A stretch of 64,000 nt of DNA from positions 62,001-126,000 of the forward strand of contig CBFDEM010000052.1 in NCBI GenBank assembly GCA_965603825.1. The letters run 5' to 3'. The notes under the pieces are model-generated. The model saw only the letters and a program-made list of their open reading frames with translations. It had not been told where the DNA came from and did no database searches. The position numbers and the translations under genes are program-made. This document shows positions 1-64,000 of this stretch, piece by piece; the stretch's first letter is position 1, and every line of letters starts with the position of its first letter. This DNA comes from Blepharisma stoltei ATCC 30299. Taxonomy: Eukaryota > Protista > Ciliophora.

Positions 1-241
1 GAAAAACATTAGCAACTGCTCTTACAATAAGTCATTGTCTATTTATAAACTACCTAATCGGCTTATCACAAGAGCCATCATCAATTCCTAAGACTATTGC
101 AATTGCAATTATCTGAATAAAAAATACAAAAGAAAAATTGACTATCAAGGTGAATAAAATGTTTAAAACGAGAGATGAATTGCTAAGATTTTCTTTTCCT
201 CTGTGTCTTTTTAGTTCGAACTCTGATTTCTTGTCTTCCAT
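1..241 (-). CDS. 5' part of a multipass membrane protein, possibly a TM-RING E3 ligase type; continues off the window start
   Basis: ATG at 241 followed by a hydrophobic segment. Removing a 15-nt intron (39-53) and reading TGA as W gives CDKPIRQWLIVRAVANVF, which resembles the C-x-x-P-L/I-x-x-W-L motif of TM-RING-type membrane proteins. Confidence 0.7.
39..53 (-). other. 15-nt spliceosomal intron GTAGTTTATAAATAG
   Basis: GT..AG ends, A at position 10, contains the in-frame TAG that ends the track ORF; splicing restores the frame. Confidence 0.85.
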
Positions 242-489
242 ATTTTAAGTTATTTTGATAAATTAAGCACTTGCTCTTATTAAAATTATTAAATATGTTT
301 CATTAATAAAAATCATGATAGAGCTGAATTTATTTTATAAAAGAATAAATATTAAAATGAATCTAATAAAATATGCTAGAATGCTTATACTCATTTATAT
401 AATAAAAAAGCTGTGGAAATAATAAGCTATTTAGAATAGCCTAAATAAGCAGGCCTTGCATAAAGCAAAAAAATTAAGCAAGGGTCATG

Positions 490-900
490 AGAGACCCTTA
501 ACAGCCCATATGAACGTTTTGTGTGATAGAAAGATAAGCAATGCTCACAAATTTGATTTACTATAAAACCACTTTATTTTAATTATTTATTTATGGTTTC
601 TGAACTAGCAATTATGGGTTTTTATGCTACATTAGTCTTTTGAATATCATTTTTATTATTTTTATAGTAAAATCACTTGGCAATTTAGCTTTTTGATATG
701 AGCACATGATGTCGACGGAAAATAATAAATCGTCTATCACATTTCGCTGAGCTGTCTGGTATTCAAAATTCTTGAGATAGAGGAGTGCATTCAATCGACA
801 TAAAATTAACTATTAAAAATTTAAGAATTTTATACAAGAAGTTTAATTAAGGCTCTCGGGCCAATTTCTATATCTCAGATACGTCATAGGATGACAGAAG
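490..900 (-). pseudogene. Decayed copy of the FAB1/PIKfyve upstream region and FYVE-coding 5' end
   Basis: The reverse complement aligns by eye to about 37780-38160 (e.g. ATGTCgATTGAATGCACTCCTCTATCTCAAGAATTTTGAATaCCAGACAGCTCAGC; TTTGTGAGCATTGCTTATCTTT), with deletions and one insertion. Confidence 0.85.
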
Positions 901-989
901 AATAAAATTTCTTAAATGTGCATAAATTATTAATAAATATTCTTATTTGGCGTATGATTTAATTATTAATTTGAAAGTATTTTACAAAA

Positions 990-1530
990 ATGCTGCAGAA
1001 TGGGATTGGTGAAGAAGTTAATGAAACAATATTAATTTTTGATTTTTTACTATTTGCTGGAAAGAGATACTCCTGATATATGCTATTGCTTCTTTTTTGC
1101 TATTATATTTTATGTTTTATTATCAGTAATAGAATGACCAAAACGAAGCATCAAATGAAACTAAGCAGGATTTTCATTTATCTCCAAGCTTTTCCAAGAT
1201 AAAATCTCTTTTATTTAAACTCTTTATTGTGATTAAAAAGGTAAATGCAAATTTCCCTGATATTTCCTCGGTTTCTTCACAATAATCATCATTTGTTATC
1301 CGGAATCATTACATTTATAAAGCCTTAAAATTTTGAATCTTTGGTGCATTCTCAGCATAATGCCCTATGATGACCTAATCTTTAGAAATTCTCATAGAAT
1401 CTGAAAAAAATTCTTTGGCTATCTTTATTATTTATTAGTTGAAGCTGGAGGTCTTGCCCACCAAAAATCTTAAAATTTATATGGAATTTTATATTAATAA
1501 AAATAAAAGCTCAACGAAAATAATTCAGCA
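990..1530 (+). pseudogene. Decayed fragment of the 3' TM-coding region of the receptor gene at 50434-53874
   Basis: Matches about 53135-53760 (GAATGGGaTTGGTGAAGAA..., TTTTATTATCAGTAATAGAA..., CATTTATCTCCAAG) with many indels and stops. Confidence 0.85.
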
Positions 1531-1580
1531 AGAGCATAAGAAAAATTATTGATAGAGGATTTTATGCTAATTCAAAAAAA

Positions 1581-4260
1581 TTAATTATAGTGAAGTTTTC
1601 TCTTCAAAGAATATATCTTGCTATGGCATCTTCCAAGCTGATACACTTTTTGGTGCTTTGAATATAATTTTTCAAGGCTGCTTCTAAATTCCTCGAGAGA
1701 TGAATCCCAACTTTCAGCTCAATTCAAAAAGATCATCTGAGATTCACTAATTCCGACTAAAAATAAGCAGAAAATTTCTGTTTCAAGCTGTGCTCCTCCT
1801 TCATCAGATGACTTTAAAGGCCTTTTTTTCGACTTTCCTGGCACACCTTTTCAGAGCTGAATTCCGTGGGTTGGTGTTTTTTTTGTATATATCATACAAA
1901 CCAGGCTCCATTTTTCTTATGTGATGTGCAAGCTCATGCAAGAAAATTACTTTTTGGGCACAAAGGCTTATTGGCTGAATATTGTTATATTTTGAGTTAA
2001 TAAGGATTTCTCCTCCAAAAATTGTGACACCTGCTAAGTCATCTGGTAATGAAGCGAAATAAACTTGATTATAATAAGGGTTAGTACTATCGAAATTTAG
2101 ATTAATTCTACTAAATCCCTCTGCAACTACATTCGACCGAATCAATTTTCTAAAAGATTTTATTTGAGCTTTGGTTGGCTGAGCTATATCGTCTGAAATT
2201 AATTTTATAATGAACGAGTTTGTTTCAGCCATAAAATTTATAGTTTTTTCAGAGCGTTTCAAGCTAATGCTGAATAAGTTTTTTAATTGTGAAACCAGCC
2301 ATTTTTTGACTTGAGGCTGAAATTTATCTTTTTCAAAAAGAATATTCAGAATATATGATTCTTTGAGCTCTTTTAAAAGATCAATAATCAATGCTATGTG
2401 TGTTTTATTTAGATCAACCTTGTTTTCTTTTTTACCAGAAACTTGACTTTTTTGGCTTGTTGAAGCTTCCAATTCAAGGAACTGATTGGCATCTTCAAGA
2501 TTATTTTCTGTTTTCGTCTCTTCATTTTCTCGCTTTTTCATTTCTTCAAGTTCTTTTTGATATTTTTCAGTTTCTTCTATTAATTTTGCTTTTCTAAATT
2601 CACTATCTCTGAAAATGCTCATAAGAATTTTAGCACAGTAATAAGGGTCATTATAATCAACACTACTTAGACTAAAGTTACCAGCATATTTTTCAAACAA
2701 AAGTTCCACATTAAATAAATCATAATAATTGCTGCTCTGTAGGTAGTTAATTAGAAGTTCAATAAATCTTATAAAATATTCCGGGGCTGTTGTAGCTGAA
2801 TATCCCGCGTGCAATTTCTTGAGACGAAGTAAAAAAAAATTTTTAATTAATTCGTCTGGATTTTCATCTTGATTGCTATTTGCATTTACTGCTATAAATT
2901 TTGAAATCTTTTTCCAAGCTTTAGGTAGAAATTGGAAAATCAATGAAAATATCCTATATCTACCTGTGTATCCTTCTGCATGATTATAGGCATTATCGAA
3001 AAATTTGAAGGCGAACTTCTTTGCTAATTTCTCAAAATCTTCGTAAAAAGCCTTGCTAACGTAAGTCAGCAGCAAAATTTCAAGCATAATTTTTTCAGCA
3101 TTCAAAATTTCTTCATACCAGCTATCCATTTCTCACACTTTTGAGAAGTACTTTTTTAAGAAATTCACTTCACATGAGTTGCTTTCTATTTGATATGTAG
3201 CTAAATCGCCAAGACTTTGCCTTCATAATTTTGGTGAATCAAACAACTTGTGAAGATCAGATTCTCTGACAATAAACTCTATGTTTTTTCGTTTTTTATT
3301 TTTCATATACCAACTGAGTTGATGCATAATCTCTTTAATATAATATGATACAGCTTTTTTATTATTAATCATTTCTTTAGCCTTTTCCCTATAAAAATTT
3401 ACACAAAATGACACTCAGGATTTACTCTTACCAAAAAATGCATATTTATCAAGGTCTAAATAGAAATGACTAACTAATTGCGTTTGCTTTTGGAGGATAA
3501 GCTGAAGAAGTTTCTCCGACTTTCTTTTTTTGAGTTTTTTTAATTCTTCCTTAAGTTTATCTTCTTCCTTACTTTTATCTTCTTCATTGAGCTTTGTAAT
3601 TATATTAAGATACCGATTTAAAGCAGGAAAGAAGCAACTTCATGTTTCTTTTGTAAAAATAAGCTTTAGAACTTTTTTCCAAGAGCCTAAATCAAAGTCA
3701 AAATTAAGATTTTTGGCAAGCGTGAAATTTAAAAATTGTAAAAACCTCCTTAGCAGCAAGTCGATATATTTTTCTGAGTTATCTTCAGTAATAAATCTGA
3801 AGAAGTTTGTTTGAAAAAATGATGTGATTATTGTAAATATTTCTTGGTTAAAAAAATTATTGTCTATTTTTGCAGCGAAACAAGAGAGTGTGAGAATCTT
3901 TATTACTGCATCTATGCAGCACTCACCTCTAATTTCTATTAATTTTATAATCGAGCCAACAAGATCTGGCAAAAACACTTCTAGTGACTTCAAAAAATCT
4001 TCTTTAATCATGTTATGGTAATTTAGCATTGATCCCAGACAATAAAGATCAGATTGGCATTGCAAGTTTTGAGCTTGGGATGGTTTCAAAAGCAGAGAAT
4101 TTACAATTTGATCTATTTGGGAAAATTCTAGCTCACTTAATGTTTGCTCGTTCCAGACTTCTGACGACTCTGGATCGCTTTTTGGCAATCGTGAAATCAA
4201 ATTTCTTATCATTTGATAAAGATCAGATTCTAATATACCTGGATTTTCATTCGTTTGCAT
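1581..4260 (-). CDS. HEXXH zincin-like metallopeptidase-domain protein, tandem copy 1 (~892 aa; +1 frameshift near the C-terminus)
   Basis: Track ORFs 3640-4260, 3223-3414 and 1804-3129 share one frame and are separated only by [11 protein letters not shown] motif. T8 at 1877-1884 versus T7 in copies 2 and 3 shifts the last ~100 codons. The homologous TAA is at 1581-1583. Confidence 0.8.
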
Positions 4261-4464
4261 GGTTCTTCTAGCAAATAATAATGGGAAATTAATATTATTA
4301 ACCCTGATTCTATCTAAATATTAGTAAAAATAGTAAAAAGGTTTTCTAAGACCTTTAAGTAATTATTCTATAGCAGCAAATCAATATTTTTTGAATAATT
4401 AGGCCTATATGAGCTCAGATTTTTCTAATGTTTTGTGTGCGCTCGGAGGGAGGAAGCAGTTTTT

Positions 4465-4720
4465 ATACAATAAGCATTTGTTATCTTGAAATCATTACAT
4501 TTATAAAGCCTTATAACACTTGTTTAGCCTACAGTGCTTTCTCAGCATAATCGCCCTATGATGGCCTGATCTTTTAGAATTCTCATAGAATCTGAAAATT
4601 TCTTTAACTATCTTTATTATTTGTTGATTGAAGCTGGAGGTCTTTCTAGCCAAAGATCTTGAAATCTATATTGTCATTTTATATTAATAAAGATAAAAGC
4701 TCAATGAAAATAATTCAGTA
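4465..4720 (+). pseudogene. Shorter receptor-gene fragment carried in the tandem unit
   Basis: ATCATTACATTTATAAAGCCTTATAAC...ATCGCCCTATG matches about 53455-53530. Confidence 0.7.
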
Positions 4721-4758
4721 AGAGCATAAGAAAAATTATTGATACTAATTCAAAAAAA

Positions 4759-7407
4759 TTAATTATGGTGAAGTTTTCTCTTCAAAGAATATATCTTGCT
4801 ATGGCATCTTCCAAGCTGATATACTTTTTGGTGCTTTGAATATAATTGTTCAAGGCTGCTTCTAAATTCCTCGAGAGGTAATTTCCAACTGCCAGCTCTA
4901 TTCAAAAAGCTAATCTGAGATTCACTGATTCCAATTAAGAATAAGCAGAAAATTTCTGTTTCAAGCTGTGCTCCTCCTTCGTTAGTAAACTTTAAAGTCT
5001 TTTTTTTCTCCTTTCCTGGCACACCTTTTCAGAGCTGCATTCCGTGGGTTGGCGTTTTTTTGTATACATCATAAAAGCCTGGCTCCATTTTTCTTACGTG
5101 ATGTGCAAGCTCATGCAAGAATATTACTTTTTGCGCACAAAGGCTTATAGGCTGAATATTGTTATATTTTGAGTTAATAAGGATTTCTCCTCCAAAAATT
5201 GTGACACCTGCTAAATCATCTGGTAATGAAGCAAAATAAACTTGACTATAATAAGGCTTCGTACTATCGAGATTTAGATTAATTTTTCTAAATCCCTCTG
5301 CAACTACATTTGACTGAATCAACATTTTAAAAGTATCTAATTGACCTTGGCTCGGCTGAGTTATATCGTCTGAAATTAATTTTATAATGAACGAGTTTGT
5401 TTCAGCCATAAAATTTACAGTTTTTTCAGAGAGTTTCAAGCTAAGGTTAAATAAGTTCTTTAATTGTGAAACCAGCCATTTTTTGACTTGAGGCTGAAAT
5501 TTATCTTTTTCAATAAGAATATTCAGAATATATGATTCTTTGAGCTGCTTTAAAAGATCAATGATCAATGTCCTGTTTGGTTTGATTAGATCTACTTCAC
5601 CAAAAGGATGACTAATTTGGCTTGTTGAAGCTTGCAATTCATGCAACTGATTGGTATCTTCAAAATTATTTTCTGTCTTTGTCTCTTCATTTTTTCGCTT
5701 TTTCATTTCTTCAAATTCTTTTTGATATTTTTCAGCTTCTATTAACTTTGCTTTTCTGAATTCAGTATTTCAGAAAATGTTCATAAGAATTTTAGCACAG
5801 TAATAATGATCATTATAATCAACATTACTTAGACTAAAGCTACGAGCATGTATTTCAAACAAAAATTCCATCTCAAATAAATCATAATAATTGCTGCTCT
5901 GCAGATAGTTAATTAGAAGCTCAATAAATCTTATGAAATATTCTGGAGCTGTTGTAGCTGAATATTCCGTGTGCAACTCCTCGAGAGTATCTAAAAAACC
6001 AATTCTATAAGATTTCTCTCCTTTTTTTCCTTGATTATTATTTGCATTTACTGCTATAAATTTGGAAATCTTTTCTCAGGCTTTAGGTAGAAATTGGAAA
6101 ATCAATGAAAATATCCTCTCTCTATTTACGTATCCTTTAACATGATTATATGCATTCTCGATAAATTTGAGGGCGAAATTCATTGCTAATTCCTCAAACT
6201 CTTCATAAAAACTCTGGCTGACATAAGTTAACAGCAAAATTTCTAGCATAATTTTTTCAGCATCTAAAATATTATTATATCATCTATCCATTTCTCACAC
6301 TTTTGAAAAGTACATTTTTAAGAACTTTTGATCACATGAGTTACTTTCTATTTGATATGTAGCTAAATAACCAAGACTTTCTCTTCATAATTTTGGTGAG
6401 TCAAACAATTTGAAAAGCTCAGATTCTCTGACGATAAACTCTATGTTTTTTCGTTTTTTATTTTCCATGTATCATTGGAGTAACCTTATTATTTCTTCAA
6501 TATATAATGATACATCGTTTTCATTATTAATCATTTCTGTAGCCTTTTCCCTGTAAAAATTTACACAAAATGAGACTCAGTATTTACTCTTTCCAAAAAA
6601 TGCATATTTATCAGATTTTACGGAGTGACTGCTTTCTAATTGCTTTTCTTTTTGAAGAATAAGCTGGAGAAGCTCCTCTGACTGTCTTTTTTTGAGTTTT
6701 TGTAATTTTTCCTTACTTTTTTCATCTTCTTCATCGAGCTTTATAGTTATATTAAAATACCGATTTAAAATAGGAAAGATGCAGTTTCATGTTTCTTCTG
6801 TAGAAATAAGTTCTAGCACTTTTTTCCAAGATTCTAAATCAAAGTCAAAATTGAGATTTTTGACAAGCATGAAATTCAAAAATTGTAAAAACCTTCTTAG
6901 CAGCAAGTCCATGTATAATTCTGAGTTACCTTCAATAATAAATCTGAAGAAGTTTGTTTGGAAAAATGATGTGATTGCTGTAAACATTTCTTGGTTAAAA
7001 AAATTATTGTCTATTTTTGCAGTGAAACAAGAGAGTGTGAGAATCTTTATTACTGCATCTATGCAGCACTCACCTCTAATTTCTATTAATTTTATAATCG
7101 AGCCAACAAGATCTGGCAAAAACACTCCTAGTGACTTCAAAAAATCTTCTTTAATCATGCTATGGTAATTTAGCATTGATCCCAGACAATAAAGATCAGA
7201 TTGGCTTTGCAAGTTTTGAGCTTGGGAGGGTTGCAGAAGCAAAGATTTTACAATTTGATCTATTTGGGAAAGTTCTGGCTCACTTAATGTTTGCTCGTTC
7301 CAGACTTCTGACGACTCTGGATCGCTTTCTGACAATCGTGTAATCAAATTTCTTATCATTTGATAAAGATCAGAATCTGATATGCCTGGATTTTCATTCG
7401 CTTGCAT
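4759..7407 (-). CDS. HEXXH zincin-like metallopeptidase-domain protein, tandem copy 2 (882 aa, intact)
   Basis: Single frame with no TAA/TAG from ATG 7407 to TAA 4759 when TGA=W. Motifs [25 protein letters not shown]...[11 protein letters not shown]. Confidence 0.9.
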
Positions 7408-7589
7408 GGTTCTTCTAGCAAATAATAATGGATAATTAATATTTATTAACCCTGATTCTATCTAATATTGGTACAAATAGTAGCCAGGTGTAATGTAATG
7501 ATTTTAACAGAAAAAAATTAATAATTAATTTTTCCTAAGAGCCTGATAATTTCATAATTTTAAATATTGCAAGGAATTCAAATATACTT

Positions 7590-7790
7590 GTTTAACCTAC
7601 AGTGCATTCTCAGAATAATCGCCCTATGATGGCCTAATCTTTTAGAAATTCTCATAGAATCTGAAAATTTCTTTGACTATCTTTATTATTTGTTGATTGA
7701 AGCTGGAGGTCTTGTTAGCCAAAGATCTTGAAATCTATATTGTCATTTATATTAATAAAGATCAAAGCTCAATGAAAATAATTCAGTAAG
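7590..7790 (+). pseudogene. Receptor-gene fragment carried in the tandem unit
   Basis: Near-identical to 4520-4720 and homologous to about 53505-53760. Confidence 0.65.
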
Positions 7791-7838
7791 AGCATAAGAA
7801 AAATTATTGACAGAGGATTTTATACTAATTCAAAAAAA

Positions 7839-10505
7839 TTAATTATGGTGAAGTTTTCTCTTCAAAGAATATATCTTGCTATGACATCTTCCAAGCTGAT
7901 ATACTTTTTGGTGCTTTGAATATAATTTTTCAAGGCTACTTCTAAAAATATTGAGAGATAATTTCCAACTTTCAATTCGATTCAAAAAGTTCATCTGAGA
8001 TTCACTGATTCCAACTAAGAATAAGCAGAAAATTTCTGTTTCAAGCTGTGCTCCTCCTTCGTTAGTAAACTTTAAAGTCTTTTTTTTCTCCTTTCCTGGC
8101 ACACCTTTTCAGAGCTGCATTCCGTGGGTTGGCGTTTTTTTGTATACATCATAAAAGCCTGGTTCCATTTTTCTTATGTGATGTGCAAGCTCATGCAAGA
8201 ATATTACTTTTTGCGCGCAAAGGCTTATTGGCTGAATATTGTTATATTTTGAGTTAATAAGGATTTCTCCTCCAAAAATTGTGACACCTGCTAAATCATC
8301 TGGTAATGAGGCAAAATAAACTTGATTATAATAAGGCTTCGTACTATCGAAATTTAGATTAATTCTACTAAATCCCTCTGCAACTACATTTGACTGAATC
8401 AAATGTTTAAAAGTATCTATTTGATCTTCGTTCGGCTGAGTTATATCGTCTGAAATTAATTTTATTATGAAGGAGTTTGTTTCAGCAATAAAATTTACAG
8501 TTTTTTCAGAGCGTTCCAAGCTTAGGCTAAATAAGTTCTTTAACTGTGAAAGCAGCCATTTTTTGACTTGAGGCTCAAATTTATTTTTTTCAAAAAGAAT
8601 ATTCAGAATATATGATTTTCTGAGCTCTTTTAAAAGATCGATGATCAATGTCCTGTTTGTTTTAATTAGCTCGACCTTGCTTTCTTTTTCACCAAAAGAT
8701 TGGCTAAATTGACTTGTTGAAGCTTGTAATTCATGCAACTGATTGATATCTTCAAAATTATTTTCTTTCTTTGTCTCTTCATTTTTTCGCTTTTCCATTT
8801 CTTCATATATTTTTTGATATTTTTCAGCTTCTTCTAACTTTGCTTCTCTAAATTCAGTATCTCAGAAAATCTTCATAAGAATTTTAGCGCAGTAATACGG
8901 ATCATTATAATCAACATTACTTAGACGAAAGCTATGAGCATATATTTCAAACAAAAATTCCATCTCAAATAAATCGTAATAATTGCTGCTCTGCAGATAT
9001 TTAATTAGAAGCTCAATAAATCTTATGAAATATTCTGGAGCTCTTGTAGCTGAATATTCCGTATGCAACTCCTCGAGAGTTTCTAAAAACCATGCTTTAT
9101 AAGATTTCTCTCCTTTTATTCCTTGATTATTATTTGCATTTGCTGCTATAAAATTGGAAATCTCTTTCCAAGCTTTAGGTAGAAATTGGAAAATCAATGA
9201 AAATATCCTCTCTCTGTTTATGTATCCTTTAACACGATTATAGGCATTCTCGAAAATTTTGAGGGCGAAATTCATTGCTAATTCCTCAAACTCTTCATAA
9301 AAACTCTGGCTGACATAAGTTAGCAGCAAAAGTTCTAGCATAATTTTTTCAGCATGTAAAATATTATTATGTCAGCTATCCATTTCTCAAACTTTTGAAA
9401 AGTAGTTTTTTAAGAACTTTTGGTCACATGAGTTACTTTCTATTTGATATCTAGCTAAATAACTAAGACTTTCTCTTCATAATTTTGGTGAGTCAAACAA
9501 TTTGAAAAGCTCAGATTCTCTGACGATAAACTCTATGTTTTTTCGTTTTTTATTTTCCATGTATCATTGGAGTAGATTTATAATTTCTGCAATATAATAT
9601 GATACATCGTTTTCATTATTGATCATTTCTGTAGCCTTTTCCCTGTAAAAATTTACACAAAATGACATACAGTATTTACTCTTTCCAAAAAATGCATATT
9701 TATCAGATTTTATGTAGAGACTGCTTTCTAATTGCTTTTCTTTTTGAAGAATAAGCTGGAGAAGCTCCTTGGACTTTCTTTTTTTGAGTTTTTTGAGTAT
9801 TTTTAATTTTTCCTCACTTTTATCTTCTTCATCGAGCTTTATAGTTATATTAAAATACCGATTTAAAGCAGGAAAGATGTAGTTTCATGTTTCTTCTGCC
9901 GAAATAAGTTCTAGCACTTTTTTCCAAAAGTCTAATTCAAAGTCAAAATTGAGATTTTTGACAAGCATGAAATTCAAAAATTGCAAAAACCTCCTTAGCA
10001 GCAAGTCCATATATAATCCTGAGTTATCTTCAGTAATAAATCTGAAGAAGTTTGTTTGGAAAAACGATGTGATTGCTGTAAACATTTCTTGGTTAAAACA
10101 ATTATTGTCTATTTTAGCAGCGAAGCAAAAGAGTGTGAGAATCTTTATTACTGCATCTATTCAGCATTCACCTCTAATTTCTATTAATTTTATTATTGAG
10201 CCAACAAGATCTGACAAAGAGGCTTCTAGTGACTTCAAAAAATCTTCTTTAATCATGCTATGGTAATTTAGCATTGATCCCAGACAATAAAGATCAGATT
10301 GGCTTTGCAAGTTTTGAGCTTGGGAGGGTTGCAGAAGCAAAGATTTTACAATTTGATCTATTTGGGAAAGTTCTGGCTCACTTAATGTTTGCTCGTTCCA
10401 GACTTCTGACGACTCTGGATCGCTTTCTGACAATCGTGTAATCAAATTTCTTATCATTTGATAAAGATCAGACTCTGATATACCTGGATTTTCATTCGTT
10501 TGCAT
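7839..10505 (-). CDS. HEXXH zincin-like metallopeptidase-domain protein, tandem copy 3 (888 aa, intact)
   Basis: Five track ORFs in one frame joined by TGA=W. ATG (MQTNEN) at 10505, TAA at 7839. Same motifs as copy 2. Confidence 0.9.
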
Positions 10506-11060
10506 GGTTCTTCTAGCAAATAATAATGGAAAATTAATATTATTAACCCTGATTCTATCTAATATTAATAAAAATAACAAGGTCTGATGTAATGATTTTA
10601 ACAGAAAAAATTAATTTTTGCTAAGAGCATTCATATGGTGATAATTTCATTATTATAAATGGCAGACTTATATTTAAAAGAGCACAGTGAATAGATTCCT
10701 CGTAAGACAATTTTAAGGTAGAGTCAAAACTCTCTCATAAATCGGGTATTAGTAATTTATCACCAATAATAGAATAGTATCCTTTACTCTGTTTATAGAC
10801 TACTGCTTGATAATGCATATATATAGCAACCCAATCAATATTCTTGAATCAGCTCAATTCAAACATTGCATAATCATAAGATTCATTAGGTTTAGCCTAA
10901 CTATCAATCTAGGCCAGTAGCACCAAGGTATGGGTTAATTTTTTTGCTAATTGAAAGCTTTATTAAATTAAAATAAATAACTCCATTCAAATAAATATTA
11001 GATTTTAGAGAGTTGCTATTTATTAAATAATTATTTACTTGCTGAGTCAGATAATCTTAA

Positions 11061-12005
11061 ATGGTGAAATCTATTTAGTCAGGAAGCTTCGATACAAGAC
11101 ATGAAGGTGCTATAAACGATGCCCAGTTCGACTATTACGGAAGACAGCTCGCAACATGCTCTCAAGACGGACACATAAAGATATTCCTCACAAAAGAAGA
11201 TGACCAAATGCAACAAGTCGCAAACCTCCAACATCACCAAGGCTCAGTCCTGGCTCTTTCATGGTCACATCCTAAATTTGGCTCTCTATTAGCTTCCTGT
11301 GGAGTGGACCGAAAGGTGCTCGTTTGGAAAGAAATGTCCTCAAATTCCTGAAATGTCGTATACGAATATGATAATCACGAAGGACCTATAAATTGTATAG
11401 CTTGGGGACCCTGGGAATATGACTTGACTCTTCTTGCCGGTTCTTTAGATGGCTCTGTTTCTGTAATCAGCAGGACTTCTGAAGACAGATGGGAAGCCAT
11501 GAAGTTTACCGCTCATGAAGGCGGTGTTTATGCAGTCTCCTGGGCTCCAGCTACCTCTTTAAGCTTGCTTGAAAGTGAAGAATCTTATTTAGTAAAGCGT
11601 TTTGTGTCAGGAGGAGCTGATAATCTAGTAAAAGTTTGGACATGGGCTGATGAACATTATGACTGTACGCCATTAGATTTGCATACAAGGTGTGTCAGAG
11701 ATGTCGCATGGTGCCCAAGTTTAGGGATGGCGAGGGATATGTTTGCCAGTTGTAGCGAAGATGCGACCGTTGCGATATGGACAAATTCGAGTGACAGCGG
11801 GAAATGGAAATCCAAGTGTGTGCTGAAGCTGAAATACCCGATTTGGAGGGTTAGTTGGTCGGTTGCTGGAAATGTGCTGGCGGTCAGTGCATATGATAAT
11901 ATTACGAGACTGTTAAAAGAAGCTCCTGATGAGACTTGGGAAGTTGTATCGACTATTAATGAGAACGGACAACAGTCAAATGAAGATCATATTCAATTAG
12001 GATAA
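11061..12005 (+). CDS. SEC13: Protein transport protein SEC13 (WD40), one intron
   Basis: After splicing 11064-11078: MSGSFDTRHEGAINDAQFDYYGRQLATCSQD..WSHPKFGSLLASC..KRFVSGGADNLVKVW..WRVSWSVAGNVLAVS. TGA at 11349-11351 occupies a Trp position. Confidence 0.95.
11064..11078 (+). other. 15-nt intron GTGAAATCTATTTAG directly after the ATG
   Basis: GT..AG ends, A at position 10, in-frame TAG; splicing joins the ATG to the conserved Sec13 N-terminus. Confidence 0.9.
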
Positions 12006-12038
12006 TAAATAATATTTCTGTTTTAAAAAATTAAAAAG

Positions 12039-12111
12039 TACAAGCGGCGGGGATTGAACCCGCGACCTTCTGCGTGTAAGGCAGATGTGATAACCACTAC
12101 ACTACACTTGC
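12039..12111 (-). tRNA. tRNA-Val(TAC)
   Basis: 73-nt cloverleaf GCAAGTG..TAGTGGTTA..TCTGC-CT-TAC-AC-GCAGA..GGTTCAATC..CGCTTGTA, followed by a T-run terminator. Confidence 0.97.
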
Positions 12112-12420
12112 TCTTGGGCTATTAAATGAAAAGCTCTATAAATAGTAAAGATTTATTCCTTTAACAGATAATAAATGTTTACATTTTAAAATAACAATTG
12201 ATAATATAAAAATTTATTTTGTATAGGGATTATAATTTTGACTGAAAAGGCAGTGATATAGCTTAATTAATAAGAAAATTAAATTAGAACAGTCAAATCT
12301 TTATTTTCGGTATTTGTTTATATAAACTGATTATTTAGGTTTCCTAGCTAAAACACTTCTGAATATTATATTATTTATAAAATCTGCCTATTTATATGAA
12401 TTTTTTACATATTTAAATTT

Positions 12421-14658
12421 ATGAGTAGGAGGTTTTTAGAAGAATGAGATTCAATAATTTTGGAGCATTCGGCAAATTTTAAAAGTCCAAGCATTCCCAA
12501 TTCAAGAAACTCCACCTGCACCGTCACCTCAGAGGAAAATTTCGACACAAAATTCCCAGACTGGGAGTTAATCAACGACAAAACTTTTTCGCGGCTTCAA
12601 TCACTTCTTGAAGAACAAGACCGAGCCTATTTAGACAAAAAAACAATCCAGCAAGCCAAACGAATATTAATGGCGGACAAAGACATCCCAATAGAAGCCG
12701 CAAACTCCTTAATCCACACAATTGAAAATTTAATCTCCCAAGAAAAGAAATACCTTAACCAAAGGAAATCTGACCTTTCTCTTATTTCAACCCACCCTAC
12801 TACTCCAAAATCCACATTTTCCCCATTTAGTGCTGGGACTCCTATAGAGATGTGAGACGAGCCTGATAAAGAAAAAGAAGAGCTCTATATCAGGTTCAAA
12901 AATCTTTATGACTTTTTAGTATTTTTGTACCACCAGCAAACCGAAAAACGAAACTCAGTAAGATCTGCCTCAATCCAAGCTGATTTAAAAACTCAAAAAC
13001 CTATGGATTTATCTGTAAAAGATTTAATTGAGACTGATATCCCACGTTGTTCTCGGTATTCTCAAACAGTTCCTGAACCAAAAGACAATTCTATCTATAA
13101 TAAAGCTGCCAAGCTTGAACAGGACAATATTGCTTTAATTTCCCAAAATTCTGATTTAAAAGAAAACTTGGAAATTATGCAGTTTGAGTTAAAAAATACA
13201 ATAAAATTGCTTGAAAAATGCAAGAAATTCAAAATAAAAACAGAAGAGCTTATGAATGATTTAGACGAGGAATTAAAATCAATTAAAGAAAGCTTGGAAA
13301 ATCAAGAGGTTGGTGAGGAGGAGTATTGGTGTGGAGTCAGCGAAATTATTGGAAATGCTGTAGATGAATTTAATGAAGCAAATGAGGAGTATGAGGAAGA
13401 AAGCAATTATGAAGCAGAAATTGAGAGCAAAAAAGATGAAATTATTGGTCTATTGCAGAATAAAGTAGAAGAACTGACTGAGGTTTCTAAAGGATATAAA
13501 GAATTTTCTGATAAATTAGCAGAGGAGCATCAATATTTGCTTGAAAAAATGAGCAGAGAAGTAAATAATAGTGAAATTCAATGCGACTTGGAAAAGGAGA
13601 GTGATAAGCCAATAATTGATAATAGTAAGGAGCTTCTTGAAAAGGATAAAAAAATAGAAAAGCTAGTCCTTGAAAACACAGAAATTTCCCAAAAATACAC
13701 CTTCATGCAAAGAGAACTAGAAGAAATGAAAAAATCAAACGAAGTCTACCAAAAACAGCTGCAGCACAAAGAAGAGGACTATAAAAATCTTTCTATTTCT
13801 CTCGCAAGTATAAGGCAAGATTTATCCAATAGAATTAAATCAGAAGAAGATTTGCTAGCTGAAAATAAACTTCTCTCTAGCCAAGTTAAAGCTTTACGTG
13901 AAAGCATGCCCGAAAAAAATGACAAAGTAAAAGTCCATTTATTAGAATGTGAAAACGAAAGCATGTCACGACAAATAGCAGCTTTAACAAAATCAAATTC
14001 AGCCCTACAAGAAAGCAATGCAAATCTTTCTGCTATCTTGTCTGACTCAAAAGGAAAAACAAAAAGTTTTGCTCAAACACAAGAAGAAATCAATATTTTG
14101 AAAAAAAAATTGAAAGAAAAAACTGATGACAGCAAAAGAATCCAATCAAGGATTAAACTGCTAGAAGAAGAAAGAAGTAATATGAAAAAGCAGCTAGATT
14201 TGCAAAAAGAAATAGAAGAAGAAACTAAATCAAGCAAAGATTTAGCATTAAAACAAAAATCACAAATGAAAAGAATGAAAGAAAAATGCGATTTTCTTGA
14301 AACTGAAAACAAAAAATTGGCAGAAAATTCAAATTTATCTCAAGAGCAGATTAATGAATTAAAACTTCAAATCGCAAAGCTTGAGAAAACAGTAATTGGA
14401 AAAGACAAAGTGATATTAGATTTTGATAAAAAAATGAGCATTTTGCAGATTGATATAAATAATAAAACAGATTTAATTGATGAGCTCAAAGACAAAATAA
14501 ATCAAAAAAATGAAGGGGAAAATGATCTGCAAGAAGAAATCGACAGGCTAAAAGAAGAAATTAATAAATTAAAATCCAGTCAAGCTCCACTGCACAAAAG
14601 TAATCCAGAATCAGAAGACCATGCTTACTTTGAAGAATGGCTTTCTACTATAAGATAA
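12421..14658 (+). CDS. Coiled-coil protein (745 aa)
   Basis: ATG at 12421; track ORFs 12460 and 12925 are in frame, with two TGA=W; E/K/Q/L heptad-rich. Confidence 0.85.
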
Positions 14659-14716
14659 TGAAATATTTTTTGAATTTTATTTTAATCCGTTTTTAATTCC
14701 AATATTTTCATAAATT

Positions 14717-15340
14717 ATGCTGCAAAGCTACGAGCAAGACTTTCTGAAAATCCTAATAGAATGCCGAACAATCATCGTGAGGCCAGACAAAGACGCTCTC
14801 CTAAAGCTCCACAAAGACCTAAATGAAGCCCAAAAATTGCTAAAACAGATGGAATTTGAAGCCTCAATGATGCCTTTTATAGCAAAATCTCAATTGCAAA
14901 CTAGAATCAAAAGACATGAAGGCGACTGAAAAGAGCTGATGCAAAGAGTAAAAGAAGAAGAACGAAAAATCGCAGAAAATATCAACAGAGAAGTCCTAAT
15001 GGGACAAGCACTTAAAAATGAGCCAGTTCAAGACAAAAGGTTGACAGAGTCTCATAAGCTGCTAGCAGACCAAGGAGACAGGCTAGAACAAGGGAAAAAA
15101 ATGGCTTTGGAGTCTGAATCCATCGCAATCAACACTATGACCACACTAAAAATGCAGAGAGAACAGATTTACAGAGCTTCTTACGGCGCTCAAGATATTT
15201 CAGAAAATTTAGGGAAATCTAATAAAATGATAGCTGCAATGCACAGAAGGGCTCTGACGAATAAAATGATAATGATTGCGATCATTATTCTGCTGGTTAT
15301 GACTATTGTTGTTGTCTTTTATATGAAATTTCTTAAGTAA
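14717..15340 (+). CDS. VTI1: VTI1-family Qb-SNARE (207 aa)
   Basis: N-terminal YEQDF..EAQKLLKQMEFEA Habc, SNARE motif ALESESIAINTMTTLKMQREQI, MHRRALTNK plus C-terminal TM. One TGA=W at 14927. Confidence 0.9.
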
Positions 15341-15360
15341 ATAGAAAATTTATAGTAAAT

Positions 15361-16479
15361 ATGAGCAATGCAAAAGAGGTAGAAAAGATGTGTAGGGATA
15401 TTGACAGGAAAACTGGAAATGTGGATGAGTGTTTGAAAGTTATTAAAGAATCTATAGCAAAAAGAGTTCCAGGGCTTAATATGCTGTATAAAAATTATAA
15501 GCAATATTGGATATTGGTATATGAGTGTGGGCTAGAGCTGGAAAGTATAGAAGATGCAATGAATATTAATGAAAAAGACAGAGTAAATTATATTTTGTCA
15601 GCAAAGCCATCAAAGTTTGAGAAATGGGCAAAACTGCTTGATATTGCTGACGTTATTGAGTATATAGAATCTCAGTCAAAAAATTATTTAATTCTACTCA
15701 ATAAATTGCCAAAGACTGACCAATATGATAGCGCTGTCCAAGACTCCTTATTAAAAACACTTATATTTCATCCTCATCCTGAAGAATTTGCGAAATCGCC
15801 GATAAAACTCCACAAGTTACCAAATGAAGAATCCCTTTCAAAAATGCGCCTTGAAAATATGCAAGTTTTACTCGCAATAAGTGAGCCTATAATAACAGCA
15901 AATTTATTGGATTTTTATAATAAAACAGCTCAAAACCATTATTTTGAAGACTATATAATTTCAAACTACCATGACCTAGGCACAGCTTTGGTACAAAACC
16001 AGACAGAAAATTTACTAGAAACATTAGAATACACAGTTAGTTTAGACAATATTCAAGTAATCCTGCATATTTTGAGCCATTATTCTATTGAATTATCATC
16101 TAAATGTTTTTACTTTGCAGCGAAAAATGCTTTAATTGAGTATATGGCCCCCCCTTGTATTTCTCAAAGGCTTCTTCCTTATGAAATGGAGTCTTGCTTG
16201 GACGCTATGAACTCTGATGAGCTTTCTGAGCTGAAAAAATTTATTTTTAGCAAGATGTTGTCTATAGATTCACAAAACTCGATGGGAAAACTTATACAAA
16301 GTAGAGGAGTTGACTGCTTTATGGAGCTTGAACTGAGCGAATTCAAATTAAAGTGGATAAAAAAGCTAAATGAAGATCAGCAAATAGAAATGCTGCATGC
16401 AAAGAAGATTGAAGACGCAATTGAGGTTGTAGGAGCTTTTCATGCAAGCTTAGAAAAACAAAAAAACTTAATGAGTTAA
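15361..16479 (+). CDS. Hypothetical helical protein (372 aa)
   Basis: Long ATG-TAA ORF; no motif recognised. Confidence 0.8.
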   Translation: MSNAKEVEKMCRDIDRKTGNVDECLKVIKESIAKRVPGLNMLYKNYKQYWILVYECGLELESIEDAMNINEKDRVNYILSAKPSKFEKWAKLLDIADVIEYIESQSKNYLILLNKLPKTDQYDSAVQDSLLKTLIFHPHPEEFAKSPIKLHKLPNEESLSKMRLENMQVLLAISEPIITANLLDFYNKTAQNHYFEDYIISNYHDLGTALVQNQTENLLETLEYTVSLDNIQVILHILSHYSIELSSKCFYFAAKNALIEYMAPPCISQRLLPYEMESCLDAMNSDELSELKKFIFSKMLSIDSQNSMGKLIQSRGVDCFMELELSEFKLKWIKKLNEDQQIEMLHAKKIEDAIEVVGAFHASLEKQKNLMS

Positions 16480-16778
16480 TTATATATTTTTTTAGAAATT
16501 GAATTTTAATTAATCATAATAACGAAAAATTTATTCTTTATAGTTAATTAATTTAACAAGAATGAGCAGCTGATTTAGAGTGTTTTATAATAAAATCATG
16601 AAGAAAACATTTATCAAGCTGTTGATTGCTTTATAAAATAATAAATTAGAAAATTCAAGCCTATCAAAAATAATTAAAGTAAAACATCACATAATTGTAA
16701 TGAAAAATGCAAAATTGATATAAATAATTAATTGCAGTCATCATTAAATTAGTTTTTAATGCTAATTTTATATTATTA

Positions 16779-17924
16779 ATGGGAAACACATGCTGCACAG
16801 GAAGGCTTAATCATGGCCCATTACACAATGAAAAAGATAATATTAAAAATACCAGCAAAATTTCTCACAAAAGAAAGAAATCTCAGCACAAGTCGTTCGA
16901 AGAAAGAAGACCTTCCAAGCAGTTCAAAGGAAAATCTTCTCCAAAACACCTTAAAACTTCTTTAGAACTAAAAAAATTAGCGAAACAGTTAAACCAAGAA
17001 GCACCAAAGCATGTAAGATTCGAAAAAACTGAGTCAATAAGAAATGCTAATGAAGAAAAATTTAAAAGTGACCCTTTTGAAAGCCAAGAAATATTGCTCC
17101 ATTACCACTTAGAAGAAGCCTCAAACTACCGAAAAAGTGATCAACGAAAAATAATTCAAATTTTGGATAATTATCAAGGAGAATTAGAAGATGGAGAAAT
17201 CGAAAAATTGGATGGGATTTCTGACAAAGCTGATATGAAAGGAGAACTGGTCACCTTAATGTTTACAACTCATGCTATTTATATACTTGACCGGGAAGAC
17301 TGGACTAATATCATTAGAAGAATAAGTTATAAGTCGATAAAAGCAGTAAGTCTAGCGGAGAAAGATATAGCCATACTGTTTCATATTGACCCAAATGATG
17401 AGAAATACGATGATATTTTAATATCCAGTGAAAGCTATTTTGATATCATTAAAGCAATGGAGCAGCTTCATTATGAGATAACAGGAAATTATATCAGCTG
17501 AAATACAGTTGCTTCTAAAAACGAATTAGAGAACTTAATGAATAAGCCGCTTGCTGAACAATTTTCACAAGAAGATAAATTTTTAGCAAAAATAATAATG
17601 AAATACGGAGAAATAGGTGAAAAGAAATTGAATTTCCAAGCCTGCTCAACCATTTTTGAGTCAAATGATTACGATAAATATTTCCTATTTACGAACAAGT
17701 CTGTTTATATACTAAATCACGATTTCACGCTCGCAGTCAAACTTTTACTTGTAAATATCTATCAAATCGGCAAAAATTCACTGCAAAAATCAATCATTTT
17801 GTACAGTTCAAGCAAATCTTATTATGCCAAGCTACAATTAATGATATCCAAAGAAATAGCAGAAGCTGCTGTTTCAGCTGGAAATTGGAAAATAAAAGAA
17901 ATAGATCTTGAAACTGAGCCTTAA
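16779..17924 (+). CDS. Predicted N-acylated protein with myosin-TH1/PH-like domain(s) (381 aa)
   Basis: MGNTCC start. LMFTTHAIYILD..RRISYKSIKAVSL..ILFHI..DILI resembles the myosin-I TH1 PH-like fold. Two track ORFs joined by TGA at 17499. Confidence 0.7.
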
Positions 17925-17930
17925 AAATAA

Positions 17931-19208
17931 TTATTTTAATCTAAATCTGTCATATTTATCAATGACTATTTTTCCTTTTTTCCAAACTGCTGCTATAGGA
18001 GGGTCTGCCATTTGGTAAATTAAATGTTCCCATCTTTCTGCTTTGATAAAGACTAAGTCTGCATATTTTCTTGGCTCAATTGAGCCATATTCTTGGCTTC
18101 TCCCCATGCTGGCTGCTGCATTTAATGTTGAAGCTACAAGTGCTTCAGCCATACTGAGCCTGTAATTGACACAAGCCATGTGCATTGCTAAAGGCATTGA
18201 CAAACACCACATATTAGGATTGAAATCGGTCCCAATTGCGACAGGAACTCCATTAGCTATCATAGATCTTGCAGGGGGAGTTTTTAAGTGCAATAGATAC
18301 TGAGTTGTAGGGAGAAGAACCCCAATAACTCCAGCTTCAGCCATAAGAGGTATTGCTTGTTCACTTAAATTCTCTAAATGGCTCATAGCTCTCGCTTTAA
18401 CGCTTGCAGCTAACACCCCACTTTCCAAATACTCTATTTCTTCTCCATGGAAATTCGCCTCCAGTCCAATCCTTTTCCCAGCTTCCAAAATTGCTTTAGT
18501 TTCTTCTATTTCATATACATTTTTTTCACAAAATACATCAATCATTTCTGGGTTAATTTCACCGTTATCTTTTAACTGTTTTATCACAGGAATTTGGTGG
18601 TTTACTATATCATCCACCATCTCTTGTGCTGTTTTTCCTGGATTTACCGCATGCCCTGGCAAATAAGTAGCCACAAGATCAATTGTATGCTCCTCATTCG
18701 CCTTTTTAATGACTTTCAGCATTTTTACTTCAGAGTCAAGCTCTAGCCCATACCCAGATTTGGCTTCTGCTAAAGTTGTGCCAAATGCGAGCATTCTGTC
18801 AAGTCGTGGTATCAATAAGTTATAGAGTTCTTCTTCAGAGCTTTCTCTTACATGAGAAGTTGTAAAAGTGATGCCACCGCCTGCTGCTTGGATTTCCATA
18901 TAAGATTTTCCTTCAAGCTTCATAGCGAATTCATGCACGCGATCACCAGAAAATACGACGTGAGTGTGGGCATCTACGAGTCCTGGGATGAGGCACATAT
19001 CAGAGGCGTCATAGATTTCTGTGAAATTGTCTGGACTGTAGTGGGACAATATGTCATTGGAAGAGCCAAGCTCATAAATTCGTTCTCCTTGGATTATAAT
19101 GGCTCCATCTTCAATAATGTGGAGGTTTGACATATCGGTGCCAATTTTAAAAGACTGGTAAGAGTCTGAAATGCAGACAATTTGTCGGATGTGATTAATT
19201 AGGATCAT
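17931..19208 (-). CDS. AMDHD1: Imidazolonepropionase (amidohydrolase, histidine catabolism; HutI)
   Basis: PGLVDAHTHVVFSGDRVHEF, GGGI, GTTLAEAKSGYGL, DVFCEK, TDFNPN motifs. Confidence 0.96.
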   Translation of the reverse strand: MILINHIRQIVCISDSYQSFKIGTDMSNLHIIEDGAIIIQGERIYELGSSNDILSHYSPDNFTEIYDASDMCLIPGLVDAHTHVVFSGDRVHEFAMKLEGKSYMEIQAAGGGITFTTSHVRESSEEELYNLLIPRLDRMLAFGTTLAEAKSGYGLELDSEVKMLKVIKKANEEHTIDLVATYLPGHAVNPGKTAQEMVDDIVNHQIPVIKQLKDNGEINPEMIDVFCEKNVYEIEETKAILEAGKRIGLEANFHGEEIEYLESGVLAASVKARAMSHLENLSEQAIPLMAEAGVIGVLLPTTQYLLHLKTPPARSMIANGVPVAIGTDFNPNMWCLSMPLAMHMACVNYRLSMAEALVASTLNAAASMGRSQEYGSIEPRKYADLVFIKAERWEHLIYQMADPPIAAVWKKGKIVIDKYDRFRLK

Positions 19209-19294
19209 TTTTATTATAAAAGAGCAGCCAGTTTATAATGATTTTATTTTATATAGAATAGAAGTATTATTTTTGCTATTTCAAAAATATATAT

Positions 19295-21043
19295 ATGGCT
19301 GGTCTTTTTGACTTTTTTAAAATTGAAGACGGTGTGGCTGATGACCCTGACATTGAGCTTCGAAACCCTACCCAGCCCAAACGTAAGCGAAATCGAGAAA
19401 ACTACCGCAAGAAAAACCGCGAGCTAAAAGAAGCCCATGATCTCAGTACTCTCAGCAAGCCCATTGGCCGAGAAAATGACTCTGGAAATAGAGAATACAA
19501 ATGACGACTCATTGACCTGACCCCTGAAAGAATCCAAGAACTGACAACCCAAATGATTTTTCGGCTTGGCGAAGGAAAAGGAACTGCATACTATATGTTA
19601 GGTATAAATGATGACGGAATTCCAATAGGGATTTCTCCTGAAGAAATGAAAGAGTCTCTCAGCAATATCGAGGCCATCAGTTCTTCAGCGAACGCTGAAA
19701 TGAGAGTCCTCCGCACTGAAAGAGGCATTGATGGCGAAGTTGCTGAAGTCATGGTCAGCAAGTCAGACAGGGAGACTGTCATCATGGACATCAGGATCAT
19801 TCTGCTTGGCAAAGGAGGAAACGGGAAAAGCACACTAATTGGAGTCTTGACACAAGGCAAAAAAGATAATGGGAAAGGCTTGGCAAGAATGAATATATGT
19901 AAGCATAAGCATGAAGCACTGATGGGAAGAACTTGTTCAGTAAGCCAACATATTTTAGGATTTGACAGCCATGGGGATGTCACTAATTTTACGCATGGAT
20001 ACAGGAATTCTTCAAATTATATACTTGATAAGTCCTCAAAAATTATTACACTGATTGATCTGGCTGGGAGCGAAAAGTATGCAAATGCTGTGGTGTCTGG
20101 GATGTGCAGCCAGATCCCTGACTATGCTTTGCTAATTTTGGACGCCGCGTCTGGGTTTGATGAAATTTCTTTGGAGCATTTAAAATTGGCTGAGGCACTA
20201 AAACTCCCTTTGATGATTGTTATTACTAAAGTGGATAAAGCAAGCCAAGAAGAGCTCAACCGAACGCTAGACCAGCTAGATATATATGTAAAAGCCCTGA
20301 AAACCCATATAACTAATAATGAAGATATTGTTTTGATTAGCAAAATGTTCACAGAAGTTGGCCTTGTCCCGATTTTTCAAGTCTCCTGTGTGACTGGGAT
20401 GAATTTAGACATTTTAGGAAATTTTCTGAACTGTTTGCCTGTCTCAGATTCATGAGACAAAGAATCTGAAGCAGAAACAGAATTTTATATTGAAAGAGGC
20501 ATAGAAAAGGACGGGAAAAAAATACTCGGAGGGGTCGTTGTAAAAGGCAGCATTAATAAAGGCCAGAAAATGCTGCTGGGCCCTAATGATGAAGGAAGGT
20601 TCAGTATCGTCCAAATAAAAAGCATTCACTGTAAGCACGTCCCTGTCACAAGTGTCAGGGCAGGCCAATTCTGTGCATTTCAAGTTTACAACTGTGGAGA
20701 AGTCCGGTCAGGGATGGCCTTATTACACATAAATTCAACCCCTCGGGCTGCTTTTGAGTTTCAATGTGAAATAACTCCTATTGATAATGTAAATGGGGTT
20801 AGGAAGCTTAGCAATAATTACACCCCTTTAATTCATACGCAATTTATTAGACAGTGCGCAAGGGTGATTAGTGAAGAAGCTGAAGAGCCTATCGAAATTT
20901 TCCCAAACAAAGCCACAGTTTTGAAGCTAAGGTTCCTTTACCATCCAGAATACATTGTTCCTGGGACTAGACTTATGGTGAAAGATACCTTCATGACTGC
21001 GATAGGAAAGATTTTAAGTGTGGAATATATTAATTTCTCATAA
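19295..21043 (+). CDS. GTPBP2: GTPBP1/GTPBP2-family translational GTPase (582 aa)
   Basis: ENDSGNREYKW, TQMIFRLGEGKG, GKSTLIGVLT..DNGKGLAR..HKHE..GRT, IDLAGSEKY, TKVD, LRFLYHPEY. Three track ORFs in frame joined by TGA. Confidence 0.9.
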
Positions 21044-21165
21044 AATAATATAATATTTTAGGGCATTTTGGTAGAAAATCGAGCTTAGCTTGCCTTTGTA
21101 AATTTCGGTTTTTTTAGGGATATAGTAATTTTGCCAATTAAATATAATAACCTGGCGCCATTATA

Positions 21166-22188
21166 ATGGAAATTCAAGAAATCGTCTTGCAGATTATTTA
21201 TCAATCAGTTGAAAAGTCAGAAGCTTCTAATGTAATACTAGACTACTCATCAAGTTTTAAAAAGAAACGAAAAATCAAAAGAGTTCCTAAACAAGAGCCA
21301 GCCAAAAAGCAAGAAAATGAAAATGGGCTCACCCCTTTAGCTGATATTTTAAATTTAGACCCGAACTACAGCTGTAACCCTTTAATTGATGGCGTAAATC
21401 CTCGAGTAAGAAAAATTGAAGTAAACGAAGTTATTGAAATTCCTGAAAATCTTGATATTACCTCAGAAGAAATGAGCCTGAGAAAATACATGGACACTAA
21501 AAGATGGTTTTGTATGTCAAGACCACAATACCCCAAATCATGTGGTATCACTTCTCTAGTCTCTTGCTGGAACTTTTTATATAGCAATTTAGGACATGGA
21601 AATCTGCAACCTTTATCTCAAGAAAAAGCTCTAATAATTTTAGGAATTGAACCGCCTTTTCATGATATAAGGTTTGGGCCTTTTACGGGTAATAATACAC
21701 TTATCAATTGGTTCAATATTTTGAATTTGCATTTTGGGGTAAAAGGAAATGCTCATTTCTTTTGGAAACTCCATGGGAAAAATAGGACTGAAGGAATTGA
21801 TAAAGACCAAGCGCTAAAAGGCCTTATAGAAGGGCTGAGATCTACAAATAAGACTTATATTTATCATTGTTATAACCATTATATGTGCCCAATTGGATAC
21901 GAGCTTTCTCCAATGATACCAAGTGACGCTTATAAAAAATTAAACCAAATCAATCCTAGCGACATAAGACCTTTTATTATAATTGGAGAATGCTCAAAAA
22001 CCAGCCCAATCTTTCATGCAAAGAAATGGGATGATATTGTGCTTGATATAGACCAGCAAAATCCTCATTTTTATAATATAAGAAAGCCTGAGCTAGGAGT
22101 GCAGTCTTATCAGTCTGAGACACTTGTTTCAGGAAAAAAACTGGGCGGGAACATGCATTGTTTGATTGCTTTTGAAAGAATTGATTAG
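21166..22188 (+). CDS. BIVM: BIVM-like protein (340 aa)
   Basis: RWFCMSRPQY..SCGITSLVSCWNFLYS, FGPFTGN, YIYHCYNHYMCPIGYE, GGNMHCLIAF. Ends in TAG. Confidence 0.88.
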   Translation: MEIQEIVLQIIYQSVEKSEASNVILDYSSSFKKKRKIKRVPKQEPAKKQENENGLTPLADILNLDPNYSCNPLIDGVNPRVRKIEVNEVIEIPENLDITSEEMSLRKYMDTKRWFCMSRPQYPKSCGITSLVSCWNFLYSNLGHGNLQPLSQEKALIILGIEPPFHDIRFGPFTGNNTLINWFNILNLHFGVKGNAHFFWKLHGKNRTEGIDKDQALKGLIEGLRSTNKTYIYHCYNHYMCPIGYELSPMIPSDAYKKLNQINPSDIRPFIIIGECSKTSPIFHAKKWDDIVLDIDQQNPHFYNIRKPELGVQSYQSETLVSGKKLGGNMHCLIAFERID

Positions 22189-22322
22189 CTGAGTTTTTAC
22201 CTAATTACTAAATTACTTTTAAGAATTTATTGGGTTTTGGGATTTTATTATTATTTTTAGCATGGTTTACCCCATTTCTTATTAATTCAGACTATTGTTG
22301 ATATTAATCTAATATTGATGGT

Positions 22323-22961
22323 TTATATATTTCGCTTCTCATTGCTGAGAGGCAAGGAAACATTATTTCTTTCATTTTCTAGGCCCTTAAGCGCTTCAGC
22401 TTGAACTTTTGTGACAAATCTTCCTTTAATTCTTATTCTGCTGTCAGCGACCCTTTTTCTGCAAGCATAAGCAATTCTCTTCGAAAAGGTTCTCTTTTTT
22501 CTTTTTTCTAAATATTTTTCTATTTTCAATCTGCGCTCTTCTAGCGTTAAAGTCCCAATCTTTTTTGTGTTATCATATATAATTTGCGGCTTTGGCAAAA
22601 ACTGGCTTTCTAGATCAACTTTCTCATTTTGATTTTTAAATTGCATCTCGACGTTTTCTGGGTTCATCATAGGATAGTAGTCAAAAGATTGAGCCATAAG
22701 ACGTCTCATTTCTTGTGGGTCTTTGGGCATAAGGCTGGGATCCAGCATAAAAAGAAAATTTGGATCCCAAGACTCCATCTCGGGTACTGGCATCATAAAG
22801 TTGTCAATCATATCTTCTCGTTTGGGCATTTCTGGGTTTTCTGAGTCAAGAAAGAAGCCAGGGAAAAAGATTTGGGCCATTTCAGGTGGAACAAAAGGCG
22901 GCTCCTGTCCATCTGTTTCAAAGGCATCACGTTCACCTAAGAATGAATTGGGATCAAACAT
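22323..22961 (-). CDS. CCT-motif protein (212 aa)
   Basis: ERRLKIEKYLEKRKKRTFSKRIAYACRKRVADSRIRIKGRFV. Confidence 0.9.
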   Translation of the reverse strand: MFDPNSFLGERDAFETDGQEPPFVPPEMAQIFFPGFFLDSENPEMPKREDMIDNFMMPVPEMESWDPNFLFMLDPSLMPKDPQEMRRLMAQSFDYYPMMNPENVEMQFKNQNEKVDLESQFLPKPQIIYDNTKKIGTLTLEERRLKIEKYLEKRKKRTFSKRIAYACRKRVADSRIRIKGRFVTKVQAEALKGLENERNNVSLPLSNEKRNI

Positions 22962-23372
22962 AATGATAAATTATTATATTAATTCTTTTTTTATGAGGAC
23001 TTTTCTTATTGAAAGGCCTTAATTAGTTAAATTTGGATTACGGTGAAGAAAAGGGTTATTGTTTGTGGTGTTTGTTGCAAGTTGCATGATTGGCTAATAA
23101 CTTATAAATATGAGATATTTTGAAAATGCAGTCAAATTCGTGGAGTTGAAAGGCAAAATGGATTCCAGAATTAATCCCTAAAATTATAAGGAGTATTACT
23201 GGGCATCTGAAAAATAAAATTCATATTGTAGCCTAAACTAGTTAATGCTAAAGCCTTGGTCTGGCAAATATTTTAATAACGAGATATTAGTTTTTCTGTT
23301 TCGCTTAATTTTTGATAGTCCCATAATGATTTTACCAAAATTCTCAAATTCTGTATAAAGATTTTGAACACC

Positions 23373-24017
23373 ATGGTAAAAAAGATATAGGCTGAACGAC
23401 TTCTTAAAGATTCTGAAAAATTCAAAGACATGCCTTTAACCTTCCAAAAAATCCAAGACTCAGGCCTAATGAGCTCTCTCTATGATATAATTTCTGCAGC
23501 TCATGACCAGCTAAAAGAAAACCAGGACTCTCAAGATTTATTTAAAGTAATTGCAAGTATGCTAGTAGACGAAGTTTGGATTTCTAAAGAAAAAGCTAGG
23601 ATTGCGTCAAGGCAGTCCACGCCTAGAGAAGAAATGGCGGCAGTGCAGCATTTTCCAAATGAAGAAACCCAGCAAATGTCTATGCCATTACATAGTGTAA
23701 CTTCTGCAAGGAGTCATCAAAGCATGAAAAGTTCAATCTCACAACAAAGTTTGAGGACTTTGGGAAAGGAAGAATTAAATGTAAGAAAAAATTAGTCAGA
23801 GTTCTCTTATGGGAGAGGGTATTCTTTTGGAACTGACCCGAAATCTAAGCCAATTACCACAGCGATACCCGGACCTGGGACTTATAACCCGAAGCCAAGT
23901 AATAGGGCAAGCTCTCCTAGGGTTTCTATGGGGAAATCAGCCAGGCCTGAGCATTTTGTAAAGGAAACTTCGCCAGGAAATCTATATACGCCAAAATATC
24001 ACTATTTATCAAGATAA
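23373..24017 (+). CDS. SHIPPO/PGP-repeat (STPG/ODF3-like) ciliary or cytoskeletal protein (204 aa), two introns
   Basis: Splicing 23376-23390 and 23781-23795 gives one ORF ending ..GYSFG..IPGPGTYNP..SPRVSMGKSAR..SPGNLYTPKYHYLSR-TAA. Confidence 0.82.
23376..23390 (+). other. 15-nt intron GTAAAAAAGATATAG directly after the ATG
   Basis: GT..AG ends, A at position 10, in-frame TAG. Confidence 0.8.
23781..23795 (+). other. 15-nt intron GTAAGAAAAAATTAG
   Basis: GT..AG ends, A at position 10; its TAG is the track ORF stop; coding sequence continues in frame. Confidence 0.88.
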
Positions 24018-24172
24018 ATTATTTAAATACTATCAATTCTTATATTTATTATAAAAATAATAATTTATTTTTAGTTAAAACGCGCAGAATTTTTACAGTA
24101 AAATAGCTATAGAGAAAAATCTTTTTATATAATTAAATCTAATAAAAATTTATAGTAATTAATTTTCTTTGC

Positions 24173-24961
24173 TTAAAACAAAGCGCATACACAATTCGTT
24201 TTCTTTAGATTTGGCTTCGCTTCCTCCAACTTTATATATGTCTGAGCCACATTTTCTAAGGATTTCAACTGTGTTTTTAACATCAAATTTTCTTCCTCTT
24301 TAAACTGCAGTTCTTTTTCACTGCACACCATTTGTGCAGAAATTTTGTGCATTTCTTTCTGTAATTCATTAATTTTGCTCATAACCTGAATAATACTATG
24401 ATTTTCTCGATGAATTGTGGGTATTGAGCTCTCATCAAACTCGGGATACAAGCTTGCAGACTGGGCTTTTTTAATTGTTGACGAGTCTTCAATAAATTCA
24501 AAAATAGTCCTCTTCATATTATCAAGCTCGGAAAAAAGGACCGAAATTTTATCTGAGTCCACATTTGTAAATCCCGCCAAATTTTGTGAAGCAGCTCTAA
24601 AAGCAGTCAATTTTTCGTTTATTGCTTTATACATCTGTTTGGTCTGTTTTTTGATTGATATTGCAGTGTCAATATGCGACTGAGATCGATCGCTTAGATC
24701 TGAAATATCAGAAACCAAGCTTTCGTCAACGGGAAACTTATTTTTCTCCAAATCCTGTGGTAGAGGAATACCAGCTGGCAGTTCTGCAAGCGATCTAGAG
24801 TGTTCGTTTTCTTCTTTTTGGTGCGAGAGTTCTAGATGCGTAAGATTCTGCAATAGCAGATGGGTTACGTCATCTCCTGTCGTTTTAGAGTACTCCTGGA
24901 TCTTATAGATCCTCTGAGTGACATCATTGATGAAATCTTGGCTGATTCCTTTATTGGTCAT
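24173..24961 (-). CDS. Coiled-coil protein with C-terminal CaaX-like motif (262 aa)
   Basis: ATG-TAA ORF ending KKTNCVCALF. Confidence 0.8.
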   Translation of the reverse strand: MTNKGISQDFINDVTQRIYKIQEYSKTTGDDVTHLLLQNLTHLELSHQKEENEHSRSLAELPAGIPLPQDLEKNKFPVDESLVSDISDLSDRSQSHIDTAISIKKQTKQMYKAINEKLTAFRAASQNLAGFTNVDSDKISVLFSELDNMKRTIFEFIEDSSTIKKAQSASLYPEFDESSIPTIHRENHSIIQVMSKINELQKEMHKISAQMVCSEKELQFKEEENLMLKTQLKSLENVAQTYIKLEEAKPNLKKTNCVCALF

Positions 24962-24996
24962 CTATATATTTCTTCACTTGATACAATTGATTAAAA

Positions 24997-27900
24997 ATGG
25001 CACAGAAAACTAGTCTTTATCTTAAAGAGAAAGTACCAGCAAGTATAGGGAATGAGCTTAGCACCGCTTATAGTGAATTCATGATGATCCAAAATAACAT
25101 AGGAGAACTTTTCCCTGAGCTAGTTAATGAGACGGAAGAGTTTAAAAGCTATAATCACGCGGTCAATACTTTGATACTTCAAAACAACAATTTTGCGAAG
25201 AAAATTCAGGAATATCATGCGTGGCTGACAGGGAATAAAATTGGAGGCATTTTTTTGAGGCTGCAAAAAGAAAATGAAATACTGCAAAATAAGTATTTAT
25301 TATTAAACAAAATAATTAGAGACAATTAAAATTGTTAATTAGACATGTTTATATAGAAATATAGCTTTTTTATGCTAGGATTTTGTTATATATTTAGCTA
25401 ATTCTATAGCAATTTCCAATAGTTTTGAAAAATTAAAAATTGATTATGATTATTGCGCGAAGCAGTTCGGCCGATCTCAGCAGAAAAAAGATGATAATGG
25501 TGCTAGCAAAGGTACAGAAAAGTCTGAAATTTCTCCTGAAGCGCTGTATGCTAAGGATTCTCTTATTCAGGCTTTGCAGTTTGAACTTAAAAAATATAAA
25601 ATGGATTCACCATTTTTCAGTGATATGCTAAAATATTCAAATAACCAGGCGAAGATTATAGAAGAGCTGCTAAAAAATGATGACCAATCAATGAAAAGCC
25701 AATTAACTAAAGCTCTTGAAGCAAGCTTGCAAAGAGAAGGCGAGCTTAAAAATCAATGTGACCAACTTTTAGAGACCTTGAAAAATCTGATTCCTGAGGA
25801 AACTCGTGAAAAACAAACCCCTATAAGGCCAAAATACTCAAAATCCAGCCCATCAAGAAGTGTTAAATCACCAAGCCCATCAAGAAAACTTGCCAATGAA
25901 TTTTTAGGTACCTCTGAGTCAGAAATCCTTTATAGCAGATTAGTATCAGGAGACCTAGAAAATGGCTCTAAGCTCTGGAAAAAGCTTGGCTACGAAAAAT
26001 TCTCCACAACAGACTTTGAAAATAACTATTTAATCCTCCAAGAAGTCGTCAAGCAGCGAGACATCAAAATCGCCAAATTAGAAGCTGATTTAAGGATAAA
26101 AAACAAACAAAAAAATAATTCAGAAATTCTCGCTGAGCTCGAACAAAAAGATAACGAAATAGAGCTGCTTAAGAATACGCTATTAAGCAAAGATAATGGA
26201 GACGGAAATATTTTGGAAAAATACGAACAAGATGTGCTGGAAAAAGAAACAGAAATAAGGGAATTGCTATTGGAATATGAAAAACTGCAGATAAGCTTTG
26301 ATAATTTAAGGATGGAAAAAATGCAGACTGATAATGAAATTATAAGTCTGAGAGAAAAAGTTGCCCAAAAATCGCATGAGCTAAGGACTGTTTATGAGCC
26401 TCTTGCAGTTGATGATAAAGAGTCACTGTTTAGGTCAAGTGGCTTGAAATTTAACCCAGACCAAGAATTTGAGCCTATAAAGCAAGCTTATTCTGAAGCT
26501 GTAGCCTACGCAAGCTATTTGGAATCTCAGCTTAAAATTCTCAAAAGATCCAAAAGTGATATTTTTGACTTAAAAAATGAAATAGAAAATATTTTTAAAG
26601 GAAAAAGCTTAAATGATGAAGAAACTGACAGAGTTTATAGCAAAATCAATGAAATCCTTCAGTCAAAAATAATTGAACAAATAGACAGTATAAACCCATC
26701 AATTGTGCAGTCAATGAAATTAAATGTGGAAAAAATAGAAAGTGAAAAACTAAATAAAGAAGCTGAAATTATAGTACTGAATTCTGAGATAAATAGACTG
26801 AAATCATTTTTGGAGGTTGAAAACGCTATTGAGCTTGATATAAAGCAGAAAATAAAAGACAAATCAAGCATTGAGCAGTGGAAGAAGATTAAAAGAGAGC
26901 ATGTCAATCGTGTAGAAAAAGTATATAAAACTGAAATTGAAGAACTTCAAAGCTTCATAAAGCAGCTTCAAGAAGAAATTTCAGGATACTTAAAAGACAT
27001 CACAAATCTCAAAGAAAAGCATGGAAATGACGTGCAGGATCTCACAAATAAGCTTAAAAGAGAACATGATACCAAAAAGCAGCTCGCTGAACTTTTTGCA
27101 AAAGAAAAATTTTCCCATGAAAAATCCAAAGAAATGCTAAGCTCCAAAGTTTCTTTTGACACAGAAAAATTAGCTGCCCAGCTAAAAGATGCCCAAAATG
27201 CTTTAGAAAGCAGCAATAAAAAAATATTTCAGCTTGAAAAAGAAATTGAGTCCAATATAAAAATTATTCAAAATCACGAAAAGCTAGAAATAGATTTAAA
27301 TAATAAAATAGCTGAGGTAGAAAACTCCAAACAAAAATTATATACAGAATTGACAAGGCTAAATAAAAAAATCCAAGAAATTGAATTAGAAAAAAATAAA
27401 GAAATCCAAAACTTAAAAGATGAAGTTACTGAGTATGAAGACGTTATGAATAAAAATAAACAAGAAATTTTAGAAAAAAATGAAAAAATGGCTGAGCTTG
27501 AAAGGGAAAATAATACCATGCAACGGGAAATTTATGATCAGGACTATAGAATAAAAACAAAAGATAACGTTGAAGAAAAAATAAAAAAATACCAAAGGGA
27601 AATAAAAGAGCTTAAAGAGCAAGCCAAAATAAACGAAGCTGAGCTCCAAGATAAAAAACGAATGGAATCTGATGTAAAAATCCTCCAAAACAATATCAAA
27701 TTATACGAAGAGTCCACAAAGCAGCTAAAACAAGAAATCAAAAGAATTTCAGCTGATCTCCAAGATGCCCAAAATGATTTAGTCGCCTCAAAACGTATTC
27801 AGGAGTCAGAGCTCCAACGAAAATCATTAAACGAGCAATTCCAAATGTCAGAAGCTTCAAAATTCAAAGATCTGCAAAATCGTTATATGTCTTTATCCCA

Positions 27901-29830
27901 AGAATTTTCTGCATTAAAGCGGCAATTAGCAGAAGCAATGGAAGAAAGAAATTCTTTATACGCTCAAATCACCGATTTAATACAACAAAGCAAAACAATT
28001 TCTCAAAAAAATTCTGAGCTTGAAGAAAATTTAGACGAAAAAAACAAAGAAAATGGAAAAATTAGCAAAAAATGTGAAAAAGAGGTAAAAGGACTGATGG
28101 ATGAAATTAATAATAAAGAAAAAATTATACACAGCTTGCAGATTAAAATTCAAAAAATAGAAAAACAGAATGAGGATAGCAGGATTATTGAAAAATTAAA
28201 TGAAAAGGTAGAAGAAATAGAGAAAAAATATGATCAAGCTGAAGAATCACAAAGGAAAATGCTTGAAGACGTTAAAATGAAATATATTGACTGGTGCAAG
28301 TTCACTTCATCAACAGCAATCCAGCGAATTTCGCCTTCACAATATCGCTCTTCAGACCCAGTTAAAGAAACCTCAAAATTTATCGACGCATTTTATAATG
28401 AAGCCAAAACTTTATTTTCCCAAGATTTTCGATCCCCACCTATAGAAGCCCAAGACCAGCCACTTTCAGTATCCCCAAGCGACTTTACATCCTTTATTGA
28501 TTACACCCAAGAAACAAACCAAGATTTTATAGAAAAAGCTAACATTTTACTATCAAGATTAGAAGTTTTGCCAGAAAACAAAGCAAAAGCCCAAGCTATA
28601 AAGCTACTCCAAGAAAATATCAGTCTAAAGCAAGAGCTTTTGGATAGACAAAACAAAGGAGCGAAAGACGAAGAAACATTTAAAAAATTAAAAGACATTA
28701 AAGGGATAAATGACTGGGCTCTACAAAAGTGGCAAGATTCAGAAAGAGACGTCATCCGGCTCAGAGCTCAATTATTAGAAGCTACAAAAGACTTGGAAAA
28801 TAAAATTCATGAGCAAAACGAATTTAATAAAGTTTTAGACAAGGCGAAAGAAAAAATTGAAAAATTAGAAAAATCGTTGAAAAATATGAAGGATAAAGAA
28901 GGAGGGGATTTGAGCAGCGAAACCGATACATTGAGAAGAACTTTAAGAGAGCTGACAAGAGAAAAAAATGAATTAAACAAGAGTCTTCAGCAAGAATGGC
29001 TAAAATGGAAATCTAGCTTAATTGATTTATTAGAAAAAATCTCATTGGTTATCCCTATCAAAAAAGATGCCTCAATAGACGAAAATTCCCCTGATTCTAT
29101 CGCCCAAGCTATCTTGTCCTCTATTAATGCTTATAAAAATGACCACACAACAGGAGCCAAAGTTTGGCCAGAAAAAGAAGAAGAATATCTAAATTCTATA
29201 CATTCCTTTGTGGTTGAAAAAAAGGGCATGCTTAAGTCCTTAGACGAGTCTGAAAAAGAAATTATTATGCTGAAAAAACAAATAGAATCATTGAAAATAT
29301 CAATGAAAGGTTTGCAGGATGAAAATTCTTTGCTAAAAGACAGGCTTAAAAAAGCTGAAGAATCAGGAAATAGCAAAGAAAAAGCCCTTAATGATAGCTA
29401 CCAGAGAGGAATTCAATATGGGATAAGCGAAGGTCGACAGATAGAGCGCAATGAACTTGAAGCAGAAAATAAGCATTTGCAAGCGTTAATTAAGGAATAT
29501 AAAGAAAGTAAAGAAATGCTACAAAATAAGCTGCAGGATCAATATCATAGGATTGATGAAGATAGGTCTTATCTTGATCAAGATGAAATTATTAAAGCGT
29601 TTTATGAAGAAAAAGATTTAAGAGAAGACTTGGAGCGAGAATTGAATCAGAAGTGTGATTTAATTGAAAGCCTTTTGAAGGATTTAGAAAGTAAAAGAAG
29701 ATATATGCAGAATCGAGAGTATGAGTATCAGGAGCTGCTGACGCTTAAGGATGAAGAGCTTTTGAGACTGAGGTATCAATTAGCTCAAGATATATCGGGT
29801 AAAAAGTCTGATAAGTCTTTAGATATTTAA
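24997..29830 (+). CDS. Giant coiled-coil protein (~1570-1580 aa) interrupted by an AT-rich insert near 25293-25422
   Basis: The 1418-aa track ORF is open upstream to 25379 with coding-like sequence (SFEKLKIDYDYCAKQ..) but no ATG. ORF 24997 supplies a plausible N-terminus if 3n+1 nt are removed. The join is inferred. Confidence 0.7.
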
Positions 29831-30361
29831 TTTATAGGATTTTGATTTATGCTGCTTTTTAATTGACTGAAATTGATGGCTTATGAAAAGGAATATTTTC
29901 ACTTTGAAATGATGTGTAAAGACCTTTGAGAGTAAATTATAAAAATATTTTGCCGATCCTTTGTACACCCTATCGAGCTAAATTAGTGGAAAATTAAGAT
30001 ATTATCGAATTCTTATATTCAATCGACCGTTGGGATAGAGGTCCAAGAAGCTTTTTTAATGTAATTAAGCAATACCCCCAACTAAAAGAAACCATTTCAA
30101 CATATTATAGACAAACTTGCTATTTACCACTTGGCAGTTGCATATATAAGCAAAAACTTGAAACCCTAGAATGGTGCATGCCGCTTTATGCGGGTCATTA
30201 TAAATTACGATAAAAATCTAAAAATAATTAACATAAATAATTGAAATCATATTGAAAAAGATATCGAAAATCTGCTTTAAATATTTAATATTTATTTTTA
30301 AATTATGTTCACTTAAAAGTCATAATTTGAGAGCAATAGATTGCTAAGCTGTCTACTGAAA

Positions 30362-31492
30362 TTATCTATTGACTTCCCCTTGATAAATTAATTCTATTTC
30401 TTTACTTTCTCTATTAAGCTTATAGCAATACATCTTCGGTCTTATAAGAAGACTAGCATAAATATTCCCCTCAAAACTGCTGAAAGTTATATCAAAAGGC
30501 AACTCACGAATTCCAAAATTATTATTTCCTATGATATTTCATTTAAATGGGTTATTTTCTTCGCTTTCATAAATAGAGTTGTTTTGAATCCATAAATAAA
30601 CCCTAATTTGATTAGTAAATAAAAATTTACGATTTTCTACATGCTCATAAAATCCAATTTCCGAATGAGAATTAATTAAAAAATCATATAAATAAAAGGT
30701 TGAGTTGTAAAAGCTGCTTACTAAGACATAGTTGTGGAAAAGAACAGCAAAAACTCTTCTATCCAGCTGCGGGAATGCCAATTTCTGCCATTTGTTCCGA
30801 TTTATGTCATATTTCGCTAAGCCTGACATACCTAAGTTCCCAAATACAAATAAATAATTGTCATAATAAATAAATTGATTGAAAGTGTCAAATACATCTT
30901 TTTGGCTATTAAAATTAAACATCTCGGTTATTGCTTTAGTTTTTAGATCCATTAATAATCCTTTACGGCTGTATTGTTCAGCTGCTCCCAATATAAGTAA
31001 ATGCGAGTTCGAAATTTTTACATAGTTTGCTATTTTACTCATTAAACGTCTATTTGGTTTATAAGATTTTAATTCGCATGTTGAGGTTCTTTTATGAGAT
31101 TTTATATCGTAAATGTATATTTCTGTTCCATTTAGATTTTCGTCAGTATTGTAAAGATAATTGAAATCTGAGTTGTAAGAATTATTATAGTTTTGCTTAT
31201 GGATTTTGAAAATTTTTTTATTCAATAAAATTTGAGTAATGCGACATTGTTTGGCGAAGTCTCTATAAAAGCATTGAATTCGAAGATCATCTTTATACTT
31301 TTTAATCATATTATCTATGTTCTTTGGCAAAGCAGAAAGGGTATTAAACTCAGTTTGGAGCTGTCTATGATGATCAGAGTCATTTATATATAAAGCTGTA
31401 AGCATTATTGAAAATTCTTCAATTTTTATCTTTTGCTCTACTAAAAATTCTTCAGTCTTTATCCTTTGCTCTTCTAAGTATAAATCTGCCAT
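30362..31492 (-). CDS. Kelch-like beta-propeller protein, copy A (376 aa)
   Basis: Open through TGA 30539 to TAA 30362. FIYYDNYLFVFG..AKYDINRNKW..FYLYD..IYES..NPFKW, a degenerate kelch pattern. Confidence 0.82.
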
Positions 31493-32070
31493 TCTATAAT
31501 AATAATTTGTAAAATAAAATTAAAACTTAAGCTTTAAATTTTTAGCAAGATAAATGCACTACAGCTAGGTAAAAATAGAGCTAATCAAGTTCATTAAACA
31601 AAAAATAATATGATTTTGCTTGTATCAGAGTGATTAGCCAAAGGTTTTAAAAATTGATATATATTCAGAGTACACATCAATATGCCATATCGAGTAAATT
31701 AGTGGAAAATTAAGATATTATGGAATTCTTATATTCGATCAACTCTGGCTGGGATTGAGTTCAAGAAACATTTTTAACGTAATTAAGCAATCCCCCAGCT
31801 AAGAGAAACCAATTCAACATATCATAGACAAACTTGTTATTTCCCATTTGTTAGTCATATTTCGAAGCAAGAGCTTGTAAACCTAGAATAGCACATGCCG
31901 ATTTTATGAGGGTAATTTATAGGTTATAAAAAAGACTCAAAATAGTTAATATAAACAATTGAAATCACATTAAGAAAATATGGAAAATCTGCTTTAAATA
32001 TTTAATATTTATTTTTAATTTATATTTACTTAAAAGCCATCTTTTAGAATGCTTAAGTTGTCTACTGAAA

Positions 32071-33198
32071 TTATCTATTGACTCCACCTTGATAAATTAA
32101 TTCTATTTCTTTACACTCTCTATTAAGCTTATAGCAATACATCTTCGGTCTTATAAGAAAACTAGCATAAATATTCCCCTCAAAATAGCTGAAAGTTATA
32201 TCAAAAGGCAGCTCACGAATTCTAAAATTATTATTTCCTATGATATTTCATTTAAATGGGTTATTTTCTTCGCTCTCATAAATAGAGTTGTTTTGAATCC
32301 ATAAATAAACCTTAACTTGATCAGTAAATAAAAATTTACGACTTTCTATACGCTCATAAAATCCAATTTCTGAATGAGCTTCAATTAAAAGATCATATAA
32401 ATAAAAGGATGAGTTATAAAAACTGCTTACTAAGACATAGTTGTGGAAAAGAACAGCAAAAACTCTTCTATCCAACTGTGGGAATGCCAATTTCTGTCAC
32501 TTGTTCCGATTTATATCATATTTCACCAAACCTGCCCTATCTAAGTCCCCAAATACATATAAATAATTTTTATAATAAATAAATTGATTGAAAGTGTCAA
32601 ATACACCTTTTTGGCAACTAAAATTAAACATCTCAGTTATTGCTTTAGTTTTTAGATCCATTAATAATCCTTTATATCTTTCTTGGACAGATCCCAAGAT
32701 AAGTAAATGCGAGTTCGAAATTTTTACATAGTTTGTTATTTTATCAAGTAAACGTCTATTTGGTTTATAAGATTTTAATTCGCATGTTGAGGTTCTTTTG
32801 TGAGATTTTAGATTATAAATGTAAATTTCTGTTCCATTTAGATTTTCGTCAGTATTGTAAAGATAATTGAAATCTGAGTTGTAAGAATTATTATAGTTTT
32901 GCTTATGGATTTTGAAAATTTTTTTATTCAATAAAATTTGAGTAATGCGACATTGTTTGGCGAAGTCTCTATAAAAGCATTGAATTCGAAGATCACCTTG
33001 ATGCTTTTTAATCATACCCTCTATGCTCTTTGGCAAAGCAGAAAGGGTTTTAAACTCAGTTTGGAGCTGTCTAAGGTGATCAGAGTCACTAATATATAAA
33101 GCTGTAAGCATTGCTGAAAATTCTTCAATTTTTATCTTTTTCTCTACTAAAAATTCTTCAGTCTTTATCCTTTGCTCTTCTAAGTATAAATCTGCCAT
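32071..33198 (-). CDS. Kelch-like protein, copy B (375 aa)
   Basis: Same frame across TGA 32497 (TGG in copy A) and TGA 32248; TAA at 32071. Confidence 0.82.
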
Positions 33199-33724
33199 TC
33201 TATAATAAAATTAAACTTAAGTTTTAAATTTCAAGCAATATAAATGCACTAATAGCGAGGCTAAAAATAGAGAATTTATACCAACATTAGATTGGTAAAG
33301 ATTATAATATAGAAGCTGAGCTAATCGAGTCAATTAAACAAAAATAATTTGATTATACTTGGCATCAGAGTGATTAGCCAAAGGTTTTAAAAATTGATAT
33401 GATGCTATTATATAAGGGATTATATTTTCAGAGTGCACATCAACACGAGTAAATTAGTGGAAAATTAAGAGATTATTAAATTCTTATATTTGATCAACCG
33501 GCTGTGATTGAGTCCAAGAAACATTTTTAATGTAATTAAGCAATACCCCCATAAGAGAAGCCAATTCAACATATCATAGAAATTAAAAACAAACATTCAA
33601 AATGGTAAACAATTGAAATCATATTAAAAAAGACATGGAAAATCTGCTTTAAATATTTAATATTTATTTTTAAATTATATTTACTTAAAGCCATCATTTG
33701 GATTGCTTAAGCTGTCTACTGAAA

Positions 33725-34852
33725 TTATCTATTGACTTCACCTTCATAAATTAATTCTATTTCGTTACACTCTCTATTAAGCTTATAGCAATACATCTTC
33801 GGTCTTATAAGAAAACTAGCATAAATATTCCCCTCAAAATAGCTGAAAGTCATATCAAAAGGAAACTCACGAATTCCAAAATTATTATTTCCTATGATAT
33901 TTCATTTAAATGGGTTATTTTCTTCGCTTTCATAAATAGAGTTGTTTTGAATCCATAAATAAACCTTAACTTGATCAGTAAATAAAAATTTACGACTTTT
34001 TGCATGCTTATAAAATCTAATTTCTGAATGAGCTTCAATTAAAAGATCATATAAATAAAAGGATGAGTTATAAAAACTGCTTAATAAGACATAGTTGCGG
34101 AAAAGAACAGCAAAAACTCTTTTATTCAACTGTGGAAATGCCAATTTCTGTCACTCGTTCCGATTTATGTCATATTTTGCCAAGCCTGACCTACCTAAAT
34201 CCCCAAATACAAATAAATAATTTTCATAATAAATAATTTGATTAAAAGTGTCAAATTCATTATATAGGCTAGTAAAATTAAACATCTCAGTTATTGCTTT
34301 AGTTTTTAGATCCATTAATAATCCTTTATATCTTTCTTGGACAGATCCCAAGATAAGTAAATGCGAGTTCGAAATTTTTACATAGTTTGTTATTTTATCA
34401 AGTAAACGTCTATTTGGTTCATAAGATTTTAGCCCAAATGTTGAAGTTATTTTATGAGATTTTAGATTATAAATGTAAATTTCTGTTCCATTTAGATTTT
34501 CGTCAGCATTGTAAAGATAATTGAAATCTGAGTTGTAAGAATTATTATAGTTTTGCTTATGGATTTTGAAAATTTTTTTATTCAATAAAATTTGAGTAAT
34601 GCGACATTGTTCAGCTAAGTCTCTATAAAAGCATTGAATTCGAAGATCATCTTTATACTTTTTAATCATACCCTCTATACTCTTTTGCGAAGCAGAAATG
34701 ATATTAAACTCAGTTTGGAACTGTCTATGGCGATCAGAGTCATTTATATATAAAGTTGTAAGCGTTACTCAAAATTCTTCAATTTTTATCCTTTTCTCTA
34801 ATAAAAATTTTGCAACTTTTATCTTTTGTACTTCTGAATATAAATCTGCCAT
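33725..34852 (-). CDS. Kelch-like protein, copy C (375 aa)
   Basis: ATG 34852 (MADLYSEVQK), TGA at 34769, 34151 and 33902, TAA at 33725. Confidence 0.8.
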
Positions 34853-35339
34853 TCTATAATAAAATTAAACTTAATCTATAAAAATTGAGCAAGATAAATG
34901 CACTATAACAAGGCAAAAAATAGAACACTTATACCAACATTAGATTGGCAAATGTTATGATATAGAAGCTGAGCTAATCGAGGTCAATTAAACAAAAAAT
35001 AATGTGATTTTGCTTGGTATCAGAGTGATTAGCCAAAGGTTTTAAAAATTGATATGATGCTATTATATAAGGGGCTATGGCAATTAAATCAGAGAATCAG
35101 AGTGAACCCATGACTATTGCTATGCCATATTTAAATATATCTTTTTAATTTCTATATATTTTTAATCCCTTGAAATTTTTAAAATAATGAAATTATCCTC
35201 CATTGAGGCTCGACGCTCTAAGAAAAAATTAATTATTAATTTTTTTCTGTTAAAATCATTACATCAGACTATTTTGCCAATATTAGATAGAATCAGGGTT
35301 AATAATACTAATTATCCATTATTAATTCCTAGAAGACCC

Positions 35340-37122
35340 ATGCAAACGAATGAAAATCAAGGTATATCAGAGTCTGATCTTTATCAAATAATAAGAAATT
35401 TGATTTCACGATTGTCAAAAAGCAATCCAGAGTCGTCAGAAGCCTGGAACGAGCAAACATTAAGTGAGCCAGAAATTTCCCAAATAGATCAAATTGTAAA
35501 ATCTTTGCTTTTGAAACTCTCCGAAACACAAAAATTGCAAAGCCAATCCGATCTTTATTGTCTGGGATCAATGCTAAATTACCATAACATGATTAAAGAA
35601 GATTTTTTGAAGTCACTAGAAGTGTTTTTGCCAGATCTTGTTGGCTCGATTATAAAATTAATAGAAATTAGAGGTGAATGCTGCATAGATGCAGTCATAA
35701 AGATTCTCTCACTCTCTTGCTTCGCTGCAAAATTAGACAATAATTTTTTTAACCAAGAAATGTTTACAACAATCATATCATTTTTCCAAACAAACTTCTT
35801 CAAATTTATTACTGAAGATACCCCAGAATTATATATGGGCTTGCTGTTAAGGAGGTTTTTACAATTTTTGAATTTCGCGCTTGTTCAAAATTACAACTTT
35901 GACTTTGATTAACTCCCTCCTTTGCTAGATTTTTTGCTTGATTGCTAAAGCATGTGAAAAAAATTTATTGCGTAGGGGCGCATGAAGGAATTCAAAAATA
36001 GAACTTAAAACCCTATTTTTTTTGATAGACTCTTGGAAAAAAGTGATAGAGCTTATTTTGACAAAAGAAACATGAAACTACATCTTTCTTGCTTTAAATT
36101 GGTATCTTAATATAACTTCAAAGTTCGATGAAGAAGAAGCTAAAAGTAAGGAAGAATTAAAAAACCTCAAAAAAAGAAAGTCCGAGGAGCTCCTTCAGCT
36201 TATTCTTCAAAAGCAAAACCAATTAGGTAACTGCTTCTATGTAAACTCTAATAAATATGCATTTTTTGGAAAGAGTAAATCCTGAGTATCATTTTGTATA
36301 AATTTTTATAGGGAAAAGGCAATAGAAATGATTAATAATGAAAACGCTGTATCATACTATATTCAAGAGATCATGCATCAACTCGATTGGTACATGAATA
36401 ATAAAAAACGAAAAAAATATAGAGTTTATCATCAGAGAATCTAAGCTTTCCAATTTGTTTGATTCACCAAAACTATGAACAGAAAGCCTTAGTACACTAG
36501 CTACATATCAAATAGAAAGCAACTCATGTGACCTGAACTTCTTAAAAAAGTACTTCTCAAAAGTGTGAGAAATGGATAGCTGGTATAATAATATTTTGAA
36601 TGCTGAAAAAATTATGCTTGAAATTTTGCTGCTGACTTATGTCAGCCAGAGTTTTTATGAAGAGTTTGAAGAATTAGCAATGAAGTTCGCCTTCAAATTT
36701 TTCGATAATGCTTATAATCATGTTAGAGAATACATAAATAGAGATAGGATGTTTTCATTGATTTTTCAATCTTTGCCTAAAGTTTGGAAAAAGATTTCGA
36801 AATTTATAGCAGCAAATACAAATATCGATCAAGCAACAAATTCAGAGGAATTTTTTAAGATTGGTTTTTTATTTACTCTAGAGGAGTTGCACACGGAATA
36901 TTCAGCTACAACAGCTCCAGAATATTTTATAAAATTTATTGAACTTCTAATTAGTTATTTTTAGAAGGAATCAGTGAATCTCAAATGAGAGTTTTGAATA
37001 GAGATGAAATTTGGAAATTACCTCTCAATATTTTTAGAAGCAGCCTTGAAAATTTATATTCCAAGAACCAAAAAGTGTTTCAGCTTGGATATACTTTGAA
37101 GAGAAAACTTCACCATAATTAA
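35340..37122 (+). pseudogene. Inverted fourth copy of the HEXXH gene, disrupted
   Basis: MQTNENQG start; 115-nt insertion at 35911-36025; +1 frameshift in the A-run at 36411-36417; ~1-kb deletion at ~36958 removing the HEXXH domain; 3' end KRKLHHN-TAA retained. Confidence 0.9.
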
Positions 37123-37139
37123 TTTTTTTGAATTAGTAT

Positions 37140-37690
37140 AAAATCCTCTGTATTAATAAATTTTTCTTATGCTCTTACTTATTTATTTTTATTAATATAA
37201 AAGGCCAATATAAAATTCCAAGATTTTTGGAGGCAAGACCTCAAGCCTTAACTAATAGATAATAAAGACAGCCAAAGAATTTTTTCAGATTCTATGAGAT
37301 TAAGCTAGCATAAGGCGATCATGCTGAAAATAAATTTTAAGGTTGTAAGCCCTTATAAATGTAATGATTCTGAGATAACAAATGCTGATTATTGTGAATA
37401 AACCCAGGTAAATAGCAGTAAATTTGAATTTACCTTTTTTTAGTGACGATAGTGAGTGTAAATAAAAGAGATTTTATCGTGAAAAAGCTTAGAGATAAAT
37501 GAATATTCTGCTCAGTTTCATTTGATACCTTTCTATCACTGATAAAAACATAAAATATGTTAGCAAAAAAGTATCTATAGCATATGCCAGGAGTGTCCCT
37601 TTCCAACACATAATAAAACATCAAAAAATTAATATTGCTTCATTAAGTTATGCATCAATCCCATCTTACATACAAATGCACATTTTTGTA
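37140..37690 (-). pseudogene. Decayed fragment of the receptor gene 3' region
   Basis: Track ORF 37430-37624 contains SNETEQNIHLSLSFFTIKSLLFTLTIVTKK, versus SNEAEQNIHLSPSFLTIKSLLFTLTIVIKK in the receptor. Confidence 0.9.
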
Positions 37691-37884
37691 AAATAATTTC
37701 AAATAAATGCTTAAATCATAAGCCGAACAAGAATATTTGTTAATAATTTATGCACATCTAAGAAATTTTATTCTTCTGTCATTATACGACTTATCTGAGA
37801 TATAGAAAATGGCCCAAAAGCCTTAATGAAACTTCTTGCAATTTTCATAGTATAAAATTGTTGAATTTTTAATAGTCATTTTTT

Positions 37885-40800
37885 ATGTCAATTGAATGCA
37901 CTCCTCTATCTCAAGAATTTTGAATGCCAGACAGCTCAGCAAAATCTTGCTTTAAATGTGATAGACCATTTACCCTTTTCCGTCGACGTCATCATTGTCG
38001 TTTCTGTGGGTTCATTTTTTGTTCTTCATGCTCATATCGAAAAGCTAAATTGCCAAGTGGTTTTACAGTAGATCGAATTTGTGAGCATTGCTTATCTTTA
38101 TTTACACCCTATCCTAATTTATCACACACAACATTCAGTGGGGCTGTTGAAGGATCTTATATTAGCACAACTTCTGTTGTAATCGGAGATGGTCCTTCAC
38201 AAATTGAAGCGGCTCGGGAAATTTATGATTCTTCAAAGCTCATTCAGAGCGAGGAATTTAACTCAATAGAAAAAGTGTCTGAAATGCTGCAGGAATTTCA
38301 AAATAGAGATATCATGTTTGATTCTTACACTAAAGAATTTTTAGATGCTAGAGCAAAAACTTTATTTAAATCCCATCAGATTCCCGAAGAATTGCATAGT
38401 AAAATCATAGGATTTATCGTAGAAATTGTAAACACAATTTGTCCATCTGTAAGGTACAGAAATGATCAACAAGACATAAATAAATATTTTAGAATTGTGA
38501 AATTTGAATGAAATGATTTTAGTGCAAGTGAGTTTGTGAATGGGGTGGTATTTAAAAAGAACGTAGCTCACAAAAAAATGGAAAAAGAATTGATAAACCC
38601 AAGGATTTTATTTTTGCAAGAGGCTTCTGATTTTTATGCGAGGGATAGAAACATTGTGTCTATGGACAAGCTAATTGACCAAGAAGCTTCATATACAAAA
38701 ATTTTTATCAAAAAACTGATGAAAATCAAGCCAAATATAGTTATTTTAGGAAAGGGGCTCCCAAATGCAATTTTAAATGAATTGTCAAGGCTTAATATTA
38801 CAGCATTTATTAACGTAAAACCCAAAATAATGGTTCAGCTATCAAGAGCAACGAAAGGAAAAATCCTAGACCACGTTGACCAAGCTACAAGGATCACAAA
38901 TTACATCGGTACATGTGGCGAATTTTTCCCAAAAACAGTCGGAAATAAAGCCTATGCATTTTTCAAGGACCCAATAGACACCTCATTAGTCGGAAGTCTC
39001 TTAATTTCTGGGCCAGATCCTTCAGATCTCAGCAAAATCGGGACAGTTATCCGGAAACTTTTACTGGAATATAGAAATTCTGTCCTAGAAAAACAGTTTT
39101 TTATCCAATCCGGCATAAAACCTATCCCTGACATGGCTTTAAAATTCAACGATTTATTTATGAATTATACTTATCTTGTAACCTGTGGGTATAATTTATG
39201 TAAAAAACCAGCAGAAAACAGTGTAAACTTTTACCAAGAAAATGATAAAGCAATTGGTGATTTTTTATTATCATTTATTCAGCAATCAGAAAGAAATTGC
39301 GACTCTGACTGTGGGTCGAAATTAATTTCGCACAATTTTTACTTCATAAAAAGCATGGGAAGAATCAAAATAAATTTCACTAAAAAGCTTGACTCAAAAT
39401 CGTCCACTTCAAATGATATTTGTATAGAAAAAGAATGCACAGCCTGCTGCAAACAAGGAGGAAAATGCATTTTACTATCAAAATCTAGCTGGGAGTATAG
39501 CTTTTATAAGTACCTTAACAATTTTTTCACCAATATAGACGTGATCCACAAAAATGCGTGCCACCATGATTTTTTCAAGCTTGGAAAATTCATTTTTTAT
39601 AGCAAAGGCTTCAAGGTGTATATCCAATGGGAAGAAAACCCAATTTATGACTTAATTCCTGCATCCAGCTCAAAAGACCTGACGAGATTTTATCTAAACG
39701 CTACCAGAGAAACCTTTGAAGAACTCAAAACAAATGGTGGAGACGTGCTAAATGATATGCTTAAATCCTGCTCAGAAATGGCTGAGAGATTAAACGGTGA
39801 AGGAATCCTTGAAGAAACAGAAAAATACGCTAAATGGGAGCCGCTAAAAGAAGAAATCGAAAAAATCAAAGAACAAATAGCTGCATCACTAGTAAAATTA
39901 TGTGAGCTCAAGCCTGAGGATTTTCAAAATTTTTTAGAAGTAGAAACTTTTCGAAGAAATATTTTTTTACAATGCTGCAATATAAAAGTCCAAATCCAAA
40001 ATTGGTCTACAAATTTCAAAAGGCTGAAAGTTGGGTCAAGCTTAATTATAACACAAAGTGTTGTGTCAGAATCAAGCGGGTCTAGTGAAGAAAACGTAAA
40101 GTCAGTGCTTACACATAGCAGCACGGGCTATGATGAGAAACGGCAAACAAGTAATGATGAAACCTTTTTTAACCAGACAAGAGGCAGACAAGTGACTCTT
40201 GATGATAGGGACTTGTTTTCGACATCTCCGAATAGCTCGATTGTGGCTAAGCCATTTGATGCGATTTCTAAAGAAGATGAATTTTTGCAGACAGGACATT
40301 TTACATGCCTCAAAAGTGGAAATTTGACTTTGCCAGTAGGGCATGGAGGAGTCTGTGTGCCAGCATATGAAAAAAATCCGTTGACAATAATAGCATATGC
40401 TTTGAATTCTAATAAATATTATGAAGAAATCATAGAACCAAGCAAAATATATGATGGGAATATCACAAATACTCTTGAAGCTAATTTATTATCACAAGAA
40501 GAGCAGCATTTCCAAATTCAAGCTTCTACTTATGAAGACGAGAGCTTTGAAAGCATTGACAAAGAAGAAATCAGAAGACTATACGGCTATCACATAACCT
40601 TTAACATCACAATTTTCTTCGCAAAACAATTCCAAGCAATGAGGACATTTTTATACGGTGAGCATGAAAATTTTATTTTATCAATTGCAAGGAATCTTGA
40701 AAAAGAAAGCTCACTAGGCAAAAGTAAAGCATCATTCACAAAATCTCATAATAAAAAGTATATTATGAAAATCGTCGAAGAAAAAGAATTTCATATGTTT

Positions 40801-41391
40801 ATTGACCTCGTGCCTACATATTTCAAGCATATCAGCAAAAATCTCTTCCATTCTCAGCCTTCAAGGATCGTAAGAACTATTGGCGCTTTTAAAATATCCA
40901 TAAAAAATCACACCACAAATAAAAACCGCACACAATGGGCTTTATTGATGGAGAATTTGGAATTTAATATGCCTTTTGACGTGTATACTTATGATTTAAA
41001 AGGCTCTTCAAACAGTAGAAGATACGTAAAAGAAGGGCAAAAAAGGACCAAAATGGATTTGAATTTTTTAGAAGATATGAAAGGGATTCCTATAACTATT
41101 TCAAAAGAAGCCAAAAAAGTGTTTGACGAAGCTGTTTGGAAAGATACTCATTTTCTATTTAAACAGAATGTGATCGATTATTCTTTATTAGTAATAATCT
41201 CACATCAGCAGCGAAAAGTCGCTGTAGGGATCATAGACTATATAGAAAAATACACCCTGGAAAAAGTTATCGAAAATAAATGTAAGTCAGTCGTCCAAAG
41301 TAAGCCGCCGACTATCACACATCCAAGCTCGTATAAGGACAGATTTCGAGCTCAGCTTACACAGAGTTATTTTATGTCTATTGAGGAATAA
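37885..41391 (+). CDS. FAB1: 1-phosphatidylinositol-3-phosphate 5-kinase FAB1/PIKfyve (1168 aa)
   Basis: ATG 37885. FYVE domain FW(TGA)[19 protein letters not shown]. Chaperonin-like [17 protein letters not shown] motifs GKSKASF, LMENL, YDLKGS, DYSLL, GIIDYI..YT, PT...P..YKDRF. Confidence 0.95.
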
Positions 41392-41496
41392 GAATGTAAT
41401 AAAATTAATCAGCATTTTAAGCATTTCTCATGTGATTTATTTTTTAATAAAATAAAGGTAAATTTTACATAAAAAATCATATAAAATTTCTTATTA

Positions 41497-42321
41497 ATGG
41501 ATTTTAAAGAAAAAGGAAGCAAAGATGTGAGTTTTAAACACCCCAAAATGAAGCTTCTAGCACTGCATATGGATCAAAGTATAAGCATTAAGCTCAAAAG
41601 TTTATATAGCAGCAAAGGAAAAAGGCCGAATTGTCAGTCTCCTATTAATGTATCATTTAGAAAATCCGTTTCTCCAACTTCGAGGAAAATAAGCAACGCG
41701 AGGGTTACTATGGCAGAGCCTTTTATCCACCATAAAAAATCGTTTACTATGATTAATGTAGAAGATTCAAATAAGCCGACATTAAGGAGAAACCATCATT
41801 TGAATCTTTCTGCGAGGAGTTCACTTTTTGATGAACTTGATGATATAAATGCAATGAAAACCCCATCAACAGTTAAAGAAGACCCAAATCCAGAGCACAA
41901 TGTATTAGACGAAAGCTTGGCTAATTATTATTCTCAAGATCCCTCAGTAGTAAACTCATACTCTTCTACAACACCTATTCATTTCTTATTTGCCCTTGAA
42001 ACCCCATCATATAGCTCACGTGTAAGTCCTATTGAAAGAAGAAACCAATTTTATAGCAAAGCTAACAATGTCTTAAACCCGAAACGAAGTGATACCCCAA
42101 CAATTCCGACAAAAAAAGACCCTGAAGAAAAACAACAATTTTTACCTGAAATCAAGCTAAAAAAACAGAAAGCTTTTAATGTAGATACAAAAAGAGCTTA
42201 TAATAAATCTGTAAGCCCACACGCAATGGTCCACAAAATCAAAGCCCGAAGAAACGAAATTTCAAGAAAGCGCCCACAAGCAATAACACCTTTTCCAGGC
42301 AGAACCTTTAAGCTGAATTAG
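41497..42321 (+). CDS. Basic S/P/K-rich, probably disordered protein (274 aa)
   Basis: ATG-TAG ORF. Confidence 0.75.
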   Translation: MDFKEKGSKDVSFKHPKMKLLALHMDQSISIKLKSLYSSKGKRPNCQSPINVSFRKSVSPTSRKISNARVTMAEPFIHHKKSFTMINVEDSNKPTLRRNHHLNLSARSSLFDELDDINAMKTPSTVKEDPNPEHNVLDESLANYYSQDPSVVNSYSSTTPIHFLFALETPSYSSRVSPIERRNQFYSKANNVLNPKRSDTPTIPTKKDPEEKQQFLPEIKLKKQKAFNVDTKRAYNKSVSPHAMVHKIKARRNEISRKRPQAITPFPGRTFKLN

Positions 42322-42420
42322 GATACACCAAGCAAAAGCTTTGTTTACCTATAAATAACTATAATTTGAGTAAATTATTCATTTTTAAATGGCATTTTAA
42401 TTAACTTAAGTTAAAATAAC

Positions 42421-43362
42421 TTAATTGCTGGGATATATTAAAGAAGCAAATAATAAACTATATACAAATCCTCGTAATTTCATATCTGAATCCAACTGTC
42501 GCATTTTTTCAAGATAAGTCAAAGGAATTGCAATGTTTTTTTGCAAGATTCAAGGGTGGGCTAAGACTTGGCCTGCAGTATATCTCTCTATAGGGGGAAT
42601 TTTCATTAATTTTAAAAATAAATTTTGGGCTAGAGGGGAAAAGTTTTTGGGGAAAACTCATTTGGGATTTTGAAGTTTGGCGAAATAGGAATCTTTGGTG
42701 TCTTTTTGTCGGTAGAGTGGGTGTTTTCCTTTGCAGAGGAGCTTGAACATAATGATTCCGCAGCTCCAAATGTCGACTTCTTTGTTATAATTTTTTCCAG
42801 CTGCCAATTCAGGTGCCATATAAATGACAGTCCCACACTTTTCATCAGTTCTGCTGAAAATCCCCAACTGTGTGCATAGCCCAAAATCCGCCACTTTTAC
42901 CGTCGTCAAATCCTTAGGATTTGAAATCAGTATATTCGCTGGCTTTAAATCTCTATGAACAATTCCGCGGTTATGCAAATACTCCACAGCTCTAAAAATC
43001 CCAGTCATGATCTTTGCAGCTTTGGACTCAGAAATGGTTTTATTCTGTATTAAATCTGAAAGATTTCCTCCTCGAATGTATTCCATTCCGATAAAAATCC
43101 TATTATCACTTTCCCTGACATGTAAAAATTTTACAATGTTAGGATGGTCTAGACTAGACAAAATTTCGCTTTCAAACCGAAGAGCCGAGAGGACTTCATC
43201 TGAATACGAACTCTTTTTGATAATTTTTACAGCACATGTGATTCCTGTGTACTTATCAATGGCTTTTACGACTTTTCCGAAAGAACCTTTGCCGATCGTT
43301 CTGATATAGGTGTAGAAAGAACTGAATTTGTCGTGGTAGTCTCCAGAATCGAATTCTTCCAT
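42421..43362 (-). CDS. CAMK-group Ser/Thr protein kinase (313 aa)
   Basis: IGKGSFGKV, AVK, HRDLKPANIL, DFG, CGTVIYMAPE, DIWSCG. Continues past TGA 42658 to ERYTAGQVLAHPW (W=TGA 42550); TAA at 42421. Confidence 0.93.
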
Positions 43363-43784
43363 TTTAAGGTTAGATTTATAACAGATACATTGATAATAGT
43401 AAGGATTTGAGAAACTGTAAGTGAATTTCTAATGCAAATGGATTATTATAAATATTTAACGAATTTAGAGACCTATAAAATAAAGATTTTTTGATTTTCG
43501 TAATTGTTAAGTTGAAGATGAAACTTGTGTATATTATTTGATAAAGCATTAGAATAATAAGTTTTCGTAGGCTTTGATAGGACCTTTAGACTGAAAAAGA
43601 ATTCAATTTTATAAATAAAATAATTATGATAAAATTTCTTTAGCTATTTTTCTCCAAAACTTAATGTGTAAAATAAAGATAAATATTTACAATTTCTTGT
43701 TTTCTATCAAATTTTTTACAAGAAGTTCGTTAAAATATTTCATTTGGATAAAAAATCTTTAAATTCATTTTTATAAATAAAAAG

Positions 43785-43857
43785 TACAACCGGTGGGAAT
43801 TGAACCCACGACCTTCTGCGTGTTAGGCAGATGTGATAACCACTACACTACGATTGC
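43785..43857 (-). tRNA. tRNA-Val(AAC)
   Basis: 73-nt cloverleaf GCAATCG..TCTGC-CT-AAC-AC-GCAGA..GGTTCAATT..CGGTTGTA, followed by a T-run. Confidence 0.97.
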
Positions 43858-44393
43858 TCTGGGTTTATAGTCTTCTTGTTTATTAAATATCAATAATATT
43901 TGCCCGATGGCTAAGTTTAGACAACTTGAAAGCAAAGTACTCATTTTCAATTGTTTCATTAATTTTAATAACTTCTCTATTCTGGTAATTCAAAAGTAAA
44001 GTTTAATCGATGCCAACGATTAGTCTCAATATTAAATTCAATTTATATCTTATAGCTTAGCATATAATCATAGATTTAATTAATTACTTCTTTATCTAAT
44101 ATTCAGCGCTAATTAATTTTTGTATTAAATTTTATTTGTCTTATAAAAATCTTTATTTCCGTTTAGATCATAAAGCAGCACAATAATTGCTATAAAAATA
44201 GCATTGTATATAAAATTTGATATAAATTATTAATTTGAATAAGCTACTGCTCATATTTATCTTCTACAAGCTACCAAATCTACTAATAATAATTAAATAT
44301 AAACCCCTATTAAAAAATGCTAATCTATTCCTTAAACCATTATCTAAAACATCAAAATCAATTGTAATAACTATTAGATAATTACATTAACAA

Positions 44394-45248
44394 TTATCCA
44401 CTTTTCTTCTCATCATTTTCAAGGATCCCAAATAAATTTGAATTGAATCCTTCGCTCATCGAATTATTTTCTTCCTCTAGTCGATTCTGAATATTTTCAT
44501 TTTTTTCATAATTTGAAGCTTCAGAATTTTCTTCTTTTACTTGCAATTTTTTATTTTCTTCTTTATTTGAATCATGACTATAGGGAGGCGAAATTTGTAA
44601 AATTTCATCAACATAGTAATTGTAATCCACAGCTTTTGAGTCTCCTGGAACTCCCACTAACTTGCTTAGGTCTCGAAATTTACAGTTAATTTCTTTTGCG
44701 TTTATATTTAATAGAGTCCTATATGGCTCTATTCACACCTGATAATCTTCAATAAAGCTTTGATTTTTTGACAGCAAATAAGTCTTATAAGGTGACATGT
44801 CTTCGTTTAGGTAGCTTTTTACTGCGTATGCAGTATATAGCAAAGTATTCAGCAGTGGAAAAGTGGGGTCTCTTAAAGGAAATTTATCAAGGACAAGCGC
44901 CCATGATACAACTTCAAGCTCATTCATAGCCAATTCTTGAAGAATATCATTAAGCATCCTTAGCAAGGGCTGAGAGCTGAAATCGCCTGAGGATGAAAGG
45001 TTATTTGCGATTCTTCTGATTAATAATTGGCTTTGCTGAGAGACGCCGCTATTGACGAAGCAGGTGCGTATGCTATTATAACTCTCTAGATGCTCGTTTT
45101 GGTGTTTGGGTTTTTCAAGAGGCTTATCTTTTGAATTTATTGGTAATTGCTGAGACTCTTTCATATCGGACTCTAATTTTAGTTTTTTTTCCGGTTGTTT
45201 CGGAGGACGTCCACGTCTGCCTCTTTTTTTGACTTCTGGTTCTGACAT
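44394..45248 (-). CDS. Putative nuclear protein with N-terminal AT-hook-like motif (284 aa)
   Basis: KKRGRRGRPPKQ; two track ORFs in frame via TGA 44733. Confidence 0.8.
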
Positions 45249-45966
45249 TTATATTTAGATTATGGCTAATAATCATGAGTTTTCCAAAGGTCGTCTTAAA
45301 TATGTTTTGAAATTGTATAAATATTAAACATAAGCAGTTTTTGGATTAAAAATAATAATTATGGGTTTTTATAGATTATTTAGGCTTTAAATATTTTTTT
45401 GGCAAAATTTTAGGGTCTGTGGCCAGAATAATTGAATAAATTCGATTAATTTTGAAAAATAAAAGTAGAGATGGCGAAAGCAACCATTTAGTGATTTTTG
45501 GTAGACAGAATGGGTATAGTTATAAATGCAAATAAAAAAGCCAAATATATTTTATCAATACTTTTAATTTATAATCAATTTATTCAATTATTTTAGTAAA
45601 TGGTAATATTTCATTGTCTATTGTTCATTGATTTTTATAGTAATTCTGATGAGTCTTGCGCGTCAATGCTTAAGTTTAAGTTTTCTGAAGATGGTTGAAG
45701 ATTTATTGGTTTTTAGTATATTTGCAATAGATATTATACCAAATTAAACAAAATATTAATTTCAGGTGAGCCAATTTTATTTTTATAGCTTCAGATTTGA
45801 ATTAATGGCTTCATTTATTTGAGCAATCTTCAGGTGCCAGAAAATTAAATTTCAAGCTATTATGCAAAATATATAAAACAGAGATTAAAAGCGATATTAA
45901 GCCATTTTATAAATTTAGAGAAGAAATCATTGGGTATTTTGGCTTTAACTTAAAATTTCTCTGTCT

Positions 45967-46866
45967 TTAGATTCTAAAATCATCCCTAATATGGAAAACT
46001 TGAGAATGTCTTGGATTTTTAAACGCATTCTTGTTCTTCCAGCTCCTTTCTTTTTTATCTGCATCCGCTAGCTTTTCTTCTCTTACTCTTTCCTCTCCTT
46101 CTCCTTCTGTCTTGTCGCTTAAATCTTTTTCTGCCTCCTTATTGAAGCCTTCTTCCAGTTCTTCTCTCATCTCTTCTTCTGCCTCTCTCTTTTCTTCCAG
46201 TCCTTGTTGTTGATCTATATCAAGCTCTTTTTCTTCCACTTCTTCTCCTTCCTCTCTTTCAAAATTTCCTGTTTCTTCTCCTTCTTCAATTTCTCCTTCT
46301 TCAATTTCTCCATCTGCTCTTTCGTTAATTTGTTTTTCTTCAATTTTTTCTGCTGTTTCTCTTTTAAATTGTCCTTCTTCTGCATCTGCTACTTCTCTTT
46401 CAAATTCTCCTTCTTCTTCTTCTTCTTCACCTTTCCCCTTATCTTCCTCCCATCCTGCATATTCTTTAAAATCCTTAACTTCGTCCTTAGGCCCCAACTG
46501 GCTTTGCTCATCCCAATGATTTCTACGATCTGAAGCATTAGATTCATCCAATTCTGCCTTAAGTGCTGTTCCATTAATCTCATACCCATTCACATGCTTC
46601 AAAGCATTCCGTGCATCAAGCAAATCTTGGAATTCTACCTCACATCTTTCATTAAGAATTCTAATTGACTCAGCTTGAGGCATTAATTCCCTAAGCATGC
46701 TTGTAGTAGCTTTTTTCGGCACATTGTAAATAATGATCTTATTGCTGTCTTGTTCAACTTCAGATTCTGAAAAAAATTCGCTGAATTCCTTTGGAAATAC
46801 TAAGTCTTCACAAAGCGCTTCTACCCTCGAATTTATCTTAATAGAGCGAAAAAGGCATCTCCACAT
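45967..46866 (-). CDS. RRM-domain protein with long acidic tail (299 aa)
   Basis: KIIIYNVPK..CEVEFQDLLDARNALKHVNGYEINGTALKAE is RRM-like. The Arg-rich N-terminus could be a mitochondrial presequence. Glu-rich tail. Confidence 0.8.
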   Translation of the reverse strand: MWRCLFRSIKINSRVEALCEDLVFPKEFSEFFSESEVEQDSNKIIIYNVPKKATTSMLRELMPQAESIRILNERCEVEFQDLLDARNALKHVNGYEINGTALKAELDESNASDRRNHWDEQSQLGPKDEVKDFKEYAGWEEDKGKGEEEEEEGEFEREVADAEEGQFKRETAEKIEEKQINERADGEIEEGEIEEGEETGNFEREEGEEVEEKELDIDQQQGLEEKREAEEEMREELEEGFNKEAEKDLSDKTEGEGEERVREEKLADADKKERSWKNKNAFKNPRHSQVFHIRDDFRI

Positions 46867-46920
46867 ATTTAATTATGAGAAAGTTGATTTGCGATTACTG
46901 TAATGATTAAGCAAAAATAT

Positions 46921-47106
46921 TTATCGTATTATTTCTTGTTTAGTGCTCGGTAAAGTGTCACAGAAGCTAGGTAAAGGGAGAAGGGAGGGGTCTGGAGATT
47001 TCAGCCATTTGGCGTTGAAGAAGCAATTTCGCCTGTCGTTTTCGCTTTCACTTGTGGAGGCTGACCATGTGCCGCTGCCATTGCGTCGTTTTGGGTACTT
47101 GTACAT
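46921..47106 (-). CDS. Small protein with PNRC/Edc1-like proline-rich motif (61 aa)
   Basis: FFNAKWLKSPDPSLLPLPSF; GC-richer than its flanks; ATG-TAA. Confidence 0.65.
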   Translation of the reverse strand: MYKYPKRRNGSGTWSASTSESENDRRNCFFNAKWLKSPDPSLLPLPSFCDTLPSTKQEIIR

Positions 47107-47270
47107 ATATTCACCTTTTTCTAGCTTAATATTTATAATTATGATTTAATCCATTAAAATTTATTAAGTTTTATAATGTTAAAAGTCTCTCCAAGCTCTA
47201 AAAGTGACAAAAGTAAAAGCACACAGCAAATATCATCCTATAAATAAAAAATTAGAGATATTTTAATAGC

Positions 47271-49088
47271 TTAGTCTATTTTGAAAATAATCCTTTCTAA
47301 CTTATCTACAACATTATGCAATTGCTTTGTGTGAAAATTCCCTCCCAGCTTTGCAACACAATGTAAAGCGTATATATACTCTGATGGGTATTGCTTTTCA
47401 GCTTTTTTTTTCTTCTGGACAATAAAATCGCAGCATGGCAGTGGATATTCTGGATTTTCTGAAAAATGATGCTGAATTTCTTCTTTTAAAAATGAATTGC
47501 ATAGTGATTTAGGCTTTTCTAAGACTTTTATAGGAAAATAATTCTTTCCTTCACTTTTTATGCTTTTTACCTCCAACACAGGGTTTGGCTTGTAATCCAG
47601 CGCTAGCTGTAAATGTGAATAATAATTTTGTAAATTTTCTTCAGTTAAATTAAAAACTTGATTTGCATGAGTTTTCTCATTTATTTCATCCTGCCACAGC
47701 ATAAACAGCCTTTGCAAGCTTGGAAAGCTGCTTATTTTTCGGGCTAACTCATCTTGGTTTTCCTTCATTTTTTCAGCTGTATTTGCGTCAAAAGCGTCAC
47801 TGCTGTCTTTATAAACTTCTATAGAGTAAGGCAGATCATTTAGCCCATATATCAATTTGATAACTAAAAATACGCATCCTGCTATAAGGACTTCCTGTAT
47901 AAATTATACTGCTAATGTATGGATAAAGCACTCTGTATTGAATTCTTCTGAAAACTTTTTATATAGTTTATAGGATAATTGAGAAAACTCTGAAGGAAGA
48001 CTCAGCCTTTTGCATTCAGCTATAGCAAGATTGAACGCAAAGGTGTCATATGATCTGAAAGTTGAGATTACATCAACATCGTATTTTTGCTGGTATTCAA
48101 TTAGAGTTAGTCGAATTCAGTGCTCACTTGGAAGGCTGAGAGGGCGGAATAATGAACAAAATTTTTCTGGAATATCTAATTCCTGGTATGATGTAAAATA
48201 TGGTAAAGTCCCATCATAAGCAGCCTCCAATATATCAGTCACAAAAACAGCTGAATTTTCAGCATAAGTATAAAGCATTGCTATATAAGCAATAATCAAA
48301 ATATTACTCAACTCTATCGGAGTTTTCAATGAAAGGCCTTTAGTTGTTGTTGAGTGCTCTTTGTTGAGCTCTTCAAAAGTTTTTACCAATTTATTTTCAA
48401 TTTTTGTTTCTTCAGCGATTTTTTCAAAAACGACTGGGTAAGATCTTTTCATTTCTTCGTAGATATAGATTAAGATACTTGCCTTATCCCTGATATTTAG
48501 CTCATTGTCAAAGTTCTTAGGGTCAAGGCGTCTTTTATTGCATTCATTTATTAAGGTTCGTGTGGAAACCCCATCAGCAAATCTGTCTGGCCGTCTTCCT
48601 TTGCGGCCTTTTCCACACACTTTTTCGATTTCCTGTCTGACTTTTTTGTCAAATAATATTTCTGTCTTTGTATATTTATTAGGCTTTTCTCGATCTCTTT
48701 TTCTTCTGTTTTTAGGCCTAACCTCTCGATTTTCTAATTTTTCTAAAATTTTTTCTCAAATTATGTTAGCATTGCTTTTGAGTTCCTGTTTGAGATTTTT
48801 GTTTTTTATTAGGGCAGTTAGCATGATTTCTATTAGCGATTTATAAGCTTGTGTATATTCAAACCATGATAATTCTATATAAAAATTACTGTAATCTGTA
48901 TCTTTTATTTTCGATGATTTTTGTGTAGCGTATTTCACTTTACGTTTAAGAGGGGTTGGAGTAGCTGAATAAAAGGTTTCATCCACTAAAGTGTTAAATC
49001 TTGGAGCTTGAGTAAAACAAATGGTGCAAACTAAATAGCCAGAAGAATGCTCAAAAAATTCTGTGTTGCGGCAATTTATGCATTCCAT
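47271..49088 (-). CDS. TAF1B: RNA polymerase I initiation factor TAF1B/Rrn7-like (600 aa), one intron
   Basis: N-terminal zinc ribbon CINC..GYLVCTIC, DILEAAYDGTLPYF, IKLIYGLND. Joined by two TGA and intron 47895-47909. Confidence 0.8.
47895..47909 (-). other. 15-nt intron GTATAATTTATACAG
   Basis: GT..AG ends, A at position 10, contains the only in-frame TAA within the gene. Confidence 0.88.
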
Positions 49089-49315
49089 CTTGATTTGCGG
49101 GTATCTTATTAGGACTAATAATCACTATGGACATTTAACTATAAAGATATTCTCTGAAATGTATATGGATTATGAAAATATAAATTTAGCTAAAAATTAA
49201 ATTTTTTATTTTATAATAAATTGTGTTCCCAAGACTTTTTTTATTATAACAGAAAATAATCATTATAGATAAGGATGGTCAGTTCATTGATTTTTTTACT
49301 TTCTTGCAATCAAAA

Positions 49316-50242
49316 ATGGCTAAACTTTTAACGGACCCTATAGTAGACGTTTCCGATGAGAAAACGCCTGATCAACCTTCAAACTCTCCTAAAAAAAGCT
49401 ATCACAAAAGATCTCAATCCACTGCTGACAAGTCTTTTGTTATCGAAAACATGAGCCCAAGAAAGTCAAAAGAAATTAAAGGAAAGCAAATGTGGAATGC
49501 AGTCCAATCTAGAAAAGAACTTGATAAAAAAATCCAGGCAATACAAAACAGAATCAAACACTTAGAAAAAGAAGAAACTAAGGCTAAAAAAGTTATTGAA
49601 ATGTCAAATAAGCGACAAGGCGAAAGAAAAAATGTAAGAGGAAATCATGAAAACCATGTCCAATTAAAGATTGATACAAAAATAAAACGAGATAAAGACC
49701 TTGAGGCTAAAAAACAAAGAATTTCAATAGAAAATGAAAATAGGAAAAACAAGCTGAATGAGACAAAAAATAATTTGCTGCAAAGAAATTTAACTGCAAA
49801 GCAGAAAATTAAACAGCAGCAAGAAACTAATGAAAATTTGACGAGAAGTTTTATGGAAAAAGTAAAATCAGAAAATAAAGAAAAAGCTCAGTTGATGTAC
49901 AAGGCAGAGAAAATGACCAAGCATAAGCGAAGCTTAAGCGCAAGGCTCGATTTTCAGTCAAAAGAAATTAATTATATCCAGAAGCTAGAATATGAGCAAA
50001 AGACCCAAGAGTTGCAAGAAGGAGAACTCGAGAGACTAGAGAAAATGGAAGAAGAGATCATTGAACGACTAAAATACACCAAATGTCTTGAAAGAGAAAC
50101 ACTCAGTAAAGAACTAAGTTCTTCGATGGTGATTTCAAGACCTTTTATGACTCCAACAAAGTTGGATGACCCTTTGATGAATACCCAAAGAATTTTCTTT
50201 AAGCAATCTCCAAAGTCATCAATTTTAAAGAAAAGTATTTAA
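49316..50242 (+). CDS. Basic coiled-coil protein (308 aa)
   Basis: First ATG at 49316; K/E/R-rich heptads. Confidence 0.8.
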   Translation: MAKLLTDPIVDVSDEKTPDQPSNSPKKSYHKRSQSTADKSFVIENMSPRKSKEIKGKQMWNAVQSRKELDKKIQAIQNRIKHLEKEETKAKKVIEMSNKRQGERKNVRGNHENHVQLKIDTKIKRDKDLEAKKQRISIENENRKNKLNETKNNLLQRNLTAKQKIKQQQETNENLTRSFMEKVKSENKEKAQLMYKAEKMTKHKRSLSARLDFQSKEINYIQKLEYEQKTQELQEGELERLEKMEEEIIERLKYTKCLERETLSKELSSSMVISRPFMTPTKLDDPLMNTQRIFFKQSPKSSILKKSI

Positions 50243-50433
50243 CTAACCAATTTATGTAATAATTTTTATGTAAATAATAAAAATCTTATCATTATGCATT
50301 AAAATATCTTTTAGGATTTTAATTTTTGACTTAAACAATAAAAATGAAATCCTATACAAAATGGACAGCTTTTTAAGTATCCATTTTGGATACGCAGATC
50401 CTTTAGATATCTATTTAGCGTAATAATCTTCAG

Positions 50434-53400
50434 ATGAGGAAATTTTCGTTCTACTCTGTATTTATGATACTATCTAGTGCGGTCGACATCACAATCATAA
50501 GATCACAATATACCCAGTCATTTTTAGACTCATATTCTTTCACTCAGCCTTATAATTCTCTTGATCTAAACTTCTACAACGCAAACTCGTCATCTGGCTT
50601 GACGGATTATTTAAGCTATTACGAAGACCAAGTGGTATTGGATCTCACGAATTCTTTAATTTACTCTGAAATAATTTCCCAAATTTCAGAACGTCAAAAC
50701 CTGCTGCATGTCAAAGTTGACAATTTTTACTTGACGTCAGGTAAAAATTCTTTCACATTAGCCATACCAGTGAAAAATGAAATTTTATCAGCTGGCCAGC
50801 TTTTAAACAGCCTAAATTTGTACTCGTATGGCATTATTTATTTGGAGGAATACAAAGAACAATATAACGACATTATAAATCCTGCAAATGTGGCATTGAT
50901 ACTGCCACATGAGTATAGTGATGAATATCTGAAGACGTTGCTAAATAAATATATCAGGTATTCCTCTGTTAATACTATAATTTTACTGCTGCCTGGAAAA
51001 TTGGCAGCGCAGGTTTTACAAGTGGCTGGGACTGATTTCGAAGACTTAGGATTTGTTTGGATTTTAATGCCAATTGCTGATTATTTATCCTATTCAAAAA
51101 ATACCTCCTTAGAAAATGATGGGCCAATTCTTATGTACTCATCCAGCACTTCTTTAAAATCCAAGCTAACTCTGCTCTATTTTTCATTAAATTTATGCTC
51201 AGAAGCCAATTTTGGCTTACTTGACTGCTTCCAAAAATCCATTGACTTTGACGAAAATCACCAATTATTAGCAAACTACACCATTCTAAACACCCAAAAT
51301 TCCTCTTACATAAACGTAGGAAACGCCACTATTTCTTCTTGCAGCTTATCAGACTCACTAAAATGGTCTCACGGGTCAATAACAGAAAAAACCATATCTA
51401 TCTCCCAAGATGCAGGGCTTTATTCAGCAGCTGGGGCTTATATATCATTTTTAGCCCCATCTTATCACGGGAACGAGCTAGGTGTCAGCTATGTCAACAA
51501 TAACTCAACAATCCTCACAGGGTTCAAGCTAAAAAGAAATACTTATAACTTTGGAAGCTTATATTACAATAAAACATTTATGGAAAGCACATTTAATGAA
51601 GCCAAAGGACAGTTAAAAACCCTTATGATAGCTCCTGCCTTATCAGACGTGGCCATTCACTTGTATTATACTATGCATAATAATTCAGTTAGCTTGCCGA
51701 TGATTGGGTATTCTAATACCGTTGACTCTTTGTCGTCGCCTACAAGTTTTCCTATGTTTTCAAGGGTGAATATGGCTTCTGGGTATATAGGATATGTCCT
51801 AGGGATAATTTTGAACTATTTTGGGTGGTCAAATGTAGGTGTTTTGTACCTGGATAATGTTTTTGCCACAAATGTATTTAATGCATTTGCAGACGAATGC
51901 AAGCAAAAACAGATAAAAATTGTAAATGAAGGCAAAGAAAGGCTGCCTGATAATTCCCCATCATGGAAGCATGAAGAAATTGATCCGACTTTGATAAATT
52001 TAGGAAAAAGTGAAGCAAGAATTATTTTGATGATTTGTTATACCCAAGACGCAACGAGCATTATTACAAGACTATGGGAGCTTGGGTACCATGGAGATAA
52101 TCGTGTAATTATAGCTGTGGGATGGCTTGCAACAAGCATGGTCATGCAAAATGAGTCTGACCCTTCTTATAACGCTACCCAGCTTCATATATTAAGAGAG
52201 TCTTTGAGAGGGTCATTGATGTTTTTCCCTGTTTCTTATGCTGGTGCATTTGGTCAAAAGGTCTATAATGATTATACATATAATTATAAGACTGATCCGA
52301 TTGGCTATACAGGCTTTGCATTTGATTCAATTCTTGCTTCTGCTTATGCTATTGAACAGGTCATTGTACAAGGAAAAGACTACAATGACCCTAATGTCTT
52401 AATGAGCGCTATAAGAAATCTCAGATTTACAGGTGCTACAGGTTTAGTTAAAATAGAGCAGAACACAAATGACAGAGCAGTGATGGATCATTCCATATAC
52501 AATTGTAAAGAAATATCAGAAAATAACTGGGAAATAAAAATAGTTGGCGTTTATTCACCAACTGGCTCCCAAGTTTTTAGTTATACTGATAATATTATAT
52601 GGCCAGATGGGACTCCTATAACTCCTCCAGATGTCCCGATACCTAAAAGCTGCCCATATGATGACTCAGAAATTGAGCCATCCACATCTGGGCATGTAAT
52701 GGTCTGCATTATAGGGTTAATTGTTTTATTCGTTGCTATTTTACCGAGTATTTGTACATGGAAATACTGAAAAGACGTAAAATACTCAGAAATTTTAAAA
52801 AAAACTGAAATGACATTTTATGATATGGTAGCAATTAGTAGGATTTTTATCGAATTTTTTCAGTTAGTAGGGATCGCTCCTTCAATTCCAGCAATTTTTA
52901 ATATGATAAAATTTGTTGGAAATTCCTTGTCTTTGAATTTAGATAAAATGTATATACTCGATAAAACTTATTTTTGGATTTCTATGCAAGCTGCTTTTGG
53001 AGCTTTAGGTGCATCTTTTATAATAAGATTTGCTTATATTATGAAAATTCATGTACCTTTTGTGAAAATTATCATGTCAAGTGTGTGGGATTTATTTTAT
53101 GTTGCGATTTTGTCGACACTTCTTAATGTATTTGTATGTAAGAATGGGGTTGGTGAAGAACTTGATGAGACAATATTAATTTTTGACTGTTTTACTATGT
53201 GTTGGAAAGGGACACACTTGATTTATGCTATTATTTCTTTTTTTGTTATCATTTTTTACGTTTTATTATCAGTAATAGAAAGACCAAGATGGCAAGCATC
53301 AAATGAAGCTGAGCAGAATATTCATTTATCTCCAAGTTTTTTGACGATAAAATCTCTTTTATTTACACTCACTATTGTCATTAAAAAAATCGTAAATACA

Positions 53401-53874
53401 GATTTACCTGTTATTTACCTGGGCTTCTTCACAATGATGAGCATTTTATATCTCGGAATCATTGCATTTATAAAGCCTTATAACCTTAAAATTTTGAATC
53501 TTTGGTATATACTCAGTATGATCGCCCTATGCTGGCTTAATCTTATAGGAATTCTTTATTACATTATGGAAGCCGAAAGCACCATTCTTTGACTGTCTTT
53601 GCTATCTATAGGCTGGGGCTGTATATGCTTTGGAGGTCTTGCTTACCAGAAATCTCGAAATTTATATTGGCCTTTTAGCAGTGGTATTGATAAAAATGAA
53701 AAGCTATATAAATTCGCCTTCAAGAGTAGCAGTGTTGTGGACGCCCAAAAAATAATTCACCAGCTTCGGAAATTTAACCTTGAAAGTTCTCCAACATTTA
53801 ATGAAGTGACGTTTAGGAACCAAAATGATATAAGTGAAGATAACTCGGTAAGAGTGTCTATGGCATTTAACTAA
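50434..53874 (+). CDS. Signal peptide + Venus-flytrap (ANF-receptor/GABA-B-like) ectodomain + multipass membrane receptor (1146 aa)
   Basis: PMIGYSNT..LSSPTSFPMFSRV, YFGWSNVGVLY, SEARIILM, AFDSILASAYAI, LRFTGATGLVK, IIWPDG, then about 7-8 hydrophobic segments. Joined by TGA at 52768 and 53590. Confidence 0.88.
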
Positions 53875-53939
53875 TGAAGAGGGTAAAGAGTAATAAGGTC
53901 ATAAATAGCTTAAAATCTTAACTAATTAAGCTTATAAAT

Positions 53940-54200
53940 TGAATAGAGGATTGGATATAATGATGAAGTTTTCTATTCAAAAATATATCTTGTTCTGAAT
54001 CTTCAAATATGATACTTTTTAGACGTTTTGGGTTTGAATTTTCAAGGCTTCTTCTAAAATGCTTAAGAGAGCTTCCTCAGTTGTCAGTTCAAATAAAAAA
54101 TATCTGTTTTCACCAATCTCCATAAAAAAACTGTTTCAAGCTGCGATCCTCTGATTTTTTAAATTTTTTTCTGCAATCCTGATACACCTTTAAAGAGCCT
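53940..54200 (-). pseudogene. Heavily decayed 3' remnant of the HEXXH gene (weak similarity may extend to ~54450)
   Basis: TGAAGTTTTCTaTTCAAAaATATATCTTG, TTTTCAAGGCTtCTTCTAAA, CTGTTTCAAGCTGcG and CCTGatACACCTTT are colinear with 1590-1858. Confidence 0.75.
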
Positions 54201-55266
54201 CTTTCATAAGGTAGAGTTTATTATTTTTATGAGTACTTATATATTTGAAATCTTTTATTTATTTATCAAATAAGGGCTAGATGGGATGCATAAAAGATTT
54301 ATTTATGAAAACGAAGCAATAGGGAATAATTTTTTTGGAATTAATTGTCTACCACCTTATGATATAACTTCCAACATTTTTAAGGGAATATTTATGGTTG
54401 TTTTCTTATAAGGCAGCGTATGTCTTTTATAAGTTTAGTAGAGAAAGAAAATAAATTGAGTTTTCAAAAATAAATAAATTTATTTTGTTTGAAGCTTAAG
54501 CAACTTTAGAATAAAAAGCAAATTATAAATGTAAGTATTAGATACTTATCGATTTCTGCGAATAAATAAGATGAATACCTAAAAGGATTGAAACGAGTGT
54601 CGCAATATTGAATGATTTTTAATAAACTTCATTTTGAGAATAATTCATGATCTTCAAAAATAATAGCAATATGACTGGAAAGACTGCATCAACATATTTT
54701 ATTTAAATAAAAGATAGCTGATAATTTTATCAGACATTTGAAATGCAGCCTCATAATATTTGCAGACTATAAATTTTAAGCACGGATTTAGAGAGCTAAA
54801 TTTAAATTGCGCTCATGCTATATTATATGATATTAAGTTGTGTTTTATTTAAAATATGTAAGCTGAATAAGGTTTTAATTTTATCTCGTCTTTATGAAGA
54901 TTAGAAATTTGCTTTCCCTAAATTTTATAATTCCCGAAATTTTAAGCTTAATGTATGTAAGGTAGCCCCATTTTTATTTTTAACCTCTTTTAATTTCTCC
55001 ACTAATTTAACATATACCAAATACCTTAAAGATTTTTAGCTACAACCATAACATATGCTCGTCTTCGAGAATAAACCAAAATTAGGCACAGAAATTATAC
55101 TCATTTATAAAAAAATAATAAATATTATTAAGGTATGGTATATTGTAAAATAATACGATTTTTAATTTTGATCAAATCAAAGTGGCTGTTTTCAAGCTGA
55201 GAAGCAAACGAGTAAACGAGAATTCATCAATCTCCATATTTTTATGCATAAATTCGGGAAAAATTA

Positions 55267-58200
55267 ATGAAGTATAATAATATGGAGGCCGATTCTGAAA
55301 CCAAAGAAAGTGCAGTTGATATAAAAAATAATGTGGAAGGAGAATTTTCCTCTGGTGTATTATCAGGTGTGCTATCAGCAGGTAGAATGGTATTTAACTC
55401 AGCCAAAAAAATTTCCTCAGTCATTAGCAATGTGTACTATAATGAGAAAGGCATGAGTGATGAGCAGATACCGTTTGAATTTCTTGATATACATTCTCAG
55501 GATGTGAAAAACTCTGAAAAAATTATAAAATTTAATAAAGAAACTTTGAATGGATATAAATATGTGTTCGTCCTTTACAATCTACCTGATAAATGGCTTG
55601 CAGATTTTAAACTAGTCGCTTCTTTTGTATCAAGAGAAAGAAAAATGCAGAGATTTGCTTTGGAATACATCAATAATGATAAGAAACTATTCAGCACCAA
55701 TGACAAACTAAGGCTGTTTATTTTAAAACATCAAAATCTTGATAGTGAATTTACCTTAAAATTTATTAAGACCGGATCGATAAAGAATTTGGTATTGCCA
55801 GATGAACGACATAGGCATTTTGATCAGTCATCCTATCAATTTGTATTTAATTTAGATATCTCAAATAAAAATAAAAAAAATAAGCCTTCTGGGAGACCTA
55901 GGTCAAGTAACCTTTATATGCTTTTCTACTTCTCAGTTTATCTATTTAGTGAAACTGACTGGGAAAAAACAGTCCCTACTCTTTTAGACTGCTATAAAAG
56001 AGACTGCGAATTAAACCATTTAGATCAAGATGAGCATATAGAAGAAACTATAAGATTTTTATTCTTTATTTTGGAAAAAGTTTTAATGTGCTCAAGTTCT
56101 TTGGAATTAAAACTCGAAATAGTTCTTGGCTACTTCTCTTGCCTTCCAACCGATATATTCTTGAAGTTTGATTTTTTTGGAAAAGAAATACTTTTTAGCA
56201 TGGTGACGCCAGCCATTCATCAAAATTTAAGACCAAAAATTGATTGTGGAATTGCCTCATTGGTTGCTTTAGCATTTAAATCAAGGTCAGCAAAGTGAAT
56301 AGAGTTTTGCCAATTCATAGAAGACTCCAATGAATTTCTAAAATTAATCAAATTGTTTGATAAAAATAAAATAAAACTTCAAGATGACGAATACGATGTT
56401 TTTGCTAATAGAATTTTAAATTTTTCACCAGATTATAGGCTTTGACTGGAATTAGAGTTGAATATTCTGGTACTCAGCCCATCAATTTATTTAAAGAAAG
56501 CTTATTTATTCATGAAAAAATATAAAGAGATTGAAGAAAACATAATAATAGCAAGCATTAATAAGTATTTTGGAGCAAATAAAATAAAACTCAAAGAAAT
56601 TTCTGAAATTTTTTCAACTCTTCATATCCTTGAGTGTCCAAAATTCAATTTATTAATTCTCGCATCAAATCTAAAAATTATTATCCAAAGGTATTTTAAG
56701 TATTTCAAATACTCAAAAGATAAAATAAAATACTTAAAAGACATTTTCAATAAGAAATCAAATGAACCATTATGCGGTCTTAGCCCTTATCAATTGTGCC
56801 ATAATATTATTTCAGATAGCTTAGAATTGGTTTCATTTTCTGAGTTATTTAGAAATTTTGAACTAAGTCAAGGCGATTGGCAAATTTTATTTGACCTTTG
56901 GTTAAACAACTATGAATTTAAGAAAATTGAAAATATTTGTGAATTAATTTTAGATATTGATGAATTTTTTTGTCTTATAAAGGATAGCTCACAAAAACTC
57001 TTGCTTTCTATCAAGTTTGGTGATAAACTCCAATGAGAAAAAGAAAGAAATACTGAGCTAGTAAATCTAGCAAGATATTTTGATAATTGCAAAGAAAAAT
57101 TAATCAAGATCAAATATATTTCATTTGTATGCAACAATATCATCAACAATCTCGCAAAAGATGATTTGGATAAATTCACCAAAGATATTATGAACTCAGA
57201 AATTTTTAAAATTTTCCAAAAATACCTGGAATTCAGCTTGGACACTGATATAGAAGAAAAAATACTTGCAGGGATAATTAGTGATCATGCACTGCTCAAA
57301 TTAATAACTTATAAAGAATACTTACAAAATACAGCTGAATTTTGCAAACTATCCCAAATTATTTCAAATTTATGAAGCTTAATTAATGAAAATAAGATAA
57401 AAATCAATAGTCTCGGAAAAATTTCCCATCAAAATGACATGCAAAGATATCATTTTCTTTGACTTATAAATCAATTTCAAGATCAGACTGAAGCAAACTT
57501 TGAAATAATTTTAAATGACCGGCTTTGCAAGTATAATGAGATAGCTGAAACAGTTGTATGGATGGACAAGCTCATTGATTTTCTGTGTAAAGATAAAAAC
57601 TTGCAGGAGATAAGCTTGATGAAGAAAGAATATGAAAAATACACAGAAAAAAGCTTGCCTGAATTCTCCTTTTCATTAAAATCGAAACCTTTGAGAGTGC
57701 TTGCTATGAAAACCAAAAATATTATTGATTCAAAATTATATAATAATGAGTACCTGAATTTAATCAGCTCTAGAGGAATAATAAATTCTTCAAGCATTCT
57801 CTCTATAGCAAATGAAGCTTTAGAAAACGTGAAAGAAAGCTTACGGTCAATCATTGACGCCTCTCCAAACTTATTAATTAAAGGAAAAGATGTTGCATAT
57901 TTGCTTCGTGAAGACTCTCATAGAATATCCGAAATTCTTTTATTTTTATTTGATAAAAAAGAACACGATAAAATTGAGCAATTGATGCTAAGCTTAGATC
58001 TACTCAAACTCAGAGAAAAAATCATGGAAAAATCTGACTTACTTAAGAAGCTTGAAATAATAATAATTGCAGAAGAAAATACATTTTTATCATATTTAGA
58101 CTTGCCAACTTCAATATACAATCATGAAAGCTTATCTGATTTACTTGAAAAAAAAGAAGAAATAAGAAATTTAAACGAAAAATTAACTATGGGTATAGAT

Positions 58201-61200
58201 GATAGCAAAGTATTTAGCGTAATTAAAGAAATGGTAGAATCGCCAGATTTATGGAATTTGATTAGAGAAATTGAAAGAGGAGTTATCAATCAGCTAAAAA
58301 TAAAATATGATCTTTTCGGAAAAGATTTTAACTCTATTCAAATAGTTTTAGATCTTGAAACAGCGTGAAATTTATTTACAAATATTTACAAGTTATCATC
58401 TATAGATTCTCCTGATAAATATGTTTTGCTTTTTCAAGCTATTCAAAACTCAATTGAAGAAACAAAATTAATTGATGAAGTTATTAGCCATTGCAGAATC
58501 AATTTGAATTTTCTACGCAAGCTAAAAGAGAGCTTATATGAGAGTGAAAATACCAAGATAAAGCAAATTTCGAGCATACTCGCTAAGTCAACACTTCAGT
58601 TTAATTTTGTGGAAAATGAATTTCATATGATACTTTTTTCAAGCTCAGATAAATTTAATCAGCGATCTCTTGTTGATGTAAAAGATTGAGCAGTTTTATT
58701 TAACCGTAAAGTTGATGAGGAAAATCAATATTCGAAATTTGCATGCTTGATAGAGGATTGTATGAAAATATTATTTTATTTGAACTCTCTTTATGGATTA
58801 GGGTTTCTTAAAGAAATAATACCACCAGAAGTTGAAATTGAAGAGGAAAAAGTATTTTGCAGAGAAGGTGAAAACAGTGGGATAATATGTGTGGAGGATT
58901 ATCAAAATATGTTGAAAGATAGATATAGTGAGTGGCTAAATACCTTAGAGCAATGCTATAAAAATAGCTATTTATTGACTTTCTTAAAAGGCAGAGATTT
59001 TTGGATTTTTAAAAACTTTTTTAACTCAGGAAAAATATCACATAAGCTAATGCACTTAATGGGTTTTATGAATATCAAAGTCAAAGAATACTGTGAAATC
59101 CAAGGCAGCCCAAACAAGCAGCTTCAAAATCTCTCTAAAATACTTGAATCTTATAATGAAAAGCCCACCAAGGCAAATAAATTTCAGCGCTACTTTCCAT
59201 TCATAGTCTGCTCTAAAACATTGTATGGGATTATAAAAATTTTCAAAAATTCAGTTCCTTCTGCATCTCAAATTTTATTTTGCCACGAATTTACAGAATG
59301 AAAAGACATTATTTCTTTTGTCTATAGATCTGTGACAGATCCTAATAAAAGACTGCATATTCTTGTGCATTGTGAGAATTTACGTACTGGGGTCCAGAAT
59401 GCTTTTCTTATCTTATTTGATAAACTTTTAAATGATTCTCAATTAAAGTTCAAGTTTGGAGCTATATCACTAGATGACAACTCCTCAATTGGTGCTTATT
59501 TTAAAAATTCATCAAAAACTAATATTATTGATTGCGATATAAAGCAAGATGAGGTAGAAAACACAATAAAAAAATCAAATATAAAGAAGGCTTTTGTTTA
59601 TTGTTCCAAAAGAGCTGGGATTGGAAAAACTACTGCAATCAGAAATATTGCAAAACACTTTAATAAGAAATTTGTTACATTTAATATAGCAGGAAATGTA
59701 AACATAGTTAAACTATGTAAAAGGCTTTCAGAAATTAAAATGCCTTCTGAGAGTGATTTATATTTTCAAATCAGCCATATCAGTAATCCAGAAATTGCTA
59801 ATGAAATCTTAATAAACATTTGCCTTTTTAGAGTTTTGAATTATTCTGATTATCTTATAGTTTTTCCTGATAAAATAGATATATATATTGAAGTTGCCAG
59901 CACGCATAATGGATGGCTCTATGAATCAATTGACTATCTTAAATATTGCGAAACTAAGACTGTGAGTCTGAGAATTGAACATCTAGATGTGGAGAGCAAT
60001 ATTCCGAAATGCGAGCGCCTTGTGCATAATCTTGTACGATATGCATGGAACAATTGATACCAAGTTGATTTAAGAGAAAAAGACTTTAATCGCACAGCAA
60101 TTCGCTGACTTTGGCAAAATTATGATAATCTATTATCTAATGAAAATTTGCCGCTCATTCAACTAAAGGTGTTTTTTACTCTTTTAAGCACACTTATTAA
60201 TAATTTTGACAAAGGTTTTGAAAAAATATTACCCTTAGGGCAGAAAGAAAGAAGAAGCATTTTCTCTATGAATTCTGAGAAACCGATTGAAATTAATGAG
60301 TTAAAAAAAGAAGTTTTTAGAGGTTATTTAGAAACTGCAAAGGATTTGGCTTTTAGCTCCGCTAATATTATTGAAAGAAAACAGTCTAAAGAATGAAACA
60401 TCTTGCATAAAAAAACAAAACTGGATTACCAAGATCAAGAAGAGATTGGTAGTCAACATATTTTAAATTGGCAATCTTATCATCAATCTTTAATAATTTT
60501 CAATGAAGAAGGAAACTATGCAATTTTGTCAAAAAATACTGCTCAAGAATCAGATACAGTTTGAAAACTTCAATATGCTCTTTCTAATCAGAATGAAAAA
60601 GCTTCAAATGTAATTAAGGGATTTAAGGAAGGGTTATATAGTAAAGAAAACTATTCTAAATTGCTTTCTTCTGAGCTTCTTGCCAAGCTTAAACAGTTTT
60701 TTAGAAATGAAAATTCCTCAGTTTATTATAAGAATTATGTGCTAACACCTGACAATTATTTAAAAATGCACTTAATCTATCTAAAGGCTGCAGCAAAAAT
60801 TCCAATCATAATAATTGGGGATACAGGGTGTGGGAAATCAGCTTTAATAAAATTTTTGGTAACAGAAATTCTGGTGAATCAAAATTTTAAAAAAATTGAT
60901 ATTCACAATGGAACAACCATTGAAATGATAAAACAAAGTATTGAAGAGGTTGAGCATGAAGCTGCTGACACTCCTGCTTGAGATACATGGGTATTATTTG
61001 ATGAATTTAACACCACAGAAAACGTTGGAATAATATGTGATATTATGTGCAGCAGAAAATTCGAAGGAAAAAACCTCCCAAAAAATATTAATTTTATCGG
61101 TACATGCAACCCATATCGAGTATCAAGAAAAAAAATTGAAAATATCGGCATTAAAAGCAAAAGGGTCGATCCTGAAAATCTAAAATTAGTCCATCATGTA

Positions 61201-64000
61201 AAACCTTTACCAATGACAATGCTGAAGTATGCTTGGGATTTTGGCTCTCTCACAAAAGAAGATTTTAAACAATACACTTTGTCTATGCTCGAGGTATCCT
61301 ACCAAGAAACAGTTTTCACCCAGTTCATATGAAAATTAATATGTCTTCTAAAATTAAAAATCCCAAAAAATCCATTTTTATACAAAAATGCAATAAAGCA
61401 ATACCAAAATATGCTGGAATGGAAGTATGACTTGCTCTGTGGAAGCAAAAATCTACTTGTTGAAATGATTTGTAAAGCTCACGAATATTTACCTAAAACC
61501 GAAGATGAAAGTATAAGTCTCAGAGACGTCGCAAGGTTCATCAAAATTAAATCATGATTTTCTAAGTCAATTGAAGAAAAACGCAAATATTTAAAAAATA
61601 CAAGATATTTAGCAAACGAAACAAACTATAACTTAAAAATCAAGGATTTTGAGATTGACGAAGAGCTCAGGGCAGGAATTCTTTCTTTTTGTGTCTGCTA
61701 CTACTTAAGAATTTTCTCTAAAAAAAGCAGAAAAGCATTTCTTGAGCATATTGTAGATCAATTAAATAGAGATAAAAATTTGAAAATTGAGTATCCACGA
61801 TTGGACCAATTTCTAACCACAGATGTAATATTATCAATATTAGAAAGTGAGCAAGATGATTTAATTGCAAGAATGGAATTGACAAAGGGCATCGCAATAA
61901 ATAAGCCGCTAAAAGAAAACATTTTCTGCATGATTGTATGCATTCTTAACCAAATTCCTCTACTTATCTGTGGGAAGCCTGGGTCCAGCAAATCTCTTTC
62001 TATCGAGCTTGTTTTTGCAAATTTAAAAGGAGTGCAGTCATATGATCCTTATTTTAAGACGTTGCCTGTGCTAACAGAGGTCCCATTTCAAGGGTCAGAT
62101 TCATGCAAATCAGAAGAAATCAATGAAATTTTTTCCCAGGCTAATAATTACCTGGATAGTTCAAGAGAGAAAGGAGCTACCGATATCCCTGTAATTGTTT
62201 TTGATGAAATCGGCCTTGCTGAGATATCAAAATATAACCCATTAAAAGTTTTGCATAATCTTTTGGAAATAGAAAACATACATATTGGCTTTGTTGGGAT
62301 TTCAAATTGGAAACTTGATGCTTCAAAAATGAATAGAGCTCTATTTCTTGCTCGTGAAGATCCAGGTGTGGATGATTTATGTGATACTGCGAATTCCATT
62401 TATTCATTTTATTCGAATGAAAAGCCTTACCAAAAGATAATTGAAGATTTATCATATTGATATTATAAGCTTAAAGAACACTTTAAGCCAATGCATTGCA
62501 ATAATGAGTTTTATGGCCTTAGAGATTTTTACCACTTGATTAAAAGAGTTTCCAAAGAATTAACAAATCCGATTGGTGATTACGAAAAAGTGTTTGAAAT
62601 TGTGAAACTTTCTGTTGAAAGAAACTTTGGTGGGCTGAAAAATGAAGATAATCATATTGAAGCCTTATCTAATCCATGGAATGGTTATTTATGAGAATCT
62701 TCGAAGAGATATAGCACGATTGATTTGATAAACGATAATTTAAATGAACACATAAAAGGAAGCTCAAATGGGATTATTCCAAGATATCTTATGATAGTAG
62801 GAAACTCAAGATTCGGTATTTGTGCAATTGAGAGGATCCTAAACTCTCGGTTACCTTTAAGAAAAGTTATGATAGGCAGCTGCTTGAAAAACGACATTAA
62901 TAATGAAAAGAGTGCTTTTCAATCCCTAACTGATATAATTTTATATATGAGCACAGGTCGAACTGTGATTCTTAAAGGTATGGACCAAATCTATACTGCC
63001 CTTTACGATTTATTTAATCAGCATTTTCAATGGTCAGGACCAAGCCGATACTGCAAAGTGGCCTTGAGTTCAACAAACAATTCTTACTGTTTTGTCCACC
63101 CCAACTTCTATACCATAGTCTTTTTGGATGAAGAAGAGGCCAAGGAATCAGATCCTCCCTTTTTGAACAGATTTGAAAAGCATTACTTAGATATAAACTC
63201 CCTATTATCAAATAAAAACTCTATCGAAATTCTTAAAGATTTAACAAATTGGGTTAAAATTTTTAAAAAGCAGAAAGGAAACCGAGCTGAACTGTTAAAA
63301 ATAAATAATTTATTTCCAATTTATAGTGCAGAAACTCTCAGCTTAATGATATATTCAAGCAGATATGAAAACCAAGAAGAAATATTAAAAGACTGCAAGC
63401 TGCAGCTCCTTAACTCTGCTTCTTCAATAGTAATGATTTTGAGTCATCAGTTAATAAATGATACTGAAGAAAAAGTTTTTATAATTGATAATTGAATGAA
63501 GCTTCACTCTGCAGAAAATTCATTTATAAGTACATTAAATTTGATGGTGAATGATAATTGTGATAAAAAAAAGCTCTTGGCTTTTACATTTGATAACGCT
63601 CAAATTTGGAGCACTCTTAATGATACAGACCCAGATTTGTTAGCTTGCACCAGCATCAATAAGTTTCATGACTATTCAGCAGAAGCAGAGCTATGCAAAA
63701 GTATTGAAAATTATTTTAAAGAGCCAAATAAGAAACTTTATATCCTTGAGATAGACTTCAGTAGCGAAAATCAGCACATTTTAATGGTAAAACATATTAT
63801 TGACGGGATAGAAGAAAAGTATAGAAAAGTGAAAAATTTTGTGATAATGGGTAGAATGATAAGCAATTTGGAATATCGAGAATTCATATTTTACTTTGAA
63901 GATTGGCAAATGAAAATGTTTGAAGAAATAAAAAGGACGTCTGAGTTTGACATTTCTGCTTTACTTTTAAAAGATACCAAAAAGCTGATTGAAGAAAACG
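55267..64000 (+). CDS. RNF213/mysterin-like giant dynein-related AAA+ ATPase (>2910 aa, 3' partial)
   Basis: 13 track ORFs in one frame with only TGA between them. SKRAGIGKT, GDTGCGKS, WVLFDEFNTT, SLRDVARF, GKPGSSKSL, VFDEIGLAE..PLKVLH, GISNWKLDASKMNR, YGLRDFY, RNFGG, LYDLFNQ, PPFLNRFEKH. Confidence 0.92.

What the first reader, a model, noticed from the sequence alone, without database searches (positions are those of the whole stretch)
490..54450. A metallopeptidase gene that hops locally, captures its downstream neighbour each time and leaves a decayed donor
Seen in sequence: (1) At 53.9 kb the intact receptor gene is tail-to-tail with a heavily decayed HEXXH-gene remnant. (2) At 35.2-37.7 kb an inverted, recently broken HEXXH copy is followed by a receptor 3' fragment and then the intact PIKfyve gene. 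(3) At 0.5-4.3 kb, re-inverted, the HEXXH gene is followed by the receptor fragment and a PIKfyve 5' fragment. (4) That unit was then tandemly triplicated. Inference: the nested cargo orders the events as 54 kb, then 36 kb, then 1-10 kb, and decay increases with inferred age. Captured DNA accumulates only on the gene's 3' side, while the shared 5' flank is only about 150-170 nt. That asymmetry recalls 3' transduction by Helitrons or LINEs, but no transposase or RT is encoded in the window.
Basis: partly seen in the sequence, partly recalled or inferred. Interest (0 to 1): 0.8.

Follow-up and report, generated by a model that had tools for sequence, protein, structure and literature searches.

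The report
Serial inverted duplications in ciliate germline
In the ciliate Blepharisma, a fast-evolving putative zinc-protease gene was copied twice in inverted orientation with pieces of its neighbours on both sides, then tripled in tandem; leftover germline-only spacers show that these were ordinary germline DNA duplications, not a gene that hops like a transposon.

Summary
The window is Blepharisma stoltei somatic DNA (UGA = Trp). The nested structure is real: remnant E (54 kb), broken copy D (35-37 kb) and tandem copies A/B/C (1.7-10.5 kb). The receptor fragments come from the local receptor and branch as (R54,(RD,(RA,(RB,RC)))), support 100/99.

The claimed 3'-only capture is wrong, because 5' cargo travelled too. 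E is fused to a Kelch 3' fragment in the same head-to-head layout as K3/D. Copy C's 5' flank holds the K3 start plus part of K3's germline IES. Copy A's PIKfyve fragment still carries PIKfyve's 125-nt IES, so the template was germline DNA, not mRNA. I found no poly(A), target-site duplication, TIR or Helitron end.

Best reading: two inverted segmental duplications, then tandem amplification and birth-and-death. Each duplication was either a templated insertion or a staggered-break inversion. Whether 54 kb or 36 kb is the ancestral site is unresolved. D's 115-nt 'insertion' is the unexcised half of a 227-nt IES. The scan has already noted HExxH arrays and retained IESs elsewhere in this genome.

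The parts
492..762 (-). PIKfyve 5' fragment in the copied block, truncated about 230 somatic nt after the ATG
   Evidence: aligns to germline PIKfyve, score 240 vs shuffled maximum 35; seen in DNA contigs of 3 runs
563..678 (-). retained homologue of the 125-nt PIKfyve IES with both terminal direct repeats (left one mutated); now somatic DNA
   Evidence: IES after window 38054 in the MAC+IES assembly; 84-93% match, E 7e-21; alignment
763..995 (-). copy of the PIKfyve upstream region (37680-37923); not receptor-derived
   Evidence: 86% to the D block; no significant match to R54 or R15
997..1530 (+). receptor 3' fragment RA, dead on arrival
   Evidence: 81% to R54; 11-nt and 7-nt deletions shared with RB, RC, RD; changes even across codon positions
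1747..4260 (-). HExxH gene copy A (837 aa); frameshift in an A-run near 1880 removes the EGGxxLE segment
   Evidence: annotated protein P0015
4469..4720 (+). receptor fragment RB
4759..7407 (-). HExxH gene copy B, intact (882 aa, UGA=Trp)
7590..7790 (+). receptor fragment RC
7839..10505 (-). HExxH gene copy C, intact (888 aa)
10659..10737 (+). 5' cargo: Kelch start (MADLYL) plus the first part of K3's germline IES; most of the K3-D spacer is deleted
   Evidence: the only matches of this start pattern in the window are K1, K2, K3 and 10659; score 88, 0/500 shuffles vs germline K3
30362..34852 (-). tandem Kelch-motif genes K1 (30362-31492), K2 (32071-33198), K3 (33725-34852) sharing one IES at the same site
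34853..35339 (.). divergent K3-D spacer; parts recur upstream of C33 and in A's germline flank
35340..37120 (+). copy D, broken: stop-containing insert, frameshift near 36410, ~870-nt deletion at 36953/36955 that removes HExxH
35911..36025 (+). unexcised part of a 227-nt ATT-bounded IES; the adjoining 112 nt are excised
   Evidence: IES after 36025; ATT-to-ATT distance 227; contigs of an RNA-like run show two other excision products
37165..37700 (-). receptor fragment RD; homology ends a few bases inside the receptor's 101-nt IES (53126)
37924..41391 (+). intact PIKfyve (FYVE, Cpn60_TCP1, PIP5K)
50434..53874 (+). intact ANF-receptor/transmembrane gene R54 (1146 aa)
   Evidence: private changes mostly at third codon positions
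53960..54230 (-). remnant E: last ~270 nt of the HExxH gene, without the motif
54225..54510 (+). Kelch 3' remnant fused head-to-head to E, most simply by one deletion

Best explanation
A germline block 'Kelch <- -> HExxH gene -> <- receptor 3' end' was duplicated in inverted orientation between 54 kb and 30-37.7 kb (event 1), leaving a receptor fragment next to PIKfyve. Later the stretch from the K3 start to ~230 nt into PIKfyve was copied from germline DNA, IESs included, in inverted orientation to 0.5-10.7 kb (event 2). Unequal crossing-over then tripled the gene (A first, then B/C), and the Kelch gene was tripled at 30-35 kb. Redundant copies decayed: E and its Kelch neighbour by one deletion; D by deletion, frameshift and partial IES excision; A by a late frameshift. 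The copying is ordinary double-strand-break repair (templated insertion or staggered-break inversion) and needs no element-encoded enzyme. The protein is an unclassified zincin-like putative metallopeptidase of a family that forms tandem arrays across this genome. SHOWN: homologies, two-sided cargo, germline template for event 2, order of the receptor fragments, lesions. INFERRED: repair pathway, direction of event 1, peptidase activity.
For: Two-sided cargo. PIKfyve IES retained in A. Receptor tree and AU tests. Fragments evolved neutrally from the start while R54 stayed constrained. E and the Kelch remnant have equal branch lengths, 0.44 and 0.46. No poly(A), TSD or CTRR end. No long ORF in the IESs of 400 nt or more (longest 171 aa). 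Copies show dN/dS about 0.5. Family members are tandemly arrayed on C1, C45, C47, C54 and C55. The Kelch and RING neighbours are tandemly duplicated too.
Against: E and the Kelch remnant look more decayed (0.44-0.46) than the receptor fragments of the same event (0.19-0.30); indel-rich alignment may inflate this. The A-C block is IES-poor (2 vs ~14 expected, P about 1e-4), which a plain germline copy does not explain. Solo broken copies on C33 and C54 show that the gene also reached other contigs.
Confidence: 0.8

Rival explanations
1. Sub-model of the best explanation: staggered-break inversions reusing the 36-kb region. D is the ancestral site. Inverting 37.7-53.1 kb moved the intact receptor to 54 kb and created E as the daughter; event 2 may be a second such inversion. 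The gene did not hop from 54 kb.
For: It predicts an intact receptor at one end, a truncated fragment beside PIKfyve at the other, and obligatory inverted orientation (two of two here). The mechanism is documented in Drosophila, with 59% of inversions and duplicates ~88% identical (PMC1885836). It gives the same trees as the insertion model.
Against: For event 2, both K3 and PIKfyve are intact at 36 kb and both truncated at 0.5/10.7 kb, which needs an extra deletion. The Kelch remnant, K4 and K5 share one orientation around the 55-69 kb gene, which favours 54 kb as the older Kelch cluster. Event 2's outer flanks join into a 16-bp palindrome, a weak sign of insertion at one site.
Confidence: 0.3
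2. Transposon- or excisase-driven move in the germline: MITE/IES ends or the domesticated PiggyBac excisase cut near IESs and mobilised the block; the responsible element is invisible because it is removed from somatic DNA.
For: One boundary of each event falls in a germline IES (53126 and 34830). Bogo-like MITEs lie at 35114, 35847 and within 54464. The copies are of germline origin.
Against: IESs make up about 26% of this germline contig, so 2 of 4 boundaries is expected by chance (P about 0.28). Neither boundary IES matched the MITE family. There are no paired TIRs or TSDs, and the PIKfyve-side boundary has no IES nearby.
Confidence: 0.1
3. One reading: LINE- or Helitron-like 3' transduction that adds downstream cargo at each hop.
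For: Nested 3' cargo is real. LINE elements exist in this somatic genome (PMC9942856), and one with an APE endonuclease domain sits inside a paralogue on C45.
Against: 5' cargo accompanies E, C and C33; the copy retains a germline IES; there is no poly(A), TSD or CTRR end; copy number is low; ends are not shared.
Confidence: 0.03
4. Assembly artefact.
For: None found.
Against: Copies differ by 7-30%. Contigs of three DNA runs match D's insert region and the RD-PIKfyve junction with no mismatches and carry A's flank. The MAC+IES assembly is collinear, though it is built on the same somatic assembly.
Confidence: 0.01

Closest known systems
Interspersed segmental duplication / templated insertion by double-strand-break repair, followed by tandem amplification and birth-and-death
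   Same: Multi-kb block with truncated neighbour fragments on both sides, no element ends, later tandem copies and pseudogenes
   Different: Here germline-only IESs act as tracers that show the template nucleus; two successive events nest within 55 kb
Inversion-associated inverted duplications by staggered breaks (Ranz et al. 2007, PMC1885836)
   Same: Inverted duplicates of unique genes, one copy decays, similar identity, breakpoint reuse
   Different: No inversion is demonstrated (no outgroup order); blocks were 3.4 to about 5 kb vs at most about 1.9 kb aligned in Drosophila
IESs carried in segmental duplications, alternative IES boundaries and IES recruitment in Paramecium (PMC3464196)
   Same: Duplicated IESs at homologous sites, loss of excision, use of alternative TA boundaries
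   Different: Heterotrich species; the retained IES lies in a truncated cargo fragment and is used here as evidence of mechanism
L1 3' transduction and Helitron gene capture (from my own knowledge)
   Same: Downstream sequence accumulates in successive copies
   Different: Two-sided cargo, IES retained, no poly(A)/TSD, no TC...CTRR ends
Zincin minimal metallopeptidases (selecase, abylysin, SPRTN) and Tox-MPTase3-like eukaryotic clusters
   Same: HExxH helix plus a downstream conserved Glu (EGGxxLE); best structural hits are zincins (Z 5.5-5.9); Atlas feature hits 0.95
   Different: No Pfam or PDB sequence match; Z values are modest; long unknown N-terminal part; activity untested

Membership tests
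LINE-mediated 3' transduction | RNA intermediate (copy lacks germline-only IESs) | tested here: not met
   A's PIKfyve fragment holds the 125-nt IES with its direct repeats
LINE-mediated 3' transduction | poly(A) tail and target-site duplication | tested here: not met
   no A-tail; longest direct word shared by the flanks is 6 nt; age may have eroded these
LINE-mediated 3' transduction | cargo only 3' of the element | tested here: not met
   Kelch cargo 5' of E and C, Kelch promoter 5' of C33
Helitron capture | 3' hairpin followed by CTRR, conserved ends | tested here: not met
   a 7-bp hairpin lies at the distal end, but the nearest CTRR is about 40 nt beyond it; ends differ among copies
Helitron capture | RepHel gene in the genome | not tested
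   not searched; the word Helitron does not occur in the germline genome paper
Cut-and-paste DNA transposon / Pack-type element | terminal inverted repeats plus TSD | tested here: not met
   only an 8-nt inverted word at the event-2 ends, absent from the donor, chance about 1-6%; no TSD
Segmental duplication | over 1 kb of collinear, non-repeat DNA including intergenic parts and truncated neighbours | tested here: met
Segmental duplication | germline DNA template | tested here: met
   PIKfyve IES and K3 IES parts in the copy; K1-K3 share an IES
Staggered-break inversion | inverted duplicates with one intact and one truncated neighbour | tested here: met
   met for event 1 (R54 intact, RD truncated); not cleanly for event 2
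Staggered-break inversion | intervening segment inverted relative to an outgroup | tested here: inconclusive
   Stentor-like contigs and B. stoltei paralogues share no informative neighbours
Zincin metallopeptidase | HExxH plus third zinc ligand | tested here: met
   H157 and E158 invariant, H161 and E208 at 90% or more over 19 relatives; present in B and C; A lacks the Glu segment; D and E lack HExxH
Zincin metallopeptidase | zincin fold | tested here: inconclusive
   model of the C45 paralogue, pLDDT 81; top four hits are zincins at Z 5.5-5.9; Foldseek no hit at E<=0.001
Zincin metallopeptidase | proteolytic activity | not testable with these tools
   needs an assay
Pfam Tox-MPTase3 (PF15639) | HMM match above cut-off | tested here: not met
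   no hit in 19 members; the genome search found none but its control was also silent; only an Atlas feature lead

The most novel reading that the evidence does not exclude
In Blepharisma, cuts made at IES or MITE ends in the germline seed local inverted duplications. The genome-editing machinery would then itself drive gene relocation, and fast-evolving HExxH/Kelch families would spread this way, sometimes through IES-poor templates (the A-C block is strikingly IES-poor).
Probability: 0.08. Interest if true: 0.7.

Novelty: new member of a known kind. Interest (0 to 1): 0.3.

Why it matters
It is a clean worked example of gene birth, relocation and death in a ciliate. It shows that IESs left in duplicated cargo can tell a germline DNA template from an RNA or somatic one. 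Applied genome-wide to the MAC+IES assembly, that test could settle how dispersed duplicates arise in Blepharisma and whether breakpoints favour IESs. It is not a new mobile element.

Tried and rejected
- Standard genetic code: rejected; UGA=Trp restores long ORFs.
- Fragments derived from a paralogous receptor: rejected (C15 paralogue 61-64%; the other ~145 family hits about 30% aa).
- The segment 37700-37923 as further receptor sequence or receptor IES: not significant.
- D's insert as a somatic repeat: single copy; it is part of an IES.
- Tree of the short 3' end including E: unresolved, all AU tests p > 0.2. A vs D order in the whole-gene tree is also open (45/7).
- Synteny with Stentor-like contigs and paralogues: uninformative.
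- Single-sequence AlphaFold failed (pLDDT 36). Pfam and PDB sequence searches were blank.
- D was read once in a script across the joint seen in reads, to check the frame.

Full report
Organism and code. The window lies in a 41.46-Mb, 64-contig assembly. Long ORFs appear only when UGA is read as Trp, and a paralogue is annotated as Blepharisma stoltei. This fits the published somatic (MAC) genome (PMC9942806). A germline-like version of the same contig, with internally eliminated sequences (IESs) put back, was reached through GCA_914767885.1. It covers window 1-23.6 kb and 30.7-57.2 kb and made the decisive tests possible.

What is there. A self-comparison shows three tandem copies A, B, C of a ~2.65-kb gene (87-92% identical), an inverted copy D at 35.3-37.1 kb, and a remnant E at 53.96-54.23 kb. 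B and C are intact. A has a frameshift after HELAHH that removes the conserved EGGxxLE segment. D has a stop-containing 115-nt insert, a frameshift near 36410 and an ~870-nt deletion that removes the motif. E keeps only the last ~270 nt. Receptor fragments follow A, B, C and D; the PIKfyve upstream region and 5' end follow A only. Contigs from three DNA runs match D's insert and the RD-PIKfyve junction exactly and carry A's flank, so mis-assembly is unlikely.

Order of events. The receptor fragments are 81% identical to the local receptor R54 and 61-64% to its closest paralogue on C15. The tree is (R15,(R54,(RD,(RA,(RB,RC))))) with 100/99 support, and the alternatives are rejected at p-AU about 0.002. 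All fragments share 11-nt and 7-nt deletions. Their shared changes fall evenly over codon positions (8/4/6), while R54's own changes are mostly third-position (10 of 16), so the fragment was dead on arrival. The gene tree groups A-D against the dispersed copies on C33 and C54 (99/99) and B with C (100/100), but leaves A vs D open. E cannot be placed. dS is 0.11 for B-C and 0.21-0.25 for A-B/C, with dN/dS about 0.5.

The asymmetry fails. E is joined directly to the 3' end of a Kelch gene (54225-54510, 75% to K1-K3, far above shuffles), in the same head-to-head layout as K3 and D. One deletion of both 5' parts explains it, and the two remnants have equal branch lengths (0.44 and 0.46). Copy C's 5' flank holds a Kelch start at 10659. 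The only other matches of that pattern in the window are the starts of K1, K2 and K3. The flank continues into the beginning of K3's germline IES (0/500 shuffles). A's germline flank reaches D position 35049, and the dispersed C33 copy carries the Kelch/D promoter. Cargo therefore travelled on both sides.

The template was germline DNA. PIKfyve has a 125-nt IES after position 38054. Copy A's PIKfyve fragment contains that IES with both direct repeats, now kept in somatic DNA (E 7e-21; score 240 vs shuffled maximum 35). A somatic mRNA would lack it. No poly(A), target-site duplication, CTRR end or TIR was found, and no IES of 400 nt or more holds an ORF over 171 aa. This rejects LINE or Helitron transduction and points to ordinary segmental duplication.

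Direction and pathway. Two repair routes fit. It is mildly favoured by the shared orientation of the Kelch remnant with K4/K5 beyond 55 kb, and by both K3 and PIKfyve being intact at 36 kb. A staggered-break inversion (PMC1885836) from an ancestral site at 36 kb gives the same pattern for event 1 and explains why each copy is inverted; E would then be a daughter, not a donor. Outgroup order could not be obtained. One boundary of each event lies inside an IES (53126, 34830), but IESs make up about 26% of the germline contig, so this is not beyond chance.

How D decayed. The 115-nt insert abuts a 112-nt IES; together they form one 227-nt ATT-bounded element, close to the ~228-bp IES size class. 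This strain removes only the right part. Contigs from an RNA-like run show a form without the insert and a form cut at a downstream TA; the first may come from the second strain in the mating mix. Alternative IES boundaries and IES recruitment are known in Paramecium (PMC3464196).

The protein. No Pfam or PDB sequence match was found. The large search found 25 relatives: B. stoltei paralogues and unnamed proteins from a transcriptome, metagenomes and sequencing runs. They conserve GxTxFGG, HExAH and EGGxxLExxLFG. A model of the C45 paralogue's domain (pLDDT 81) matches small zincins best, at modest Z 5.5-5.9. Atlas look-alikes include a cluster named after Tox-MPTase3, but that Pfam model does not match. 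It is a putative zincin metallopeptidase of an unclassified family; activity is inferred. Paralogues form tandem arrays on several contigs, as earlier notes of this scan also report.

Left unexplained. The A-C block has 2 called IESs against about 14 expected (P about 1e-4), while D's block has 5. This may reflect IES-calling limits in repeats, later gain in the dying copy, or an IES-poor template. E and its Kelch neighbour look more decayed than the receptor fragments. The outer flanks of event 2 join into a 16-bp palindrome (weak, post hoc).

Verdict. It is a new example of a known kind; its value is the IES tracer. Interest 0.3.

Noticed in passing
L046:1-1300 and L049:1930-3504 (C45, about 169.5-172.5 kb): A non-LTR retrotransposon (Exo_endo_phos_2 hit, E 2e-11; RT-like motifs by eye) is inserted in antisense inside an HExxH paralogue in the somatic assembly.
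   Followed up: partly
L002:4330-4422 and L001:1176-1268: The dispersed broken copies on C33 and C54 share a ~90-nt block about 250 nt downstream of the stop (79%); it is absent from the window and its source is unknown. C54 keeps the 3' flank that E has and A-D lost.
   Followed up: partly
window 490-10740: Only 2 called IESs against ~14 expected from neighbouring DNA, none in coding parts.
   Followed up: partly
window 483-490 and 10730-10737: The outer flanks of the copied block end in an 8-nt inverted word and would join into a 16-bp palindrome; a 7-bp hairpin also sits at the distal end.
   Followed up: partly
window 31656 and 33420 (germline IESs) vs 35050-35120: Sequence that is somatic in the K3-D spacer is excised as IES in the K1 and K2 repeats, i.e. 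IES status differs among tandem copies.
   Followed up: partly
window 55252-64000 and L057:1-4829: Very large AAA-domain gene (4515 aa called; RNF213/mysterin-like by my reading) flanked by Kelch genes K4/K5 and the Kelch remnant.
   Followed up: no
window 1-442 and upstream in L077: The small membrane-protein gene left of the block also has a tandem duplicate (80%).
   Followed up: no
L015/L064 (C15, 78.7-87 kb): The old receptor paralogue (dS 1.6) is also tail-to-tail with an array of the same Kelch family, so the receptor-Kelch neighbourhood is ancient.
   Followed up: partly
window 11989-12117 and 43735-43863: A 130-nt intergenic repeat (83%), partly also on C33 (L055:3575-3628); not examined.
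   Followed up: no
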